Notes under the pieces: generated by a model
Databases searched by the model: none
Told to the model about the DNA's origin: nothing
What the model saw: the letters and a program-made list of their open reading frames with translations, nothing else
Position numbers and translations under genes: made by a program
Assembly (NCBI GenBank): GCA_000165345.1
Contig: CM000434.1
Coordinates: 128,001 to 192,000, forward strand
Direction: 5' to 3'
Length of the DNA stretch: 64,000 bases
In this document: piece by piece, positions 1 through 64,000 of the stretch
Layout of the letters: each line of letters opens with the position of its first letter
Position numbering within the stretch: the first letter of the stretch is position 1

Positions 1-483
1 AATATACTGTTAAACGAGAATATATATGCGTTCTTCTCCAATAACGTCTATTTTTAAAAGGCATTGTTTCACTTAGACTTCTTGATAAAACTAAGCTATA
101 AACTGTAAAATTATTTTTTTCATAACTTAAGTTATCTAAATATTTTGATTTTTCTGATTCTTCATTAATATCTTCATCTTTTCCAGGCATAAATAAAACC
201 CTTATTTCCACCCCATCTTTATTATCAAATTCACATTCGATTTCCTTTGAAAAATTTATTGTCTCCCCTTGATCTTCAATTAAGCCTTTAATTGTTCCAT
301 TTCCATCGCTATGAATTGTTAATGAGCCATAAATTGCATTTATTGCTATTATTTCATTTGAATGTATGCTTGAAAAATCTTCCACTTCAAATACTTCTGG
401 TCTTGATGGAGATTTAGGAATCCATATAACATTCGTTTTTATATATTCCTCAATAATTTCTTCATTTTCGTCTTCTTTATCCA
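1..483 (-). CDS. Partial ORF, hypothetical protein. ATG at 483-481; it reads MDKEDENEEIIEEYIKTNVIWIPKSP... and stays open to the window edge, so the 3' part lies outside the window.
   Basis: Manual translation of the minus strand from 483 gives about 160 codons with no stop before position 1. The composition is coding-like (charged and hydrophobic mix, not pure low complexity). It is absent from the supplied ORF track, probably because it has no stop inside the window. I recognise no family. Confidence 0.35.
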
Positions 484-1298
484 TAATTATATAACTTTAA
501 CATTTTATTATTATTATTTTTTATTATAATTATTTTTATTTATTTTTCTTAATTTGATTTATTATTGTCTGCCGCTTACTTGCACTTTCATTAAGAACTT
601 AGAAAAGTTTAAATTTTTTTGTTTAATGATTTTTTTTAATATAATTTTTAAAAAAAAAAATTTTAATAACTTAAATATTACTCAAACAAAATCATTAATT
701 TGCATCAAATTATTCCAATTTATTTAGCATGTTTTCTTTTTGGTTTATTAATTTCACATTATTCCAGTTAATACTCATTTATCCATCTGAGTTATCTAAA
801 AATAATTCCCTTCCCACAATATACTAATATTTAACTCTTTATCATTAACAAAATACAATATTAATGCTATTCATTAAATTTAAAGTATTTTAATCTCATT
901 TTCATTTTTAAACTTATAATGACTATTATTTTTGTCCACATTCTTTACCGCCTTTGCATGCAACATGCATTTATTATGAAAATGCAAACATTTTTTTATA
1001 CCGGTATTTTTATGTGGAAAGTATATTAGTCAAAAAATAACATAAAAAAATAATATTTAGGCTGGTATAATTATTTTTTTAATTAAATATTAGATAAATC
1101 AAAATATTCATAATTTTATTTATTAATAAGGAACGTTTGTAAATGAAATCTCTCAAGTCATAATTAAATGCAGGTATAAATTAAAGAATCTAATACAATA
1201 TATTATACTAATAATCGTATATTTATTAAATTATTTTGAGAAAAAAATTTGGGAATTTTTCAAAAAGTTTTCAATAAAATATAGTTAAAAAAAGAATT

Positions 1299-2939
1299 AT
1301 GAAACAAGATATCAATTATGGAAGGTTAAATAATATTCCTGAAAGTATTTCAAAGAAAAATACAAAAGTAACAACTCCAGTATATGATTATAATTCAAAT
1401 AAATATAGAAGAACAGAGAATATTATAGAAGAAAGTAATAGAGAAATAAACTATTATCCTATTGGATCACAATTAAGAGCAAAAGAATTAGGAAATATTA
1501 ATAAGATAGAAAATAAATACAAGGAAAAAAGACAAAAAAGTATATATAAAGTCCCAATTTCTGTTGAAGTGTGTATTAGATCAGATATTAACTTAATTCA
1601 AAATGAGAGTGATTCAAATGAATCACAGTTAAGCAGAAAATATTTAATACAAAGAATTAAAAAATATTTTTCATTACAAGCAAATGTTGAATTAGGAAAA
1701 GTCGATATTGATCAAATTGGTGATTCATTATTGAGAAAAGTATGTACTGATATAAATCTATCTTTAAACTACCCAATCCAGTCATTTGAAGAAAAATATA
1801 ATAATAATAGCCAATCAAATCCTCATAGTCAAAGAGAGGATAATGAAAATATCCCAATTTACCAAGCCGAATTCAATATATATACTTATCAACTTAATGA
1901 AAAGTCTGAAGAAGAATATTATATGGAAAGTAATACATCAGATGAAAAGAATACAGATCCTCCAATTTGGAAGTATTGGTCACTTCCAAATATAGAATTT
2001 CATGGATTATGGGATGTACTTCACTATGAAAATAATTTAAAGCAACAACTTATAGATTACACATCTACAAGCTTAATTTTAAGTGATTGTCAAATAGATT
2101 TTAATGTAATTAATTGGAATCATTTAATTTTATTGTATGGCTCTCCAGGAACAGGAAAAACTTCCATTTCTAGAGCAATTTCACAAAAAATTGGAATGAG
2201 ATATTGCCATAGGTACAAAAATATATATTTATTGGAAATTAGTGCACATTCACTATTTTCAAAATGGTTTTCAGAAAGTGGAAAAACTGTTGTAAAACTA
2301 TTCTCTAAAATTAAAAGCTTATTGGAAGAACCTGATTCTTTCGTAAATATTGTAATTGATGAAATTGAAAGTATTTCAACTGCAAGAAAACAAAGTTTAG
2401 GAAGAAATGAACCATCTGATAGTATTCGTGTTGTAAATGCATTGCTCACTCAAATTGATGCTTTAAAAAAATACTCAAATACACTAATTATGACAACCAC
2501 TAATATTCCAGATTCAATTGATGAAGCATTTTTAGACAGAGCTGATTTAAAGCTTCATATACCTCTTCCTTCAATCTATACCAGATATACCATTTTACTT
2601 GAATGCATTGAAGAACTCATATTCAAACAAGTCGTTTATTCAAAAAATAGTGATTTTATTAAAATTTTAAGCTTTAAAGAAATAATGAAATATTCAAATC
2701 ATACAGGAAATAATCAAATTGAAAATCCAAATAACTATGATCAACCCCAAATTAATATTTCTAAAAGTCTACTATATATATCAAAAGTTTCCGAGGGTTT
2801 TTCTGGAAGAAATTTAAGAAAGCTTCCATTTGTTTCCTTACTTTCTTCATATCATCATGGTATTCCTCTAGATATTCAAGTTTTTCTCGAAAAAATGAAG
2901 TATATTGTTGATGAAAAACCCGAAATGGTGAAAAGCTAA
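1299..2939 (+). CDS. PCH2: TRIP13/Pch2-family AAA+ ATPase (pachytene checkpoint protein 2 orthologue)
   Basis: Walker A LLYGSPGTGKTS, followed by HSLFSKWFSESGK, IVIDEIESISTARK, EPSDSIRVVNALLTQID, IMTTTNIPDSIDEAFLDRAD and SEGFSGRNLRKLPF. These blocks are near-identical to the conserved blocks of TRIP13/Pch2 as I recall them. ATG start at 1299 and TAA stop. Confidence 0.85.
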   Translation: MKQDINYGRLNNIPESISKKNTKVTTPVYDYNSNKYRRTENIIEESNREINYYPIGSQLRAKELGNINKIENKYKEKRQKSIYKVPISVEVCIRSDINLIQNESDSNESQLSRKYLIQRIKKYFSLQANVELGKVDIDQIGDSLLRKVCTDINLSLNYPIQSFEEKYNNNSQSNPHSQREDNENIPIYQAEFNIYTYQLNEKSEEEYYMESNTSDEKNTDPPIWKYWSLPNIEFHGLWDVLHYENNLKQQLIDYTSTSLILSDCQIDFNVINWNHLILLYGSPGTGKTSISRAISQKIGMRYCHRYKNIYLLEISAHSLFSKWFSESGKTVVKLFSKIKSLLEEPDSFVNIVIDEIESISTARKQSLGRNEPSDSIRVVNALLTQIDALKKYSNTLIMTTTNIPDSIDEAFLDRADLKLHIPLPSIYTRYTILLECIEELIFKQVVYSKNSDFIKILSFKEIMKYSNHTGNNQIENPNNYDQPQINISKSLLYISKVSEGFSGRNLRKLPFVSLLSSYHHGIPLDIQVFLEKMKYIVDEKPEMVKS

Positions 2940-3505
2940 TTTTATTATTATATTTTTATATAAATATAATAATAAATTCACATATTCATTATTCTTCTAC
3001 TTCATTCATGGGAAAACAAATAATTTAATGAAAATCATAAACTAATTCACATTTTTTTATTACATGTTTAAATTCTCAGCCTACCGATTATTTCTCAGCA
3101 TGCTGAATTACACTAAGATCAACATCAGCGCTTCCCGCCTAAATTAATTGTCACAGTTTACCACAATAAATAGTAAAATGGGGTACCGAATAATATAAAA
3201 TAAATAATTGAAGTATAAATAAATATTGGAATATCAATAATTAATGTAATACACTTTTTTTAAACGAATCAAGAGGGTGGACAGGAAGCGGAAAATACAA
3301 TCAATAATATAAATAGACCAAAAGTATTCTAAAAAACTTTTCTGAGTTAAAGAGTTTCAAAATTCTATTATATTTAATAAGGGAAGCTGATAATCGCTTT
3401 AAGCAATAGTTTGATTGGAAATACTATACGGTCACCAATTTTTGAAGATTGGAATTTCTTGATCTGTAAATAGAACAAGTAATAACCTGTAAGTATTTAA
3501 AAAAA

Positions 3506-6481
3506 ATGAGCTCAGAAACAAATAAAATATGGACAGGAGATGAGGTTCGAAGACAATTCGTGAAATACTTTGAGGGATTAGATCATACATTCTACAGATC
3601 TTCACCAGTAATTCCTTTGAATGATCCAACAATACTGTTTATTAATGCTGGAATGAATCAATTTAAGTCCATATTCTTAGGAACTGTTGAACCAAATTCT
3701 GAACTAAGCAAATTGGTTAGAGTTGCAAATTCTCAAAAATGTATTAGAGCTGGTGGGAAACATAACGATTTAGATGATGTAGGTAAAGATGTATATCATC
3801 ATACATTTTTTGAAATGTTAGGATCATGGTCATTTGGAGATTATTTTAAAGAAGAAGCGATTGAATGGGCATTTAAACTTTTGACTCAAGTATATGGAAT
3901 TCCAAAAGATAGATTATATGCAACTTATTTTGGAGGAGATCCTAAATTACCATCATGTCCACCTGATGAAGAGGCCAAAAGAATATGGTTGAAATACTTG
4001 CCAGAAGATAGAATTCTATCTTGCGGTAGCAAAGAAAACTTCTGGGAAATGGCTGATACCGGTCCATGTGGCCCATGTTCTGAAATACATTATGATCGAA
4101 TTGGAGGAAGAGATGCAATATCATTAGTTAATAAGGATGATCCCGACGTTATTGAAATTTGGAATCTTGTATTTATGCAATATTATAGAGAAGTTGATAG
4201 TACATTAACACCTTTACCTAAAAAATGTGTTGATACTGGTATGGGATTAGAAAGATTGGTTTCAATCTTACAAAATAAAACAAGCAATTACGATATTGAT
4301 TTGTTTAAACCCATTTTTGATCAAATTCATCAAGTAATTTCCTCATCTGGAGTACAGATTCCACGTTATTCTGGAAAAGTTGGTGATATTGATGATCCTG
4401 AAATGATTGATATGTCATACAGAGTTATTTCTGACCATATTAGAACTTTAACTATTGCAATTGCAGACGGTTGTATTCCAAGTAATGAAGGAAGAGGATA
4501 CGTTTTAAGAAGAATTCTAAGAAGAGCTATTAGATATGGATCTCAGTATTTAAAGGCTGGATCTAACGGAGAACCTTGGTTTTATAAATTAGTTGACAGT
4601 GTTTCAAATATTATGGGCAATTATTATAAAGAGATACCAGAAAATATTCAAATTATTAAAGAAGTTATTTTAGATGAAGAAAAACAGTTCTCTAAAACAT
4701 TGTTTAAAGGAACTGAAAGATTTAACAAGGTTATTAATAAGTTAAAGTCTTCTCAAAACAATCAGCAAGACCAGAATAAAAAACTATTCCCAGCTAGTGA
4801 AGCTTTCCAATTATATTCTACATATGGATTCCCAATGGACTTAACAGAATTAATGGCTAATGAACAAGGCTTTGATTTTGACCGTCAGGGATTTCAATTA
4901 TGTATGGAAAACCATCATTTAGCTTCAGAAGGTAAAAATAACAAGTCATTTGACGATTTAATTCTCAAACCTGATATTCAAAATAACTTACTTCTAGAAT
5001 TTGGATTAAAAGAAACTGATGATCAATACAAATATCAATCTCAAACTCAAATTAAAGACTTTTACTCTAATTTGATTGCTATTTTTGATGGAAATCAATT
5101 ATTAAACGCTACTGAAATACAAGGTAAAGTTATTGGATTAATTTTTGATAAAACCACATTCTATTCAGAATCTGGAGGACAAGTTGCTGATACTGGTTTT
5201 ATTGATTTTCAATACAATAACAATGATGAAGTCAGTATATTCCAAGTAATTGATTGTAAAAAATTTGGAAATTATGTATTACATATTGGTATATTATTGC
5301 AAGGAAAAATTGAAATTAGTCCAGAATTAAAATCTTTAATGTCTGTTGATTATTCTAGAAGAAATCTCATTAAAAAGAATCATACTGGTACTCATATCTT
5401 AAATTTTGCATTAAGACAAATACTTGGTAGCACATGCGATCAAAGAGGTTCTGTTGTTGACCCTAATAAATTAAGATTTGATTTCTCATCTCAAAAGCCC
5501 TTAACTTTGGATCAAATTGAGGAAATTGAAAAAATGATTAATCAAATTATCCAAGAAAAACAAACAGTTTATTGTCAGACTGTTGAATTATCTATAGCTA
5601 AGCAAATACCCAACATTAGAGCAATCTTTGGTGAAACTTATCCAGATCCTGTACGTGTATTATCTGTAAGTAAATCTGTGGATTCTTTAATTAATTCTCA
5701 AACAGATAATAATGATCAAGAAAAAGTATCTATTGAATTTTGTGGAGGTACCCATGTTGAAAATACTAGTGAAATTATTTCATTTTCTATTATAAGTGAA
5801 GAAGGCATTGCAAAAGGTATTAGAAGAATTGTAGCAGTTACTGATAATCAATCTGAAATTGCTATTGAAAATGCTAAAAGGCTCAAACAAGAATTTAAAA
5901 AACTTGAAGAATTAAATGGCAAGGAACTTGAGACTTTATTAAATTCTTTCAAATCTAAATTAGATGAAACTAAATTATTACCTTTATTATATAGAAGACA
6001 ATTATCTCAAATTATTGAAGAAAATTATAAGAGAGTTATTGCAGATGCTAAAAAGAAACAAAAAGAAAGATTAAATATGGCTAAAGAATTGGCAACAAAA
6101 ATTGGACAAGAATATTCTCAACAGTTATCTTCAAATAATGAATTTCCAGCTTTAATTTTGAACATTAAACAAATTCAAGGAGATTCTAAGTCTATGGATG
6201 TTATCGGACAAGATATTTCAAAGAAATACCCTGAAGCTCCCATTATGCTTTTTACATCTGGAGAATTTAATGATAATGGAGTTTCTGTTATTTCTATTAT
6301 GCCAAAATCTAAATCTGATAAATTATCTTCATCTAACTGGCTTAAATCTACAATTGAGTTATGTAATGGTAAATGTGGAGGAACAGATCTAAGATCTGTT
6401 GGATCTTCAAAGACAGGATCTGAATCAATTGAATCAATGATTCAACTTGCTTTAGACCTTTTAAAGAAAAATGGTATTTAA
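3506..6481 (+). CDS. Alanyl-tRNA synthetase (cytosolic-type AlaRS), 991 aa
   Basis: The N-terminus has PTILFINAGMNQFK, KCIRAGGKHNDLDDVGKDVYHHTFFEMLGSWSFGDYFK and FWEMADTGPCGPCSEIHYD. The editing domain has HTGTHILNFALRQ. The C-Ala region has CGGTHV and GGKCGG. This is the full-length class II AlaRS architecture. Confidence 0.95.
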   Translation: MSSETNKIWTGDEVRRQFVKYFEGLDHTFYRSSPVIPLNDPTILFINAGMNQFKSIFLGTVEPNSELSKLVRVANSQKCIRAGGKHNDLDDVGKDVYHHTFFEMLGSWSFGDYFKEEAIEWAFKLLTQVYGIPKDRLYATYFGGDPKLPSCPPDEEAKRIWLKYLPEDRILSCGSKENFWEMADTGPCGPCSEIHYDRIGGRDAISLVNKDDPDVIEIWNLVFMQYYREVDSTLTPLPKKCVDTGMGLERLVSILQNKTSNYDIDLFKPIFDQIHQVISSSGVQIPRYSGKVGDIDDPEMIDMSYRVISDHIRTLTIAIADGCIPSNEGRGYVLRRILRRAIRYGSQYLKAGSNGEPWFYKLVDSVSNIMGNYYKEIPENIQIIKEVILDEEKQFSKTLFKGTERFNKVINKLKSSQNNQQDQNKKLFPASEAFQLYSTYGFPMDLTELMANEQGFDFDRQGFQLCMENHHLASEGKNNKSFDDLILKPDIQNNLLLEFGLKETDDQYKYQSQTQIKDFYSNLIAIFDGNQLLNATEIQGKVIGLIFDKTTFYSESGGQVADTGFIDFQYNNNDEVSIFQVIDCKKFGNYVLHIGILLQGKIEISPELKSLMSVDYSRRNLIKKNHTGTHILNFALRQILGSTCDQRGSVVDPNKLRFDFSSQKPLTLDQIEEIEKMINQIIQEKQTVYCQTVELSIAKQIPNIRAIFGETYPDPVRVLSVSKSVDSLINSQTDNNDQEKVSIEFCGGTHVENTSEIISFSIISEEGIAKGIRRIVAVTDNQSEIAIENAKRLKQEFKKLEELNGKELETLLNSFKSKLDETKLLPLLYRRQLSQIIEENYKRVIADAKKKQKERLNMAKELATKIGQEYSQQLSSNNEFPALILNIKQIQGDSKSMDVIGQDISKKYPEAPIMLFTSGEFNDNGVSVISIMPKSKSDKLSSSNWLKSTIELCNGKCGGTDLRSVGSSKTGSESIESMIQLALDLLKKNGI

Positions 6482-6981
6482 ATCATATTTTTATATCAAA
6501 TAAGGATCTTTATATAGATAGAGGATTGTAGTTAAAACAAGTAGACTTTTAAAATATCTTTTATTTTAATTCATTCTATTTCTTTTTTTTATAGACAATT
6601 TTACTTTTATTATTATGTTAATTTGAATCCAAAATATAAAACATCTATTCAAGACAATTAGTGGCAAACAAATCCTTTTCTTTTTTATATTCTGAAAAAA
6701 AATCAGTTTTAAAGTATCGAAACAAATTAACATATTAAAAAGATACGAGAATAAAAGAATGGTTATAGCTGCTTAGTCTAATAATTCTATGGCTATTAAA
6801 TATTTGAACTATATTTAATATATTGAATGAATATATACTTCAATTAAATCTAAGATGAAAATAATAAGAAATTATATCACATATTAGACTTTGTCAATAT
6901 ATTATTAATATAGGGACTCTATTCTCACAAATTAAAGAAACAGAGACCATAGAAGAATCATAATAACTTGTTGATTTGAAT

Positions 6982-7401
6982 TTAAACAATAGAAGGAGCA
7001 GCAGCAGAGACCTTTGGCCATAATTCTGCGCATTCCTTACCAACTGGACCAGTAATAGCAGAACCTTTCATTTCTCCCTTTGGATTAACAATTACACCTG
7101 CATTATCCTCAAAGTAAAGGAAGGTACCCTCAGGTCTTCTAAAAGCTTTACGTTGACGTACAATAACAGCTGGCCATACCTTCTTTCTCAATTCTGGTTT
7201 ACCCTTCTTAACAGTTGCCAACACCATATCACCAATAGATGCTGATGGTAGACGGTTTAAGCATGATCCGGTACCTTTAACTGCTATGATGTATAAGTTT
7301 TTACCACCACTATTATCACAACAATTTATAAGAGCACCAACATTCAAACCGAGAGTAATTCTCATCTTAGCACCACCTGCAGCACCTCTTCCTCTCTTCA
7401 T
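6982..7401 (-). CDS. RPL23: 60S ribosomal protein L23 (uL14), 139 aa
   Basis: [43 protein letters not shown]...[57 protein letters not shown] aligns end to end with eukaryotic RPL23. Confidence 0.95.
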
Positions 7402-7583
7402 CTTTTCTAAATATAAACTATATTAATGAAGCTGGAAATAAGTTTTTGATTTAATTAGGATAATCTTAATTTTTTGGGATTATTTTAATCTAATCTCCAA
7501 AGAAATTATTCTAGTTGTTACAAGATTATTAATATTGTTTTATTAATTAAAGAATTGATTAGCGCTGAAAATAACAATATATT

Positions 7584-7609
7584 AATTATTATTATTATTA
7601 TTATTATTA
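7584..7609. repeat. (ATT)n microsatellite in the RPL23/CPSF100 intergenic region
   Basis: A run of about 8 ATT units seen directly in the sequence. Confidence 0.8.
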
Positions 7610-7666
7610 ATATTATCAGTTTAATGCTAATTTGAATTTGTTCTAATATTTATTTTGAGACAATTT

Positions 7667-7676
7667 TTGGGCGCCA
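7667..7676. promoter_or_regulatory. E2F-like site TTGGGCGCCA, about 270 bp upstream of RPL23
   Basis: GC-rich GGCGCC core in an intergenic region that is otherwise more than 80% AT. The same core recurs upstream of many genes in this window. Confidence 0.5.
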
Positions 7677-7919
7677 TTTTTATTTTACAAAAATTTTATT
7701 TTATGATGACAATTATTACTTGTACAAAATTTACTAATTAATTAAATATTTATAATACTTATATTACCATTATTTATTTTTCACAAAATTTCTGAGACAT
7801 TATTTAACCTACTTTTAATTAAATATTAACATATTTGGAAGACGTATGCGTGACGGTACCTATTATTGTGTCTTTTTTGTGAAGACTTTTTTAAGGAAAG
7901 TGGAGGGGGTTAGCATTCA

Positions 7920-7992
7920 TGGTATTTTGACGCCAATTTGGCGGTAATATATTTGCAAATGGCGGTAACTTGGAACTTTAACAAATGTCAGC
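7920..7992. promoter_or_regulatory. Three spaced copies of GGCGGTAA / GCGGTAA (tttggcggtaatat ... aatggcggtaactt ... gtcagcggtaaaa) upstream of CPSF100
   Basis: Direct repeat of an 8-mer at roughly 30-bp spacing in the intergenic region. It is preceded by the G-rich stretch gtggagggggttagc. Confidence 0.4.
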
Positions 7993-8636
7993 GGTAAAAA
8001 ATTATATATTGTATGTAAATATATTATTTCTAAAATTAATAAAAATATTTTGAATATAAATAATTTATCATAAATTGTTTAAATTTAGAAATAGGCTTAT
8101 TCACTTAAAAAATTGTAATCTATAATATACACATATAATTCTTTTCAAATAATTGAGCAAAAATTGATTATTTATAGTTCTTACAATAATATATTTATAT
8201 CTTCAAAAATTGCACATTATTACACACTTTTTTAAATAAAATATAATTTTGACAAAAAGTAATAATGAAAAGGCGGGCTACAGTCGAATTTTAATTAATT
8301 GTGATCATGTAAAAAAAAAAATAATAAAATAGTAAATAAATATTCAAATATACTTTCATTACTATTTAGTAATTATTTGTATATTTCAATAAAATAAAAG
8401 AAGCAATCCAAGTAATTTACTAAGTTAAAGATTGTTTATTTAAAAGATCAGTAACTATTGATATTTTAGATAAATAATAATTAAAGGTAAAAAGGTATCG
8501 ATATTTTAAATCAATTATTATTTATTTATTACAAATATATACATATATATTTGTTTAAATATATTTTAGTAATAATTATTATTTATAATTATTACTTATG
8601 ACCGATTTTTATTGAGTATTTATTATTGTTTATCTT

Positions 8637-11600
8637 ATGATAAATATATCTTTAAAACCAATATGTAGTGGCGTAATTAAAGGTAACGCCCTACGTATTA
8701 ATAATTGTCTAATTTGGTTTGATTTTGGTATAGAAAATGAGTCTAAATTTGATAGATCAGCTTTATTAGATTTGGAATTACCACATTTAATATTACTAAC
8801 AAATTTTCCAAAAACATTTATTGGTGGTTTACCAATTTTACATAAATTATTAACAGAAAAAGGGATATCATGTAAAATTCCTGTAATTTGTACTGAACCA
8901 ATATTTAGATTTGGAAATAATATATTGTGTGATATTATACAAAGTATGAGTATTAGAGATCAAGAAAGAGGATTACAATATACTTGTGATAAGGAAGATA
9001 ATAAAGGATTTAAACAATTACCCTTCACAAATGAAGATATTGAAGGAATCCTTGGTGAAAATGTTTGTAGGTTAAGATATTATCAATCATTTAATATTCA
9101 ACTTTTACATAATGATAATAATATGAATGATGATAATTCTTCTTTAACAAGTATTAATTTAAAAGCATTACCAAGTGGTTTTGAACTTGGTTCTACTATT
9201 TGGAGTATGACAATTAATTCAATTTCTGATAGTTGGGAATTCGTTTATGTAAGTGAGGTAGCTTCTCATCCATATTGGCATGTTACTCCATCAGATTTGG
9301 GTAGATTGAATAAACCAGATTTATTAATGCTTGGAGTTAATACTAGTAATATATTAAAAATACCAAATAATTTATCTTTTTCAATGAGCTCAGATTTTGG
9401 TAATGATTTCAAGAAATGCAATAATCGTTTAATTTCTATTAAGAAATTTGTGAATACTATTTTAGATTGTATTAAAAAGAATAAAACAGGTACAATATTA
9501 ATACCAATGCAATTGGATAGTTTATTGCTAGAAATATTATGTTATTTGGATGCTATTTGGAATAAAGGAAAGATTTTATATCCAATTTTTGTTACTTCAC
9601 CATTAATTAAATCATTTTTATTATCTGTTAAAACTTTGATTGAATGGATGAGTTTAGAAATAAGATCAGAATTTTGTGATTCAAGATTTAATCCATTCCA
9701 TGATTTAAAGAATATTATACTTGAAACAAATCTTAAGAATATAAGAAGTGAAAATTTATCAAAAGTACCAAAAGTTATATTTGCTTTTCCTGAATCTATG
9801 GATTATGGTTATTCCAGAGAACTATTTACTGAATTAGCAACAAATGAAAATAATACCATTATGTTTGTTAGGGAGCCAAAAGAAAACACATTTGCTCATT
9901 ATATTTGGAATAAAGAACTTGAATTACGTAGATCTGATCAATCTTGTATACATTCTTTAATTCACTCTGACAACCATAGTATTCAAATTCCTACAAATAT
10001 TCTTGAGAATAATCATGAATTATCATACTCCATTGAACTTCCCATGATTAGATTTACACCTTATAGACAAGATGAGCTTTATGCAATGTACCTTTCACAT
10101 AAAGAGTCTAATAATGCTGGTAATAATTTAAACCAAAATTCTGACGATATTAACAAAAAGCTGGATGACCAAGGTGTTAATTCTGCAAATTTAGAATTAG
10201 ATAATGGTGATATTAAGTTGGAAGATTGTGATATTAATAAAAAAGATGTTGAGATGAATATTGAGAATGAATCCACTAGTATATATAATGATGATAATCA
10301 TTGTAATAATGATAATAATAATACTGATATTGTTTGTAATAACAATGAGTTGAATAATAAAACATCATATTCTTGTATCTTGTTATCTTCAAATAATAAC
10401 AATTCTGATAATTGTGTTAAAAATGATGATATGAGTAATATAAATAATAATGGTATTGACTATGTTAATGATCAAAATGTTAGTTCTTCTATTCAAACGC
10501 AAATCGAGTTTTTAAGATCAAAATTAGTTCCTGTAAATGTTGATGATGAGCTTTTGAATTTAAATTCACTTTCATCGTCTTCTTCAAGTTCGTCTTCAAC
10601 ATCATCATCATCTTCTTCTTCTTCTTCTTCTTCTTCATCTTCTTCTTCATCTTCTTCATCAAATTTCCATATCTCTGGTCAAAATTCTTCAACAAAACAA
10701 ACAAAGGACGATTATGGATGCTTATTAGATGAACAAACATTGCAATCTATCATTGATTCTTGGAAAGATGCATCTAGTGACCTTGACATTTCATCATATA
10801 ATTTGAAATTAAATGACGAAGTTGTAAAAGATAATAAGTTGAAATTAGATTCAGTTGGTAATGATTCATCGATCATCTCGAGCTTTGATAACTCTAATAA
10901 TAATGATGATAGTAATAATAACAAAATTCGTATTTTGGCCCCGAAAAGAAGAAGAAATGTTGATAGAATATCAAATATCAAAGACGATGTATTACCAGAA
11001 ATAAAGGAAGGAGAAGTAACTCTTGATTCCAATGGAAATTCTGATCCAATTTTGAATAGAAACACAAAACTTGGTGGAAGATTGTCAAGCATGCTAAGCA
11101 TTGACAGTAACAATACAGCTTTTGCAAATAATATTCCAGAATGGAGAATTCATTTTAGACAAATTTTGGGTGGTACTGAACCTTTTAGAATTACTCATGA
11201 AATGAGCAAGATTGAAGTTAGATCAAGAGTAATATTAACTGATGGTTTGGAGCTTAAGAATGAAATATCATCATTATTACCATTATTGAATTGTTCAAAT
11301 CCAAAAACAATTATATTAGTTTCTGATTGTAAGGACTCTAAAGAGGAGAATATTTTAAAATATTATAAATCTATATTAATGTCACTTCCAAATTCTCCAA
11401 AGAATATTGTTTCTTCGAAAATTGATGATAACAATTTGATTGAATTTACTTTGGATGAAAGTGTTGAAATTGTTTCATTTGATAACTCAGTGTGGGATGA
11501 AGTTTCAACAGGAGGTTTTCAGCTTGTACAAAATGGTTCAGCTCCTTCAGCTGCTTTACAAGAGTCTTCATTAAATAACAATAGAAAAAACGAAATTTCA

Positions 11601-12227
11601 AGTTATTACGCTTTTGCAAGAGTTGACAATATTTCGGCAAAGCTTATTAAGGATGAAGTAGTTTTTGTTAAGAATAATAAATTGGAAAATAATTCAGAAC
11701 TTAATCCCAACGAAGAAAAAGTGACTGATAATTGTGATTCATTAAATAATAATATTATGGATGAATACAAAGATCCTCAGAATGAATCATTAATTAACAA
11801 GAATCAACAATCTCCATACAATGTTTTAAATAACCTTATTAATGTAATTAAGAAAAGAGGTAATAATAATTCTTCAAAGAAATTCCATAAGGAAATATTA
11901 CTTTCAAAATCACGTGGTATACGCCATATAGTTTCTGAAATGAGAAAACAAAACCCTCTTCCAATTATTAATATATCCCCAAGTGGAGGAATTGTTTCCG
12001 TCAATAATGCTATAGCGTTTTCTTCAAATCATTTAAATAAAGATTTTGAAATTTCTCAAATTAATAACCAAGACCAAAGCAATTCTTCTTTTAAAGTTCA
12101 AAAGGGCGACCATTTAACAAATAATTCCAATATAGATGATATGAATATTTGGAATTTACATGCAAAACTTCATCCATATTATTATATTGCCAGAGGAATA
12201 CTACGTAATCAGTTTGCTATTTTATAA
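8637..12227 (+). CDS. CPSF2: Cleavage and polyadenylation specificity factor 100 kDa subunit (CPSF2), a non-catalytic metallo-beta-lactamase/beta-CASP protein with large low-complexity insertions
   Basis: The N-terminus ISLKPICSGVIKGNALRINNCLIWFDFGIE corresponds to CPSF2 IKLTTLSGVQEESALCYLL...FLLDCGWDE. INLKALPSGFELGSTIWSM corresponds to LSITPLPAGHMIGGTIWKI. The C-terminus YYIARGILRNQFAIL corresponds to FYRIRDLLYEQYAIV. The catalytic His motif of CPSF73 is absent, as expected for CPSF100. The protein contains a 35-residue poly-Ser run and N/D-rich inserts. Confidence 0.75.
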   Translation: MINISLKPICSGVIKGNALRINNCLIWFDFGIENESKFDRSALLDLELPHLILLTNFPKTFIGGLPILHKLLTEKGISCKIPVICTEPIFRFGNNILCDIIQSMSIRDQERGLQYTCDKEDNKGFKQLPFTNEDIEGILGENVCRLRYYQSFNIQLLHNDNNMNDDNSSLTSINLKALPSGFELGSTIWSMTINSISDSWEFVYVSEVASHPYWHVTPSDLGRLNKPDLLMLGVNTSNILKIPNNLSFSMSSDFGNDFKKCNNRLISIKKFVNTILDCIKKNKTGTILIPMQLDSLLLEILCYLDAIWNKGKILYPIFVTSPLIKSFLLSVKTLIEWMSLEIRSEFCDSRFNPFHDLKNIILETNLKNIRSENLSKVPKVIFAFPESMDYGYSRELFTELATNENNTIMFVREPKENTFAHYIWNKELELRRSDQSCIHSLIHSDNHSIQIPTNILENNHELSYSIELPMIRFTPYRQDELYAMYLSHKESNNAGNNLNQNSDDINKKLDDQGVNSANLELDNGDIKLEDCDINKKDVEMNIENESTSIYNDDNHCNNDNNNTDIVCNNNELNNKTSYSCILLSSNNNNSDNCVKNDDMSNINNNGIDYVNDQNVSSSIQTQIEFLRSKLVPVNVDDELLNLNSLSSSSSSSSSTSSSSSSSSSSSSSSSSSSSSNFHISGQNSSTKQTKDDYGCLLDEQTLQSIIDSWKDASSDLDISSYNLKLNDEVVKDNKLKLDSVGNDSSIISSFDNSNNNDDSNNNKIRILAPKRRRNVDRISNIKDDVLPEIKEGEVTLDSNGNSDPILNRNTKLGGRLSSMLSIDSNNTAFANNIPEWRIHFRQILGGTEPFRITHEMSKIEVRSRVILTDGLELKNEISSLLPLLNCSNPKTIILVSDCKDSKEENILKYYKSILMSLPNSPKNIVSSKIDDNNLIEFTLDESVEIVSFDNSVWDEVSTGGFQLVQNGSAPSAALQESSLNNNRKNEISSYYAFARVDNISAKLIKDEVVFVKNNKLENNSELNPNEEKVTDNCDSLNNNIMDEYKDPQNESLINKNQQSPYNVLNNLINVIKKRGNNNSSKKFHKEILLSKSRGIRHIVSEMRKQNPLPIINISPSGGIVSVNNAIAFSSNHLNKDFEISQINNQDQSNSSFKVQKGDHLTNNSNIDDMNIWNLHAKLHPYYYIARGILRNQFAIL
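10569..10660 (+). repeat. Imperfect (TCT/TCA/TCG)n tract encoding about 35 consecutive Ser inside CPSF100
   Basis: Trinucleotide tract seen directly. It lies in frame within the CDS. Confidence 0.85.
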
Positions 12228-12787
12228 GTTATTTAAAATTAGCTTAAATTTTAAGAAACTTCTTCTTTACTAGATTTATTATATTTTTTTAATTAATTAA
12301 GTTAAATTATATACGTGTCATTGTTTTTTTTTGTCCACATAAAATATATTGACTCAAACTTGTATACCGGTATTTGCATGCATTATTGCGCAATTACCGA
12401 ATGCAATTTTTTTGAAATTAATTTCTTGTCCACTTAACGCGGACGATAATAAAAATAATTATATAAAAAAAGTCAAAAAGTAAAATAAAATTTATTAAAT
12501 TAAAAAAATAATAAATTTATGTATAAGATATAATTAATGAAAGAGAACAATGATATATTTAAAGGAAAGAATATAGATGGGAAGATTTTGGTTCCATTGT
12601 CATTCCATAATTCAAAGAAAAGCAGGTAAGTAATTGGTTAATCTAAATTGAATAATATAATAAATAATTAATATACTTATATAATATATATATTTTTAGT
12701 TCACCAATATTAATATCTCAAGATTTATCAGAAAAGTTATTTAAAAAGTATGGCAATCAAGAAAATTATTTTGAAATTATTAGCCAT

Positions 12788-15700
12788 TTGAATCCAGAGT
12801 GTGATGTTATTTATTTTCAGTTGAATAATAGAATTGTGACGGAAAATTTTAATATTGGAGGATTATCAGTTTTAGACTATGTGGTTAGAAGTTCAGGTAT
12901 ACCATTAATTAGACAAGAAGTAGAAATAAGAAAAGTTATATCAAAGAAAGATATTGAATTAACAATAGTTGAATTATCTTTGCCAGAAATACATATATCA
13001 CCAAGAGATTTATGGTATTATGAGAAATCTTTAGTTGGTAAAATACTTTATAATGGAATTTCACCACAAATTACTTATGAAATTAATCAATATTTACCAA
13101 TAAGTATTACAAGAATGGGAAATGAAAATGAAGAAAATAATATGAATAAAAAAATAATCATTTCAGGATTAGTTACAGATGATACTACATTCTTTATAAG
13201 ACCAAAGTCTGTAAGAATTATATTTATTGTGATTATTTCAAAAGAATTTTTTTGTTTTTCCAGTAATGGTTTTCCATGGTGGAGAGGAATTATTTCATTT
13301 TTCAAAGAATATTTAACATCAAATAAACAATCTATAGAGCATCATTATATTACAATACTTTTAGCATGGAAAGTTAAAGAAGAAACAAAAACTATGGATT
13401 ATTATCAAGTTTTTTGGGAGGGAGTTCTTTCTCATATTACATTAAGTCAAACAAGTATTAATAAATTTGTTGAGAAATTAAGAAATATAATGATTTCATT
13501 TCAAAAAAATCAGAATCTAATTAAGAGTTTAGTATCATATTGTGAATCAAATATTTTGGAATCTATTAATCTTGCAGTAACACAATTACAAAATGATTTA
13601 ATTGATGGATCTATTGTATGGACAGGAAGAAATATTAAAGTACTTAGTTCAGGTCCTCCAATTATTATAAGTGACTTAGAAAATTATCAAAGATTACTAA
13701 ATTTATCAAAAATCACAGAAGTTAGATTTCTAAAGACATCAATTACTTGTGATTTTATATCTTTCTCTGAGCTTAATTGGTATCATTTTTTAACTATATA
13801 TATAGTAAAAATAAAAAATAGTCTTTATCAAGAAACACTTAAAGAAATTAAATTAAAGATTCCAATAACAATTTCATATTACAAGATTAAAAATATATTT
13901 TATAATGATTATAATGGCAATTTCAACTTATCATCTACAATTACCTTGTTAGATGAATATATAGATGATAAGTTTTATTTTAAACAAAGTAAAATTCAAA
14001 TTGAAGATAATGAAAATGAAGATGATTGTGAAAGTGATATTGATTTAATTTTAAGTGGTAAAGATTTAGTGGTGAGAAATATATCAAGCTTTGTAAATAA
14101 AAAAGAAAGTTTTGAATATAGTTTGAGTGACTTTGATAATTTTTCTAAAGATCTTTCTTCAAATAATAAGCCTAAAGATTATCAGTATATAAATGAAATT
14201 GAATTATTAAGTCATTCACTTGGAACTTTATTATTGCCTTTAACTACAAGTAACTTAAGTAAAATTGATATTGAGAAAAATATTTCTAATTCAAAGGATT
14301 TAATATTAAGTGAGATTCAAAGAACATCAAATTGGACATTAACTCCCAGAAAAGAGTTGTTTCTGGCATATATTTGGAAAAATTATCGAATAAATAATCC
14401 AAAACTGATTAATTGTGATTTTATCGATTATTCAACATTTACTGATAAATCTGAAAATAAAGATATAAATATTGAGATTTTAAGATTAATATATTACGAA
14501 TTGATTGTACACAGAATGTCAATGTCTTTTCAAATTTCAACTTTCAAATCAAATAGTATTATAAGTCATTATAATTCAGAAAATATACAAATGTTAAAGT
14601 GCTATAATAGCTTAAGTAATAATATTATTCCAAATTATAATTGCATTCACCAATTAATTTTACTTAAAGAAGATAATAATATTTTAGTTGAAGTTATTGA
14701 TGCAATTATACAAGATAATAGTAATAACAGTACTAGCGCTGGAATTGGTATCAGTACAAGTACAAATACAAATATTAATACTGGTAATTGTACTAAAAAT
14801 GATAATATGAGCTCAAATTTGAATTCAAATATTATTAATAATAGCTCAAATAATAATGATAATGGTAATAACAAAAATGAAACATTTTCTATTGAAGTAA
14901 ATCAAGAAAATAATTCAGTACCATTTTATACATTTCTACCAAAATCTATTATTAATTCACAAGATATTAATGAAAATGAATTAAAAAATATAATAATTAA
15001 TTACAAATATGAATATTTTCTTTATAGAAGTAAAAACCATGACTACAATGATATAATTTCTGAAAAGCCGTTAAAAGGTAAATATATTAAATACTATACA
15101 ATTTTTAATAATTTNNCTAATGTTAACTTTAGTACAGNGGANGANATNNNNGTCTNGCAANGNGANATTCCTTTTATTAATGAACTCATAAATGAATCAT
15201 TTAATGAATTACTTAATTACAACTTTGACAAGAATAATTTGGATTATTATTATCTTTTAACATCATATATATCTGGCTTATCAATCAGTTACATTCACTT
15301 TGCATTTATTCCTTTTGTTAAAACTAATAATACTAGTACAAATATTATTAATTTCTACACCAATAAATCTGAACAAAATAAAAATGTTACTAATGATATT
15401 TTAAATTTTGATCAAGATAATAAATTTGAAATTTTAGATTGTTATTCAAATTATTACAAAGATTGTTGTTTGGCAAGTATTCTTAATAATTGGATTAAAA
15501 TTAATTCAGTAAATAATGATCAATTAAAGGAAATGGTTGATTATAATATTGGTAAGATTGATGATGAATGTTTAAATATGAAAAATTTAAAGAAGATTTC
15601 AGAAATTAATATCAAAAGTTTAATCAAATCATTAGAATCATTCTTTTTTAAAAATGCACCTTCAAATATTGATCATTCATTTAATATTGAAATTATGAAT

Positions 15701-16264
15701 GATCATAATTATTTGAAAAATGAAAGAAAATCTATAAAAATTTTATATTCTTGGTGTGAGACTTTTGAACATATTAAAGAAGAATATGAATCTGAATCAA
15801 AAGAAAAATACAGGGAAATTAATCTTAATTNTAACAATAATAACAATAATAATAATAATATTAATGTTAATCATAATGGTATTGATAATATTGATACCAA
15901 TAATTTTGAACCTATTAATTGGTTTGTAATATACTATGATTCTATATGGCATTCTCTTTTACCATTAAAATTTTCAATTGGGTGGTTAACTTGTCCATCA
16001 ATTCTAATTTCAAGAATTGTAAGAAAACTTAAATCAATTCTACTCAATTATAACTTTACATTAATGCAATTAAGATCATCTGATGTCTATTCATCATATG
16101 AAATTTTTCCAGACAACTCAATCTTATCATCATATACTCCATTAAATCCACCATATCTTATCAAATTCAAAAAATCTATTTCAAATAACACTTTGAAATT
16201 ATTACTTAAAAAATTTATATCTTTTCCACTTTCTTTACAACTTATATATTTNGNNCAAAGGTAA
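12788..16264 (+). CDS. Large hypothetical protein (at least 1158 aa), N/I/S-rich. The ORF is interrupted by ambiguous bases. The annotated start is a TTG, so the true 5' end is uncertain.
   Basis: Long uninterrupted ORF with a coding-like, non-repetitive N-terminal half. Runs of n at 15115-15170, 15830 and 16252-16260 give X residues. The first codon at 12788 is TTG, not ATG. A candidate upstream ATG exon is discussed in the findings. I recognise no family. Confidence 0.5.
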   Translation: MNPECDVIYFQLNNRIVTENFNIGGLSVLDYVVRSSGIPLIRQEVEIRKVISKKDIELTIVELSLPEIHISPRDLWYYEKSLVGKILYNGISPQITYEINQYLPISITRMGNENEENNMNKKIIISGLVTDDTTFFIRPKSVRIIFIVIISKEFFCFSSNGFPWWRGIISFFKEYLTSNKQSIEHHYITILLAWKVKEETKTMDYYQVFWEGVLSHITLSQTSINKFVEKLRNIMISFQKNQNLIKSLVSYCESNILESINLAVTQLQNDLIDGSIVWTGRNIKVLSSGPPIIISDLENYQRLLNLSKITEVRFLKTSITCDFISFSELNWYHFLTIYIVKIKNSLYQETLKEIKLKIPITISYYKIKNIFYNDYNGNFNLSSTITLLDEYIDDKFYFKQSKIQIEDNENEDDCESDIDLILSGKDLVVRNISSFVNKKESFEYSLSDFDNFSKDLSSNNKPKDYQYINEIELLSHSLGTLLLPLTTSNLSKIDIEKNISNSKDLILSEIQRTSNWTLTPRKELFLAYIWKNYRINNPKLINCDFIDYSTFTDKSENKDINIEILRLIYYELIVHRMSMSFQISTFKSNSIISHYNSENIQMLKCYNSLSNNIIPNYNCIHQLILLKEDNNILVEVIDAIIQDNSNNSTSAGIGISTSTNTNINTGNCTKNDNMSSNLNSNIINNSSNNNDNGNNKNETFSIEVNQENNSVPFYTFLPKSIINSQDINENELKNIIINYKYEYFLYRSKNHDYNDIISEKPLKGKYIKYYTIFNNXXNVNFSTXXXXXVXQXXIPFINELINESFNELLNYNFDKNNLDYYYLLTSYISGLSISYIHFAFIPFVKTNNTSTNIINFYTNKSEQNKNVTNDILNFDQDNKFEILDCYSNYYKDCCLASILNNWIKINSVNNDQLKEMVDYNIGKIDDECLNMKNLKKISEINIKSLIKSLESFFFKNAPSNIDHSFNIEIMNDHNYLKNERKSIKILYSWCETFEHIKEEYESESKEKYREINLNXNNNNNNNNNINVNHNGIDNIDTNNFEPINWFVIYYDSIWHSLLPLKFSIGWLTCPSILISRIVRKLKSILLNYNFTLMQLRSSDVYSSYEIFPDNSILSSYTPLNPPYLIKFKKSISNNTLKLLLKKFISFPLSLQLIYXXQR

Positions 16265-17520
16265 TTCTATTTCAAGATTTTTTTCTTGNGGAATNCTCAT
16301 AGTATATATTCATTGGAATTAAATCAAAATGCTATATTGGTAAGAATTTAATTATTATCAATATTTTGGAAAAATCCATTTTCAATATGATTCATTTTCC
16401 TATACTTAAATGTCCTTGGTTCAAGTTCAATGTTTGATCCAAGTTGGAGAAATNATATATTTCATTTTCATTTNAAACATATCAAAATAATTGTCAAAAA
16501 CATGCATATTNACCGGTNAAATNACAATTACATGCAATTTTGGTTAAATGAAAGCCCGCCNTGTCTTGAAAAATATNACTATAGAATTAAATACAAAAAG
16601 GCAAAAATNNNCACAAAAAAAAAAAANGTTNTAATTAANGNAAAAATTTTGAATTTTGGTGATTTTTTTTGTGTGGAGATGGTAAAAAANAGTGAAAAAT
16701 ACGTTGATTAACTTTGATTAATGTAGAAAANAANTAGTGACACTTGGTAGCTTGGAAAGCATTAAATTAAAGCTTGGTAAGAATTNTTTNTGAGAAAATT
16801 AATGGAATTNAACAANGAAAATTTAATTTANAACTAANAGTCATTTTTGAATCANAAGATGATANAATATTNAAACTTATCACTGATTATATTCATTTAA
16901 TGAATAGAAGAGTATGTGGTNGAAATCAAAATAATAATGATACTAATTCTCTGNATATTATGTGATNCAATAATTCAAGAATGTGAAACAAAGAATGGTA
17001 AGAAGAAATTTACTGTATTATTATCAAAAAGTGAAGATTTGGAAATTATTTCAAATGAAATGGATTCACAAAATAATCAAGATACTGGTCTATTATATTA
17101 ATTGGAAAATAAGAGATAGAACAAAANCACTATGAATTAGTGGGATTATTATCTCAATCAATTATTTCTGAGTTTATTTTTCCAAACTCTATTCTACAAT
17201 ATTCAAATTCTAGATTATTTTTAACTTTATTATCATCCAATAATCAAGAATTAATATGGAGTTCTAATACTTTCTTAATGAATAATTTTATTAAATACAA
17301 GACAATTGATGAAGTAGAAAATAATCAAATAAATGATGATAATACAATGATATATTTAACTACTTTACAAAGTAATAATGGTAATAGTAATGGAAACCTT
17401 TTTATGTTTACAATGAATCAAAAAATAGAATAATCAATAAAAACCAAGTTAAGTTTTGAAGGTATTAAAAAATATAAAATTAAAGAGATTATTGAAAGAA
17501 GTATTAGATTACATAGATTA
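16265..17520 (+). other. Low-quality stretch with many n bases. It contains fragmentary + strand ORFs (16774-17101, 17140-17433) that may belong to a single gene, possibly continuous with the flanking ORFs.
   Basis: Dozens of ambiguous bases. The ORF pieces lie in different frames with coding-like segments (ECETKNGKKKFTVLLSKSEDLEIISNEMD; LTTLQSNNGNSNG). A reliable gene model is not possible from this sequence. Confidence 0.25.
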
Positions 17521-18318
17521 TTGGCTAAATATAGAAATCATTTGGAAAATTACCATTCTCTTAAATTAAAATGTGCTCATCAAAATAAATGGATTACTAA
17601 TGATAATAACAGTAATAATCAACCATTTCAATCCATTTTTCATTTTAATAATAATCAAATTAATAAAAATGAATCACAATTATTAAATAATAATGATCTA
17701 GATATTATTAATTTAAAGAAAAAACAAGAAAAAGAAAAAATTGATAATTATATTAAAGAATTTGAAAGTAAACATAATGAATTAATTGAATTAATTAATC
17801 AAAATAAAATGGATATTGAAAAAAATACTTATAATATTATTGAATTAAATAAAGAAATTAATATATATAGAAATGATTTAATAAATAAAATTTCATATTG
17901 TATATATCCAATTTCTATTGAAAAGAAAACTTCAAATTTCAAAATTAGAAATATGTTACTTCCATTAATTAATGTAATACAAAATTTGGATAATAAACAA
18001 GATTTGGAAATATCAACAACATTAGGATTTTCATTACATTATTTACAATTAATTTATAATATATTGGAATTACCTTGTTCAAATAATATTATTGTAAAAG
18101 GATCATTTTCTACTATTAATAATAATCCATTATATTCTTATCCTAATATGAATAAAAAACAAATTACTAAAGCATTAAAATTATATAAATCAATAATTTA
18201 TAATATACTCAATTATTTTAATGTTAATCATGCTAATTCAAAAAAGATATTATTTACAAATAATATATTACTTATGCTTTTAACAGTTACAAGTTATATG
18301 AAAAATTACCAAAACTAA
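17521..18318 (+). CDS. Hypothetical protein fragment, K/N/E-rich, probably coiled-coil. The 5' end is uncertain: the ORF opens with TTG and the first ATG is about 97 codons in.
   Basis: ORF of 265 codons ending at TAA. It is convergent with the ATP synthase alpha 3' end. No family recognised. Confidence 0.35.
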   Translation: MAKYRNHLENYHSLKLKCAHQNKWITNDNNSNNQPFQSIFHFNNNQINKNESQLLNNNDLDIINLKKKQEKEKIDNYIKEFESKHNELIELINQNKMDIEKNTYNIIELNKEINIYRNDLINKISYCIYPISIEKKTSNFKIRNMLLPLINVIQNLDNKQDLEISTTLGFSLHYLQLIYNILELPCSNNIIVKGSFSTINNNPLYSYPNMNKKQITKALKLYKSIIYNILNYFNVNHANSKKILFTNNILLMLLTVTSYMKNYQN

Positions 18319-18321
18319 TAA

Positions 18322-19211
<890 letters not shown>

Positions 19212-19291
19212 CTAAAGAATATAAATAAAATAAAATATTAAAGTTATTGAATAATTTTTTTTTTATATTAAATTAAATTAAACTAACTTAC
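19212..19291 (-). other. 80-nt spliceosomal intron of the ATP synthase alpha gene (GTAAGTTAGTTT...TTTATATTCTTTAG)
   Basis: On the minus strand the reading frame TAT G|GTAAGT ... TCTTTAG|AT GCT TTA AAA TAT restores the conserved alpha-subunit sequence [44 protein letters not shown]. Without splicing, an in-frame stop follows the donor. The donor is the consensus GTAAGT. The acceptor is a pyrimidine-rich tract ending TAG. Confidence 0.85.
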
Positions 19292-20321
19292 CATATTTTT
19301 CCAGAATTTTAACAATTTGAGCAACACTTGATCTTTTTTGACCAATAGCAACATATATACAATATTTTCTGGTTTTAATATCATCATAAAATTTTCTTTG
19401 ATTAAGAATAATATCTAAAACAAGAGAAGTTTTACCAGTTTGTCTATCACCAACAATAGCTTCTCTTTGTCCTAATCCAATAGGTATAAGAGAATCAATA
19501 AATTTTATACCAGTAATAAGTTGTTCATTAATAGGTTTTCTATCCATAATACCTGGAGCTTTAACATCAATTTCTCTTTTTTCTAAAGAAATAATGGAAG
19601 GTTTACCATCAATAGGATTTCCTAAAGCATCAACGACTCTACCAAGAAGTTCTTTACCAACTGGACAATTAACAATAGTATTGGTTGAGATAACTTGATC
19701 TCCTTTTCTAATATTTCTATCTTCACCTAATATAACAATACCAACATGATCATTTTCAAGATTTAATGCCATACCTTTTTCTCCAGATGAAAATTCAACT
19801 AATTCTCCATATTTTACTGATCTAATACCATCAACTTGTGCAATTCCATCAGCAACAGATATTACTTGACCAATTCTTTTATTATTATCTTCATGAATTG
19901 TTGTTGTTGAATAATAAGAGGAAAAATGAGTATTTAGATATGAAGATGGTGGAAATAATGATGAAAATAATAATTGTTTATTAAGAAGAGTATTATTGGA
20001 ATAAAAAAATGGTGAATATGAATATGAATTATTATAGAAAGAATTGATATTATTTATAGAAAATGAATAACTTGGGATTTTGTAATATTTTGAAGATACT
20101 TTATTTAATATATTGTAATTTTTATTGTTATTGTTATTTTTAATATTATATATTATAATTTTATTAATAAGATGTCCAAAAAATCCAAAACGATGATTAT
20201 AATTCTTTGAAATATATTGATTAATTCCATAAATGTATTTTGGGATAATATTATAAAAAGAAGTACAATAGCAATGATTAAATAATTTCAGAGCATTAAT
20301 TGAGTTTCTATTAATAATCAT
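19292..20321 (-). CDS. ATP1: ATP synthase F1 alpha subunit, exon 1. It carries a roughly 140-residue N/S/Y-rich N-terminal extension followed by the conserved N-terminal beta-barrel and the Walker A motif (P-loop).
   Basis: [73 protein letters not shown] and [23 protein letters not shown]. The exon ends with the G of a phase-1 codon immediately before GTAAGT. Confidence 0.9.
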
Positions 20322-20566
20322 TTTTCTATTGCTTCTTTTCTTCTTTAATTACATATATAAATATTTTCTTTTAAATTAAAAAAAAAAAAAAAAAGATCAA
20401 CTTTTTAAATACAATATAATATATTGGTTTTGTTATAAGTAATAATTTACATTTTATTAATATTTTAAATGAATTATTTCTTGAATATTATAATATCTCG
20501 ACATATAATACATGTTTTAATATTTTTTTAATTTCCAAAAAAAATATTTTTTTTTTAAATAAAATA

Positions 20567-20590
20567 CGGTACCCGGTACCGTATTAATTA
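20567..20590. promoter_or_regulatory. 23-bp near-perfect palindrome aatacggtacc(c)ggtaccgtatt, about 250 bp upstream of the ATP synthase alpha start
   Basis: Inverted repeat seen directly. It contains two GGTACC cores and is followed by cccgcatgacacgcac. Confidence 0.45.
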
Positions 20591-20808
20591 ATAAATATGC
20601 CCGCATGACACGCACAATTTATATCTTGAGAAGAAATTTTTAATTTTAAGATTAAAAGCAAATGAGGTTTAAATAATAAAAAATAATGATAATAATAATA
20701 ATTATACTACTAACAATAAATAAATTTGACGTTATAATTAATTAAATGAAAATCGATAGACAAAATCTTGATAATTATTTGAATGGTAAATTTTATAAAT
20801 AATATAAA

Positions 20809-21834
20809 TTAAGATGATCCTTTCTGCTCTTCCTGATGAATTTTTTCAAAGTAAGGATGAGCCAAAGCTTCTCTTGGAAGAATTCTCTCAGCATGATCAT
20901 AAACTAGCATTTTATCAAGTAAATCTAAAACAACAGGATTAACAAGATGTTGATTTTCAGCATTGATAAATTTGCTCCATGGTTTTCTAGTATGTCTGCC
21001 AAGTAAATCATCAAAATAAGGTTCCAATTGTTTTTTATATTTAGCAAGATATTCAAATAAACCATCAGTACCTAAAACCCTAGCAATTTTAACAAGTTGA
21101 TCATTGTTATCAACTCCACAAAAGAATGGGTCCCTCTTAAAAATTAATCCAGCTAAAACGCATCCTAAACTCCAGATATCCAAAGAGTAATCATAATATT
21201 GAAAATCAATAAGTAATTCTGGTCCTTTATAGTATCTGCTAGCAACTCTTACGTTATAATCTTGTCTAGGATGATAAAATTCTGCTAAACCCCAATCAAT
21301 TAATCTTAATTCTTTCTTTTTTGGATCAATAATTACATTATGTGGTTTAACATCACGGTGCATAATACCTTGTGAATGACAAAAATCTAATGCTTTTAGA
21401 ATTTGATATATATAAAATCTTATATCATTATCATTAAATGTTGGAAATAAGCTTTTAAAATCAACATTATCAAGGCATTCAAATACAAGACTTATTGTAC
21501 CACTGCTTGGATCTTTTATTATGTCCAACAATTTTACAATATTTGGACCACCATGTAAATTATATAATATTTTTATTTCACGCTTAATTTTCTTTCTTTT
21601 AACCGGTCTAAGTACTTTAATTATTACCTTCTCATTTGTAATCACATTAATTCCTTCAAATACTTCACTGTATTTTCCTCTACCTACTTTTTTAATTATT
21701 TCATAGTTATTTGGGTTACTATATTCAATTTGAAAGCTTTCATAATCCCAATATTCACGAGGTTTATATATATTAACATCTGAATATAATCTTGGAAGTG
21801 GCCATTTATTAGCTGAATTACTATTGTTACTCAT
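20809..21834 (-). CDS. CK2A: Casein kinase II alpha catalytic subunit, 341 aa
   Basis: [36 protein letters not shown] (the CK2 basic cluster), [27 protein letters not shown] (the DWG motif typical of CK2 in place of DFG) and [22 protein letters not shown]. Confidence 0.95.
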
Positions 21835-22108
21835 TTTTTTCTTTAATTATTAAACTTTTTTTAATGATTAAAAAAAAAATAATAATAAAATATTTTCTTC
21901 AAATATTATATCTTTCTCTTGATGCTTCAAAAACCTGAGAGTTTACTTGGCTTTCAACTCCTTGCATTTACTAGAGTAGATCTCTTTTCTCACTCTATTT
22001 TCCTATTAACAATTTTCAATTAAAATTCCAGATTCTAAATTAATTTTCTTCCTTCTCTTTTATTCTTTATTTTAATTTATCAATTCTGATAAATATCAAG
22101 TCTCATCA

Positions 22109-22131
22109 TTTGGCGCCAAATCAACGGCGGG
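22109..22131. promoter_or_regulatory. Palindromic E2F site TTTGGCGCCAAA followed by AACGGCGGG, in the divergent CK2A / SFT2-like intergenic region
   Basis: A perfect 12-bp palindrome with a GGCGCC core, plus an adjacent GGCGGG half-site, sitting in AT-rich surroundings. Confidence 0.55.
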
Positions 22132-22573
22132 TTTCAAATAATTAAAAAAAATTTAATTGTTGACTTTTATTATTAATGTTAAATGGATTAATTATTATTT
22201 TTTTTTTTATTAATGAAAAAAATCTACATTCTTATTATTCATATATAGCTACTTTTAAATTGTTGAATTAATTAATTTTATCATTTTATTATTGCATTCA
22301 ATTTCTTAATGTATTATTACCAATAAATTACTCAAATTAATATTAACATTAATTTTCTCTTTCCTTTATTAATAGATATTGGATAGTAATAATAAGAATT
22401 ATTGTTTATTATTACTATTATTCATGATATTAGAAATTAAAATGTAAATATATAGATATATACATGGAAAAATGCCAAATTATATCGCCATAATTTGCAG
22501 TTTATATTTACAATATTATATTAAATTTAATGCTATACTATTTTTTTTAGGACTAATTTAGATGTAACATTTT

Positions 22574-22679
22574 AATGCATGTAATTATTTCTTGTGTGCA
22601 AATATTAAAATTAGTAATTTTTATGTGGACATACCGGTATATAAAAATAAAAATTGCATTACGTGTAAAGTGCATGTAG
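22574..22679. promoter_or_regulatory. Composite promoter module: GCATG ... TGTGGACATACCGGTAT ... TTACGTGT ... GTGCATGTAG
   Basis: The same ordered combination (TGTGGACA or its reverse complement, ACCGGTA, and GCATGC(A)) recurs at 933-1020, 12332-12382, 37951-38060, 48859-48979 and 60448-60550. Confidence 0.5.
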
Positions 22680-23373
22680 ATAAGTTCAAAAATAATAAAA
22701 AAGGGGGGAGAAAATAATTTTCATAAGAATAATTTTATAATAATGAAATTCTTTATTAAACAGGAGCATTAAAAAAATCTTCTATTCTTTTTTAAGTAAA
22801 ATCAGAATATATTATAAAAATAAAATCAGTCATTGTTAAGAAATAAAGAATTTTATATTTTTGTGTGGTAATATTAATTAAGAATATTTAAAGCAAATCA
22901 ATCATTTTCAGAGAAACAAATTAACAATTTTTACATTTTAATTATAAGCTAAATCAATTTAAATTTGTAATAATATATATATTGAAAATTAATATTAATA
23001 TTAAAAAATATATATATATATTATTAGATGATTATTGCGAATCAATATTTTAAAAAAAAAAAATTAATATTACACAAAACGGCGGGCAAATTATTTGATT
23101 TATTGCAAGCGGGTGACATTAAATTATTTAAGAAGAAAAAAATAATTAAAAGTATTTAAGCCGAACAACAAATAAGTGTAAGAAAAAAAATCTTATTATT
23201 AGATTTTTGGAAGTATAAATACATAAATAAAAGCATATTTTCATAAATTCATTCATTCAAATTCATTATCAACTATATTAAGAATTTCTAAGCTTTATTT
23301 GAAAATATATTGGGTAGTAATATTTGCAAAAATCACAAGGTTAAAATAGAATTGTAGAAAGAATCAACTAAAA

Positions 23374-23910
23374 ATGATGCTAGCAAAGATAACAACAGAA
23401 TCAGCAAAAAATGTTATTTATAAGGCTCAACAGAAAGTTCAAGATACTACAGAAACATTGAATCCACAAAAAATATTAACATTTCTATTATGTATGGGAA
23501 CATCAATATTATTTTTATCTTTATCATTTATGTTCTTACCAATAATTGTGGTCTCGCCTCATAAATTTGCGATTTTATTTACATTTGGTTCATTTTTCTT
23601 TATGGCAAGTTTTGCAGTATTAAAAGGACTTGGTGGATTTTTTAAATATATGGTAGAAAAAGAAAGATTACCTTTTTCATTTGTTTATATTTCAAGCCTA
23701 TCATTAACATTATATGCAACATTATTCTTAAAGAGTTACTTATTAACATTATTATTCTCATTGGTACAAATTATTGCATTAGTTTCATTCTTAATAACAA
23801 ATTTCCCAGGTGGATACAGTGCATTGAATTATGTAAGTAACAATCTATTTTCAGGATTGGCAAGCAAGTTATCATTTTCATCTGGTAAAAATACTCCATT
23901 ACCTATTTAA
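23374..23910 (+). CDS. Small four-pass membrane protein, SFT2/Got1-like vesicle transport protein (178 aa)
   Basis: Four hydrophobic segments. The FAILFTFGSFFFMASFAVLKGLGGFFKYMVEKER block resembles the SFT2 domain signature (F.YTFGN....GS.FL.GP..Q...M....R). The size is appropriate. Confidence 0.55.
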   Translation: MMLAKITTESAKNVIYKAQQKVQDTTETLNPQKILTFLLCMGTSILFLSLSFMFLPIIVVSPHKFAILFTFGSFFFMASFAVLKGLGGFFKYMVEKERLPFSFVYISSLSLTLYATLFLKSYLLTLLFSLVQIIALVSFLITNFPGGYSALNYVSNNLFSGLASKLSFSSGKNTPLPI

Positions 23911-23936
23911 ATTTAACAAAATTAACAATAATATAT

Positions 23937-26681
23937 TTATTCATAACTATTAAAGCTAGAAGATGTATCAGAAGAGTAAGAAGAATCTGATGAATTGTTG
24001 ATATATATACTGGAAAGTGATATGAATCCTGGCTCATGATGCAATAGTGGGGATTTTCCATTGTTATTGTTTTTTATTAAATTTTCATTACCACAATAAC
24101 TAATACTATTGCTACTACAACTGTTGTTGTTATAATTATTATCGTCATTTTTTTTATCATCTGAATTAGTAACAATAAAAGTTTCATTTGATTCAGTTGC
24201 TGAAATATATATTGACTCAAATGTTGAGCAATTCGAATTCTTTAATGAACTTTTCAAATCAGAATCAGATTCAGATTCAGATTCAGAAATTCCATTTTTT
24301 TCAAAATCATCATTAATATCATGATTATTATTATTTCCAGTATATTTAATATTCATTAATTCATCATTTCCATTCAAGTCTTTCAAGTTTATTAATTCTG
24401 GAAGCCAAATATTGCATTTATTAATATTTGGTCTTCCAATTATGGAAAAATTATATTTCTCAACTATATCGTTCGAGTCAATACTTCTATTATTTGAAAT
24501 TAAATCATTAATTGACTTTACTTGATCAAAATATTCATTAATCCAATTCTGGATCTCTTTAATAACGTCTTTAAAAAGATTTGGATCGCCTTCTTGAGAT
24601 TTTATATCATTACCTAATTTGTATAATATATTATAAATTGGATATTTACAAGCTTGATTATTTTTTGACAATGTTAAAATAATCATTTTTATGGATATTT
24701 CTTTATTATTAATATTAATAATAACTTTCTGTTCAGATTTATCTCTTAATATTTTAATGGCTCTTCTATATTCTTTTCTATGAATCAGAATATTAATCAA
24801 GATCTTGATATTATTCATTCTATGAGCAGTATCCATACAAATTTGTTCCAACCAAGATATATTCTTTAATTTGAAATATTTTGAAGCTTGATTAATACCA
24901 TTTTCATCCAAAACTTTGCTATTAAATCTAACATGTCCTTCTTGGTTTGTTTTGGTTGATGGTAATTCATCTTTATTTCTATTAAATAAGTATAATTTAT
25001 AAAGCTCCCTCAAGATCTTATTAGAATCTTCAAATATATGGTATTGCAATACGTATTGTAAAAGTGATTCTCTTTTTGTATGAAAAATTAATATAAGAAG
25101 AATATTATAATATTCTTGGTTGATTTTCAATTTCATATCAACTTTAATTTTAATTATTTCCATCAATATTGTAAAGACTTTTGGACAAGGTTTCGCTGAA
25201 ATATCATTACTATCATTATCATTATCATTATTGTTAATTTCTTGATTAACAAGTGATTTTAACTTTTCTAAAAGTATACTATCCCATAAAATATTTCTAT
25301 TGGAAATAAATGGCAATATATCCATCTTTTCAATACTTAATATGTTTTCAATTAATAATTCGTCGCAAAAATTCAGTCTTGAATATTGAATCTTGTTAAT
25401 ATCCAACTTTATTACTATATTACAAGATGAATTAACAAGAAGTATATGATAATTGTTCAAATGTTGGTTTTTTATCTTTTTTAAAGATTTCATATACATA
25501 TCATTTTTATTATTATCATATAAACAAATTATTGTATTATCATTCAATTCATCATTAAATAATGTTGGTACCATATAAAAATGACCTATATTATTATCAG
25601 TTTCAAGTTTTTTATCTTGGTCAGAATTTGAATTAATACTTTTTGAAAAATTCTTGTTATTATTTTTAACAAGTTTAATATCAAAAAGACCAAATACTTT
25701 TTTTCCATGAAGATTTATTACGACAATTACGTTATCAATAACCAGTAATGTAAATTCTTGAAAATCTTCTCCAATATCTAAAACAAGATCAGAAGATTCA
25801 TGATTAAATAAATCTCTAAGTGATATTCTTTTATTGCTAGAATCAACATGAACACAATAAAGATTTTGATAAATATTTAAGAGAAATATATCTTGTTGTC
25901 TAATTTCAGCATTTAAAATAAGTTCTAAAGGTTGAAGTTTAATAGGTTTTTGTTGTTGATTCATACCAATATTAATATAAGGTGTGAGTATATTTGATCC
26001 AGTTTGTAATAAAATTGACTGAAATTCCATATTATACCAAAATTGAAGATTATTTTCATGAATTTGCCATATTGGATGAATACCATGTTCTTTTAAAGAA
26101 AATAATATTAATTTAGAATTGGTAATCATTAGAATTGAAGGATAATATTGTTCATTACATATTGAAGATGATTGATTTGATGAATCTTCCCACCATATAA
26201 CTCCTCTTAGAATTTGATTATTTTCTATATGGATTTTAGTCTCAATATAATCCACTTCATTCCATTTATAATTATTATCAATTTGTTTTTCCAGATTAAT
26301 TTTCCTAAGTACTAATAATTTGTGATTGCTTCTAGTATTTTTAACATTATCATCTTGTTGAATATATGCTAAAAATACAATATAATTATTTGTTTCTTCT
26401 CTTGTATTTATATACATGATAAGATGTGAAGGCTTGCATGAGAATTCTAATTCATATAATTTAGGTAGTTGATATTCAAACATTTCATTGGAATTAATTC
26501 TTAATAAACTATTATTTAATTTATTATATATAAGTGTATCTCCTTCATTTGTTGAATTAAAATAAATAAATTGTGATTCAATTAGTAAATCTTGATTAAT
26601 ATCAAGTTTTTCTTCTTTTTCAAACTTGTTTAACTCATCTTGATTAATTTGCAAATATCCAAATTTCGATACTTTATCCAT
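23937..26681 (-). CDS. Hypothetical protein, 914 aa, with an acidic SESESDSD stretch and a Ser-rich C-terminus. The size and predicted secondary-structure profile are weakly suggestive of a Vps39/Vam6- or TRAP1-like tethering protein.
   Basis: Complete ORF from ATG to TAA. The N-terminal half is non-repetitive and beta-rich. The C-terminal half is helical and repeat-like. No diagnostic motif. Confidence 0.5.
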   Translation of the reverse strand: MDKVSKFGYLQINQDELNKFEKEEKLDINQDLLIESQFIYFNSTNEGDTLIYNKLNNSLLRINSNEMFEYQLPKLYELEFSCKPSHLIMYINTREETNNYIVFLAYIQQDDNVKNTRSNHKLLVLRKINLEKQIDNNYKWNEVDYIETKIHIENNQILRGVIWWEDSSNQSSSICNEQYYPSILMITNSKLILFSLKEHGIHPIWQIHENNLQFWYNMEFQSILLQTGSNILTPYINIGMNQQQKPIKLQPLELILNAEIRQQDIFLLNIYQNLYCVHVDSSNKRISLRDLFNHESSDLVLDIGEDFQEFTLLVIDNVIVVINLHGKKVFGLFDIKLVKNNNKNFSKSINSNSDQDKKLETDNNIGHFYMVPTLFNDELNDNTIICLYDNNKNDMYMKSLKKIKNQHLNNYHILLVNSSCNIVIKLDINKIQYSRLNFCDELLIENILSIEKMDILPFISNRNILWDSILLEKLKSLVNQEINNNDNDNDSNDISAKPCPKVFTILMEIIKIKVDMKLKINQEYYNILLILIFHTKRESLLQYVLQYHIFEDSNKILRELYKLYLFNRNKDELPSTKTNQEGHVRFNSKVLDENGINQASKYFKLKNISWLEQICMDTAHRMNNIKILINILIHRKEYRRAIKILRDKSEQKVIININNKEISIKMIILTLSKNNQACKYPIYNILYKLGNDIKSQEGDPNLFKDVIKEIQNWINEYFDQVKSINDLISNNRSIDSNDIVEKYNFSIIGRPNINKCNIWLPELINLKDLNGNDELMNIKYTGNNNNHDINDDFEKNGISESESESDSDLKSSLKNSNCSTFESIYISATESNETFIVTNSDDKKNDDNNYNNNSCSSNSISYCGNENLIKNNNNGKSPLLHHEPGFISLSSIYINNSSDSSYSSDTSSSFNSYE

Positions 26682-26898
26682 TTTCTTCTATTTTTCTCTG
26701 GTTATTTAATTTGATAGTTATTATTTTTTTCAGTATAAATGGATAGAGTGTGTCAATTCAATATATTGATACTTGTTTCTTTCTTTATTATTAATCCCAA
26801 TTATTTTTTTTTAATTATTTAAATCTTAACATAATTAATTTTCAATATTCATTAATCTTACACATTTATTATTACATACATATTTTAATATTGTTGTA

Positions 26899-26910
26899 TT
26901 TCCCGCCAAA
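26899..26910. promoter_or_regulatory. E2F-like TTTCCCGCCAAA, about 220 bp upstream of the 23937-26681 gene
   Basis: Canonical E2F consensus TTTCCCGC in an AT-rich intergenic region. Confidence 0.5.
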
Positions 26911-27301
26911 ATAACTCCTTTTTTTCTTCCTTTTCTTCCCATAATTTTATTTATATCATCCCCTCTTTTTTCTTTTATTTTTCTTCCTTATTTTTCTTTT
27001 TATTCTTTTTTTCTTCTTCTTCTTAATTGTAATATATAATTTACATGTTACTATTTAAATTTATTTATATATTTGTAAAAACAAACAATCAAAAAGAAAT
27101 AACGATATTTACTTGGATTTGTTTGTTTGATTTGTGTGTCATGTGCGCCCTTTAAGTAATCCTTGACCACATGCTCTTTTATTTTGCATTCCGAAGCAAT
27201 TACCGCGCGCGGGAATACCGGTACCTTATAAATAAATAGAATTACATGGAAAAATTTGTGAGAAAATAAATAATTTAAAAAAAAAAATCTAGGTTTAAAC
27301 T

Positions 27302-29881
<2,580 letters not shown>

Positions 29882-29956
29882 TGTTATTATAACTGTTTTT
29901 CCTCTTTTCAAAATTTAAGAATTTTATTTATAACCACCAAAAAAATATTATTATTT

Positions 29957-30000
29957 TTTAAATATAGGTATCGGTACCTATTATATTACAATATAATAGG
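29957..30000. promoter_or_regulatory. Inverted repeat ataggtATCGGTACCTATTATATT-ac-AATATAATAGGTACCGATattt in the divergent SNF1-kinase / aspartic-protease intergenic region
   Basis: 18-bp arms that are perfectly complementary, separated by 2 bp, with a GGTACC core again. Confidence 0.45.
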
Positions 30001-30567
30001 TACCGATATTTAATATTCAAATAAATGTAAAGTTTTTCGAATGCTTTTTTTTATGTATCACTCTTCCTTTCTTTATTTCGTTGTGGTTTTTGTTTCTATT
30101 CTTTTATTATTCTTCTTTTATATATATATTAGTATATATAAACAATTTTTACTTGAATATAATTTCTTCATTTCTTATACTTTAATGAAACATTTTGTTT
30201 TATTTAAAAAAAAATAAAATGTTATATTTATATTTATTGAATAATTATTGAAGAAATATTTTTAACTTCAATTTACTTTATCTATTTTAGATTATAATTC
30301 TCATTCTTCTTTAATGTATATCTTCGTAAACTTTAATAAAAGAATTGTTAATTTTATTATATAAATAAATATATTTAATTGGAATATTATTACTTAAATT
30401 TTCTTTTCGCTTTTTTTTCTTTTTTTCTCTCCCCCCCCTTTTTCTTGAATTTCTTAACATGAAATTCGATACCTCTTTTCTTTAAATTAAAAAAAAAAAG
30501 TATTCCCCCTATAATTATTTTTTCGTTACCTTTTTTTAAATAAGGTACCTATATTATCATCCAATTC

Positions 30568-30606
<39 letters not shown>

Positions 30607-30848
30607 CTTTTTTTCAGTATTTAGTATTTAATATGAATAAATTATCAATATTATCCAATTGAAGATAAATATTTTAAAGATATTTATTATATTAATTATT
30701 TAATAAATATATTTAGATAAGGAAAGAAAAGAAAGGATAAATTTACAGGTTGAAATATTTATTTTAACCCGATCTTTTTAAAAATATTCCTTCTTTCTCT
30801 CTTAATTTCCTTATTCTAATCTATTATATTAAATTGATTCCAATAAAA

Positions 30849-32750
30849 ATGGGTACCATTTCATCAATAATTAATTATTTATTACTATTAATAGCCATTT
30901 TGAATATTAAACAAACAGAAAAATTAACTTTAATAAATTCCTCCAATAAAATTATTAACCATATAAACTTATTGAAAAATGATGAAATTTTTGAAGTTTC
31001 TGGTAACTTGACCAATGAAGATGTATATAAATGGGCAACATCTTATCGTGATTATGAACAAGATTCAGAACATGATCATGAAAATGACTATGATGCTGAT
31101 ATTGAAGATAACATTGATGATGATGATGATGATTATGATGATGATGATCATCATCATCATCGTGATCGTATTCATAATAACAAATATGAAGATCATAACC
31201 AGTACCAAAACTCTCTTAGTTTAAATAAATCAAAACTTATATACTCAGACTCCGAATCTTTCCTAATTAACCCAAAATTAAAGAATATTTATGATTTTTC
31301 AAATAATAAACAAATTTATAAAACCATTAATGTATTAAATGTGAATGGAGAAATTATACCATATGATGTTTTTATCACTAATATTACCATACCACTCTTT
31401 GAAGTGAAAAATTCACTTTTTGTATGTAGAATTAGAATTGGTGAACCTGAACAAGAATTTTGGCCTATTATTGATACTGGAAGCAGTAATCTTTGGGTTA
31501 TTGGAGAAGAATGTAACCAATCAAGTTGTCAAAAAGTTAAAAGATATTCGAAATATATTTCAAAATCATTTAAAAGAATTTCCAAATATGATAATATTTC
31601 AGTAATTTTTGGTACTGGTAAAATTTATGGTAAATTAATTCTTGAAACACTTAAATTTGATAATTTCCAACTTAATAAACATGTTATTGGAATTATTGAA
31701 CAAGTGGAAAATACTGAAAATAGCAAAATTGATATATTTGATGCAATCGAACTTGAAGGTGTACTTGGACTTGGATTTACACAAATGTCTTCTTCAAAAA
31801 AACTTCAACTACCTTTAATTGAAAGACTTCAAAGTCAAGGACTTATTCAAAATAATATATTTTCTATATATATTAATGATTATAGAATTAAACCAATTAA
31901 TAATAATGATAAACTTTCAAAACCTTGTGCTATTTTATTACTTGGTGGAATTGATCAAAATCTATTTGAAGAAGAACTTCATATTCTTCCAGTTATTAGA
32001 GAACATTATTGGCAAGTTGAATTAGAATCACTTTATATTGGAGATACAAAATATTGTTGTGACTATGGATCTCTTGCTTATGAATGGGAAAATCTTGAAA
32101 ATGAACATTTATATAAAAAATTTGGACATTACGAAGATCCTCCAATGGATGTTTATATTTACAAAACTTTCAATAAAAGTATTGATAAAACTAATAGAAC
32201 TCCTGGATATGTTATTTTTGATTCCGGTACTTCTTTTTATACATTACCCAATTTTGAATATAATCATTTTATTAAAGAATATCAACCTTTTGGTGATTGT
32301 TCTCAAATTCATTTAGATTCTAAAAAGATTGATCCAAAAATCATTCAACATTTTCCTAATATTACTTATACTTTTAAAGATGGATTTCAACTTGTTATTC
32401 CACCTGAGCTTTATTTAACTCCAAATGAACAAGGAAAATGTAAACCTGGTATAATGATGATTGATGTACCAGGTGAATATGGACATTCATATTTACTTGG
32501 TTCATTATTTATGAGATCTTATTATACTGTTTATGCAAAAAATATCCCCAAGATTGGTTCAGCTGTTGGTATTGCCAAAGCTAAACATAATAAAGATACC
32601 AGAAAATATATTTATAGTAAACTTTCTTCGATTAATGAAACATTTGTACCTCCTGATGATGATGAAGCTGAATTATATTGGACTCAAATTAATGGAAGAT
32701 TGTCAGAAAATTGGAAATTTCCTCCAATTTTAGGTAATTTATTCTTTTAA
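30849..32750 (+). CDS. Pepsin-like (A1 family) aspartic protease with an N-terminal hydrophobic segment and a D/H-rich stretch
   Basis: Both catalytic motifs are present: IIDTGSSNLWVIG and VIFDSGTSFYTLP. The Y-flap region and the spacing are consistent with family A1. The real start is probably the ATG at 30849 (MGTISSIINYLLLL...). The ORF track begins at an upstream TTG at 30834. Confidence 0.85.
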   Translation: MGTISSIINYLLLLIAILNIKQTEKLTLINSSNKIINHINLLKNDEIFEVSGNLTNEDVYKWATSYRDYEQDSEHDHENDYDADIEDNIDDDDDDYDDDDHHHHRDRIHNNKYEDHNQYQNSLSLNKSKLIYSDSESFLINPKLKNIYDFSNNKQIYKTINVLNVNGEIIPYDVFITNITIPLFEVKNSLFVCRIRIGEPEQEFWPIIDTGSSNLWVIGEECNQSSCQKVKRYSKYISKSFKRISKYDNISVIFGTGKIYGKLILETLKFDNFQLNKHVIGIIEQVENTENSKIDIFDAIELEGVLGLGFTQMSSSKKLQLPLIERLQSQGLIQNNIFSIYINDYRIKPINNNDKLSKPCAILLLGGIDQNLFEEELHILPVIREHYWQVELESLYIGDTKYCCDYGSLAYEWENLENEHLYKKFGHYEDPPMDVYIYKTFNKSIDKTNRTPGYVIFDSGTSFYTLPNFEYNHFIKEYQPFGDCSQIHLDSKKIDPKIIQHFPNITYTFKDGFQLVIPPELYLTPNEQGKCKPGIMMIDVPGEYGHSYLLGSLFMRSYYTVYAKNIPKIGSAVGIAKAKHNKDTRKYIYSKLSSINETFVPPDDDEAELYWTQINGRLSENWKFPPILGNLFF

Positions 32751-32856
32751 TTATCTTGGAATTTGATTATCCTTTTTTCTTAAAATAATAATAATAATAA
32801 TAATATAAATATTTATTATTTACTTTAATTAATATAATTTATTTTGAATTTAATCA

Positions 32857-35800
32857 TTATTTTTTCTCTGATAATTCCTTATTCTCCTTCTTTTCTTGTT
32901 GAATTGTATTAACTATATTAACATTTGAACTATTTATATTATAATCCTCCATTTCTAAACCATATTCTTCACTTTTAAGTATTAATTTATTCATTTTCTC
33001 TTTTTTATTATCTTTATAGACTTTAAATATTAATATTATGCCAAGTAATCCTATAATTGACCATATTACTGTTGTTATTAATATTAAAGTTACAATAATC
33101 CTTCCAAATGGGGAAGAATTAATAAATATATAAATTTTATCTGACATTATTCTATTCATTAATTTACTTATTGAACCTTGCCATACTTTTATTTCTCTTT
33201 CCTTGACTTTTCTCATTTCAATTTTATTAGGATTTACCATATCCCCAAAACTTGTCCCTATATAAGTTTTTCTATACCAATCTGAAGTATTGTTTTTTAA
33301 TTTTGTAATAAATTCATCTGCTTTTTTTAAATTCAAATGTAAATCTTCTATAGTATTTTCTTCATCTTTTAGTATTAGAATTCTATTTGTTGAATTATTT
33401 ATTTTCATTTCAGATTTAAAATGTGTGATTACTCTTATTACTCCTAAAGAATGATCCAAAACCATATCCACAATTTCAATTCCATTTTCATTTATTCCTA
33501 AGACTTGTATAATTGATTGTTTAAATGAATTAATAAAATTATCATAACCCATTGGCATAATTCTTTCATAAAATCCTGATAATTCGACTTTTAAAGCAAT
33601 ATCTCTTTTCTCTCCTTTTGGAATACATATATAACCATTACCATACCATCCAATAGGGCATGAACATATATATGATCCAATAGTATTAGTACATAATGAA
33701 TCTTCTCCACAATTATTTATTAACTCTCCATTATTTTTCTCATCACATTCATTAATATCAATACATCTTAAATCTTGATTTAATGATGAAATTCTATAAC
33801 CTTTTTTACATCCACAATAATGATTATAACTTTTATCATCTTCTAAATCATTTGAAATTAATGATAAAAGAGATTTTTCTTGATAATCATTAATACTTTT
33901 TCTTTTTTCATCAATAATATTTCCATAACTCTCAGAATTATTTTCTATATTAGTGTTTTGAATAATGCATTGTAATCCTTTTGGACAAAATAGACTTTTT
34001 TCTGATTGCTCTTCATCAATTCCTCTAGAAAAATCGATTTGAGTCTCTGGACCTATTACCAATTCTTGAAAAGATTTGTCAAAACAAACATTTTCCTGAA
34101 TACAACTCTTTTTTCCATCACCATAATATCCTGGTTTACAAACACAACTATAACTTCCCTCTTTATTTATACATAAAGCAAGAGGATGACATGGCCTCTT
34201 CAAACCTGAAGGAGTTACTATATGTCTTCTAATTGATGAAAACGGTGAATTTAAAATACTAGTAATCTCTCTTGTTCTTTCAATGGTTGGATATATTGCA
34301 TTATTTGTATTATAACCCATATAAATATCCCCTTGTCTTTGTTCTTTCTCCTCTATTTGAAATTGTCTATTATGTTCTTCACATTCATTAATATCCTCAC
34401 AACTATGTCTGAAAAATATATTTCCAGTTTTACTATCAATTAATCTAATAACTTGATGTTGAAATCCTTCATCACAAATACAATAATTATTTACTTTATT
34501 TATTAATTGATTTGGTTGATTATTACCATTTTCCTGACTATTATTTATATCAGAAAATATATTTCTCATAATATGTGAAGAACTATTCATATTTATAGTC
34601 ATTTTTGATTTTAAACATTTTGAATTTTTCCAACATATTCTTCCATCCATATTATCACATTCAACATGTATTGAATGACTTTCTAAAAAGTTTGGTACCA
34701 TTTTCTTTTTCTGTACTTTATTTTCATCAATCATTGTTTTATTCTTCATTCCTATATCTAATACTTTATCACAATCCTTACTATCATTAATACAAAATAT
34801 ATCACATATACCATCTTCTAACCAATCAGTATTACATTCTTTTCCAGTATAAATTTGATTAAATTCTTCATTTAAATGATAATCCTTTAATTTAGTTCCA
34901 AAATCCATATTTACACCTAATATAGATAACTCATCATATCCATTAGATGTTATTGAATATCTACCAATTAGAACTCTTTTATTTCCAATATTATCCAAGC
35001 TTTTACTAGATTGATATTTTCTTTCTCTTAATTCTATTTTATTATTCCATTCAAAAATCATTTCCTTTTGTACAAGGGTAATCAATTGAATTCTTCTAGA
35101 TTTTATTGAAATTTCATCATATTTTGGTAATATATTAATACCAATTAATGGATAACTTAAGCCATTTAAATAGCCTGAAAATTTTGAATATAAATCACAT
35201 ATTTGCTGATAAATTTCATCAAAGTATTTGTTTCTTCTTGTATCCACTTTTAAATAATATATAATAGGTACCAAATATCCTCCATCTTCTTTTTTCTTCT
35301 CTGTCATACCTTCAGATGTTGAAATTAATAATTTAGATCCATTAATAGTTTTATTAAATACTAGATATGCAATAATGGCTCCATTTTTATCATTTTCAAT
35401 TTCATATTTATTATTATAATATAAAAAATGACCAGTAAAGTGATTTTTTTCCATATCAGTTATTAAAGTTAAGTTAGAATGGATAATTTTCTCTTCTTTA
35501 TTATTATCATTATTCTTTGCTATTTGATATATTTCATATCCAATATGTTCATAAGTTGTTGTAATTATACCATTAGATTTAATTCTGGTAGGAAAAATTA
35601 ATAAAATTGGCACCATATTATTTATACTTTGATTTATTGGATACGTAATTAAAGTCTGAGATGATATTACTTGATTATCCATTCTTGAAGTGAATAAAAT
35701 TTGATTTGTAGAATTTTCTTTACAAGGAATTATATTTAGTAGAGTTGTATTCATTTTTATTATAGAATCTGAATAACTGGAATCAGAATTGAAATTAGAA

Positions 35801-37680
35801 TTAATTTCTTCAAAATGATGATTACCTTTATACTTCAACTCCAAATTACATAATTGACCTGGTTTATTAATCAATATGTCACTAATTATTTGAACCCATT
35901 TATAATTTGTTTGTTTAGTATATTTTTTTGCAAGTGATTTTGCTACTGCTTCATTTCTACATAATACTTGTTGATCAGGATCTGGATAATAGATGGATAC
36001 CCCTGTAAACCTTGATTCTAATATATTCGAATTTTTATTATAAACATTACTTAAAGCATACTTTTTATTCAAATCTCTATTATTAAATAATTCTCCTTGG
36101 CAATTACCATAAAGTTCACTATCAGGATCAGTACATTCTTGAATATTAACACTAGCAATCTGCATATTATAATATGAATCCAAAGTTAATGCCAATAATT
36201 CTTGAATAGAATTATCTAAAAAAAATTCTTGGGATAGATAACTTCTTAATAATTCAAGCATATCTCCCATATCATAACAACTGCATAAGTTCGAGATATC
36301 ACAATTTTCAATTTTCTTTGAATTTAAGATTGTTCTCTTTAATAAATCACTAATATTCTCTCCACCACATTTATATAATATTGTAAATAGATTATAAAGA
36401 TTAAATCTGAAAATTCTGTAAAACTCAGTATTTATAAGCGATAAAGTTAATGGATAACTTTGTGAATGAAGAGTATATCCATAAACAATTCTTGAAGCAT
36501 ACTCTAAAGGAGTTGCAATCCTATACTCTTGAACTTTATTAGGTCCAAAAATTTGAACTTCATCTTCAGCTGATCCTTTTTTAGTTACAGGATTTAAAGA
36601 TCTAAAATTCCAACCATGTCCTGGTTCATTATCTTCACTAGCTAATATATAATTTGCTAATGAATTCATAACTTCTAATACATCAAATTGCATCATTAAA
36701 CATGCATCAAAACCAAGTATATCAAATTTGAACTCAAATGAGAAATTTTCTCCTGTTTTTCCTCCAATTTTACTATTCATAATTCCTTCTTTAATTCCTC
36801 TATACATTTCACCTAGAAACATTCCATTTCCATCAGCATTGTCATGATCATCACCAAAACCAGACCATGCTGAACCATGATTCCAAAGAGTTAGTGCCGA
36901 ATATATTGAGGGAAATGAATCCAAACCTTTTGAAATAAAATTTGAAAGTATTTCAGGTGAATTTGAATCAACTTCTCCTAAATCTTCTAATATAATCCAT
37001 ACAAATTTCTTCCTAAATTGTACCCTTAATTCTTGAGTTAATCTCCATCTATATAGAATATAAGCTCCAGTAAAATTTTGTGAAATTTGTTCCTGTTTTA
37101 TCATAGGATTTGTTAATCCACTTTCTGGGCACGATATTATAGGAGCTGAAACATCTTTGTTTGTAAAATCTTTGCACCTGTCAATGTATACTACTAAGTG
37201 AAGATGATCTGCTGTTTGAGTTTGTAATGGACTTGTCATTTCTCCTAAGTCCACTAAAGACATTGATTCCAAGTTATTATCTGCATGAATAAATATTAAA
37301 TGCGTCCAATATCTTTTTTCATGAATTCTTTCCTTATTTATAGTTGAACAAACTTTACTATATTGAAATTCTAATTGATCATTTTTATTTTTAGGTGGTT
37401 CTTCTTCTTTTTTTATTGAACTCAAAACTACTTCTTCCTTTGAATTGTTATGAGACTTTTTTTCTGACCTAATATTATTTGTTTTATCCACATTATAATT
37501 ATCATTATGATTAACTTCCTCTATATCAGTAATAGTGCTATTCACTTTTGAGCTTTGCAAATTTTGATATTTGTCCACATTAACATAATTTTCTGGTAAA
37601 TACAGGAAACTTGAAATTGGTTGAATATCAAAAATAAACTTAATTGTAACCAAAAATACAAAAGTTATCTCTCTTTTCAT
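32857..37680 (-). CDS. Large type I membrane/secreted protein, 1607 aa: signal peptide, clostripain-like (peptidase C11-like) domain, at least two EGF / Ca-binding EGF modules, one C-terminal transmembrane helix
   Basis: N-terminal hydrophobic signal. IFIHADNNLESMSLVDLGEMT, LWNHGSAWSGFG and ILGFDACLMMQFDVLEVM resemble the ADNNLE / His / FDAC(L/M)M Cys blocks of family C11. The EGF modules are CHPLALCINKEGSYSCVCKPGYYGDGKKSC and DINECDEKNNGELINNCGEDSLCTNTIGSYICSCPIGWYGNGYIC. The TM helix is IIVTLILITTVIWSIIGLLGIILIF. Confidence 0.55.
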   Translation of the reverse strand: MKREITFVFLVTIKFIFDIQPISSFLYLPENYVNVDKYQNLQSSKVNSTITDIEEVNHNDNYNVDKTNNIRSEKKSHNNSKEEVVLSSIKKEEEPPKNKNDQLEFQYSKVCSTINKERIHEKRYWTHLIFIHADNNLESMSLVDLGEMTSPLQTQTADHLHLVVYIDRCKDFTNKDVSAPIISCPESGLTNPMIKQEQISQNFTGAYILYRWRLTQELRVQFRKKFVWIILEDLGEVDSNSPEILSNFISKGLDSFPSIYSALTLWNHGSAWSGFGDDHDNADGNGMFLGEMYRGIKEGIMNSKIGGKTGENFSFEFKFDILGFDACLMMQFDVLEVMNSLANYILASEDNEPGHGWNFRSLNPVTKKGSAEDEVQIFGPNKVQEYRIATPLEYASRIVYGYTLHSQSYPLTLSLINTEFYRIFRFNLYNLFTILYKCGGENISDLLKRTILNSKKIENCDISNLCSCYDMGDMLELLRSYLSQEFFLDNSIQELLALTLDSYYNMQIASVNIQECTDPDSELYGNCQGELFNNRDLNKKYALSNVYNKNSNILESRFTGVSIYYPDPDQQVLCRNEAVAKSLAKKYTKQTNYKWVQIISDILINKPGQLCNLELKYKGNHHFEEINSNFNSDSSYSDSIIKMNTTLLNIIPCKENSTNQILFTSRMDNQVISSQTLITYPINQSINNMVPILLIFPTRIKSNGIITTTYEHIGYEIYQIAKNNDNNKEEKIIHSNLTLITDMEKNHFTGHFLYYNNKYEIENDKNGAIIAYLVFNKTINGSKLLISTSEGMTEKKKEDGGYLVPIIYYLKVDTRRNKYFDEIYQQICDLYSKFSGYLNGLSYPLIGINILPKYDEISIKSRRIQLITLVQKEMIFEWNNKIELRERKYQSSKSLDNIGNKRVLIGRYSITSNGYDELSILGVNMDFGTKLKDYHLNEEFNQIYTGKECNTDWLEDGICDIFCINDSKDCDKVLDIGMKNKTMIDENKVQKKKMVPNFLESHSIHVECDNMDGRICWKNSKCLKSKMTINMNSSSHIMRNIFSDINNSQENGNNQPNQLINKVNNYCICDEGFQHQVIRLIDSKTGNIFFRHSCEDINECEEHNRQFQIEEKEQRQGDIYMGYNTNNAIYPTIERTREITSILNSPFSSIRRHIVTPSGLKRPCHPLALCINKEGSYSCVCKPGYYGDGKKSCIQENVCFDKSFQELVIGPETQIDFSRGIDEEQSEKSLFCPKGLQCIIQNTNIENNSESYGNIIDEKRKSINDYQEKSLLSLISNDLEDDKSYNHYCGCKKGYRISSLNQDLRCIDINECDEKNNGELINNCGEDSLCTNTIGSYICSCPIGWYGNGYICIPKGEKRDIALKVELSGFYERIMPMGYDNFINSFKQSIIQVLGINENGIEIVDMVLDHSLGVIRVITHFKSEMKINNSTNRILILKDEENTIEDLHLNLKKADEFITKLKNNTSDWYRKTYIGTSFGDMVNPNKIEMRKVKEREIKVWQGSISKLMNRIMSDKIYIFINSSPFGRIIVTLILITTVIWSIIGLLGIILIFKVYKDNKKEKMNKLILKSEEYGLEMEDYNINSSNVNIVNTIQQEKKENKELSEKK

Positions 37681-37950
37681 TATTTCACATTATTAAGTTC
37701 AATATTTGTAGATTTAATTCAAATTTCTTTGAATATAACTTAATAGAAAATATTATTATTTATTAAAATTATACATTATATAGAATATATGTATTTAATA
37801 TTATTTATTGTACTGTTTCTATTATTTAAATTCTTCTTTTTTAAAAAAATAAGATTTACTATCAAAGAATACCAAACTTACTTATTTCAATGCACACGAC
37901 CCCCCAATTTTTTTATTACTTAAAAAATATTATTTGTTTTTCTAATTTGC

Positions 37951-38060
37951 ATGTGGTGTCAATCATATACCGGTCTGCATGCAAAGGCGCTGAAATGCAA
38001 AAGGCGCCAAGGCCACTTACGTGGCAAGAAATAAAAATATTATACAGATTAAAAGGTGGA
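37951..38060. promoter_or_regulatory. Divergent promoter cluster: CATGTGGTG ... ATACCGGTCTGCATGCAAAGGCGCTGAAATGCAAAAGGCGCCAAGG ... ACTTACGTGG ... GGTGGACAT
   Basis: The GCATGCA, E2F GGCGCC, ACCGGT and GTGGACA motifs are packed within 110 bp. The cluster lies between the clostripain-like gene and the 38259 gene. Confidence 0.55.
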
Positions 38061-38258
38061 CATGAATAATTAGTATAAAGAAAAATAATAATAATTCGCA
38101 CTTTTAGACTAAAAAAGATTTTTTTTTTTTTTTAATTAATTGAATAAAAAATATTTATGGATAAATCAGGTGATTATGTACAAATCTTAAGAATTGCTCA
38201 CTTACTCTTCGTAACTTAGGAGTTTAAGAGAAGAGAGAAAATATAGAGAAAAATAAAG

Positions 38259-41200
38259 ATGGATCCTGTGGGAGCAATGAAGTCAATGATGGGAATGGTT
38301 GGATCTAACCTAGTTAGTTCAGCAAAACATGCAACTAAGCAAATGGTGAGTAAGATCCGTCAGAAAGCTGATCCCAGATCATATAGTAGCTCAAAAAAGA
38401 AAAAAAATAAAGCTGATAATGGTCAGAATATAGAAGGTACAAATATAAGTGATGACGATGATTTGAATGATTCAATGCTTCCTAATAGAAGAGATCATGG
38501 CAAAGAAGCAAGGAATAGAGATATAAATGGAGAAAATCTGGAAGTTAACAGTAATTTAACTCATGAATCATCAGATGACGAGTCAATTTTGGATTTTAGA
38601 GATCGAGTTGTAACAGAACAAGAATTCAAGAGATTAGCAGAACTTCTTGGTAGAGATATAAAAATGACAAATAGAGGTAATTCTGAAATGGAGAAACAAA
38701 TATGGTTAACTCCAAGAAGATTTAGGACTACAATACGATCAGTGCAGATTGAAAATCTAACAAAAATTGAACAGAAGAATGTATTTTTAGAATTTTCATT
38801 TGGAGGAACACTTACAGAAGTTAGACTATTGAATAGTAATACCGGCCAAGAAGTTCCAAGATTGTTGGGATATCCAGCATGCAAAGAATTTTTTACACAT
38901 ACTGTTGATATTAAACCGTTTTATATTGAAAATAATGATGAGTTACTTATTGATATTCCTGATGAAAATGGTAAAGACTATGATATGGAGCTCAAAAATA
39001 ATAATTCGATTGAAATTTCATTAGATGAAACTTTTGAATGGAGAGGTAGTTATTTACATTTAGAAAGGGAATTATTTAGAATTATTGCTTGGAGAGCTAA
39101 TTCAGCAACTGTTAATGAGTTATTAGGATATAATGAAGATATATTAAAAAATTATGCAACGGGAAGTGTTAATCAAATGATTACTTTATCAAAAAGAACA
39201 CATAATAATATATCAAATCCTATTTTTAGAATTACATTACAAATTATATTTCAAGAAATTTATGATTTTCAACTAAGCCTATCTCAATTCACTTTAAGAA
39301 ATATTAGTAATGACAATGAGAATTCCTCTCCTTCAGAACGAAAACATTCTCAAAATATTTATAATGATCATGAAATTGAATATAATCATGACAAAAAAAG
39401 TAACAAAAAGCAAACTAGTCGTGATAATACAAATATAATTAACGATCAAAATACTGTAAAAATTGATTTGAGAGATGATCAAGAATTAAATTTTAATGAA
39501 AAAGGAAGGCTTATTTCTAATAATCATTCAACATCTTGTAGATTGAATATCAAGTTCCCATCTTTTGGAATAGATAATCCTTTACCAACTAAATGTACTT
39601 CAACTTGGTCAGAATGTTATGAGAAACAAAATAAAATTATTAGATGGGATAATATTGGTATGATTCCTTTTAGAGGTACAATACATGAATTGGAAAGAAA
39701 TAATTTACATGCAAATTTAGAAATTAATTCAACTGGCAAAACTCATAATATTTTTAAATCTACAAAACAAGTCCATTGTACTTTTAATCTTAAAAATATT
39801 GTCTATTATCCCTATATTCAGACTGAAATTAAGCTTCCTGATGGAGAATCTTGTATACTTGAAGGAAAAATAGAATTTGGAAATATACCCAAATATCATC
39901 AATTGGGTAATATTTTAGAAATTGATGATGAAAATAAATTATATCTTATAATCAAAATTATTCGAATTGATAATTTAATCTTGAACATTTATGAAGTCAA
40001 CAATATTCTTCAAGATACTGAAAATGATGATTCTATGGATGTTTATGTTCAGTTAAGCTTTGATGGTAATCGAAAAGAAACGCCTGTAGTTTCTGGTACA
40101 TTACATCCACTCTTTCAAACTGAACTTACATTTATATTGGATTATATTGATCATGAAAAAAAGCCTAACGAACTTGACGCTCATTCTTTAGCCAAACTTT
40201 TAGAAAGAAAAGGTCCGATTGTTATTGATGTGTGGAGAAAAAATAAATCATCAATGGCACAACATTTAGGATGGACTGAAATTCATTGGAAAGATATTCT
40301 AATAAAAACTAATCATTCAAATTATTCTGGAAATGAATTTTCTGATTTAAAATTAAATCAACAATTCTCACCTTTAAAATTTGACCCTACTAATAATTTA
40401 ATGGACAATGCTAGTAATGCATGCTTAGGCGCCAACATGCTTAGGCGCCAAGAATACCGAAAATTTTATGATCGCAATATAGGTAAAGAAGTTGTATATG
40501 AAACAAGAGTATATCAGGATGCGAGTATATTATATAATTTAGGTCAAAGGCCCAGTTCTTTAGGGTCTTATACAAATGAAACAATCTCGCCGAAAGTATA
40601 TTTGGAAATATGGACAAAGCCTGATATAAGTTGCATGTATAATATTGGTTCAACGTCAGCATTACTAGTAAGAGGTAATAATGAAGTTGTGGGAGAAGTT
40701 TCTAAATATTTTGTTGATCGATTAAATAGAATTGTTGAGTGGTCAGGCATTGGTCCATCATTAAAGAATTCAAGAATAAGATCAAATATTTTTTATTGGG
40801 AATATGTTACTAAATCATTTGAGACTTGGGGAAGACAATATTCATATTATAGTTTGGATTCAAGAGGTGTAAGGCACTTACTTCCATCATTCTTACAACC
40901 TTTAAAACCTCTTACTGGTGTTGATAATTCCTCAAAAGTACATCATTTTATTCATTCTTTTCCATATTTACCAACTACAAATAATGAAATATGGAGAACT
41001 CCTGATTTATTCTTATTATCAAGACAAGGTACTCCATTTGATCATACATTATTGCAGGTATGTTTATTATTGGGTTTAAATAGAATAGCTTTTTTGGCAT
41101 GCGGTACTTTATTGAATAGAGATCCATATTCATGGGCAGTAACTATACATTATGAGTATATTATGAGTGAAAATGATGATTTATTTAATTTAAGTAAGGA

Positions 41201-43256
41201 TGGAAATTTATTTAAAAAAGAATCTCATGGAATTGGAGGTAGAAGTAGGAGAGTTTCTACTCTTAATTTTGGAAGAAATAAAAAACATAGTAATATGAGG
41301 TCAATATCACCAGCATTAATGAAGACAACATCTGATAGGAAGAATTATAAATCAGAAAAAAGTCATATATTAGGATCTAATCGAAGTAAAATGAGGTCAT
41401 TATCTCCAATTTCTATTAATCTTGGTCAAAGGATGCATAGGAAGTCATCTATTATTAATGATAATGAACATCGATTTAGTTTAAGTAAATCAACTGAAGC
41501 AATTCATGATCATAATCATAATACATCATCAAAAAATAGTATTAGACAAAATTCTATAAGATTTTATGCATTATTTTGGGATACTGTAAAACATGTTGTT
41601 TATAGAGTTAATGATATTGTTCAAGAATCAAAACATGATGAATTTATTCAATGGATTAAAGAAGAAGGATATGATATTAATCAGTTAAATGAATTAGCAT
41701 TAGAATCATTATTTTCTCAAAGAAATTATCATCAAGATAAATATAGAAATATACAATATAAACCAAATTTCTGTTTAAAAGTTATTAATAAGTTACCATA
41801 TAGAACTTTGGATTTATTGGTTAATAATAAAAATATATATGCAAATATACAACAAGTTAATGATCCATTAAAATTATCATATAATTTAAATGATAGTAAG
41901 CTTTGGTATTCATTCTTTCCAAAAAAAACTGATCAATTTAATCATATTAAAATGAATAATCAAAGAATTCAAGGAGAAATTGAAGGTAAAGGAATATTAA
42001 ATCAATTACCAATAACACAAAATAGTTCAAATATATCAGCATGTTTTTCATGGCCAATAATTAATCTTGTAACTGATACTACTAGTAATAAACCTGGAAA
42101 GAATAATAAAGGAAGATCAGTTACTGGTGATTATCATATTCATAATAATAATAGTAATAATGATTATTTTGATCAAGATCAATTTGGAAGATCTAATAAT
42201 AAAGATAAGAATATTAATGGTATTATTGGTAATGATCATAAGAGTAAAGGTAAAGCAAATAACGGTTTAAAATCATCTACTGGAATGAGTTTTGGATTAA
42301 ATAGGTCAAAAGATGAACATTCAAGTATAGAGAAGAAGTTTTTAGAGAATAATGTGATTATGGATGCTGAACTAGATTTATATTGTAGAAGTATTAATGA
42401 TGAGATTATGAGATATGTACAGATTCAAAGATTTCAAAAATCACGTACAATAGGTACAAGATGGAATAGAGAAAACGAGAATATGATATTTTTAAGAATG
42501 GGATTAAAGTTATTAGGTAAATGGGAGATGTCAGATCCATATACTCGTGATTATTATAAAAATAAGACTGAATTTTTGAAATGGAGAGAATCATTTTTAT
42601 CAACAGTACCAACAAAATATAGGATGAAATATGCAATATTGACTTTTCCATGTAATGTTCCAAAATGGATAGCACAACAAGTTTGGTTTAAATGTAGCTT
42701 TTTATCAAATGAGACTGATAAAAGATCAATATTTTCTTTATCAGTAGATATTAATAGTTGGCCAAATAATATTCAATCAATAAGGATATTAATATTGGTA
42801 GTACATCCTTTGAAATCTAATCAGCTTAGAAAGCTTCAATTATTACAAAAGATGAGTATATCAAATTCAGTTAGTAACAATAATATCAATAACAACAATA
42901 ATAATAACAATAATAGTAACAATATTCATCAAACAATGAAGATTAATATAAAAGGTCCTTCCAGGAATGAAAGAGAAAATATTTCTGATTCAATTAAAGA
43001 AGATAATAATAAAGGTAATGATAAAGTAACAAAGCAAGGTTTGGATAAATTAGAAATTCCAGAATTCTCAAATGAATTATTGATAAAGGAGAGTGATAAA
43101 AAGAGCGTGGATGAGGATAAGGATGAGAAAAAGAAGGAAGATAAAGAGGAAAAGAAGAAAAAGGATAACAATAGCGAAAAAGAGAGAAGAAGAGCATCTT
43201 CAATTATATTCTCAGACGAAGAAGATGAGCCTGAGCTTAAACTGTTACATCCATAA
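38259..43256 (+). CDS. Very large hypothetical protein (1665 aa) with C2-like beta-sandwich regions in the N-terminal half and a basic, K/E/D-rich C-terminal tail
   Basis: Complete ATG to TAA ORF. Segments such as DVYVQLSFDGNRKETPVVSGTLHPLFQTELTF look like a C2 domain. No firm family assignment. Confidence 0.5.
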   Translation: MDPVGAMKSMMGMVGSNLVSSAKHATKQMVSKIRQKADPRSYSSSKKKKNKADNGQNIEGTNISDDDDLNDSMLPNRRDHGKEARNRDINGENLEVNSNLTHESSDDESILDFRDRVVTEQEFKRLAELLGRDIKMTNRGNSEMEKQIWLTPRRFRTTIRSVQIENLTKIEQKNVFLEFSFGGTLTEVRLLNSNTGQEVPRLLGYPACKEFFTHTVDIKPFYIENNDELLIDIPDENGKDYDMELKNNNSIEISLDETFEWRGSYLHLERELFRIIAWRANSATVNELLGYNEDILKNYATGSVNQMITLSKRTHNNISNPIFRITLQIIFQEIYDFQLSLSQFTLRNISNDNENSSPSERKHSQNIYNDHEIEYNHDKKSNKKQTSRDNTNIINDQNTVKIDLRDDQELNFNEKGRLISNNHSTSCRLNIKFPSFGIDNPLPTKCTSTWSECYEKQNKIIRWDNIGMIPFRGTIHELERNNLHANLEINSTGKTHNIFKSTKQVHCTFNLKNIVYYPYIQTEIKLPDGESCILEGKIEFGNIPKYHQLGNILEIDDENKLYLIIKIIRIDNLILNIYEVNNILQDTENDDSMDVYVQLSFDGNRKETPVVSGTLHPLFQTELTFILDYIDHEKKPNELDAHSLAKLLERKGPIVIDVWRKNKSSMAQHLGWTEIHWKDILIKTNHSNYSGNEFSDLKLNQQFSPLKFDPTNNLMDNASNACLGANMLRRQEYRKFYDRNIGKEVVYETRVYQDASILYNLGQRPSSLGSYTNETISPKVYLEIWTKPDISCMYNIGSTSALLVRGNNEVVGEVSKYFVDRLNRIVEWSGIGPSLKNSRIRSNIFYWEYVTKSFETWGRQYSYYSLDSRGVRHLLPSFLQPLKPLTGVDNSSKVHHFIHSFPYLPTTNNEIWRTPDLFLLSRQGTPFDHTLLQVCLLLGLNRIAFLACGTLLNRDPYSWAVTIHYEYIMSENDDLFNLSKDGNLFKKESHGIGGRSRRVSTLNFGRNKKHSNMRSISPALMKTTSDRKNYKSEKSHILGSNRSKMRSLSPISINLGQRMHRKSSIINDNEHRFSLSKSTEAIHDHNHNTSSKNSIRQNSIRFYALFWDTVKHVVYRVNDIVQESKHDEFIQWIKEEGYDINQLNELALESLFSQRNYHQDKYRNIQYKPNFCLKVINKLPYRTLDLLVNNKNIYANIQQVNDPLKLSYNLNDSKLWYSFFPKKTDQFNHIKMNNQRIQGEIEGKGILNQLPITQNSSNISACFSWPIINLVTDTTSNKPGKNNKGRSVTGDYHIHNNNSNNDYFDQDQFGRSNNKDKNINGIIGNDHKSKGKANNGLKSSTGMSFGLNRSKDEHSSIEKKFLENNVIMDAELDLYCRSINDEIMRYVQIQRFQKSRTIGTRWNRENENMIFLRMGLKLLGKWEMSDPYTRDYYKNKTEFLKWRESFLSTVPTKYRMKYAILTFPCNVPKWIAQQVWFKCSFLSNETDKRSIFSLSVDINSWPNNIQSIRILILVVHPLKSNQLRKLQLLQKMSISNSVSNNNINNNNNNNNNSNNIHQTMKINIKGPSRNERENISDSIKEDNNKGNDKVTKQGLDKLEIPEFSNELLIKESDKKSVDEDKDEKKKEDKEEKKKKDNNSEKERRRASSIIFSDEEDEPELKLLHP
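40420..40451 (+). repeat. Perfect tandem duplication of the 16-mer CATGCTTAGGCGCCAA inside the 38259-43256 CDS
   Basis: Two identical adjacent copies (40420-40435 and 40436-40451), each containing the E2F-type GGCGCC core. The unit length is not a multiple of three, yet the ORF remains open across both copies. Confidence 0.8.
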
Positions 43257-43466
43257 TGAATTATAATATATTTTAATTAATGATTAATTAATTAATAATT
43301 ATTCTAATATTGAAATTAGTTTCTAAAATAATGAATAGAATAAGCAAAACTCCTTTTCTACTCGTTTATTTGTAATATAAGTAAATTGTTGGTAGTTAAA
43401 TAAATTAGGTTTGTATCTATATGTATGTAGAATTGGGGTTCTTGTAAATTTTATAGCATAAATAAG

Positions 43467-44525
43467 TTAGAAATCTGCATTCAAATCAAACTTTTGGTCA
43501 TCTTGATTGACCATAACTCCAGCCATTTGATATTCACCAACTCTCTTTTCGAAGAAGTTAGTTTTACCTTGAAGTGAAATAAGGTCCATCCAATCAAAAG
43601 GATTAGAAACGTTGTAGATTTTTGGAATATCCAAGGCAAAAAGTAATCTATCAGCAACAAATTCAATATATTGGGCCATAAGTCTCGAATTCATACCAAT
43701 AAGATCAACAGGAAGAGAGTCACAAAGAAAGTTTCTTTCAACTTCAACAGCTTCTGATATGATTTGTTGTACTCTAGGAGCTGGTAATTTAAATTTAAGG
43801 GCTTTATATATTAAACAAGCAAAATCAGCATGGAGACCTTCATCACGACTAATAAGTTCATTAGAAAATGTGAGTCCAGGCATAAGTCCACGTTTTTTAA
43901 GCCAAAAAATTGCACAAAAGCTACCAGAAAATAGAATTCCTTCAACAGCACAGAATCCAATAATTCTTTCAGCAAAAGATCGCTCAGAATTCATCCATTT
44001 AGTTGCCCATTCTGCTTTCTTTTTTACAGCTTCAATATGAGAAATTGCTTCAAAGAGCATTTGACGTTCTTTAATTTCAGTAATATATCTATCAATAAGT
44101 AATGAATAAGTTTCACTATGTATTTGTTCAATAGACATTTGAAAAGCATAATACATTCTAGCTTCCGGTATTTGTATTTCTCTAAGGAAATTTACTGCTA
44201 AGTTTTCCATAACAATACCATCACTTGCAGCAAAGAATGCTAAAACATATTTGATAAAATGTCTTTCAGGGTCTTTAAGACTTTCCCAATCTCTAGTATC
44301 TTGACTTAGATCAATTTCTTCAGTAACCCAAAACGACGCTTCAGCTTTTTTATACATTGACCAAATATCTTTAATTAATTCTTTCAATTCATTTCTATTT
44401 TCTCGGCTGTATTTAAGCATTGGTTCATTAACTTGATTTATTTTTACTTCATTCACAAGTTTTTCAATATTTTCTTCATCTTTTGTTTCCTTTGTTAAAA
44501 TTACATTATTATTTTCCTCTGTCAT
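43467..44525 (-). CDS. RNR2: Ribonucleotide reductase small subunit (R2), apparently catalytically competent, 352 aa
   Basis: [16 protein letters not shown] with the Asp ligand. [25 protein letters not shown] with the Glu and His ligands and the radical Tyr (E-x2-H-x3-Y). [23 protein letters not shown] and [10 protein letters not shown] with the second Glu and His pair. The C-terminus ends ...KFDLNADF, the R1-binding tail. Confidence 0.93.
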
Positions 44526-44794
44526 CTTTTTTTTCCTTTTTTTAAATTGATTTTAGTTACTCTCTATGTTTACTATTTTGATATTAATATTAATTTACGT
44601 GTGTGTTATTATTATATTATTAATATTTAAAAAATATATATATTTTTTAAAAGAAAAAAAAGAAAAACAAATATTATTACAAATAAATATTTTTATTTTA
44701 AAAAATTTATTAATTTTCTTTAATTTGTCTTTGTGCATATTGTTTTCTTTCAATTTATTGATTTACCTGAAATTTATTATTACTTTCTGTGTAT

Positions 44795-44895
44795 TGGCGC
44801 CTAATGACCTGTTAAAAAAGGTATCGATAAATGTATTTATAAGATAATTAAATGATGGGGGGCGGTGAGTTCAAAAAATGTGGGAAAAGGCGGGC
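44795..44895. promoter_or_regulatory. Shared bidirectional promoter of the two R2 genes, containing TTGGCGCC (44795-44802), a G-rich GGGGGGCGG stretch (44857-44865) and AAAAGGCGGGC (44885-44895)
   Basis: E2F-type sites midway between the two divergent start codons (44525 and 45420). Confidence 0.55.
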
Positions 44896-45419
44896 TATTT
44901 GCATGTCAATAGTAGTAGTTTTTACGATAGTTATTTAAAATTTTATTGATAATAAATGAATAAATCATTAATAGAATAAAACATTATTGTAGGAACAAGA
45001 ATAGAAATGTCGAGATATAAAGTATTTATTCTAGAGATTTAAGATTTGAAAAATACGATTTTACTTACTTTCAACTTTTTCTTTTTTCCCACTTTCTTCC
45101 ATTTTTTTTCTCCCCCAATTATTTTATATTTGTATTAATTATTTGAATAAGAGAAATAATTTATTTCATTTTTATTTTTTAAGTAAAAGAAAGAAATATA
45201 GATGGAAAAATTATAAGAAGGAAGAAAAAAATAAATAGGAAAGAAAAATTCAAAAATTCTTTTTTTTTCTCTAAATATTTTCAAGTATGAGACGGCGTAT
45301 AGGTACCCGGTATACTCACTCTCCCCTCTTTTTCATCAATTTTTTGCACACAAAAAAAAAATAAAAAACAAGAAAAATAAAAAAATTTGAATCAAATTAA
45401 TTAATTAAAGGAGAAAAAA

Positions 45420-46439
45420 ATGAATGAATCAAAGAAAGAATTATTAGAACAGCAAAAAAATGAATCAATCTTATTAGATAATCCTTTTAGATGGGTTTTA
45501 TTTCCAATAAAATATAGTAGATTATGGAGTTTGTATAAAAAATATGAGGTATCATTTTGGACAGCAGAAGTAATATCACCAATGGAAGATAAGACAAAAT
45601 TAATGAATATGGACGAAAAATTACTTGATTATATTGAAATGGCCTTTGCAAAACGTATTTATATTGATAATACATGCTTAGATACTGTATTGTTAACATG
45701 TGAATTATTAGGACAAGTACAAGTACCAGAAGCAAGAGGTTACTTTTCATTTACAATGTGTATGGAGAATATATATAAGGAATTATTTATGAATTATGTT
45801 GAAATGATACGTAAAAATAAGGAAAAGATTGAAAGGACAGATGAAGTGGAAAAGAAGGATGAGAATAATTTAAATAGTAAAATATCTAAAGAAGAATATG
45901 AATATAATTTAGAGAAGAAATTGAATGAATTAGAAGATTTTACAAAAATGAAGGAATTAGTTGGTAATTTTTACGATGAAGATACTTTATTTAGTGAAAA
46001 ACTTATCTATTATGTAATAATTAAAAAGATATTCTCATCTAGTATTCATTTACTTAGATTATCTTTTTCAATGAGAAATATATCAGAATCTGAATTACCT
46101 ACTCAACTTTGTGATGGTTTAGATAGAATACGTAGAGATGAACAATATCAAGTTGAGTTTTGTTTAAGTATTGCAAAATCTATGAAAACTAAACCAAGTA
46201 ATGATCAAGTAGTTAATTTATTAGAGCAAGCTATTATGTTAGAGAAGAACTTTATATTTTCAATTGTAGATCCACAAGTTCTTCAAATTGAAAGAGAAGA
46301 TATTGTTGCTTTTCTTTTATTTAATGCTGATGAAATACTTGTAGATTTAAAGTATCCAAGACAATTCAATGTTTCTAATCCATTCATAAATATTATGAAC
46401 GATTTTCCGTGCTCCTTCTCAAGAAGAAGCTGTTGCTAG
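45420..46439 (+). CDS. Divergent R2-like paralogue lacking the di-iron ligand His and the radical Tyr. It is a probable catalytically inactive R2, analogous to the yeast Rnr4-type partner subunit. The 3' end is probably frameshifted.
   Basis: The R2 fold blocks are conserved: FPIKYSRLWSLYKKYEVSFWTAE, VQVPEARGYFSFTMCMENIYKELF, ILVDLKYPRQFNVSNPF. In the ENIHSEMY motif the His is replaced by Tyr and the Tyr by Phe (ENIYKELF). The first Asp-ligand region (AFAKRIYIDN) is also degenerate. Confidence 0.8.
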   Translation: MNESKKELLEQQKNESILLDNPFRWVLFPIKYSRLWSLYKKYEVSFWTAEVISPMEDKTKLMNMDEKLLDYIEMAFAKRIYIDNTCLDTVLLTCELLGQVQVPEARGYFSFTMCMENIYKELFMNYVEMIRKNKEKIERTDEVEKKDENNLNSKISKEEYEYNLEKKLNELEDFTKMKELVGNFYDEDTLFSEKLIYYVIIKKIFSSSIHLLRLSFSMRNISESELPTQLCDGLDRIRRDEQYQVEFCLSIAKSMKTKPSNDQVVNLLEQAIMLEKNFIFSIVDPQVLQIEREDIVAFLLFNADEILVDLKYPRQFNVSNPFINIMNDFPCSFSRRSCC

Positions 46440-47073
46440 ACAAACTCTTACACAAACTCTTAAAGCTGCTCATTATAAAGCTTACCTAGAAATTTTTAGC
46501 AATCAATTGTCAACTTCTCAAGATTTCTAATTCACACTGNANNNNNAGTTTTTTTTTTGATTCTTACTAATTATTATCTATAATTATTAGAAAATAATAT
46601 ATTAATGTTATTAATAATTCAAATTGTTTATATTAATTCTTAATCTTTTATTACTTAACATAATATGAAGATCCAAATCGAAATATTAAACAATTGATTT
46701 GAAATAGAAGTAAAAGATATTAAAACTATTAAAAAAAAGAAAATAGGAATAGAGAATAGAGAATAAATATATGAACTAATAATAATATATATAAACATTG
46801 AAAGTAAAATAAATAAGGAAATAGATATTTTTCTTTTGACACTAAATTTATTTATTATCCTAATAACTATATAAAGTGTCCATATATTATTGTTATTATA
46901 TTTTACATATATTTTTCCTGTAAAAATAAATTATGTTTAAAATCAACTCAACTCAATCTTTTATTTCAAAAATAACAATAATGTTTAAAACAATAAATCT
47001 TTCATATCATAACCCTTTTTTTTCAACTTTTCATTTATTTTTTCTCCACTATAAAAAAATGACGTGTCAAAGC

Positions 47074-47163
47074 TTCCCGCCCAATTCCATTTAATATATT
47101 ATCAAATATACATTTTTGAATGGAATTCATTCATGCAGGCATTATATACATGTTATTGGCGCC
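47074..47163. promoter_or_regulatory. E2F-like TTCCCGCC (47074-47081) and TTGGCGCC (47156-47163), with a CATGCAGGC between them, located 3' of both flanking convergent genes
   Basis: These are promoter-type motifs in a region where no annotated gene starts. Confidence 0.35.
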
Positions 47164-47178
47164 ATTTGAAATTTGTAT

Positions 47179-48549
47179 TTAAGATCTTACCATTAATCTT
47201 CTAGAGTTTGGATTTTGGATTCTAGCTGATTCAGCAACCTCTGTAGTAGTGGTAGTGGTAGTAGTGGTAGTTGTAGTTGTGGTAGTTGTAGTTGTGGTAG
47301 TTGTAGTTGTAGTAGTTGTGGTAGTTGTGGTTGTAGTAGTAGTTGATGTAGAAGTTGATGATGTAGAAGTTGTTGATGTAGAAGTTGTAGGTACTGGAAT
47401 AGGTGGACCAAACTTATTTGTAAAGTTATTTAAAGCCAAAGCATCTCCCTTGTTAAAGATTCCAAAAGCTGGGAAAAATGAATTGTTATCTTTATCAATA
47501 CCAACAAGTCTATAATCAAATGAAGAAGGTAATGGTTCCAAAGGAGTGCCAGAAATAAATTCTGGTAATACATTATCATAAGTAACCACAGCAAAGAATA
47601 AAACTGTAATTAATCCTGTTGGATTAACATTTGGTTTTAATGATGGATAACTCAAACCTCTACCAAGTAAAATTAATCCACCATCTGGTTGACGGCCAAC
47701 AGCTTTTACAATAGCACAAACATTCACATGCTCAGATTTACCAAAGAATGGACCATTAGTATAAGTCTCTGCTCTACATACTTCATTCTTATCTGTCATA
47801 TAATCCAAAATAAGTGATTGAGAATTATCTTGATGTTCAGCAGTTGCTAAACTACAATGTTGTGGCAAACTATTAAGAGACATAATAGAAGGAACAACAA
47901 ATTTACCCTTAACCATATTATATCCAAATACAACTTCATCTTGAGCCCTATTACATGCACCTTTTGCAGCAAATTTACCTCCCCAAAATTTCTCAATACC
48001 TCTCATATCAATATCTCTTGTATCTGTTAATAAATCCAACATTGTACCATACATCATACCAGTTGGAATTACATCAGGTTGTAAACCAACTTCCAAAATA
48101 CACATTAAATCACGACTATTTTGTATTAAATCATCAACACTCGTTATATTGTAAATTGTACCTTTTTCACAATGACCATCTCTTGTAAAAGGAAGAGTTA
48201 AATAATTTCTATTTTCAACTCTTGGTCCTCCAAATATTGGAATACCTGGAATATTAAATGATTTAGATTCAACTCTTTGATCATTAGAATCTGATAAACT
48301 ATTTACATTTTGTGAAAATCTATCTCCTCTATTCATTAATGGATCAACAACTCTTTTTGAAAGTAATTGTGCTCTATTTCTAAATGAATCCATATTCCCA
48401 CCAGAATTTGGTTGAAATGAAGAGCCTTGTTGTGGTAATGAAGAAGAAATTCCTGTTGGAATACAACTAACTTTACCAAAATCCAAAATTAAACCCAAAA
48501 CAAAGTAAAATATAGATACCTTAAATATATTATTACTAATATTCATCAT
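47179..48549 (-). CDS. Secreted mucin-like protein: signal peptide, a roughly 370-aa Cys-containing globular domain, and a C-terminal run of about 50 Thr (and some Ser) residues
   Basis: N-terminal MMNISNNIFKVSIFYFVLGLILDF. Cys residues are spaced through the middle of the protein. The C-terminus is TTSTSTTSTSSTSTSTTTTT...T followed by EVAESARIQNPNSRRLMVRS. Confidence 0.6.
   Translation of the reverse strand: MMNISNNIFKVSIFYFVLGLILDFGKVSCIPTGISSSLPQQGSSFQPNSGGNMDSFRNRAQLLSKRVVDPLMNRGDRFSQNVNSLSDSNDQRVESKSFNIPGIPIFGGPRVENRNYLTLPFTRDGHCEKGTIYNITSVDDLIQNSRDLMCILEVGLQPDVIPTGMMYGTMLDLLTDTRDIDMRGIEKFWGGKFAAKGACNRAQDEVVFGYNMVKGKFVVPSIMSLNSLPQHCSLATAEHQDNSQSLILDYMTDKNEVCRAETYTNGPFFGKSEHVNVCAIVKAVGRQPDGGLILLGRGLSYPSLKPNVNPTGLITVLFFAVVTYDNVLPEFISGTPLEPLPSSFDYRLVGIDKDNNSFFPAFGIFNKGDALALNNFTNKFGPPIPVPTTSTSTTSTSSTSTSTTTTTTTTTTTTTTTTTTTTTTTTTTTTTTTTTTEVAESARIQNPNSRRLMVRS
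47243..47392 (-). repeat. Imperfect tandem array of 18-21-nt units (GTAGTTGTAGTTGTGGTA...) encoding the poly-Thr tract
   Basis: Direct tandem repeats are visible on the + strand. A tract of this type is a likely source of length polymorphism between isolates. Confidence 0.8.
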
Positions 48550-48858
48550 CTTAATATTAATAGTTTTTTAAATAATTTATTCTTAATCCTTTTTTTTTTT
48601 CTCCTTTTTACTTTACTTTCTCACTTTAAATTATTTCCCAATTTATTGTCAAATTTGACAATTTTCTAATTTATTCCAATCTTATTATCTTCTCATTTTT
48701 ATATATAACTTTTTCATCCCAATTATAATAAATTAATATCATTATTTAATATTTTCTCTATTTCGAGATTAATCCTCTAATTACACTCCTTAATTTTTTT
48801 TAAAATAAGAAATAATAATAATTTTACCTCTAATTCTATTTATTTACTATTTCCACAT

Positions 48859-48979
48859 GTGCATGCGCATGCACCATTCCTCCCCCCCCCTTCACCTCTT
48901 CCCGCATTTCTAATATTTATATTACGTGTTCTTTAAATTCTTTTTTAAAAACAAATGCATGCATGCATTTATGTGGACA
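48859..48979. promoter_or_regulatory. Divergent promoter (mucin-like gene / P5A-ATPase) with GTGCATGCGCATGCAC, a C-rich CCTCCCCCCCCC run, TTACGTGT, AATGCATGCATGCATTT and TGTGGACA
   Basis: The densest GCATGC cluster in the window. Confidence 0.55.
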
Positions 48980-49689
48980 ATAATTCATTTTACTATTAAT
49001 AAAGTACTAGGATTTTAGATATAATGTAATTTATTTAAAAAAATAATAATAATAAAGAAATAAAAATTAAAAAAAATTATTAATCCATAAATTAATCAAT
49101 ACAATAATGTATTATATTTTCTCTTTAGCTATTTCTTTAATCTTTCCATGTTTTTCTTTTTCAAATTTTGTTTAATTAAGTAAATAATACTTTTTATTAA
49201 AAGAAAAAAAAAAATTATGTTTGTAAACACGTGAGGGTAATGAAATAAATCAAATATTCTATAAAAAGGCGGGTCGATACCCAAATATTATTTATGATCA
49301 TAAAGAAAAAGAAAAAAAAAGGGGGTAAAAAAAAGATTATTTAATTTAATTGACCAATCATTAATAATAAAATTTTTTTTCATGAAATAATTGATAAAAC
49401 TTTTTATGAAATAAATATATTCTTCATTTATACAAATATATATAGATATATATATTTGTATATAAATATATATATTTAATCTTGAATATTAGCTATAATA
49501 AATCAATTACATTTCTTCAAATTCCGTGTAATAATAGATTTCAATAGGTGAAATTATTAAATTGGAAAGAATATTATTTATATTTAGAATTTAAAATATT
49601 ATCTTCTTTTTTTTTAAGAGAAAGATAAAAATAAAGGGGAAAAGAAAAGGAAAGAAAGAAAGAAAGTAAAGAAATCAAGTTAAAAAAAA

Positions 49690-50796
49690 ATGTCAAAATA
49701 CACATTCACTGAATATAGAAGATTGAATAATTCTATATTCAGATTGGATGTATTTCCATTCATTACTATTTATATTGTTTTAATTTCAATCTTATTAGGA
49801 GAAATCTTCAGTTTAAGTAAAACAATCACTTATAAAGATGTTTTTGATTCATTCATTTATTTAATAAATTTCATACAAAATCTTAATAATTTAAATAATA
49901 CCATAAATTCGGTACCAGTACAAAATAATGAAATATTTAATGATTTAATATCAAATAATACAAATTATTTAAATGCTTCTGAATTGGATGATTCAAATTT
50001 AAGTGAAGAATTACAACTTATTATTGATAATGTTCCAATTAAATATATTGTTGCAATTTTTATCACAATTTTAATAAATTTATTAACTTTTCTTATGACT
50101 CAATGGAATTTGAAATTTAAAAGTATTATTTGTTTTAGTAAAATAAAAAAAAAATCAAATGGAACTTGTACAAGTTTAAATAATAAAACCACTACACATA
50201 TTATGGTAAATAGTTCCAAATATCCAAGTGAACTTTGTCCTTTAAAATATTCAACATGTATTGAACATGTTGGAAAACTTAAAGATTTTTATTCTTTAAC
50301 AAAAATTAAATCATGTTCAATTATTAATATGAACAAATCTTTTATTATACAAGTTGATGCAATTGATTATTATAAATATAAATCAGAAATTGAGAAAATT
50401 CTTTTAAAAAATATTAATAAAAGTGATAATTCCAATTTATTACCAAATTCTTCAAATATTAATTGGATAAAATTGATTAATTATGAAAAGAAAACTTTTA
50501 TATATAATAAATCAAAAGAAACTTTTATTAAAGCAAATTATCCAATAAATCTTCCAATAAAATCATATTTTGATCAATTAATACATAAAGGTGGTTTAAA
50601 TATGAATGAAATTATACTTCATAATAATTTATATGGAATTAATAATTATGAAATACCAAAAGAAAAATTTCTGGATTTATTTATTGAACAAATTATATCA
50701 CCTTTTTTCTTATTTCAAATATTTTGTGTATTACTATGGATACTTGATGAATATTGGCAAATGAGTTTATTTACTTTATTTATGTTATGTACTTAA
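49690..50796 (+). CDS. P5A-type P-type ATPase (Spf1/ATP13A1-like), N-terminal portion up to an in-frame TAA
   Basis: P5A N-terminal membrane region. It ends ...DEYWQMSLFTLFMLCT*, where Spf1/ATP13A1 has DEYWYYSLFTLFMLVAFEA. Confidence 0.8.
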   Translation: MSKYTFTEYRRLNNSIFRLDVFPFITIYIVLISILLGEIFSLSKTITYKDVFDSFIYLINFIQNLNNLNNTINSVPVQNNEIFNDLISNNTNYLNASELDDSNLSEELQLIIDNVPIKYIVAIFITILINLLTFLMTQWNLKFKSIICFSKIKKKSNGTCTSLNNKTTTHIMVNSSKYPSELCPLKYSTCIEHVGKLKDFYSLTKIKSCSIINMNKSFIIQVDAIDYYKYKSEIEKILLKNINKSDNSNLLPNSSNINWIKLINYEKKTFIYNKSKETFIKANYPINLPIKSYFDQLIHKGGLNMNEIILHNNLYGINNYEIPKEKFLDLFIEQIISPFFLFQIFCVLLWILDEYWQMSLFTLFMLCT

Positions 50797-50799
50797 GAG

Positions 50800-53700
50800 G
50801 CTCAAATGGTATTTAGAAGACTTAAAGAATCTGATGAAGTTAGAAATATGAGAAGACCATCATGTTTTATTCTTGTATATAGAGAATATACTTGGAAATA
50901 TATTAATACTGATCATTTATTACCTGGTGATATTATTGCAATTTCATCCACAATTTCTTCCAATTCTTTAAAAAATAAGAATTTTGATGAAAATAATAAT
51001 AATAATAATCAAGATGAAGAAGCAGTTTCTATTGCTCCTTGTGATTTTGTATTATTATCTGGAAGTATTACTGTAAATGAAGCAATGCTTACTGGTGAAT
51101 GTACTCCAAAAATGAAAGTATCAATGAATAATGACGAAGATGAAAATGAACAAGATAATAAATTGAATGAAAAGACTTTTGATATTGATGGATTTAAAAA
51201 TCATGTAATATTTGCAGGTACCAATATTATACTTACAAGATCTTCAATTGTTACAGAAAATAAAGAGTTCCAATCTATTATTAAAAAGATTTCAAATGAA
51301 TACCATAATTGTTATAATGTTGATAATATGAACTCTATTAAGAATCCAATGAACTTTAATGAAAAGTATAATAATAATGTCACTTCTTCTTACATTAAAT
51401 ATGATAATGATAAAATGATTTGTATTGGATATGTTCTTAGAACTGGATTTAATACTTATCAAGGAAAATTAATCCGTACAATTTCATCATCAGCTGAAAA
51501 GATCTCATCTAACAGTCTTGAATCACTAATTTTCTTAATGATGTTAATTTTTTGCTCATTAATAGCATCTTCTTATGTACTTTATTATGGAATTAATGAT
51601 CCTTCCAGAAATAAATTCAAATTAATTATCTCCTGCATTCACATTATAACTTCAGTTATTCCTCCAGAATTCCCCATCACACTTTCTGTTGCTGTAACTA
51701 TGGCAGTTGTTCAATTAACCAAAAAAAAGATTTATTGTACTGAACCATTTAGAATTCCATTTGCTGGTAAACTTAGAATATGTGCTTTTGATAAAACTGG
51801 TACTTTAACTAGTGATAAAATGATACCACATGGATTATTTGGAATTAACTTGTATAATAATGATGATACTTCTTGTATTACTTTTGATGATAATGATAAG
51901 TATAGTAATAACAATGAAGATAAGGATGAGATGAACAATAAAAAGTTAGCATCAGTATCGGGATCAAGGCAAGTGTTGGGATCAGAACCAATATCCAATT
52001 CTTCTGTTGATATACCATATTTATCTGATCTTATTATGGGATGTTGTAATGGACTTTCACTTAATGGAAAGACCTTGGTTGGAGATCCTATGGAAAAATC
52101 CATCAAAAAGAAATCATCCTGGAGAATTCATCACTCATCTGAAAATAATTATCATAACATTAAAGATAATTCAACATTTTCAATAGTTAGAAGATATCCT
52201 TTTTCACCAGAAGAACAAAGAATGACCAATATTGGAATTTTGCATATTCCTTCAGAAAAACAAAATTCATCATCAAGTAAATCTCAAACTTCTTCATCTT
52301 CATCTCAATCTCTATCTCCGTCTCATTCTGTAAAATTTCATAAAAGTCTTTCAAAACCTGATCCAAAAACTTATGGTCTTGTCATTTCTAAAGGAAGTCC
52401 AGAAATGATGCTTCAATTCTTTAAAAAAGATCCAGAATTTGATCAAAATTTATACAAAAATGTTGTACATGAATGTACTAAAAAAGGGTATCGTATATTA
52501 GCACTTGGTTCAAAATATTCTTGTATTAATGAAGTTAATAATCATCATTTAAAAAGAGAATTCTTTGAAAATGATTTAATATTTTGTGGTTTTCTTGCAT
52601 TATATTGTCCAATTAAAAAACATTCCAAATCTGTTATTCAAGAACTTAATCAAAGTAATCATCAATGTATTATGATTACTGGTGACAATATTCTTACAGC
52701 TTTCCATGTTGCAAAAAATGTATCAATTACCAATAATTGTAAAGATATACTCATTTTATCAAAATCTGATAATGAAAACTCTAATCATATTAATTATATA
52801 TGGAAATATTCAAATGGTAATATTTTTAATAAATTTGATAATAATTTAACTCATTTAATTCATATTAATAATGAATTTAATATTGGTATTACTGGTAATG
52901 TATTCCAATCTTTTATTGAAGACTTCAAAGAAACCAAAATACTTGAACAATTTCTTTTATTTACAAAAATATATGCAAGAATGTCTCCAAAAAATAAACA
53001 AACTCTTATTAATCTTTATAATAATATGGGTAATATGACTTTAATGTGTGGAGATGGTACCAATGATGTTGGTGCTTTAAAACATTCTCATGTTGGTATT
53101 TCTCTTCTTTCAAATGAATCATCATCAGATTCTAATAATAAAGATAATAATAATTCTCCATTTAATATTAAAAAAAATCAAAAATCCAACTTTTTTGAAA
53201 TTAAAAAAGATATTGAAGCCAGAATTAGACGTGGTGAAAAGCTTACAAAAGCTCAAATTCAACAAGAAATCTTGAAAGAATTCCAAAATATGGATGAAAT
53301 ACCAAAAGTAAAACTTGGAGATGCTTCTATTGCTTCACCTTTTACATATAAAGGTGAATCTCCCAATTGTATTATTAAACTTGTTAGATATGGAAGATCA
53401 ACTTTAACCACAGTATTATTAATGTATAAATTAATGGGATTAAATAGTATTGTATCTGCATTTTCTATGAGTGTATTAGCTCATGATGGAGTTAAATTTG
53501 GTGATTTTCAAACTACTGTAGAATCCATTATTATGAGTGGCTTATTCTTTCTTGTACTTAAAAACAAGCCAGCTAAAAAGCTTGTTCCACAAAAACCACC
53601 AAATAGTATTTTCAGTCCTATGATATTTTTATCATTTATTATTCAAGCATTAATTCATTTATTTGTTATTTATTTTGGATGGAAAATTTCATATTCTTTA

Positions 53701-54072
53701 ATGCCATTAAACTATTCAACAAATATTGATGGACCTTTTGAACCAAATATTATTAATACAACAATGTATTATTTATATACAGCTTGTCACTTAGCTTGTT
53801 TTCTTTCAAATGCACAAGGTCATCCATTTACTACTCCATTATCTGAAAATAAATATCTTATTTACACTTCAGCTTTAGTTATTTCATTCTTAATTACTTC
53901 AATTCTAGGAATATTTCCACATTTAAATATATTATTTTCATTGGTAACTTTACAAAGTAAATATTATCAATCAATTCTAATACTTCTTGTATTATTTGAT
54001 ATTTTTGGTACTCTATTAATTAATCAATTATTTAATCAACTTCATATTTACTTTGACAAATGCAAACATTAA
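50800..54072 (+). CDS. P5A-type P-type ATPase, remainder, in the same frame immediately after the TAA
   Basis: EAQMVFRRLKESDEVRNMRRP... continues the Spf1 alignment (EATLVQQQMRNMSEIRKM). It has PGDIIAIS, TVNEAMLTGECTPKMK, the P5A motif IPPEFPITLS, the phosphorylation site ICAFDKTGTLT, MITGDN and MCGDGTNDVGALK, followed by the C-terminal transmembrane helices. Confidence 0.85.
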   Translation, partial: AQMVFRRLKESDEVRNMRRPSCFILVYREYTWKYINTDHLLPGDIIAISSTISSNSLKNKNFDENNNNNNQDEEAVSIAPCDFVLLSGSITVNEAMLTGECTPKMKVSMNNDEDENEQDNKLNEKTFDIDGFKNHVIFAGTNIILTRSSIVTENKEFQSIIKKISNEYHNCYNVDNMNSIKNPMNFNEKYNNNVTSSYIKYDNDKMICIGYVLRTGFNTYQGKLIRTISSSAEKISSNSLESLIFLMMLIFCSLIASSYVLYYGINDPSRNKFKLIISCIHIITSVIPPEFPITLSVAVTMAVVQLTKKKIYCTEPFRIPFAGKLRICAFDKTGTLTSDKMIPHGLFGINLYNNDDTSCITFDDNDKYSNNNEDKDEMNNKKLASVSGSRQVLGSEPISNSSVDIPYLSDLIMGCCNGLSLNGKTLVGDPMEKSIKKKSSWRIHHSSENNYHNIKDNSTFSIVRRYPFSPEEQRMTNIGILHIPSEKQNSSSSKSQTSSSSSQSLSPSHSVKFHKSLSKPDPKTYGLVISKGSPEMMLQFFKKDPEFDQNLYKNVVHECTKKGYRILALGSKYSCINEVNNHHLKREFFENDLIFCGFLALYCPIKKHSKSVIQELNQSNHQCIMITGDNILTAFHVAKNVSITNNCKDILILSKSDNENSNHINYIWKYSNGNIFNKFDNNLTHLIHINNEFNIGITGNVFQSFIEDFKETKILEQFLLFTKIYARMSPKNKQTLINLYNNMGNMTLMCGDGTNDVGALKHSHVGISLLSNESSSDSNNKDNNNSPFNIKKNQKSNFFEIKKDIEARIRRGEKLTKAQIQQEILKEFQNMDEIPKVKLGDASIASPFTYKGESPNCIIKLVRYGRSTLTTVLLMYKLMGLNSIVSAFSMSVLAHDGVKFGDFQTTVESIIMSGLFFLVLKNKPAKKLVPQKPPNSIFSPMIFLSFIIQALIHLFVIYFGWKISYSLMPLNYSTNIDGPFEPNIINTTMYYLYTACHLACFLSNAQGHPFTTPLSENKYLIYTSALVISFLITSILGIFPHLNILFSLVTLQSKYYQSILILLVLFDIFGTLLINQLFNQLHIYFDKCKH

Positions 54073-54196
54073 GAACAAATAATATATATGGGTCCTTTTT
54101 TTTTCCTTTTTTAATTATTATTTAAAAGAAATAAAATATCTTGGATATATCATTTTTTAAAAATAATAATAATAATTAAAAATGGAAAAAAAACTT

Positions 54197-60010
<5,814 letters not shown>

Positions 60011-60447
60011 ACTTTTTTCCTTTTAACTTTAAATTACAGAGATTCTTGTCTTACCCATCCACAAAATCTTAATATTCTAGACTTTTAATCTCTGTTACTT
60101 TAATAATTTTTGTATATTCCTGTTAAATATATTTTGCAGTGTATTTTTCAATTTTCCTTCCCCGCTTTTTTATTTTACATGTACTTTCTGTGGGGTACTC
60201 ACCTTTAAAGCTTAAATAAACCCGGCAAAATAACATGTCAATATTTACATTGAAAAAGAACACTTCATTTATAAAATATTATCCACTTTATAGAGAAATT
60301 TTTTTTACTTAGTTTGAAATTCCCTCTCAATTAAATTATTAATTAATACCATTAAACTTCTAAACCTAAAATATTTCTTTACTTATGTTTTAATACATTT
60401 ATTTTTTTAACATTAATTTTTTTCTCCCTATAATGCAATATTTTTTT

Positions 60448-60550
60448 TGTCCACATAAATATTAACACCGGTATCAAAAATAATGCATGTGGAAAATAAT
60501 TTTTGTTGACAGCATGCACAAAATTTATGCAGATGCATGCAATACACGTG
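60448..60550. promoter_or_regulatory. Divergent promoter (condensin / bZIP) module: TGTCCACA ... CACCGGTAT ... ATGCATGTGGAAA ... GCATGCAC ... GATGCATGCAAT ... ACACGTG
   Basis: The same motif set and order as the modules at 22574-22679 and 12332-12382. Confidence 0.55.
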
Positions 60551-61076
60551 TTTTTTATTTAATACTTTTACATTTGGAACAAAAAACAGTTAAATTTTTT
60601 TTCCTTCTTTAAAGAATAATTAAGAAATTAATATAAATATATTAATAATAATAAATAATAATAAAAGTAATAGTAATAAATAATCATTATTATACGAAGA
60701 GAAACAGTTAAAGATAGCTTGGAATAATTCAATATTAAAAAAAAAAGTAAAAAAAACAGAAAGAATTAATAATACGAATATTACTATTATTGCTGTAATT
60801 TTACAGATAAAACAAAACTATTACTAATATTATTTTTATTATTATTAAATTTTTTAAAAATTATTCAATAAATTGTGAATAAGAGAAGTATCTTATGTGT
60901 ATTCAAGCATATTGATTATCTGAGTTAAATCAGAGCTTGGATTATATTAATAAAAAAAAATTTGTTTCAGTTAAAGTTTGTGGGAATAAAGAAAAATCGG
61001 ACTTGAATGAAAGAATAAAACAATAATTAACTTATATTTTTTTAATAATTAATTAACAATACAAATAACATATATG

Positions 61077-61117
<41 letters not shown>

Positions 61118-61163
61118 TTATACATATATACATGTATAAATATATATAAATAATTAAATAAAG

Positions 61164-62507
61164 ATGAATAATCAAAACATTACTCCAAAAAAACACAAAT
61201 ATGTGAATGAAAATTCCAGTCAAATGTTGAATTATGAAAATGAATTGAATGGAAAATTAATATCTCCTCCATATACAAGCGATGAAAGTAGTCATTCAAA
61301 TCATCAAAGCAATGATCGACTTAATCATCAACATAATTTAAGACATATTAATAGTTATAGGGCTTCAATATCCACAAATAATACATTAAGCTCACCAAGA
61401 AGCAGTGAAGTCATTGGTGAAATGATATATGATTCAGGTAACAATAGTGTTGATATTGGTAAGAATATGATAGGAGTGAATAAAGAAAACTACATTCTAA
61501 TGAATCATGAAAATGAGAAAAATATTCCAAGTAATAGCAAATCATCAATTAGTCAAAATATCGATGATCTTGTCATACAAAGAATTAGTAGTAGCAAAAG
61601 AAAAAGAATGAGAAGAATTCCATCATCTTCTAGAAATATATCATCTAAAATAGAAATGGAAATCAATCATCAAAAGAGTTTAATTAATATTAACAATGAT
61701 GAACCAAACACAAGAAATTACAACCCAAGCTCATTTAAATTCACTTCCTTGATTGATACAAATTCTGAAGAATTTAATTCTATGCCTCACTCAATGCAGA
61801 AGAAAATATTACAAATGATTAGAAATAGACAATCAGCTCAAAAACATAGAGATAAACAAAAAATTGAAAGACAAAATTTAATACAAGAAAATATATCTCT
61901 AAGAGCAAAAATTGTTGAATTGACTAATGAATTACAAGAACTTAGAGCTAAACAATTTGCTATACTTGAACAAGAGGGAATGCTTTCACATATTAAAAAT
62001 GGATATAGATTTACTAATTATAATATGAATACTCAACTAAGTAATATTAATGGAAATATTATCGCAAGTAAAAGAATTGATAACATTAATAATTGTGTTA
62101 ACAATAGAAATAGTCTTGGAAATGAAGATACAGAAATCAATCATCACAATATTATTTGTAATGATAATTTACTCAATGAAAAAAGTAAGACTAAGATAGA
62201 TAATATTGGAGTTAAAAATCAAGAAATTGATTGTGGATTTGATTTTGCTCCTGTTGATGAGTATTCAAATATTGGGATATGGAATTCCATATGTGATACT
62301 GGTCATGGTAATACTACTACCAATGGTAATCATCATTTAACTGCTAATAATAGTAATATTGTAAGAAGTAACAACTTTTGCAATCAATTAACAATACATC
62401 CTAATATTGATGTATTACCTTGGATTGGTAGTGTTGGTGTTGGTGGAGTTGTTACATGGAATAAACAAAATAATTTTGTCGAAGACATGCTTATAAGCAG
62501 TAAATAA
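61164..62507 (+). CDS. bZIP transcription factor, 447 aa, N/S-rich, with the basic region and leucine zipper near residues 210-270
   Basis: Basic region KKILQMIRNRQSAQKHRDKQK fits N-x2-(S/A)-A-x2-(H/C)-R. It is followed by a heptad leucine zipper L-IQENIS-L-RAKIVE-L-TNELQE-L-RAKQFA-I-L. Confidence 0.75.
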   Translation: MNNQNITPKKHKYVNENSSQMLNYENELNGKLISPPYTSDESSHSNHQSNDRLNHQHNLRHINSYRASISTNNTLSSPRSSEVIGEMIYDSGNNSVDIGKNMIGVNKENYILMNHENEKNIPSNSKSSISQNIDDLVIQRISSSKRKRMRRIPSSSRNISSKIEMEINHQKSLININNDEPNTRNYNPSSFKFTSLIDTNSEEFNSMPHSMQKKILQMIRNRQSAQKHRDKQKIERQNLIQENISLRAKIVELTNELQELRAKQFAILEQEGMLSHIKNGYRFTNYNMNTQLSNINGNIIASKRIDNINNCVNNRNSLGNEDTEINHHNIICNDNLLNEKSKTKIDNIGVKNQEIDCGFDFAPVDEYSNIGIWNSICDTGHGNTTTNGNHHLTANNSNIVRSNNFCNQLTIHPNIDVLPWIGSVGVGGVVTWNKQNNFVEDMLISSK

Positions 62508-62950
62508 TTTCTGATTTATAGATTACCTGAATTTGAGTTCAATAAGGAAAGAAAAAATAACATAGGAAAATTGAGATTCGGAACCAATGCTCATTTTCCT
62601 TCTTAATATTACAAGATCAGTTGATTGAATATATTTAATGTTTAAGCTTTACAATGCTAAAATATTACTACGTAATGTGGAAAAATTAAAAAATTCAATA
62701 AGCGGTGAGAGAAAATATTAATTTTGAATTGATAAATACTAAAGAAAGAATATAATAAAGAAAATTTCCTCCTTTTTTTTAAAAAAAAAAAGCTCTAAAT
62801 GCAACTCAATTAACACTGAAAAGAAGATAAAAATAATATTAATGTAAAGAACTTAATGTTTAATTTTCAAATTTTCATTCGGTTCAGAATTCATTATTGA
62901 TCGTTTAGGACCTTACCCCCACAAGATTTACAGTTTTACCTAAGTAAAAT

Positions 62951-63973
62951 ATGAATTCTGAGAAAGAAATCAAACAAGATAATTCACAAAATGTGTCTAA
63001 AGATAGTGAAAGTGAAGAAGAACCAATAAAAAGTTTGAGAATTGGAATAGACTATCCAGTATATGATGATGATGAAGAAATTAATATACAATGTGGAAGA
63101 ATTGGTGAAATCGAAAATTTATCAAAATGCAAGGAACTAAGATCCCTGATGTTAATTTCAAATCATATAAGAAAAATCAAGAATCTGGATGAATTAATAC
63201 AATTGAAAACTTTGGAGCTTTACCAAAACAAAATTAAAAAAATTGAAAATTTAGAGAAATTGGTTAATTTGGAGGTTTTAGATTTGTCGTTTAATCGAAT
63301 AAAAAAGCTAGAGAATCTTGAAAATCAAAATAAGCTTAAAAAGCTGTTTCTAACAAATAATAAGATTAAAATCATACAAGGATTAAATAATAATAAAGAA
63401 TTAAAATTACTAGAACTTGGAAGTAATGATATCAGAATTATTGAGAATATTGATCATTTAAGTGAGCTGGAGGAACTTTGGCTTGGAAAAAATAAAATCA
63501 CTACTTTAGATGATATCCCATTATTTCAAAATATCAAAATAATAAGTTTACAGAGTAACCGTATTGTAAATTGGTCAATTAATTTCTCAAAAAATGTGAA
63601 TAATGTCCAAGAATTATATTTAAGTGATAATCAGTTAATTAGTCCAGATGAAGTCTACTTTGATTCTTTTCAGAATTTAAAAGTCTTAGATTTGGGTGGA
63701 AATAAAATTCAAAATTTGGAAGCTATATCCAAGATTGAATCTTTAGAAGAGCTTTGGATTAATGATAACGATATATGTGATATTAATCAGCTTGAACTTT
63801 TAAAAAACTTAAGAAATCTCCAAACCTTATATTTGGAAAGAAATCCTATTCAAAACCAGTTAGGGCCTGCATATAGACTAACTGTTATTAAAATTGTACC
63901 TTGGATTACTCAACTGGATGCAATACCAATTAATCGAAGTGGAGAAATTCATTTTATTCAATCTTCTTCTTAA
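62951..63973 (+). CDS. SDS22: SDS22-type leucine-rich repeat protein (protein phosphatase 1 regulatory subunit 7), 340 aa
   Basis: Eleven consecutive 22-residue LRRs (LxxLxxLxxLxLxxNxIxxIxx) with a C-terminal LRR cap. LELYQNKIKKIENLEKLVNLEVLDLSFNRIKKLENL ... LYLERNPIQ is collinear with PPP1R7/SDS22. Confidence 0.85.
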   Translation: MNSEKEIKQDNSQNVSKDSESEEEPIKSLRIGIDYPVYDDDEEINIQCGRIGEIENLSKCKELRSLMLISNHIRKIKNLDELIQLKTLELYQNKIKKIENLEKLVNLEVLDLSFNRIKKLENLENQNKLKKLFLTNNKIKIIQGLNNNKELKLLELGSNDIRIIENIDHLSELEELWLGKNKITTLDDIPLFQNIKIISLQSNRIVNWSINFSKNVNNVQELYLSDNQLISPDEVYFDSFQNLKVLDLGGNKIQNLEAISKIESLEELWINDNDICDINQLELLKNLRNLQTLYLERNPIQNQLGPAYRLTVIKIVPWITQLDAIPINRSGEIHFIQSSS

Positions 63974-64000
63974 AAATTATTTATACTCAATTCAATTCAA

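What the first reader, a model, noticed from the sequence alone, without database searches (positions are those of the whole stretch)
933..60550. Recurring composite promoter module: TGTGGACA / ACCGGTA / GCATGC(A) / TTACGTGT, plus E2F sites, in nearly every intergenic region
GC-containing motifs are rare in these 80%-AT intergenic regions, yet the same small set recurs, and in a similar order. Examples are 933-1020 (TGTCCACA, TGCATGCAACATGCAT, TACCGGTA, TATGTGGAAA), 12332-12433, 22574-22679 and 27160-27235 (which includes CCGCGCGCGG next to ATACCGGTACC). Further examples are 37951-38060, 45296-45312 (GGTACCCGGTATAC), 48859-48979 and 60448-60550. The E2F-type cores TTGGCGCC, TTCCCGCC and GGCGGG occur at 3132, 7667, 8269, 22109, 23078, 26899, 38001, 44795, 44885, 47074, 47156 and 49264. 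GCATGC and E2F sites are known over-represented upstream elements in Cryptosporidium-like apicomplexans. The tight pairing of TGTGGACA with ACCGGTA, and the recurrent TTACGTGT next to GCATGC clusters, look like additional co-occurring elements that deserve systematic treatment.
Basis: partly seen in the sequence, partly recalled or inferred. Interest (0 to 1): 0.55.

Follow-up and report, generated by a model that had tools for sequence, protein, structure and literature searches.

The report
Conserved female-stage Cryptosporidium promoter module
The recurring GC-containing words are real, evolutionarily conserved promoter elements of Cryptosporidium parvum, and four of them (ATGTGGA[C/A]A, ATACCGGTAT, TGCATGCA, ACGTGT) form an 80-130 bp module that most likely marks genes switched on in the female (macrogamont) stage; two of the four have no known binding protein.

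Summary
The window is C. parvum chromosome 6 (cgd6_540 to cgd6_750). Every motif is at the stated coordinates and is far above chance. Examples are ATGTGGAMA (11 found, 1.4 expected) and ATACCGGTAT with at most one mismatch (7 found, 0.6 expected).

There are two promoter vocabularies, not one:
- **Module.** W (ATGTGGA[C/A]A), P (ATACCGGTAT), A (TGCATGCA) and B (ACGTGT) cluster together in six upstream regions (permutation p 1e-4 to 2e-3).
- **E2F.** E2F sites never lie within 100 nt of W. They mark a separate class of promoters.

The module blocks are phylogenetic footprints kept to C. felis. The one upstream of the bZIP gene cgd6_740 is kept even in C. muris.

All three window genes listed as female-specific (cgd6_670, cgd6_710, cgd6_740) carry the module. 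In 63 published macrogamont promoters from elsewhere in the genome, ACCGGTAT and CATGTGGA are the most enriched words after TGCATGCA. There they co-occur (Fisher p=7e-4) about 100-170 nt upstream of annotated start sites.

TGCATGCA and E2F are known. W was mentioned once, in 2013, as an unknown motif. P, B and the composite architecture appear unreported.

The best reading is a female or late-stage cis-regulatory module. It is a new member of a known kind, of moderate interest.

The parts
932..1020 (.). Module M1, between cgd6_540 (-) and cgd6_550 Pch2/TRIP13 (+). Elements: W- 933-941, TGCATGCA 955-962, CATGCA 964-969, ATACCGGTAT 998-1007, W+ 1012-1020.
   Evidence: Coordinates. A conserved block in chipmunk genotype, C. 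ubiquitum and C. felis, with non-conserved flanks.
12311..12443 (.). Module M2, upstream of IML1 (cgd6_590). Elements: ATACGTGT 12311-12318, W- 12332-12340, ATACCGGTAT 12364-12373, TGCATGCA 12375-12382, TTGCGCAA 12386-12393, TTGTCCAC 12426-12433, AACGCGGA 12436-12443.
   Evidence: Coordinates. The same elements occur in the same order in chipmunk genotype, C. ubiquitum and C. felis. The true IML1 start lies about 300 nt after the CPSF2 stop, judging from the orthologues.
22576..22676 (.). Module M3, midway between CK2-alpha (cgd6_620, -) and SFT2 (cgd6_630, +). Elements: TGCATG 22576, ATGTGGACA 22623-22631 abutting ATACCGGTAT 22631-22640, TTACGTGT 22659-22666, TGCATG 22671.
   Evidence: Coordinates. 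TTACGTGTAA.TGCATG is conserved in C. felis; the W-P pair is not. No ORF longer than 43 aa is nearby.
37948..38024 (.). Module M4, between the female-specific gene cgd6_670 (-) and cgd6_680 (+). Elements: TGCATG 37948, ATACCGGTCT 37967-37976, TGCATGCA 37976-37983, AAGGCGCCAA 38001-38010 (E2F), TTACGTGG 38017-38024.
   Evidence: Coordinates. cgd6_670 is listed as 'Female specific'. No orthologous DNA from a more distant species was available.
48850..48980 (.). Module M5, 300-430 nt upstream of the female-specific gene cgd6_710 (-). Elements: W- 48850-48858, GCATGCGCATGC 48861-48872, TTACGTGT 48922-48929, TGCATGCATGCA 48956-48967, W+ 48971-48979.
   Evidence: Coordinates. Conserved in C. ubiquitum but not in C. 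felis or C. muris. cgd6_710 has a female log2FC of 11.4.
60447..60551 (.). Module M6, upstream of the female-specific bZIP gene cgd6_740 (+). Elements: W- 60448-60456, ACACCGGTAT 60465-60474, TGCATGTGGAAA 60484-60495, GCATGC 60512-60517, TGCATGCA 60534-60541, ACACGTGT 60544-60551.
   Evidence: Coordinates. Conserved in C. meleagridis, C. ubiquitum and C. felis. C. muris has GTGGACATTCATACCGGTATCTACATGCACTACACGTGT 45-120 nt upstream of the bZIP ATG.
27206..27225 (.). Partial element: the E2F-like CGCGCGGGAA abutting ATACCGGTACC. It lies 84 nt past the cgd6_650 stop and 536 nt upstream of cgd6_640.
   Evidence: Coordinates. C. felis keeps CGGGCGCGG...TACGGGTACC at the orthologous place.
16501..16560 (.). 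Partial cluster: CATGCA, ACCGGT, CATGCA and CCCGCC, upstream of cgd6_600. The stretch contains N's.
20567..20581 (.). CGGTACC tandem (ATACGGTACCCGGTACCGTAT), 247 nt upstream of ATP synthase alpha. This is a GGTACC-type element, distinct from ATACCGGTAT.
   Evidence: Conserved in C. felis as AAATAAAATACCCGGTACCC. cgd6_610 is listed as 'Asexual Specific'.
3132..49273 (.). E2F-type cores (GGCGGG, CCCGCC, GGCGCC) starting at 3134, 7670, 8272, 16555, 22112, 22126, 23081, 26902, 38003, 44796, 44889, 47076, 47158 and 49268. Most lie 220-430 nt upstream of an ATG. They form a separate promoter class.
   Evidence: Known motif family.

Best explanation
The window is C. parvum chromosome 6. Its 5' intergenic regions use two largely separate cis-regulatory vocabularies.

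1. **E2F/DP sites**, sometimes with a GGTAYCGATA element. They sit in front of proliferative, housekeeping or asexual-stage genes such as RNR, RPL23, CPSF2, CK2 and SFT2.
2. **An 80-130 bp composite module.** It is built from ATGTGGA[C/A]A (W, often as a back-to-back inverted pair), the palindrome ATACCGGTAT (P), one to three TGCATGCA/TGCATG sites (AP2_1) and an ACGT-core site (T/A)(T/C)ACGTGT (B). Order and spacing are flexible. W and P typically lie 0-30 nt apart.

The module is a promoter-proximal cluster of transcription-factor binding sites, about 100-170 nt upstream of the transcription start. It most likely drives expression in the female (macrogamont) to oocyst stage.

- **Shown elsewhere:** TGCATGCA is bound by AP2 proteins that are expressed in females (cgd2_3490, AP2-F cgd4_1110).
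- **Inferred here:** W and P are read by still unidentified factors. B is read by a bZIP, possibly the female-specific cgd6_740, whose own promoter carries the module.
For: **Real and non-random:**

**Confined to 5' spacers:**

**Clustering:**
- W-P p=1e-4, P-A 1.5e-4, W-A 1.5e-4, B-A 2e-3.
- E2F-W: 0 of 14.

**Purifying selection:**
- M1, M2 and M6 are islands of identity in otherwise unalignable spacers across C. parvum, chipmunk genotype or C. meleagridis, C. ubiquitum and C. felis.
- Three-way identity (C. parvum, C. ubiquitum, C. felis) is 96% for P positions, 51% for A and 46% for W, against a 25.5% background (p=2e-4, 2e-4, 0.015).
- Alignment-free retention in C. felis is 4 of 6 for W, 3 of 5 for P and 4 of 5 for B, against 13-27% background.
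- C. muris keeps W, P, A and B in order 45-120 nt upstream of the bZIP ATG.
- The same k-mers top the enrichment lists in C. ubiquitum and C. felis spacers.

**Stage link:**
- The only three window genes listed as 'Female specific' in S3 of PMC11078545 (cgd6_670, cgd6_710, cgd6_740) all have the module. Across upstream regions this is 3 of 3 versus 3 of 12 (Fisher p=0.044).
- cgd6_550 sits in expression cluster 124 with COWP1.
- In 63 macrogamont promoters (S6 of PMC11078545, 21.9 kb, mostly on other chromosomes), ACCGGTAT occurs 16 times against 0.19 expected, CATGTGGA 17 against 0.24, TGTGGACA 12 against 0.19 and ACGTGT 11 against 1.7.
- In that set W and P share a promoter in 11 of 62 cases (Fisher p=7e-4), at a median distance of 25 nt.
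- W shows a sense-orientation bias, 18 to 5 (p=0.011).
- A, W and P lie 95-175 nt upstream of the annotated start site.

**Literature:**
- TGCATG[T/C][G/A] is the published macrogamont promoter motif.
- A[T/A]G[T/A]GGA.A occurs with AP2_1 and CCAAT-like motifs upstream of Class II COWP genes.
- cgd2_3490 and AP2-F bind AP2_1-like motifs and are female-specific.
Against: - Three of the six modules (M1, M2, M3) flank genes that the published table does not list as female-specific.
- W and P density in those regions (about 0.55 per kb) is only about half that of the macrogamont set. The module may therefore not be exclusive to females.
- Enrichment in the macrogamont set was measured against a Markov background, not against non-female promoters. 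No genome-wide control set could be fetched.
- The stored promoter sequences are truncated at about 390 nt.
- The ACGTGT site is not significant in the alignment-based conservation test, and the exact TTACGTGT occurs only three times.
- M5 is not conserved beyond C. ubiquitum, and the W-P pair of M3 is absent in C. felis.
- No binding, start-site or reporter data exist for this locus.
- None of the published PBM motifs of C. parvum AP2 domains equals W or P.
Confidence: 0.7

Rival explanations
1. W and P are general promoter or upstream-activating elements, for example sites for an abundant general regulatory factor that keeps promoters free of nucleosomes. They are used by many genes whatever the stage. 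Their abundance in macrogamont promoters only reflects general promoter usage.
For: - Modules M1-M3 flank genes not listed as female-specific.
- W and P density in those regions is within about two-fold of the macrogamont set.
- The macrogamont enrichment was not tested against other promoters.
- P is the most strongly conserved element (96%), as might be expected of a structural promoter element.
Against: - W and P never accompany the E2F-only promoters of the asexual-specific or proliferative genes in the window (RNR, RPL23, AlaRS, ATP synthase alpha, CK2): 0 of 14 E2F sites have a W within 100 nt.
- Oberstaller 2013 found the W-like motif only with Class II COWP genes, and not among the 25 motifs over-represented across 200 expression clusters.
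- Sporozoite ATAC peaks showed E2F and no AP2-type motifs.
- W is more frequent in AP2-F-dependent genes, 5 of 7 versus 12 of 55 (p=0.014).
Confidence: 0.2
2. The CCGGTA/GGTACC-type elements act as boundary or roadblock elements in a compact genome, working like yeast Reb1 sites (TTACCCGG). They would terminate upstream transcription and insulate neighbouring genes rather than activate transcription.
For: - Some copies lie just past a stop codon in tandem gene pairs: 27215-27225 is 84 nt after the cgd6_650 stop, and M2 starts about 85 nt after the CPSF2 stop.
- GTACCCGG-like strings occur at 20567-20581 and 45302-45313.
- The resemblance to the Reb1 site comes from my own knowledge and was not tested.
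Against: - In the macrogamont promoters P sits at a defined 150-175 nt upstream of start sites, together with W and A.
- Most copies lie in divergent 5'-5' spacers where no terminator is needed.
- The 3'-3' spacers lack them entirely.
Confidence: 0.05
3. The blocks encode small structured RNAs or form hairpins or cruciforms through the inverted W/TGCATGCA arms, and this structure is what selection conserves.
For: Three of six module folds have z-scores between -2.6 and -3.7, with the inverted W arms pairing. W occurs as back-to-back inverted pairs in M1, M5 and M6.
Against: - No Rfam family and no tRNA was found.
- The other three folds have z-scores of -0.3 to -1.7.
- The distance between arms varies (39, 79 and 121 nt), and conservation is motif-wise with indel-rich spacers.
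- The stems are made only of the invariant motifs, so there are no compensatory changes to test.
- The elements also occur singly and in either order in 62 other promoters.
Confidence: 0.03
4. The pattern is chance, a compositional artefact of rare GC words in AT-rich DNA, or copies of a dispersed repeat.
For: Spacers are about 80% AT, so any GC-containing word stands out to the eye.
Against: - No shuffle reaches the observed counts, and Markov p-values run down to 1e-22.
- The dispersed repeat families found are low-complexity sequence and do not include the modules.
- The elements are conserved at orthologous positions as far as C. muris.
- The result is reproduced in independent promoters.
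Confidence: 0.01

Closest known systems
AP2_1 motif (TGCATGCA) and the macrogamont promoter motif TGCATG[T/C][G/A] of C. parvum (Oberstaller 2013/2014; Hasan et al. 2024, PMC11078545)
   Same: The module contains one to three TGCATGCA/TGCATG sites. TGCATGTG(GA) at 60484-60495 is literally the published macrogamont motif running into W. There is the same link to female-stage genes.
   Different: The published work reports only this single motif. The partner words ATGTGGA[C/A]A, ATACCGGTAT and ACGTGT, their pairing and their conservation are not described.
Unknown motif A[T/A]G[T/A]GGA.A upstream of Class II COWP genes (Oberstaller et al. 2013, PMC3734150)
   Same: All 11 ATGTGGAMA hits in the window fit this pattern. 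[quoted passage not shown] That is the same company as here, including TTGCGCAAT in M2.
   Different: It was reported for five genes only, with no partner P motif, no orientation or position data, no conservation analysis and no stage assignment beyond the 72 h peak.
E2F/DP sites of Cryptosporidium (TTTGGCGGGAA, TGGCGCCA)
   Same: The 14 cores in the window match the consensus and sit 220-430 nt upstream of ATGs. This fits the known dominant promoter motif.
   Different: They are not part of the composite module. They are spatially segregated from W, and in this window they are not positionally conserved to C. felis (19% versus a 25% background).
Oomycete promoter palindromes M94 TACCGGTA and M93 TACATGTA (Phytophthora infestans, PMC3597505) and ATACCGGTAT (Plasmopara halstedii streme-5, PMC10031896)
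   Same: The 8-10 nt palindrome is identical. Both TACCGGTA and TACATGTA are enriched in C. parvum macrogamont promoters (7 versus 0.09 expected, 6 versus 0.61 expected). Both are tied to developmental-stage gene sets, and the binding factor is unknown in both lineages.
   Different: The organisms are distantly related (stramenopile versus alveolate). Nothing shows that the factors are homologous. The resemblance may be convergent.
Plasmodium female-specific cis-elements TGTRNNYACA (PFG/AP2-FG complex) and GCTCA (PMC10945693)
   Same: They are a functional analogue: short elements upstream of female gametocyte genes, used in combination with an AP2 factor. W (TGT-GG-ACA) has a superficially similar TGT...ACA frame.
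   Different: The spacing differs (2 nt versus 4 nt). The conserved core of W is the asymmetric ATGTGGA. Neither TGTRNNYACA nor GCTCA is enriched in C. parvum.
ACGT-core bZIP sites (G-box, ABRE, Z-box ATACGTGT, hybrid TGACGTGT) and the C/EBP palindrome ATTGCGCAAT
   Same: The B instances read ATACGTGT, TTACGTGT, TGACGTGT, ACACGTGT and TTACGTGG. M2 also carries TTGCGCAAT. cgd6_740 has a canonical N-x7-R basic region and a heptad leucine zipper that is invariant from C. parvum to C. muris.
   Different: There is no binding evidence. Assigning these strings to bZIP classes rests on my own knowledge. The Pfam bZIP_2 hit of cgd6_740 is just below the cut-off (21.7 versus 22.3 bits).

Membership tests
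E2F/DP binding sites (Cryptosporidium E2F-like motifs 3 and 4) | Sequence matches TTTSSCGC, TGGCGCCA or GGCGGGAA | tested here: met
   All 12 cited cores, plus two more, match.
E2F/DP binding sites (Cryptosporidium E2F-like motifs 3 and 4) | Over-represented upstream of genes compared with coding DNA | tested here: met
   GGCGGG 9 versus 0 and GGCGCC 5 versus 2, intergenic versus coding. Markov p=7e-9 and 1e-6.
E2F/DP binding sites (Cryptosporidium E2F-like motifs 3 and 4) | Bound by E2F/DP heterodimers | not testable with these tools
   No binding data are available for these sites.
AP2_1 (TGCATGCA) ApiAP2 sites | TGCATGCA or TGCAT core upstream of genes | tested here: met
   TGCATGCA 6 intergenic, 0 coding. 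39 found versus 1.2 expected in macrogamont promoters.
AP2_1 (TGCATGCA) ApiAP2 sites | Bound by AP2 domains (cgd2_3490, cgd1_3520, cgd4_1110 and others) | not tested
   Taken from the literature only.
Class II COWP 'unknown motif' A[T/A]G[T/A]GGA.A | Sequence pattern | tested here: met
   All 11 ATGTGGAMA matches fit it. The consensus in 33 macrogamont sites is YATGTGGA[C/T]AA.
Class II COWP 'unknown motif' A[T/A]G[T/A]GGA.A | Occurs with AP2_1-like motifs upstream of late or female genes | tested here: met
   8 of 9 W sites have TGCATG within 70 nt. The motif is present upstream of COWP8 (cgd6_200) and of the crystalloid protein genes in S6.
Plasmodium PFG/AP2-FG female element TGTRNNYACA | Ten-base palindrome with a 4-nt spacer, enriched upstream of female genes | tested here: not met
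   1 observed versus 1.3 expected in macrogamont promoters, and 0 in the window's upstream regions.
Oomycete M94/streme-5 motif (TACCGGTA / ATACCGGTAT) | Identical palindromic sequence over-represented in promoters | tested here: met
   ATACCGGTAT three exact copies plus four with one mismatch. TACCGGTA 7 found versus 0.09 expected.
Oomycete M94/streme-5 motif (TACCGGTA / ATACCGGTAT) | Recognised by a homologous transcription factor | not testable with these tools
   The factor is unknown in both lineages.
bZIP ACGT-core elements | ACGT core with bZIP-type half-sites | tested here: met
   ATACGTGT, TTACGTGT (three copies), TGACGTGT, ACACGTGT and TTACGTGG.
bZIP ACGT-core elements | Bound by a bZIP dimer (candidate cgd6_740) | not testable with these tools
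   Only the bZIP signature of cgd6_740 was checked. A sequence search of solved structures gave no informative hit.
Structured non-coding RNA | Rfam match or covarying helices | tested here: not met
   No credible Rfam hit. Fold z-scores are inconsistent. No covariation is possible because the arms are invariant.

The most novel reading that the evidence does not exclude
ATACCGGTAT, with its sister palindrome TACATGTA, is the site of a non-AP2 developmental transcription factor. That factor is shared by alveolates and oomycetes and would be an ancient regulator of stage switching in the SAR group (stramenopiles, alveolates, rhizarians). In Cryptosporidium it co-operates with the W-binding factor and with the female-specific bZIP cgd6_740. 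The bZIP binds the ACGTGT element, including the one in its own genus-wide conserved promoter, and so forms a positive autoregulatory loop. That loop would help to lock in female fate, whose trigger is still unidentified.
Probability: 0.12. Interest if true: 0.8.

Novelty: new member of a known kind. Interest (0 to 1): 0.55.

Why it matters
Cryptosporidium must pass through sex in every infection to make oocysts. A 2026 review states that no trigger of female commitment has been identified.

Published promoter analysis of female genes stops at one motif, TGCATGYR, and one suspected AP2. This analysis adds four things:
- Two orphan elements, ATGTGGA[C/A]A and ATACCGGTAT, are the next most enriched words in macrogamont promoters.
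- They pair physically.
- They have a position and orientation typical of real binding sites.
- They have been kept since the split from C. muris.

None of the AP2 domains assayed so far binds either element. They therefore point to unassigned regulators, which could be fished out by DNA-affinity, DAP-seq or yeast one-hybrid methods.

The work also yields compact (about 100 bp) candidate female-specific promoter cassettes for transgenesis. It separates E2F-type from female-type promoters, which helps to predict stage expression from sequence.

Tried and rejected
- **ncRNA or tRNA promoters.** An Rfam E-value scan and ARAGORN found nothing.
- **Dispersed repeat or mobile element.** The repeat finder returned only low-complexity families.
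- **RNA hairpin.** Fold z-scores are inconsistent and are explained by the palindromic motifs.
- **Relation of W to the Plasmodium PFG ten-base element.** Neither that motif nor GCTCA is enriched.
- **E2F-GGTAYCG pairing as a second composite.** Not significant in the window (p=0.15), although individual sites are conserved.
- **Deep conservation in C. xiaoi and C. muris around SFT2.** No signal in about 5.8 kb of spacer each. Only the bZIP promoter is retained in C. muris.
- **Classifying cgd6_740 through solved structures.** Only noise hits.
- **Papers not obtainable.** Bankier et al. 2003 (chromosome 6 motif analysis) is not held, so I cannot exclude that it lists these octamers. The supplement of Oberstaller 2014 (PBM logos) is not held.
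- **Exact look-up of the 339-aa ORF.** It failed because the true gene model is longer.
- **First shuffle script.** It timed out and was replaced by Markov simulations.

Full report
**Identity of the window**

The window is 24.5% G+C and is densely packed with long, mostly intron-free ORFs. Eight of ten ORF products are exact matches to C. parvum proteins. The DNA is about 96.5% identical to C. hominis chromosome 6.

Locus names fix the gene order as cgd6_540 to cgd6_750:
- cgd6_540 GCN2-like kinase
- cgd6_550 Pch2/TRIP13
- cgd6_560 AlaRS
- cgd6_570 RPL23
- cgd6_580 CPSF2
- cgd6_590 IML1
- cgd6_600
- cgd6_610 ATP synthase alpha
- cgd6_620 CK2-alpha
- cgd6_630 SFT2
- cgd6_640
- cgd6_650 kinase
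- cgd6_660 aspartyl protease
- cgd6_670 C11 peptidase/EGF
- cgd6_680 C2/CEP76-like
- cgd6_690 and cgd6_700 RNR small subunits
- cgd6_710 secreted protein
- cgd6_720 P5-ATPase
- cgd6_730 NCAPD3
- cgd6_740 bZIP
- cgd6_750 LRR protein

Pfam supports these assignments.

**Checking the observation**

Intergenic DNA (14.6 kb) holds almost all copies; coding DNA (49.4 kb) holds very few:

| Word | Intergenic | Coding |
|---|---|---|
| TGTGGACA | 5 | 1 |
| ACCGGTA | 10 | 1 |
| TGCATGCA | 6 | 0 |
| GGCGGG | 9 | 0 |
| TTACGTGT | 3 | 0 |

An unbiased 6-8-mer scan against an order-2 Markov model gives the same words as the top non-low-complexity hits: TGCATGCA, GGCGGG/GGCGCCA, ATACCGGT, (A)TGTGGAC(A) and ACGTGT.

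Dinucleotide shuffles agree:
- ATGTGGAMA: 11 found, 1.38 expected.
- ATACCGGTAT with at most one mismatch: 7 found, 0.59 expected.
- TWACGTGT: only 3 found, 0.49 expected.

The motifs occur only in spacers that contain a 5' gene end. Four of the five 3'-3' spacers have none.

**Two vocabularies, not one**

Within 11.9 kb of upstream space, W (ATGTGGA[C/A]A), P (ACCGGT core), A (TGCATG) and B (ACGTGT) cluster with one another:
- W with P within 70 nt: 6 of 9, p=1e-4.
- P with A: 6 of 7, p=1.5e-4.
- W with A: 8 of 9, p=1.5e-4.
- B with A: 5 of 7, p=2e-3.

E2F cores do not join them. None of the 14 lies within 100 nt of a W site.

Six full modules result: M1 932-1020, M2 12311-12443, M3 22576-22676, M4 37948-38024, M5 48850-48980 and M6 60447-60551. 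There are two partial ones, at 16501-16560 and 27206-27225.

In M1, M5 and M6 the W motif forms a back-to-back inverted pair that brackets the other elements.

E2F sites sit 220-430 nt upstream of the ATGs of RPL23, CPSF2, AlaRS, CK2, SFT2, cgd6_640, the RNR genes and the P5-ATPase. 'Nearly every intergenic region' is therefore true only if the two classes are pooled.

**Evidence of selection**

I fetched orthologous loci from C. hominis, C. meleagridis, chipmunk genotype I, C. ubiquitum, C. felis, C. xiaoi and C. muris.

M1, M2 and M6 stand out as islands of identity in spacers that are otherwise barely alignable. The same elements occur in the same order as far as C. felis.

In three-way alignments of C. 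parvum, C. ubiquitum and C. felis:

| Positions | Identical | p |
|---|---|---|
| All spacer positions | 25.5% | - |
| P | 96% | 2e-4 |
| A | 51% | 2e-4 |
| W | 46% | 0.015 |
| B | not above background | - |
| E2F | not above background | - |
| GGTAYCG | not above background | - |

An alignment-free test gives retention in the C. felis orthologous spacer of 4 of 6 for W, 3 of 5 for P and 4 of 5 for B. Background retention is 13-27%.

The same k-mers head the enrichment lists of C. ubiquitum and C. felis spacers.

The strongest single case is C. muris, the deepest branch sampled. The NCAPD3-bZIP spacer there reads CATGCA..CCGGTAT..AGTGGACATTCATACCGGTATCTACATGCACTACACGTGT, 45-120 nt upstream of the bZIP start codon. 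This assigns M6 to the bZIP gene. It also shows that the W-P pairing is ancient.

M5 is kept only to C. ubiquitum. The W-P pair of M3 is not seen in C. felis, although TTACGTGTAA.TGCATG is.

**What the module is not**

- There are no Rfam or tRNA hits.
- The modules are not copies of a dispersed repeat.
- RNA-fold z-scores range from -0.3 to -3.7. They are explained by the palindromic motifs and the inverted W arms, which are invariant and so offer no covariation.

**Link to the female stage**

Supplementary file S3 of Hasan et al. 2024 (PMC11078545) labels cgd6_670, cgd6_710 (log2FC 11.4) and cgd6_740 as 'Female specific'. It labels cgd6_610 and cgd6_620 as 'Asexual Specific'. The other window genes are not listed.

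All three female genes have a module in their upstream spacer. Across upstream regions this is 3 of 3 versus 3 of 12 (p=0.044).

cgd6_550 (Pch2, next to M1) belongs to expression cluster 124 together with COWP1 and cgd7_5140.

File S6 of the same paper gives the promoters of 65 macrogamont genes, with 5' UTRs trimmed and the stored text cut at about 390 nt. I analysed 63 of them, 21.9 kb in total.

After TGCATGCA, the most enriched words are:

| Word | Found | Expected | p |
|---|---|---|---|
| ACCGGTAT | 16 | 0.19 | 9e-26 |
| CATGTGGA | 17 | 0.24 | 5e-26 |
| TGTGGACA | 12 | 0.19 | - |
| ACGTGT | 11 | 1.7 | 2e-6 |

Further features of that set:
- W and P occur in the same promoter far more often than expected: 11 of 62, with W in 17 and P in 19 (Fisher p=7e-4). 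The median distance between them is 25 nt.
- W is mostly in sense orientation, 18 to 5 (p=0.011).
- In the 17 promoters stored full-length, A, W and P lie 95-175 nt upstream of the annotated start site.
- Individual promoters reproduce the window's architecture almost exactly. COWP8 (cgd6_200), cgd6_3280, cgd6_4880, cgd7_5130 (ATGTGGACACCGGTAT), cgd7_5050 and cgd8_920 are examples.
- W is present in 5 of 7 genes reported to depend on AP2-F, against 12 of 55 others (p=0.014).

The main weakness is the lack of a control set of non-female promoters. The enrichment is relative to a Markov background. M1-M3 flank genes that are not on the female list.

**Comparison with the literature**

- TGCATGCA (AP2_1) and E2F are established C. 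parvum motifs.
- TGCATG[T/C][G/A] is the published macrogamont motif.
- Oberstaller et al. 2013 mention an unknown motif A[T/A]G[T/A]GGA.A, together with AP2_1-like and CCAAT-like motifs, upstream of Class II COWP genes. This is W.
- ATACCGGTAT, ACGTGT and GGTAYCGATA appear neither in the 25-motif table of 2013 nor in the 2025 review table.
- No paper in the library pairs Cryptosporidium with these strings as motifs.
- None of the PBM motifs listed for C. parvum AP2 domains equals W or P.
- Bankier et al. 2003 and the PBM supplement could not be read.

ATACCGGTAT/TACCGGTA and TACATGTA are known orphan promoter palindromes of oomycetes. Both are enriched in the C. parvum macrogamont set.

The Plasmodium female elements TGTRNNYACA and GCTCA are not enriched.

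**Mechanism**

- **Shown here:** the module is a conserved, 5'-restricted, start-site-proximal cluster of short elements with co-occurrence and orientation rules. It is present at all female-listed genes of the window and is highly enriched in independent macrogamont promoters.
- **Known from others:** TGCATGCA is bound by the AP2 domains of cgd2_3490 and AP2-F, both female-expressed.
- **Inferred:** W and P are bound by unidentified factors that act together with those AP2s.
- **Also inferred:** B, and the C/EBP-like TTGCGCAAT of M2, are bZIP sites. cgd6_740 has a canonical basic region (RNRQSAQKHRDKQK, N-x7-R) and a heptad leucine zipper, both invariant from C. parvum to C. muris. It is itself female-specific and carries the module, so autoregulation is conceivable but untested.

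**Verdict**

- There are two promoter classes.
- The module is linked to the female stage.
- W was seen once before.

The finding is a new member of a known kind, namely cis-regulatory motifs and modules. It is of moderate interest because it exposes two orphan, deeply conserved elements in the promoters that drive Cryptosporidium female development.

Noticed in passing
8494-8503, 44820-44829, 49268-49281, 29967-30008; L011 9884, L014 5376, L015 5766: A further orphan element, AGGTA[C/T]CGATA (TATCGATA core), sits next to E2F sites. It occurs in the RNR divergent promoter, the RPL23/CPSF2 promoter and the P5-ATPase promoter (as GGCGGGTCGATACC). Orthologous sites read GGTACCGATA in C. ubiquitum and C. 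felis. In arrangement it resembles the Drosophila DRE+E2F pairing at replication genes.
   Followed up: partly
20567-20581: A tandem CGGTACC CGGTACC inside the near-palindrome ATACGGTACCCGGTACCGTAT lies 247 nt upstream of ATP synthase alpha, an 'Asexual Specific' gene. It is conserved in C. felis. This GTAC-type element is distinct from ATACCGGTAT.
   Followed up: partly
47060-47165: TGACGTGT and two E2F cores (TTCCCGCC 47074, TTGGCGCC 47156) lie in the 3'-3' spacer, 20-120 nt past the stop codon of the strongly female-specific gene cgd6_710. They are partly conserved in C. ubiquitum, and there is no ORF longer than 53 aa. This may be a promoter of an antisense or non-coding transcript.
   Followed up: partly
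22576-22676: Module M3 sits in the middle of a 1.5 kb spacer, about 450 nt from the E2F sites that serve either flanking gene. There is no ORF longer than 43 aa nearby. This suggests an unannotated transcript or an alternative female-stage start site.
   Followed up: partly
50794-50796; 15115-17127, 29610-29636, 46540-46546, 56127-56130: An in-frame TAA splits the P5-ATPase (cgd6_720) into two ORFs, whereas the orthologues read through. The window has 69 N's, and the 534-aa gene cgd6_600 is broken by them. This looks like an older or lower-quality assembly of this stretch.
   Followed up: no
60172-60230; L016 19990-20045: There is a second conserved block in the NCAPD3-bZIP spacer, nearer NCAPD3. 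It reads TTTACATGTACTTTCTGTGGGGTACTCAC (TACATGTA plus G-box) and AACCCGGCAAA. The G-box is kept in C. muris (TTGTGGGGTTCCAC). It is probably the NCAPD3 promoter.
   Followed up: partly
macrogamont promoter set (S6 of PMC11078545): TACATGTA is enriched (6 found, 0.61 expected) alongside TACCGGTA (7 found, 0.09 expected). The other TAC-NN-GTA variants are not, apart from a weak TACACGTA signal. Phytophthora infestans has the same palindrome pair, M93 and M94.
   Followed up: partly
macrogamont promoter set (S6 of PMC11078545): The W motif is present in 5 of the 7 genes reported as AP2-F-dependent, against 12 of 55 other macrogamont genes (p=0.014). W may therefore mark the late-female, crystalloid and oocyst-wall regulon.
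   Followed up: partly
48640-48770: Three short blocks 90-210 nt upstream of the cgd6_710 ATG are conserved in C. ubiquitum and C. felis, although the W/A/B module is not kept in C. felis. They are the palindrome TGTCAAATTTGACA, TTTAT.TATAACTTTTTCAT.CCAATTA and CTCTATTTCGAGA. They could be core-promoter or 5' UTR elements.
   Followed up: no
7928-7996: Three GGCGGTAA-type repeats (TTGACGCCAATTTGGCGGTAA, AATGGCGGTAAC, GTCAGCGGTAAAA) lie in the RPL23/CPSF2 divergent spacer. They may be variant E2F sites.
   Followed up: no
37572-37580: The only coding-region copy of ATGTGGACA lies about 100 nt inside the ORF of the female-specific gene cgd6_670. The N-terminus looks like a genuine signal peptide, so this copy is probably coincidental.
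   Followed up: yes
18322-20321: ATP synthase alpha is split into two ORFs (18322-19125 and 19278-20321). This is consistent with the single intron implied by the 630-aa orthologue models.
   Followed up: no

Follow-up and report, generated by a model that had tools for sequence, protein, structure and literature searches.

Clostripain, a bacterial enzyme that is secreted in soluble form, is Arg-specific, depends on thiols and Ca2+, and matures when a linker peptide that follows the catalytic His is excised. This protease of Hathewaya (Clostridium) histolyticum (MEROPS C11.001, PDB 9cip) has counterparts in Bacteroidetes, namely PmC11 (3uws/4yec) and the secreted B. thetaiotaomicron proteases 6n9j and 6nag (iotapain). 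The Bacteroidetes enzymes are single-domain proteins of ~350 aa that are activated by cleavage at a Lys/Arg ~9 residues past the 'HG.AWL' motif, and the chains in the PmC11 PDB entries are split at this site. Among parasitic protists, Trypanosoma brucei PNT1 is a C11 peptidase with a His-Cys dyad that is kinetoplast-localised and belongs to a highly divergent clade; coccidian, Cryptosporidium and chromerid C11 sequences group with bacterial and archaeal enzymes, suggesting lateral transfer (PMC4850289). The coccidian proteins include E. tenella ETH_00028250, further Eimeria, Cyclospora and Cystoisospora proteins, and T. gondii CBDP3 (TGME49_269930), the role of which was described as 'elusive' (PMC13095730).

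The 64,000-nucleotide stretch of DNA analysed here (the window) carries at 32857-37680, on the minus strand, an ATG-initiated ORF of 1607 aa without internal stop. Its translation equals C. parvum Iowa II EAK89763.1 at every residue, as well as QOY40944.1, in public collections, and its boundaries match the gene calls on the 1.3-Mb C. parvum chromosomes. The feature is the already annotated, single-copy gene cgd6_670 of C. parvum chromosome 6 (name from PMC13095730 and PMC8710574; product entries UniProt Q5CXK9 and MEROPS MER037012). An earlier interpretation made from the letters alone, hereafter the sequence-only reading, had correctly called both the 1607-aa protein and its parasite origin. 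We rejected a chance ORF or mis-annotation as virtually impossible and found no support for it: 1607 stop-free codons at 24.5% GC have a chance probability of ~10^-65, orthologues are present in all sequenced Cryptosporidium species, and transcripts and peptides have been detected.

cgd6_670 is a type I membrane mosaic protein in which a bacterial-type cysteine protease is joined to animal-type EGF modules. A putative signal peptide, a low-complexity linker, the peptidase C11 domain and a beta-rich spacer come first, and these are followed by a shortened Lin-12/Notch repeat (LNR), four EGF-like modules (two of them calcium-binding), a SEA-like domain, a transmembrane helix and a tail (Table 1). 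A membrane-anchored C11 protease with EGF modules was known before the present analysis, which adds the EGF count of four, the shortened LNR, the SEA-like domain, the genus-restricted spacer and an insert in calcium-binding EGF (cbEGF) module 2. The hydrophobic stretch at aa 5-23 is consistent with a putative signal peptide, and the hydrophobic character of aa 1-24, but not the sequence itself, is kept in all orthologues. The transmembrane helix was scored as the mean Kyte-Doolittle (KD) value of the most hydrophobic 19-residue window (aa 1533-1551), and UniProt sets its limits at 1528-1550 (PMC13095730). The C-terminal helix and short tail had been anticipated by the sequence-only reading; tail identity is 0-16% in distant species, and the tail is nearly missing in C. 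canis, C. felis, C. bovis and C. ryanae.

Table 1. Features of cgd6_670 and of the adjoining intergenic spacer, in window positions.
Feature	Residues (aa)	Position	Strand	Basis or remark
cgd6_670, complete intronless CDS	1607 + stop	32857..37680	-	Exact match to EAK89763.1; public gene calls
N-terminal hydrophobic segment, putative signal peptide	1-24	37609..37680	-	KD 1.64 for aa 5-23; depositor annotation
Poorly conserved low-complexity linker	25-118	37327..37608	-	18% identity, C. parvum vs C. andersoni
Peptidase C11 (clostripain-like, clan CD), catalytic core and C-terminal subdomain	120-615	35836..37323	-	Pfam, PDB profile, Foldseek
Catalytic His codon (WNHGS)	268	36877..36879	-	Invariant; aligns to H-G motif of PmC11, 6n9j, 6mzo and clostripain
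Asp-Ala-Cys codons (FDACLM): S1-pocket Asp, catalytic Cys	325-327	36700..36708	-	Aligns to FDAC of clostripain and bacterial C11 structures
Beta-rich spacer domain(s)	650-935	34876..35733	-	Predicted strands, pLDDT 60-85
Shortened LNR-like module	949-970	34771..34836	-	4 Cys and conserved Asp residues
EGF-like module 1, long variable loops	1008-1094	34399..34659	-	Six-Cys C..C..C..CxC..C, cysteines invariant
cbEGF module 2: DINEC start, Asx-hydroxylation motif, insert	1096-1193	34102..34395	-	
EGF-like module 3, long fast-evolving loops	1199-1306	33763..34086	-	
Canonical cbEGF module 4: DINECDE start, Asx-hydroxylation motif	1308-1352	33625..33759	-	
Membrane-adjacent ferredoxin-like (SEA-like) alpha/beta domain	1358-1495	33196..33609	-	
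Conserved stalk motif YIFINSSPFG, directly outside membrane	1517-1526	33103..33132	-	Orthologue alignment
Single transmembrane helix	1528-1551	33028..33099	-	KD 2.71
Short Lys/Glu-rich cytoplasmic tail (56 aa)	1552-1607	32860..33027	-	Poorly conserved
Divergent intergenic spacer cgd6_670/cgd6_680, 578 bp ATG-to-ATG		37681..38258	.	

A C11-like fold had been proposed from ADNNLE, HG and FDACLM blocks, and the Pfam Peptidase_C11 match over aa 130-416 (E=5.1e-25, 89 bits) lies far above the cut-off of 25.8. The blocks read HADNNLE (aa 132-138), WNHGS (aa 266-270) and GFDACLM (aa 323-329). Profile comparison of the domain against PDB returned 6n9j (1e-11), clostripain 9cip (8.5e-10) and PmC11 with ADNNLE, NHG and FDACLM in register, and Foldseek with the AlphaFold model gave 6n9j and 6nag as the best PDB matches (probability 1.0). 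The predicted structure models of cgd6_670 have moderate confidence (mean pLDDT 57 and 52). Bacteroidetes C11 enzymes were the top matches by both sequence profile and structure (Foldseek E 5e-8 to 2e-5, ~420 aligned columns), with the dyad and the S1 Asp aligned, although identity is only 11-16%. Clostripain shares with cgd6_670 the Pfam family, ADNNLE, the H-G catalytic His and FDACLM, as well as an S1 Asp two residues ahead of the catalytic Cys; the Asp at this position, 325 in cgd6_670, confers Arg/Lys specificity in clostripain and PmC11. In contrast to clostripain, cgd6_670 has ~1000 extra residues, comprising the beta spacer, LNR, EGFs, SEA-like domain and transmembrane helix; PNT1, which is likewise a eukaryotic C11 peptidase, has neither EGF modules nor a transmembrane helix.

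The coccidian orthologues have the C11 core (~42% core identity, invariant active site), LNR and cbEGFs in common with cgd6_670, together with a C-terminal transmembrane helix where the sequence is complete, but they exceed it in length and carry large extensions at the N-terminus as well as insertions within the C11 domain. His268, Cys327 and Asp325 are invariant in 19/19 homologues (11 Cryptosporidium and 8 eimeriid), so the dyad that the sequence-only reading wanted checked is intact. The ADNNLE, WNHGS, GFDACLM and SEDNEPGHGWN blocks are also invariant from C. parvum through Eimeria. Between C. parvum and C. andersoni, identity is 66% in the C11 core and 44% over the whole protein, and the core is the slowest-evolving, most conserved part of cgd6_670. 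Judged from the alignments and the model, the protease domain keeps the full C11 catalytic apparatus.

Alternatively, the C11 fold could be a binding scaffold in a pseudo-protease with an EGF-mediated adhesion or receptor role, for instance in gamete recognition or in tethering of sporozoites to the wall. The EGF, LNR and SEA-like modules are of kinds commonly seen in adhesion and receptor proteins, and the literature reports neither an enzymatic activity nor a substrate or knockout phenotype for cgd6_670 or any apicomplexan orthologue. The usual basic activation site is also missing: the 25 residues past His268 are acidic and without Lys/Arg, leaving no counterpart of the autoprocessing site of PmC11 and differing in this loop from clostripain. 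We nevertheless consider a pseudo-protease unlikely, because the active-site residues and flanking blocks, which are normally lost in pseudo-enzymes, show the invariance described above within the slowest-evolving part of the protein.

Beyond the protease, two Pfam EGF profiles each matched two stretches above their cut-offs: EGF_3 with 45.1 bits against 28.5, and EGF_CA with 35.5 bits against 27. At least two EGF/cbEGF modules had been expected and four were found. The DINECDE start that the sequence-only reading named lies at aa 1308; a second DINEC start at aa 1096 had gone unmentioned, and there are two Asx-hydroxylation motifs (aa 1170 and 1330). Its list of modules was right on the EGFs but too short, since LNR-like and SEA-like modules are also present. 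Module 2 contains a conserved Cryptosporidium-specific insert between Cys1 and Cys2, where the coccidian orthologues have a canonical cbEGF. The LNR-like module has no Pfam match of its own; it lines up in register with segments of the eimeriid proteins that score above the Pfam Notch cut-off, and the coccidian LNR is full-length. The beta-rich spacer has no Pfam match, only weak FN3/arrestin-like structure matches, and 2 relatives only among 1.84 billion representatives, both of the Cryptosporidium lineage, and by these searches it appears genus-restricted. The SEA-like domain neither matched the SEA Pfam profile nor conserves a G|S autoproteolysis motif. In TMPRSS6/matriptase-2 and enteropeptidase, membrane-anchored proteases of animals, a SEA domain also adjoins the membrane, but these are serine proteases of type II topology with a non-homologous protease domain, and the likeness, as with Notch-type EGF/LNR receptors, is by analogy only.

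Published data place cgd6_670 in female sexual stages and oocysts. Its log2 CPM rose from ~2.0 in asexual stages to 6.0 and 6.3 in sorted females (log2 fold change 3.97, ~16-fold; Tandel 2019), and low transcript levels are found in oocysts/sporozoites and asexual stages. Counts of ETH_00028250 were 4650 in gametocytes, 3.3 in merozoites and 133 in sporozoites, so that gametocytes exceeded merozoites about 1390-fold (adjusted p 4.8e-24) and sporozoites 35-fold (adjusted p 2.8e-14). This profile, which the sequence-only reading had suggested consulting, is female-biased in C. parvum and gametocyte-biased in E. tenella, a bias shared by the coccidian orthologues. cgd6_670 protein was quantified in a proteome of excysted oocysts (oocyst walls and released sporozoites), and the oocyst-wall proteome of Wang 2022 does not include it; both the transcript and the protein are of low abundance. 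The stalk motif, in which Y1517, S1523 and P1524 are invariant and G1526 almost invariant, may be a shedding site.

Could cgd6_670 instead be an adhesin-protease on the sporozoite or merozoite surface, shed by a rhomboid during invasion? It is an in-silico candidate rhomboid substrate listed in PMC13095730, which also tabulates MS/MS peptides from the insoluble excysted fraction, and the type I topology with the small-residue stalk SSPFG would suit such a role. However, published IFA of sporozoites showed a granular/cytosolic, non-micronemal signal, and in the part of PMC13095730 that tabulates hyperLOPIT classes, from an experiment on oocyst/sporozoite material, the assignment is 'oocyst wall', neither microneme nor surface. 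Together with the female-raised transcript and the gametocyte-specific Eimeria orthologue, this makes an invasive-stage role improbable. As to the surface/adhesion role, one of those first proposed, the tabulated classes and the IFA point instead to a female-gamete/oocyst context and not to the surface of invasive stages.

The predicted divergent pairing with a C2-domain gene was correct: cgd6_680, at 38259-43256 on the plus strand, has a C2 domain and is CEP76-like. Within the 578-bp spacer, GC-rich motifs (TGCATGCA, GGCGCC) cluster at about 37950-38010. The female-versus-asexual differential-expression table includes cgd6_670 and lacks cgd6_680, and the two genes belong to different expression clusters; the 'shared promoter' describes a positional geometry only.

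With a probability of roughly 0.6, we propose that cgd6_670 is an active type I membrane protease of family C11 that belongs to the secretory pathway of the macrogamete/oocyst and is probably Arg/Lys-specific. The C11 domain would be exposed to the secretory-pathway lumen or to the outside of the cell and act as an endopeptidase cleaving after Arg/Lys, held away from the membrane by a calcium-stiffened EGF/SEA-like stalk. Cleavage at the conserved juxtamembrane stalk may release cgd6_670 itself. Published expression and proteomics suggest that it would act in the macrogamete, zygote or oocyst and not in invasion, where its most likely substrates would be secreted oocyst-wall or wall-associated precursors that it processes.

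The gene cgd6_670 of Cryptosporidium parvum, proposed in the sequence-only reading as a 1607-aa protein, is an uninterrupted frame of 1607 codons on the minus strand that opens with an ATG. In the window, the G+C content is 24.5%, so that stops make up about 8.9% of random codons and the probability of an open frame this long, calculated from that composition, is about 10^-65, which excludes a chance ORF. The translation matches EAK89763.1 of C. parvum Iowa II residue for residue in public databases, as well as QOY40944.1 and others, and in the public C. parvum assemblies the gene, on a chromosome of 1.3 Mb, has identical boundaries and neighbours. It corresponds to UniProt Q5CXK9 in the literature. 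Among the sequences in the C11 tree published with PNT1 is the C. parvum MEROPS entry MER037012 (PMC4850289), which we take to be cgd6_670 because the homologue search found no other C11 protein in C. parvum. The gene and its architecture of a clostripain-like domain, a Notch module, EGF modules and a transmembrane (TM) helix are already known; since this architecture is in the annotation (EAK89763.1, MEROPS, UniProt) and the protein in the C11 phylogeny (PMC4850289), cgd6_670 adds no new kind of object. Orthologues are present in every sequenced Cryptosporidium species, with identities from 97% down to 40%, and remoter homologues in Eimeria, Cyclospora and Cystoisospora share about 30% identity over the C11 region.

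The Peptidase_C11 profile (Pfam PF03415) matches aa 130-416 with E=5.1e-25 and 89.2 bits against a cut-off of 25.8, and the ADNNLE, HG and FDACLM-type blocks that had been noticed by eye are present as HADNNLE, WNHGS and GFDACLM. The catalytic dyad, His268 and Cys327, is unchanged in an alignment of 11 Cryptosporidium sequences and in one of 19 sequences that also holds the eimeriid proteins. The S1 aspartate Asp325 of FDAC, two positions ahead of the cysteine and at the site that confers Arg/Lys specificity in clostripain and PmC11, is likewise invariant in both alignments, as are the flanking blocks HADNNLE, LWNHGSAW.GFGDD, GFDACLM and ASE(D/E)NEPGHGWN. Thus the C11 hit is present and the dyad intact, where the sequence-only reading had named the loss of either as grounds against its proposal. 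When a homologue profile was compared with PDB sequences, C11 structures were matched at 1e-11 to 6e-4, among them the B. thetaiotaomicron protease 6n9j at 1e-11, the clostripain entry 9cip at 8.5e-10, PmC11 (3uws/4yec) and 6mzo, a C11 protease in zymogen form. Single-sequence and profile searches both place His268 and Cys327 opposite the dyad motifs found in clostripain, PmC11, 6n9j and 6mzo. FDAC with its S1 aspartate occurs alike in clostripain and the bacterial C11 structures, and ADNNLE and FDACLM are letter-identical between clostripain and cgd6_670.

An AlphaFold2 model of aa 100-940 had a mean pLDDT of 56.6, with 70-85 in the C11 core, and is of moderate confidence. The four significant PDB matches of this model in Foldseek were all C11 proteases, namely 6n9j and iotapain 6nag, which were aligned over about 420 columns with probability 1.0 and a TM-score, normalised to the target, near 0.5. 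Because these alignments cover the whole target at that probability, the model indicates a complete C11 fold (clan CD alpha/beta/alpha), including the C-terminal subdomain beyond the Pfam match. Foldseek matches to integrin beta I-domains (E ~1e-2) were dismissed as generic Rossmann-like similarity. By profile match, dyad, S1 aspartate and fold, cgd6_670 is a C11 protein. It could nevertheless be a pseudo-enzyme or adhesin that has kept the fold without catalysis, which we judge unlikely since the dyad, the S1 aspartate and the flanking blocks are invariant across the 19 sequences and the C11 core is the slowest-evolving region of the protein. The literature searched holds no biochemical report of thiol-dependent endopeptidase activity for cgd6_670.

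The loop that follows the catalytic histidine carries an invariant acidic motif (GFGDDHDxxDGxGM), and the 25 residues after His268 contain no Lys or Arg, the first basic residues being R294 and K297. In PmC11, the chain is split after the 'HG.AWL' motif by autoprocessing at a basic residue. This split lies about 9 residues after the motif in PDB entries, whereas the counterpart loop in cgd6_670 is acidic. In the alignment, the basic activation site of characterised C11 members is missing here, which is a property of those members and not a criterion of family membership. Since the loop is free of Lys and Arg, any activation cleavage must lie elsewhere, if cleavage is needed at all; R294 and K297 would then be the first candidates.

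The sequence-only reading had counted at least two EGF modules, one with a DINECDE calcium-binding start, and both points held. EGF_3 matches two stretches (E=1.2e-11, 45.1 bits, cut-off 28.5), as does EGF_CA (E=1.1e-08, 35.5 bits, cut-off 27), and four EGF-like modules can be counted from the 42 cysteines of the protein and their conservation, the EGF cysteines being all invariant in the Cryptosporidium alignment. A calcium-binding EGF (cbEGF) was defined by the start D-x-[DN]-E-C and the Asx-hydroxylation motif C-x-[DN]-x4-[FY]-x-C-x-C. The start DINECDE at aa 1308 is followed by such a motif at aa 1330, and a second start, DINECEE at aa 1096, by one at aa 1170. By the six-cysteine pattern, the profile and the Ca2+-ligand consensus, cgd6_670 therefore carries cbEGF modules, and Foldseek matched the EGF region to the EGF arrays of NELL, uromodulin and Notch at E 1e-5 to 1e-3. 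In eimeriid homologues the counterpart of the second module is a canonical cbEGF of 44 residues, so about 56 of the 63 residues between Cys1 and Cys2 of cbEGF2 are a Cryptosporidium-specific insert, for which the structure model gave no confident fold.

UniProt annotates a 'notch domain' for the cgd6_670 product, and the Pfam Notch profile (PF00066) has no match in the protein. The four-cysteine segment ahead of the EGF modules aligns column for column (C..WL.DGICD..C...D..DC) with segments of eimeriid homologues that do match Pfam Notch (23.2 and 25.5 bits, cut-off 21.2). An LNR is an Asp-rich Ca2+-binding module with six cysteines, and on this alignment we read the segment as a putative shortened LNR with four. 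The middle region, aa 615-945, has no Pfam match at E<=10 and drew weak FN3/arrestin-like matches only in Foldseek. Among 1.84 billion cluster representatives, the beta-rich spacer within it has two relatives, both orthologues of the Cryptosporidium lineage, and it seems to be a domain that is confined to the genus or evolves fast.

The membrane-adjacent domain has a ferredoxin-like beta-alpha-beta-beta-alpha-beta fold, as in SEA domains, and similar scores were reached by generic ferredoxin folds, Cas6 for one. Pfam SEA has no match in cgd6_670 even at E<=10, and the G|SVVV autoproteolysis motif is absent, the beta2-beta3 turn reading HSLGVIRV and not being conserved. True SEA family membership was rejected for lack of both a profile match and a conserved G|S cleavage motif, and the domain, SEA-like in fold only, was filed as a 'SEA-like fold' on the same grounds. 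The single C-terminal TM helix and short cytoplasmic tail described earlier were confirmed: the best 19-residue window of the helix (aa 1533-1551) has a mean Kyte-Doolittle value of 2.71, and 56 residues rich in Lys and Glu follow. At the other end, the hydrophobic character of the N-terminus is kept in all orthologues and its sequence is not, which fits a putative signal peptide. We infer a type I topology, with the protease facing the secretory lumen or the outside.

Coordinates of cgd6_670, its domains and motifs, and neighbouring features, with percentage identity of the C. parvum protein to its orthologue in the distant C. andersoni
Feature	Residues (aa)	Window position (strand)	Identity	Remarks
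cgd6_670, whole protein	1-1607	32857-37680 (-)	44%	intronless
N-terminal hydrophobic segment	5-23			preceded by basic MKRE start; KD 1.64
C11 domain	120-615		66% (core)	
HADNNLE block	132-138			
WNHGS block	266-270			
Loop after His268	269-294	36799-36876 (-)		GFGDDHDNADGNGM
GFDACLM block	323-329			
Beta-rich spacer	650-935	34876-35733 (-)	29%	between C11 and LNR; pLDDT 60-85
LNR-like segment	949-970			CNTDWLEDGICDIFCINDSKDC; four Cys
EGF1	1008-1094			C..C..C..CxC..C pattern kept; long fast-evolving loops
EGF2 (cbEGF2)	1096-1193	34102-34395 (-)	68% (insert; on par with catalytic core)	cbEGF; 63 residues between Cys1 and Cys2
EGF3	1199-1306			C..C..C..CxC..C pattern kept; long fast-evolving loops
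EGF4	1308-1352			canonical cbEGF
SEA-like domain	1358-1495	33196-33609 (-)	31%	
Stalk motif	1517-1526			YIFINSSPFG; short, conserved, just outside TM helix
TM helix	1528-1551			
Cytoplasmic tail			16%	
cgd6_660		30834-32750 (+)		convergent neighbour
cgd6_680	1665 in all	38259-43256 (+)		divergent neighbour
cgd6_690		43467-44525 (-)		beyond cgd6_680
TGCATGCA copies		955, 12375, 37976, 48956-48967, 60534		short GC-containing palindrome
GGCGCC copies		7670, 22112, 38003, 40428, 40444, 44796, 47158		short palindrome

Published datasets were consulted for stage and location. The cgd6_670 transcript is about 16-fold up in sorted females (log2 fold change 3.97), with log2 CPM values of about 6.0 in females in vitro, 6.3 in vivo and about 2.0 in asexual stages (PMC6877471 supplements), and cgd6_670 appears among the female genes of C. 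parvum that have a gametocyte-gene orthologue in E. tenella. For this orthologue, ETH_00028250, the normalised counts are 4650 in gametocytes, 3.3 in merozoites and 133 in sporozoites, which places gametocytes 1390-fold over merozoites and 35-fold over sporozoites (PMC4345034 supplements). Proteomics of excysted oocyst material, comprising oocyst walls and released sporozoites, quantified the protein at a low level (PMC12548878). In the tables of PMC13095730, a second-hand source for the hyperLOPIT data of Guerin 2023, it is assigned to the hyperLOPIT class 'oocyst wall' and its peptides are found in the insoluble excysted fraction; the oocyst-wall proteome of Wang 2022 does not list it. Sporozoites stained with an antibody to the peptide WNHGSAWSGFGDD (aa 266-278), which is the catalytic-His loop of cgd6_670, showed a granular, non-micronemal signal (PMC8710574). 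These localisation and stage data run against the view that cgd6_670 is an adhesin of invasive stages shed by rhomboids, which we disfavour even though the protein is an in-silico candidate rhomboid substrate in PMC13095730 and a conserved SSPFG lies within the stalk motif near the TM helix in the Cryptosporidium alignment.

In the window as a whole, long, apparently intronless ORFs are densely packed, as expected for C. parvum. The large C2-domain gene said to be divergently paired with cgd6_670 is cgd6_680, and its C2 domain is present. It also encodes a peptidase-like domain of the CEP76 type (Pfam PF24656, E=8e-18), and these two domains make its product a CEP76-like, centrosome/cilium-type protein. 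The female-versus-asexual differential table of Tandel et al. 2019 (PMC6877471) includes cgd6_670 and lacks cgd6_680, which falls in a different expression cluster with higher, flatter expression in the same study; co-regulation of the two genes is thus not supported. The 578-bp spacer between them contains a GC-rich cluster at about 37950-38010 with TGCATGCA and GGCGCC. Both palindromes are strongly enriched in the window, with 6 copies of TGCATGCA against 0.36 expected and 7 of GGCGCC against 0.08 expected, and most copies lie between ORFs. Both resemble upstream motifs described earlier in Cryptosporidium and are probably these known regulatory elements. On the other side, the convergent gene cgd6_660, whose stop codon is 106 bp from that of cgd6_670, encodes a secreted pepsin-like aspartyl protease (Pfam Asp, E=5e-49) with an acidic/His-rich low-complexity N-terminal region; public assemblies give it 633 aa from an ATG five codons inside a TTG-started ORF. 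Beyond cgd6_680, public gene calls and Pfam PF00268 identify cgd6_690 as the ribonucleotide reductase small subunit.

Taken together, the first call was a correct reading of a known, functionally uncharacterised gene. The best-supported role for cgd6_670 is that of a candidate protease, tethered to the membrane, that would process proteins in the secretory system of the macrogamete, zygote or oocyst, because of the female and gametocyte expression, the oocyst proteomics and the remark of Tandel et al. that the female-specific genes include many for secreted proteases with a presumed part in making or modifying the oocyst wall (PMC6877471). By analogy with clostripain and PmC11, it would be a thiol endopeptidase cutting after Arg or Lys, with a stalk of EGF, LNR and SEA-like modules that carries its protease domain. 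As to origin, the sequences of Cryptosporidium, coccidians, chromerids and green algae were grouped with bacterial and archaeal C11 proteins, for which lateral transfer was suggested, and T. brucei PNT1, the C11 enzyme of a eukaryote for which the literature searched gave a characterisation, falls in a clade different from that of cgd6_670 (PMC4850289). The closest characterised relatives of cgd6_670 are bacterial, namely clostripain, PmC11, the B. thetaiotaomicron protease 6n9j and iotapain. We know of no human homologue of family C11.

The new contributions of the present analysis are modest ones: two further EGF modules, both degenerate, the SEA-like domain, the cbEGF insert, the missing basic activation site and the link between an intact active site and female or gametocyte expression in two lineages. 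Construct design and mutagenesis could draw on the SEA-like domain, the count of four EGF-like modules, the genus-specific insert and the lack of the basic site. Given its conserved and intact active site, its female or gametocyte bias in two distant lineages and its oocyst association, this functionally uncharacterised enzyme is a reasonable candidate for studies of oocyst-wall biogenesis or transmission blocking. A fuller proposal, to which we tentatively give about three chances in ten, is that cgd6_670 and its coccidian orthologues are active, tethered, Arg/Lys-specific C11 proteases of the macrogamete and oocyst, bacterial-derived and fused to animal-type LNR, EGF and SEA-like modules, which process precursors of the oocyst wall or of a sporozoite tether and are needed for transmission. 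If this were true, Apicomplexa would have in cgd6_670 their first functional C11 protease, and transmission blocking a target that has no homologue in the host; the conserved cbEGF2 insert, together with the acidic loop in place of the usual activation site, would then point to a novel kind of regulation that might depend on Ca2+.

Follow-up and report, generated by a model that had tools for sequence, protein, structure and literature searches.

The head-to-head ribonucleotide reductase small-subunit pair of Cryptosporidium parvum: an orthodox R2_e1 and an apicomplexan-specific R2_e2 predicted to be noncatalytic

An apicomplexan clade of ribonucleotide reductase (RNR) small subunits, R2_e2, was described by Munro, Jacob & Silva (2013, J Mol Evol 77:92; PMC3824934) and includes R4 of Plasmodium falciparum (PfR4). 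That study reported maximum-likelihood (ML) and Bayesian support of 99%/1.00 together with SH tests, gave a lysine at Hogbom position 16 as unique to R2_e2, and found that the radical tyrosine of the clade is not conserved outside Plasmodium while the C-terminal motif is strongly conserved. It also recorded phenylalanine as the radical-site residue of three Cryptosporidium species, the adjacency of the Cryptosporidium R2 paralogues and the conservation of their C-terminus, and proposed a Y4-like (Rnr4) interpretation. Rnr4 of yeast is presented there as unable to form a di-iron center and as a possible chaperone in an alpha2-beta-beta' holoenzyme with Rnr2. The published interpretation of R2_e2 as a noncatalytic partner of the active subunit draws in addition on PfR4, which interacts with PfR2 and R1 according to Bracchi-Ricard et al. 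2005 as relayed in PMC3824934.

The window analyzed here is a 64-kb (64,000-nucleotide) stretch of chromosome 6 of C. parvum Iowa II in the 2004 assembly. Two of its open reading frames (ORFs) match the Iowa II proteins EAK89769.1 and XP_001388304.1 exactly, and published primers map to them, which gives the locus tags cgd6_690 and cgd6_700. A first-pass annotation of this DNA had proposed a head-to-head pair of R2 genes, one active and one dead; both ORFs are present at the coordinates it gave, and these coordinates, the Pfam matches and a ligand table confirm the proposal. The locus is the C. parvum RNR small-subunit pair, comprising the orthodox R2_e1 (cgd6_690) and the apicomplexan-specific R2_e2 (cgd6_700). 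This active/inactive pair is real but already known. GenBank has labeled cgd6_690 a 'duplicated adjacent gene' since 2004, and the pair is not new because XP_001388304, the 339-aa product of the window, is already listed among the R2_e2 clade members in the Munro 2013 supplement and interpreted in that work (PMC3824934). The inactive partner, which the annotation did not assign to a described gene, is therefore a described one.

The minus-strand gene, cgd6_690 (43467..44525), encodes a 352-aa canonical class Ia small subunit (EAK89769.1) that matches Pfam PF00268 at E = 8.5e-102 and P. yoelii R2 at E = 4e-134. Its residues W66, D102, E133, H136, Y140, E195, E229, H232 and Y332 align unambiguously to W103, D139, E170, H173, Y177, E233, E267, H270 and Y370 of mouse R2. 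Column by column, the alignment bears out the early reading that every di-iron ligand and the radical tyrosine are kept, with six of six metal ligands (Asp, Glu, His, Glu, Glu, His) and the radical Tyr Y140 (mouse Y177 / E. coli Y122) in place alongside the C-terminal Tyr. The C-terminus, ...KFDLNADF, aligns with FxLxxDF, the R1-binding peptide, and all functional residues are shared with canonical eukaryotic R2 (mouse R2, human RRM2/p53R2, P. vivax and P. yoelii). Judged by these residues, cgd6_690 is an ordinary R2 of the catalytically competent class Ia type.

The plus-strand paralogue, cgd6_700 (45420..46530; XP_001388304 / EAZ51498.1), has a true product of 369 aa that matches the full PF00268 profile (positions 1-281, E = 4.1e-38) and is 24-28% identical to canonical eukaryotic R2, with a common fold. 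An AF2 model of the C. tyzzeri orthologue (97% identical to cgd6_700; pLDDT 83.7) aligned in Foldseek to P. vivax, human and mouse R2 at TM 0.88-0.90, and model and Pfam match agree with the initial view that this copy keeps the R2 fold. It differs from canonical R2 in an 8-residue break of helix B, which falls at the first ligand in the model, in a low-confidence insert of ~45 residues after helix C, and in the tail ahead of the terminal motif. We compiled a ligand table from 11 R2_e2 orthologues, 9 Cryptosporidium R2_e1 and 7 other canonical R2 proteins, in which the cgd6_700 site reads E116, Y119 (for His), F123 (for the radical Tyr), Lys (for Glu233; Ile in the register of the Munro alignment), E241 and Q244 (for His270). 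The motif ENIYKELF was thus read correctly at the outset as His to Tyr and radical Tyr to Phe, and the metal and radical substitutions are seen in each of the 11 Cryptosporidium species compared, the radical position being Phe but Leu in C. bovis. Across 14 R2_e2 sequences the residues of the dead site are invariant. As for the first Asp-ligand region, which had been called degenerate, the 8-residue break is there, but the ligand position itself is ambiguous because this non-helical insertion precedes an invariant Asp88. Both His ligands and one Glu ligand, three of the six in all, are lost together with the radical Tyr, so that cgd6_700 should be unable to assemble a di-iron-tyrosyl cofactor, and its sequence predicts that it is not a catalytically competent class Ia R2.

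In this assembly cgd6_700 appears as a 339-aa ORF that ends at 46439 with ...FPCSFSRRSCC and a stop, where the first-pass annotation had also ended the gene. Comparison with C. tyzzeri DNA and newer assemblies moves the true end to 46530: the ORF stops early because of a 1-nt insertion, an extra G at 46409 (plus strand), which is an error of the 2004 Iowa II assembly. The window reads TTTTCCGTGCTCC at this point and C. tyzzeri reads TTTTCCTGCTCC, and removal of the G restores the conserved tail ...FPAPSQEEAVARQTLTQTLK... The 369-aa protein is present in four newer C. parvum assemblies and is likewise intact in C. hominis and C. tyzzeri. Downstream of the extra G the tail frame carries four base differences from other assemblies, and ambiguous bases (NANNNNN, 46540..46546) 10 nt past the true stop mark low-quality sequence beside the frameshift and these substitutions. 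The corrected protein ends ...NQFSTSQDF, aligned with the canonical FxLxxDF, and its F-x-x-x-x-D-F tail is predicted to be of the R1-docking type. The 40-residue tail that ends in this motif is invariant across 14 R2_e2 sequences and is the most conserved part of the protein; the error shortened the Iowa II gene model and therefore hid the putative docking tail, and the C. parvum R2_e2 entry used in PMC3824934 is the shortened version.

The two genes diverge, as first described, from a single 894-bp region (44526..45419). Eight further Cryptosporidium species, C. muris among them, keep this arrangement, with 501-904 bp between the two genes, and show the same five-gene order. Cross-species alignment delineates two conserved noncoding blocks within the region. 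Block A (44730..44832), in which the E2F-like palindrome TTGGCGCC (44794-44801) is followed by TAATGAC(C/G)TG, aligns over about 100 bp in C. parvum, C. tyzzeri, the chipmunk genotype, C. ubiquitum and C. canis. Its site reads TTTTGGCGCCAAGGTGTG in C. felis and TCGGCGGCAA in C. bovis and C. ryanae, and is absent from the orthologous region of C. muris; the TTGGCGCC site is conserved in six of nine species and in C. parvum is separated from the start codons of cgd6_690 and cgd6_700 by 271 and 624 bp, respectively. Motif search and alignment also located E2F-like / G-box-type motifs at 44857..44894, namely GGGGGGCGG (44857-44865), conserved only in C. parvum and C. tyzzeri, and GGCGGG (44889-44894), shared in addition with the chipmunk genotype. 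Block B (45278..45317), whose core GAGACG(G/C)CG (45289-45297) precedes the start codon of cgd6_700 by ~126 bp, takes the palindromic form AGACGCCGTCT in most species. It stands 93-279 bp ahead of the R2_e2 start codon in C. parvum, C. ubiquitum, C. canis, C. felis, C. muris, the chipmunk genotype and C. tyzzeri, the last with a core one base shorter (GAGACG-CGT), and was not seen in the orthologous regions of C. bovis or C. ryanae. Only the orthologous regions of C. ubiquitum, C. canis and C. felis contain the strict TTTSSCGC form, and strict E2F motifs were not found in those of C. muris, C. bovis and C. ryanae.

Upstream motifs of C. parvum have been studied previously (Oberstaller et al. 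2013, PMC3734150; Mullapudi et al. 2007, PMC1779779; bioRxiv 10.1101/2025.01.17.633476), and we found no paper in the literature that names the cgd6_690/cgd6_700 intergenic region. The E2F-like families of C. parvum include motif 3, [C/G]GCGC[G/C], which TTGGCGCC matches, and motif 4, GGCGGG (PMC3734150), so the report of E2F-type sites between the genes stands. According to the same body of work, Cryptosporidium is the only apicomplexan genus to retain E2F, E2F is the dominant open-chromatin motif genome-wide, and the annotation of ATAC-seq regulatory peaks assigns over half of them to bidirectional promoters. Within the 64-kb window, GGCGCC (7 copies, 0.08 expected) and GGCGGG (9 copies, 0.30 expected) far exceed chance, and 10 of the 19 inter-ORF regions contain an E2F-like hexamer. 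Such motifs are therefore no specific marker of S-phase genes or of the RNR pair, and the S-phase expression that had been read from them does not follow. The idea of a shared E2F promoter survives in part: a conserved site does lie between the genes, but it sits in the block nearer cgd6_690 while a different element stands beside cgd6_700, so no single shared promoter is established. That E2F/DP factors drive both genes from the divergent region is plausible but unproven.

Published RT-PCR data (PMC3305300 supplement) show that cgd6_700 is transcribed with a time course parallel to that of cgd6_690, both transcripts being near 0 at 2 h, peaking at 6 h, dipping ~18-fold at 12 h and remaining high at 24-48 h. 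The coexpression suggested in the first-pass annotation is consistent with these parallel courses and with a log-median correlation of r = 0.955 (n = 7), but the correlation falls to a nonsignificant r = 0.74 once the 2-h zero is removed; the neighboring gene cgd6_680 gives r = 0.03 in the same data. At most time points the cgd6_700 transcript is 2-7 times the cgd6_690 level. The dN/dS ratio is 0.06-0.15 for R2_e2 versus 0.02-0.08 for R2_e1, values by which cgd6_700 is under purifying selection, and 139 columns are invariant in an alignment of 14 R2_e2 sequences.

We consider it probable, if well short of certain, that cgd6_700 is a noncatalytic R2_e2 partner of the active R2_e1, with a plausible E2F/DP drive from the divergent region. 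By homology to PfR4 and analogy with Rnr4, it would serve as the noncatalytic beta' of an alpha2-beta-beta' holoenzyme, where it might stabilize the single radical-generating subunit or help to load it and would contribute a second R1-docking tail. The invariant 40-residue tail with its FSTSQDF motif, the loss of all cofactor chemistry and the transcript excess over cgd6_690 would also suit a regulator, in which a radical-less beta, as homodimer or heterodimer, occupies R1 by its tail and limits or times RNR as a competitive inhibitor or buffer. We regard this as unlikely, since known eukaryotic RNR inhibitors such as Sml1 and Spd1 are small, unrelated proteins. Coexpression with the active subunit and the PfR2-PfR4-R1 complex of Plasmodium, as the clade description relays it, also fit an integral subunit better. 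Because ligands and Tyr are lost while the docking tail is invariant and the transcript exceeds that of the active subunit, a 'decoy' beta that sets R1 engagement, coexpressed with the active subunit from the E2F-bearing region, is conceivable; we give it a slim chance, and if true it would be a form of RNR control for which no other eukaryote offers a described example.

The partner reading places cgd6_700 in R2_e2, and several traits argue for that placement: it is listed and groups with the clade, carries Lys at Hogbom position 16, has a non-Tyr radical position and retains the conserved tail. In Cryptosporidium R2_e2 the Glu ligand next to this Lys (position 15) is lost, as in Plasmodium R4, and in the alignment the cgd6_700 segment IIKKIF corresponds to ISKVLF in the R2_e2 of Plasmodium, Babesia and Theileria, where canonical R2 has AVEGIFF; the signatures FRWV(L/M)FP, MCMENI and LKYP are likewise common to Cryptosporidium R2_e2 and Plasmodium R4. 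In a neighbor-joining (NJ) bootstrap, a method liable to long-branch attraction on branches of this length, all R2_e2 were monophyletic in 200/200 replicates and Cryptosporidium e2 grouped with e1 in 0/200. On these sequence grounds, cgd6_700 is a member of the R2_e2 clade and an orthologue of PfR4. A Cryptosporidium-specific tandem duplication of cgd6_690, with the PfR4 grouping produced by long-branch attraction, would account for R2 genes being adjacent only in Cryptosporidium and for some database scores: a Cryptosporidium R2_e2 profile retrieves canonical R2s at E about 1e-35, with no Plasmodium, Theileria or Babesia R2_e2 among its top 120 matches, and PfR4 scores canonical R2 above Cryptosporidium R2_e2. 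Over the same core region, however, that profile gives PfR4 117 bits versus 82 bits for zebrafish R2, and the shared derived motifs, the Lys 16/Glu 15 state, the NJ result and the published ML, Bayesian and SH support make such a duplication very improbable. The R2_e2 paralogue, whose restriction to one lineage had been posed as a question for phylogeny, is apicomplexan and not confined to Cryptosporidium; among the proteins compared, its ligand loss is deepest there.

Some metal-free class Ie proteins have Tyr and Lys in the former metal site, as cgd6_700 does with Y119 and its Lys, and class Ie structures are among the distant Foldseek matches. Phenylalanine at the radical position is, moreover, also the state of R2c and R2lox (PMC3824934). 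It nonetheless seems hardly credible that cgd6_700 carries another cofactor, as a metal-free or alternative-metal radical protein or oxidase perhaps using Y119: class Ie keeps the radical Tyr where Phe (Leu in C. bovis) is found here, R2c and R2lox keep all six ligands, with Glu for the first Asp, whereas cgd6_700 lacks both His and one Glu, and helix B is broken at the first ligand. Rnr4, with the same His-to-Tyr change, is reported to lack the di-iron center residues and possibly to act as a chaperone (PMC3824934). Membership of cgd6_700 in R2c/R2lox (Mn/Fe, Phe at the radical site) was rejected on the ligand losses and the different clade, and no NrdI-type partner is evident within the 64-kb window. 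A decaying or unexpressed pseudogene, to which the early stop and the four further tail-frame differences could point, is refuted by the confinement of the frameshift to one extra G beside an N-run in the 2004 assembly, the intact 369-aa protein elsewhere, the low dN/dS, the 139 invariant columns and the transcription of the gene.

RNR is essential in Cryptosporidium, as conditional deletion of the RNR gene cgd6_1950 abolishes growth (PMC12368253); cgd6_1950 is on chromosome 6, outside the window. Such a parasite-specific subunit, whose tail differs from the human FTLDADF, has previously been put forward as a handle for drug targeting (PMC3824934). Our additions are modest and leave the classification of cgd6_700 unchanged: a gene model error in Iowa II that hid the tail, the most ligand-depleted R2_e2 compared, a divergent pair with two upstream blocks conserved in most of the genus, and transcription of the inactive copy alongside the active one.

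Relative to its described counterparts, the C. parvum protein is closest in descent to PfR4, which keeps ENIH...Y and RDEYLH, whereas Cryptosporidium R2_e2 has lost both His (to Tyr and to Gln) and the Tyr and is, by alignment, the most ligand-depleted of the R2_e2 proteins compared. PfR4 is the one orthologue studied so far, and because it retains His, ExxH and the radical Tyr, its biochemistry may not transfer to the more degenerate Cryptosporidium protein. The genes are also divergent (head to head) here, in contrast to the 'in tandem' of PMC3824934. Yeast Rnr4 (Y4; PDB 1JK0 chain B / 1SMS) is the best PDB sequence match of cgd6_700 (E = 3.6e-27), and the two share the His-to-Tyr change in MENIY, the loss of three of six ligands and the R2 fold. 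Rnr4, however, keeps Tyr at the radical position (Tyr183) and Glu239 and has His179 to Tyr, Glu273 to Arg and His276 to Tyr, whereas cgd6_700 has Tyr to Phe, Glu to Lys at the Glu239 equivalent and His to Gln and keeps the second ExxH Glu; His to Tyr alone of the Y4 substitution set is common to both. We therefore rejected membership in the Rnr4 family, given the separate clade, the only partly matching substitutions and the Tyr kept by Rnr4. Of the original proposal of a noncatalytic partner of the Rnr4 type, the partner role agrees with the published interpretation for the clade while the family assignment fails. Rnr4, a product of the fungal Rnr2/Rnr4 duplication, falls inside the orthodox eukaryotic R2_e1, whereas R2_e2 forms its own clade and cgd6_700 groups there in the NJ analysis rather than with fungal or other canonical R2, so that Rnr4 is a functional model of independent origin, and cgd6_700 may, by analogy, work like it.

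The divergent R2 pair joins a canonical small subunit, cgd6_690 (43467-44525, minus strand), to a paralogue with altered ligand and radical residues, cgd6_700 (45420-46530, plus strand), a distinction drawn in the first-pass annotation and borne out here by Pfam, by alignment with mouse R2 and by a 27-sequence alignment. Both proteins match PF00268 (E = 8.5e-102 for cgd6_690; E = 4.1e-38 for cgd6_700, over profile positions 1-281 of 281), and cgd6_690 aligns nearly gaplessly with mouse R2. Its functional residues are W66, D102, E133, H136, Y140, E195, E229, H232 and Y332, which the alignment columns place opposite W103, D139, E170, H173, Y177, E233, E267, H270 and Y370 of the mouse protein. 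The larger alignment comprised 9 Cryptosporidium proteins of the orthodox eukaryotic clade R2_e1, 7 other canonical R2 proteins and 11 Cryptosporidium orthologues of cgd6_700. In 11 of 11 orthologues the first ExxH motif has become E-x-x-Y, the second has become E-x-x-Q, and the helix E Glu is replaced by Lys (Ile by the register of the Munro alignment); the radical Tyr is replaced by Phe, or by Leu in C. bovis. Column by column, the substitutions fall at ligand and radical positions as first proposed, with the first Asp ligand ambiguous: in the MAFFT alignment an insertion of 8 residues precedes an invariant Asp88 (LDTV). A di-iron-tyrosyl site is impossible in cgd6_700. An AlphaFold2 model of the C. 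tyzzeri orthologue, 97% identical to cgd6_700 (pLDDT 83.7, pTM 0.83), gives target-normalised TM scores of 0.88-0.90 against eukaryotic R2 structures, and in it helix B is interrupted at residues 81-88 by a non-helical stretch directly before Asp88.

Both R2 ORFs, in an AT-rich window (GC 0.20-0.29), are exact matches to C. parvum Iowa II proteins, the cgd6_700 product being EAZ51498.1/XP_001388304.1 (339 amino acids as assembled). Locus tags were set by mapping the RT-PCR primers of Mauzy et al. 2012 (PMC3305300 supplement) onto the window, which places cgd6_680 at 38259-43256, cgd6_710 at 47179-48549 (minus strand) and cgd6_720 at 50806-54072 around the pair. The tags cgd6_1950/cgd6_1960 were considered for the pair and ruled out: cgd6_1960 is a GalNAc transferase, and the CRISPR guide for the targeted RNR gene cgd6_1950 is absent from the window. 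The gene called "ribonucleotide reductase" under the tag cgd6_1950 (PMC1779779, PMC12368253) is another chromosome-6 locus and not the small-subunit pair, and the published RNR knockout targeted this gene, which lies outside the window (PMC12368253).

Gene order is common to C. tyzzeri, the chipmunk genotype, C. ubiquitum, C. canis, C. felis, C. bovis, C. ryanae and C. muris and runs through five genes: a C2/CEPT76-peptidase gene, R2_e1 (minus), the cgd6_700 orthologue (plus), a Thr-rich gene (minus) and a P-type ATPase. The first of these, cgd6_680, is an intronless ORF of 1665 amino acids whose end is separated by 210 bp from that of cgd6_690 (3' end); its orthologues, syntenic in 9 of 9 species, have precomputed Pfam matches to C2 and CEPT76-peptidase (CEP76-like protein). 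Its coding sequence carries a perfect 16-bp tandem duplication at 40420-40451 (CATGCTTAGGCGCCAA twice), across which the ORF remains open (ACLGANMLRRQ), though 16 is not divisible by 3. The Thr-rich gene, cgd6_710, lies downstream of the R2 paralogue in all species and encodes 456 amino acids, with a signal-peptide-like hydrophobic N-terminus, a C-terminal run of ~45 Thr/Ser residues (mucin-like) and no Pfam match on record. We also note that C. tyzzeri R2_e1 (2267-3325 of its comparison sequence, L001) is annotated at 327 amino acids versus 350-353 in other species; its start was probably set too far downstream, because the upstream frame, after a stop codon, holds 15 further residues.

The end of cgd6_700 at 46439, as originally called, is an artefact: in orthologues, and likewise in four newer C. 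parvum assemblies, the product has 369 amino acids and terminates in ...FPAPSQEEAVARQTLTQTLKAAHYKTYQEISSNQFSTSQDF. The window reads TTTTCCGTGCTCC versus TTTTCCTGCTCC in C. tyzzeri, and the frame without the G at 46409 stays open until a stop codon at 46528-46530. Four more differences from an otherwise invariant tail, all non-synonymous, fall within the final 60 nt (46470 onward), and an N-run comes after the gene at 46540-46546. On this sequence evidence the frameshift region is poor-quality sequence of the 2004 assembly and not gene decay. The extra G, the tail differences and the N-run together leave the reference XP_001388304 (339 amino acids) without a conserved 40-residue tail, and the R2_e2 alignment in print used this truncated entry as its C. 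parvum sequence (PMC3824934). The full terminus preserves FxxxxDF, aligned with the canonical R1-binding peptide.

Pairwise dN/dS is 0.06-0.15 among cgd6_700 orthologues versus 0.02-0.08 among cgd6_690 orthologues, the value of 0.42 for cgd6_700 between C. parvum and C. tyzzeri resting on very few changes and being inflated by the tail errors of the window; 139 columns are invariant across 14 R2_e2 sequences. By RT-PCR, both R2 transcripts are undetectable at 2 h and reach their maximum at 6 h; after an ~18-fold drop at 12 h they return to high levels at 24-48 h and are lower at 72 h (Mauzy 2012, PMC3305300). As to the co-expression anticipated for the pair, the time courses run parallel (log-median values, r = 0.955, n = 7), but the correlation falls to r = 0.74, not significant, without the 2-h point. 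The neighbouring cgd6_680 is uncorrelated in the same data (r = 0.03), and cgd6_700 transcript levels are generally higher than those of cgd6_690. The latter belongs to expression cluster 108, with assorted housekeeping genes (Oberstaller 2013 supplement, PMC3734150). cgd6_700 is a maintained, expressed gene, and a pseudogene reading is excluded by the artefactual nature of the frameshift, the low dN/dS and transcription.

The first-pass annotation had assigned the dead copy to no described gene, but it is already described and annotated, as a named member of R2_e2, an apicomplexan-specific R2 clade sister to R2_e1 (Munro, Jacob & Silva 2013, PMC3824934). The entry "Cryptosporidium parvum Iowa II XP_001388304" in the R2_e2 list of that study's supplement is exactly the cgd6_700 product. 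The same authors reported Phe at the radical position in three Cryptosporidium R2_e2 proteins, conserved C-terminal residues, and adjacency of the two R2 paralogues only in Cryptosporidium (PMC3824934). Plain similarity searches did not make the R2_e2 relationship visible, the top 120 hits of a profile search consisted, below the Cryptosporidium orthologues, of canonical R2s alone, and pairwise scores on R2_e2 versus canonical affinity were mixed. Cryptosporidium R2_e2 and Plasmodium R4 nevertheless have FRWV(L/M)FP, MCMENI and LKYP in common in the published alignment, and Lys at Hogbom position 16 with loss of the position 15 Glu is common to all R2_e2, including Cryptosporidium. A profile of Cryptosporidium R2_e2, with one and the same core region compared, scores 117 bits against PfR4 versus 82 bits against zebrafish R2. 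In neighbor-joining trees, 200/200 bootstrap replicates kept R2_e2 monophyletic and 0/200 joined Cryptosporidium e1 with e2, subject to a long-branch caveat. On these bootstraps and the shared signatures, a lineage-specific tandem duplicate is rejected.

The 894-bp divergent region (44526-45419), with candidate elements TTGGCGCC and GAGACGGCG, does contain TTGGCGCC (44794-44801) and GGCGGG (44889-44894) as first reported, and TTGGCGCC and GGCGGG match two E2F-like motif families of C. parvum (PMC3734150). Among apicomplexan genera, Cryptosporidium alone is reported to retain E2F/DP; open chromatin in sporozoites has E2F as its dominant motif, and over half of the regulatory peaks carry a bidirectional annotation (bioRxiv 10.1101/2025.01.17.633476). 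Across the 64-kb window, GGCGCC occurs 7 times versus 0.08 expected and GGCGGG 9 times versus 0.30 expected. Of 18 E2F-like hexamers, 16 are between ORFs; the only two inside any window ORF lie one in each copy of the cgd6_680 duplication. Since 10 of 19 inter-ORF regions carry such a hexamer, the E2F-like motif is genuine but generic. TTGGCGCC, whose distance to the start codon is 271 bp for cgd6_690 and 624 bp for cgd6_700, sits in a ~100-bp block (44730-44832) alignable across five intestinal species; C. felis keeps the site as TTTTGGCGCCAAGGTGTG amid different flanking sequence, the variant TCGGCGGCAA is present in C. bovis and C. ryanae, and the orthologous region of C. muris has none. 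The GGCGGG of the divergent region is kept only in the closest relatives. In seven species, C. muris among them, the R2_e2 ATG is preceded at a distance of 93-279 bp by a second block (45278-45317; comparison sequences L002 at ~3727, L006 at ~3722, L008 at ~3908, L005 at ~3809 and L003 at ~3848), with core GAGACG(G/C)CG, one base shorter in C. tyzzeri, and, in most species, the palindrome AGACGCCGTCT. GAGACGSCG is close to unique in the window (2 matches at <=1 mismatch versus 0.35 expected) and has no obvious match among described C. parvum motif families. The two blocks suggest that each R2 gene may have its own proximal element. The shared E2F promoter proposed earlier stands as to its sites and their E2F-like families, but the motif is generic and the second block lies upstream of R2_e2; a single shared promoter is plausible. 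The 3' ends of cgd6_700 and cgd6_710 face each other across a gap (47058-47165) in which TGACGTG, CCCGCC (47076) and TTGGCGCC (47156-47163) repeat the combination seen in the upstream block TTGGCGCCTAATGACGTG; the gap holds no ORF of at least 60 amino acids and may be the promoter of an unannotated or antisense/non-coding transcript.

cgd6_700 has an intact R2 fold, is under purifying selection and is transcribed in parallel with cgd6_690 in the RT-PCR data. It probably serves an alpha2-beta-beta' RNR as its non-catalytic beta', in which role it would stabilise or load cgd6_690 and supply a second R1-docking tail. The main rival explanation is that cgd6_700 acts as a decoy or regulatory subunit. 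That it carries an alternative cofactor is unlikely, and the ligand pattern rules out membership in R2c, R2lox or class Ie. The R2 pair was already known; the observation is confirmed, and its functional reading broadly matches the literature, in which PfR4, the Plasmodium orthologue, is reported to interact with PfR2 and R1 (Bracchi-Ricard et al. 2005, as cited in PMC3824934).

Yeast Rnr4 is the top PDB sequence match of cgd6_700 (E = 3.6e-27), and the two have in common the His-to-Tyr change within MENIY. The Rnr4-type partner envisaged in the first-pass annotation holds for this change and for the non-catalytic reading, but Rnr4 falls within the orthodox clade (PMC3824934) whereas cgd6_700 belongs to R2_e2, and their losses differ: Rnr4 retains Tyr at the radical position as well as Glu239, with Arg in place of Glu273 and Tyr in place of His276. 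The resemblance is convergent. Within R2_e2, P. falciparum R4 retains ENIH...Y and RDEYLH, unlike the Cryptosporidium proteins, and in Babesia and Theileria both His ligands are present but the second ExxH Glu is gone; judged by aligned residues, Cryptosporidium is the most ligand-depleted R2_e2 among those compared.

Follow-up and report, generated by a model that had tools for sequence, protein, structure and literature searches.

The analyzed sequence, hereafter the window, is a 64-kb stretch of chromosome 6 of the Cryptosporidium parvum IOWA lineage, presumably taken from the 2004 Sanger "Iowa II" assembly. Positions 49690..54072 of its forward strand comprise the full coding region of a P5A-type ATPase gene (cgd6_720, or 6g720), which has 1460 codons and a terminal TAA. 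Translation of these 1461 codons yields a single internal stop, one TAA between the peptides LFMLCT and EAQMVFRRL, which divides the coding region into the open reading frames (ORFs) 49690..50796 (368 amino acids and the stop) and 50806..54072 (1088 amino acids) of a common frame. A preliminary description of this DNA had likewise reported two ORFs of the same frame broken by a lone TAA, and this proved to be the sole interruption. Over the coding stretch, one internal stop in frame 1 compares with 91 in frame 2 and 231 in frame 3, indicating that the internal TAA does not occur in this frame by mere chance. The stop is codon 369 and occupies positions 50794..50796 on the forward strand. The preliminary description was right that it exists but had placed it at 50797-50799, one codon too far downstream, because the end coordinates of the ORFs include the stop; bases 50797-50799 are the adjoining GAG (Glu).

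The annotated gene model of the 2004 record covers 50806..54072 on the forward strand and starts at the first ATG past the TAA. The corresponding 1088-aa product, which would be missing its N-terminal domain and initial transmembrane helices, is identical in EAZ51499.1 / XP_001388305.1 from C. parvum Iowa II and QOY40949.1 from C. parvum IOWA-ATCC, and related records bear the locus tag 6g720 (= cgd6_720). In contrast to the interrupted copy in the window, an identical, uninterrupted ORF of 1460 amino acids that begins with MSKYTF is open in the IOWA-ATCC, 43IA8, and HLJ assemblies.

The family assignment of the product draws on both sides of the stop. The catalytic P-type motifs FDKTGTLT, ITGDNILTA, and CGDGTNDVGAL are all present in the translation, as is PPEFP, in agreement with the preliminary description, which had listed these four elements as retained. 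Pfam searches assigned the E1-E2_ATPase and Hydrolase domains to the downstream ORF and Cation_ATPase_N to the upstream ORF, and a match to the P5A-specific two-helix hairpin PF23143 at residues 120-152 of the upstream 368-aa ORF fell slightly short of the gathering score (E = 1.7e-5; 25.2 bits against 27). A PDB sequence search with the full-length orthologue retrieved ATP13A1 (E ~1e-170) and Spf1 (E ~1e-153) with far stronger scores than the P5B proteins Ypk9 and ATP13A2 (1e-75 to 1e-65). Database homologues are found eukaryote-wide under the names ATP13A1 or "ER transmembrane helix translocase", and the nearest of them have PF23143. Judged from these motifs and matches, the product of cgd6_720 is a P5A ATPase of the ER transmembrane-helix dislocase type (ATP13A1/Spf1). 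The preliminary description had seen an otherwise intact P5A ATPase and had considered pseudogenisation unlikely; we concur, on the latter point with respect to an old pseudogenisation.

The orthologous locus was then taken from eight other assemblies, namely four of C. parvum, two Logan read-run assemblies, one of C. tyzzeri, and one of C. meleagridis. The window reads ACT TAA GAG across the site, whereas IOWA-ATCC, CpBGF, 43IA8, HLJ, and two Logan read-run assemblies read ACT TTA GAG, and C. tyzzeri and C. meleagridis read ACT TTA GAA. The codon at 50794..50796 is thus TTA (Leu) in every other assembly compared, and the discrepancy comes down to a single base on the forward strand, 50795, which is A in the window and T in all the others. 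The C. hominis proteins P0080, P0083, and P0086 also have Leu at this position. The residue of human ATP13A1 aligned with the stop in the PDB sequence search is Phe (LSMLVAFEASLVQQQM; LVAFEAS), and Spf1 (6xmp) gave a strong match too. The Phe proposed in the preliminary description therefore holds for ATP13A1, while the Cryptosporidium orthologues all have Leu instead. The comparison of the orthologous codon in relatives that the description had suggested gave TTA at all eight loci, two of them from the IOWA lineage itself, which favors a base error. Stop codons are created by 5.7% of the possible single-base changes in the coding sequence, so a random error that makes a stop would be unremarkable, and it is also one that a search for anomalies would readily single out.

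Over the 4383-nt coding sequence, base 50795 is the sole difference between the window and IOWA-ATCC. Besides 50795, a wider comparison of 13.3 kb with the same assembly revealed nothing but an N-rich or error-laden patch (46409-46546), the Ns of 56127-56154, and, at 59071, a gap where the alignment ends. The relatedness of the assemblies is documented within the gene by a genuine missense variant of the IOWA lineage at 50839 on the forward strand (CTT -> GTT, Leu384Val). Its G is common to the window, IOWA-ATCC, and CpBGF, so that these three represent one lineage; the remaining C. parvum and the other species have C at this position, the variant being absent from C. tyzzeri, C. meleagridis, and C. 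hominis.

These data bear directly on the possibility that the IOWA II oocysts sequenced in 2004 truly had a nonsense allele here, fixed in the stock or sampled as a minority variant. The oocyst DNA derived from a population and not from a clone, a circumstance that counts in favor of such an allele, as do the isolation of the base in clean surrounding sequence and the slight differences known among IOWA sub-lines (PMC8744675, PMC12179316). The mutation would be younger than the split between the sequenced sub-line and those of ATCC and Bunch Grass Farm. It would abolish the full-length pump, and the most that could still be made is a 1088-aa product started anew at Met373. Against such an allele, both other IOWA-lineage assemblies, IOWA-ATCC and CpBGF, have TTA, and the copy in the window showed no second degenerative change.

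The intact 1460-aa C. parvum protein (P0081) is present in 31 blocks of the protein collection. In contrast, the 368-aa upstream product has no exact match in this collection of 15 billion proteins, the 1088-aa product is known in the exact look-up only from two NCBI records, and neither of the two occurs in any Logan read-run assembly of the collection, which also speaks against a genuine allele. When C. parvum was compared with C. meleagridis, codons 1-368 gave a dN/dS of 0.22 and codons 370-1460 one of 0.19, at dS values of 0.18 upstream and 0.17 downstream of the stop. With dN/dS equal on both sides, the two parts behave as a single gene subject to purifying selection throughout its length, and selection on both halves is a further argument against a genuine allele. 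Taken together, we consider a real nonsense allele unlikely, and somewhat less likely still is its biological corollary, that a calf-passaged C. parvum line could be propagated without a full-length P5A ATPase. If true, the line would either dispense with the pump or make do with an N-terminally truncated protein re-initiated at Met373.

The preliminary description had left three candidate explanations side by side, a single-base error, an RNA-level event, and programmed read-through. The first, with TTA as the true codon, is the one that agrees with the comparative data, and the other two fared poorly. Programmed read-through, RNA editing, or another form of recoding would restore the full-length protein from a genomic TAA, and its sole support is that the frame continues perfectly in an otherwise intact protein. 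However, the stop is conserved neither at the eight other loci, which all have TTA, nor in the C. hominis proteins, where the residue is Leu; with the stop absent from all relatives, including the same strain lineage, there is nothing conserved to be programmed. The 120 nt downstream of the stop are predicted to fold no better than shuffled sequences (minimum free energy -15.7 vs. -18.0 on average for the shuffles, z = +0.73). The stop context is UAA-GAG-GCU, and UAA-GAG is not known as a read-through motif. Furthermore, among the long ORFs of the window, 19 of 22 end with TAA, as does cgd6_720 in every species. We accordingly regard recoding as highly improbable.

Even less credible, and in our judgment close to negligible, are a tiny intron around the TAA and a variant genetic code in which TAA is a sense codon, which again have the uninterrupted frame and nothing else in their favor. 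The flanking codons are colinear and gap-free with those of the orthologues and human ATP13A1, and a GT..AG unit about the stop would span only 9 nt. A variant code was rejected on codon usage, since only one internal TAA is found in the 1460 codons of frame 1 compared with 56 and 130 off-frame, and TAA is the usual terminator.

Recurrent decay of the N-terminal part was also considered, as the 5' part of the gene is not open in CpBGF and C. tyzzeri, yet neither case speaks for decay. In CpBGF, an A6 run has lost 1 nt (window-equivalent 50406), which shifts the frame, and in C. tyzzeri the 5' part falls where the assembly has a gap filled with Ns. The CpBGF assembly (GCA_035232765.1) has private single-base deletions in A runs at the window-equivalent positions 1241, 1287-1288, 17819, 20178, 20255, 20378, and 50406, those at 20178-20378 coinciding with a shortened gene call. 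These deletions look like homopolymer errors of long reads.

The quality of the 2004 record was assessed from published comparisons and from the window itself. With the assembly identities of Iowa II and IOWA-ATCC taken from PMC12179316, the 2004 Iowa II assembly (GCA_000165345.1) contains 18,558 ambiguous bases, whereas IOWA-ATCC (GCA_015245375.1) contains none, and indels have been described for the former in addition to the ambiguous bases (PMC8744675). Low-quality regions of C. parvum Iowa have been reported to produce split ORFs (Isaza et al., PMC4637869). The 2004 assembly is 99.93% identical to IOWA-ATCC, and IOWA-ATCC differs from BGF by 143 SNVs genome-wide (PMC8744675). By our estimate, 99.93% identity over about 9.1 Mb corresponds to ~6,400 differences, so that the true divergence of sub-lines would be ~45-fold rarer than differences of the 2004 assembly, a ratio that weighs against the genuine allele.

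The window contains 69 scattered Ns and two damaged regions that affect other genes. These Ns and private errors, together with the Iowa II accession of the 1088-aa protein, point to the 2004 assembly as the source of the window. The low-quality patch 15115-17454 comprises about 45 Ns and, at 16260-17454, dozens of window-private substitutions and indels. The errors at 16260-17454 split a vWA_IML1 gene, which is represented in the window by ORF 12788..16264 and fragments and forms a single 1300-aa ORF in IOWA-ATCC, CpBGF, and 43IA8. At 46409-46546, we found a private extra G at 46409, private substitutions at 46480, 46487, 46496, and 46509, and six Ns. The extra G shortens the ribonucleotide-reductase small-subunit ORF 45420..46439 to 339 amino acids, compared with 369 elsewhere.

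Several other features of the window were recorded in the course of this comparison. The two ribonucleotide-reductase small-subunit paralogues, 43467..44525 on the reverse and 45420..46439 on the forward strand, are adjoining and divergent, and are arranged likewise in C. meleagridis and other C. parvum. A 1937-aa condensin-type gene (Cnd1 / NCAPD3 HEAT) at 54197..60010 on the reverse strand contains 12 Ns at 56127-56154, where other assemblies have ordinary bases. Isolated differences at 30085 (G vs. T) and 44809 (C vs. G) are probably intergenic and were seen in comparison with non-IOWA C. parvum only. The reverse-strand ORFs 18322..19125 and 19278..20321 correspond to one ATP-synt_ab gene call of 638-639 amino acids in other assemblies; they are most likely two exons with a short intron and not a disruption.

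Based on these comparisons, we conclude that the internal TAA of cgd6_720 quite probably goes back to a wrong base call or consensus, or to an artefact of cloning, in the 2004 assembly. The A at 50795 is private to this record, the record has other demonstrable errors, and the gene is intact and constrained elsewhere. The organism would then have T at 50795 in place of the recorded A, the true codon would be TTA (Leu369), and the real gene product would be one uninterrupted P5A ATPase of 1460 amino acids. Two points count against an artefact. The base is isolated and lies outside any visibly low-quality patch, the nearest Ns or private differences being ~4.2 kb away on the upstream and ~5.3 kb on the downstream side, and at the assembly level nothing would distinguish an artefact from a true mutation carried by the 2004 oocysts. 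We nonetheless infer that the A arose as an artefact, be it of base calling, of the consensus, or of cloning in E. coli, and that no real allele underlies it.

An artefact of the record would also account for the present state of annotation. The false stop would have led to the 1088-aa model in 2004, when annotators may have called the gene from the first ATG past it, and the truncated model may later have been transferred onto newer genomes with a full open frame. The 1088-aa or a similarly shortened model is found in the C. parvum records QOY40949.1 (IOWA-ATCC), where the DNA is open for 1460 codons, and WRK32668.1 (CpBGF), as well as in TRY51361.1 (C. tyzzeri), CUV06499.1 (C. hominis UdeA01), and KAK9171895.1 (C. 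meleagridis). The variants listed as affecting genes in the comparison of Iowa II with CpBGF (PMC12179316) do not include this gene, presumably because the annotated 1088-aa coding sequence begins only downstream of the site, and a literature search for cgd6_720 found nothing. As biology, the finding has little weight, for it concerns an ordinary, intact, and conserved P5A ATPase. Its value lies in curation, that is, in correcting the gene model to 1460 amino acids, as in WKS78179.1 / KAL5367943.1. We advise that knock-outs, tagging of the "N-terminus", and antibody or drug-target studies be based on the 1460-aa model.

Compared with the split ORFs known from the 2004 Iowa II reference, the case of cgd6_720 is similar in that two further genes are damaged likewise in the same window, but the known lesions of this reference are indels or clusters of Ns, whereas the lesion in the P5A gene is a single isolated substitution. 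The protein itself was compared with its characterized relatives. Human ATP13A1 (PDB 9jbx, 9jbm, and others) and yeast Spf1 (PDB 6xmp) are matched over four stretches that correspond to the membrane, actuator, and phosphorylation domains, and DKTGT, TGDN, and GDGTNDVGA are common to the Cryptosporidium protein and ATP13A1/Spf1. Unlike these two, the Cryptosporidium protein has long Asn/Ser-rich insertions. The M4 signature of P5A ATPases is PP(E/D)xPx(E/D). Human ATP13A1 has PPELPIE at this place, whereas the Cryptosporidium protein has PPEFPIT, in which the first acidic residue is present and the second is Thr. PPEFPIT, located in the peptide VIPPEFPITLS (window ~51730-51750), is found in all four Cryptosporidium species seen, including C. 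hominis, C. tyzzeri, and C. meleagridis. The replacement of the second acidic residue of M4 by Thr may affect substrate handling by the Cryptosporidium pump in comparison with ATP13A1.
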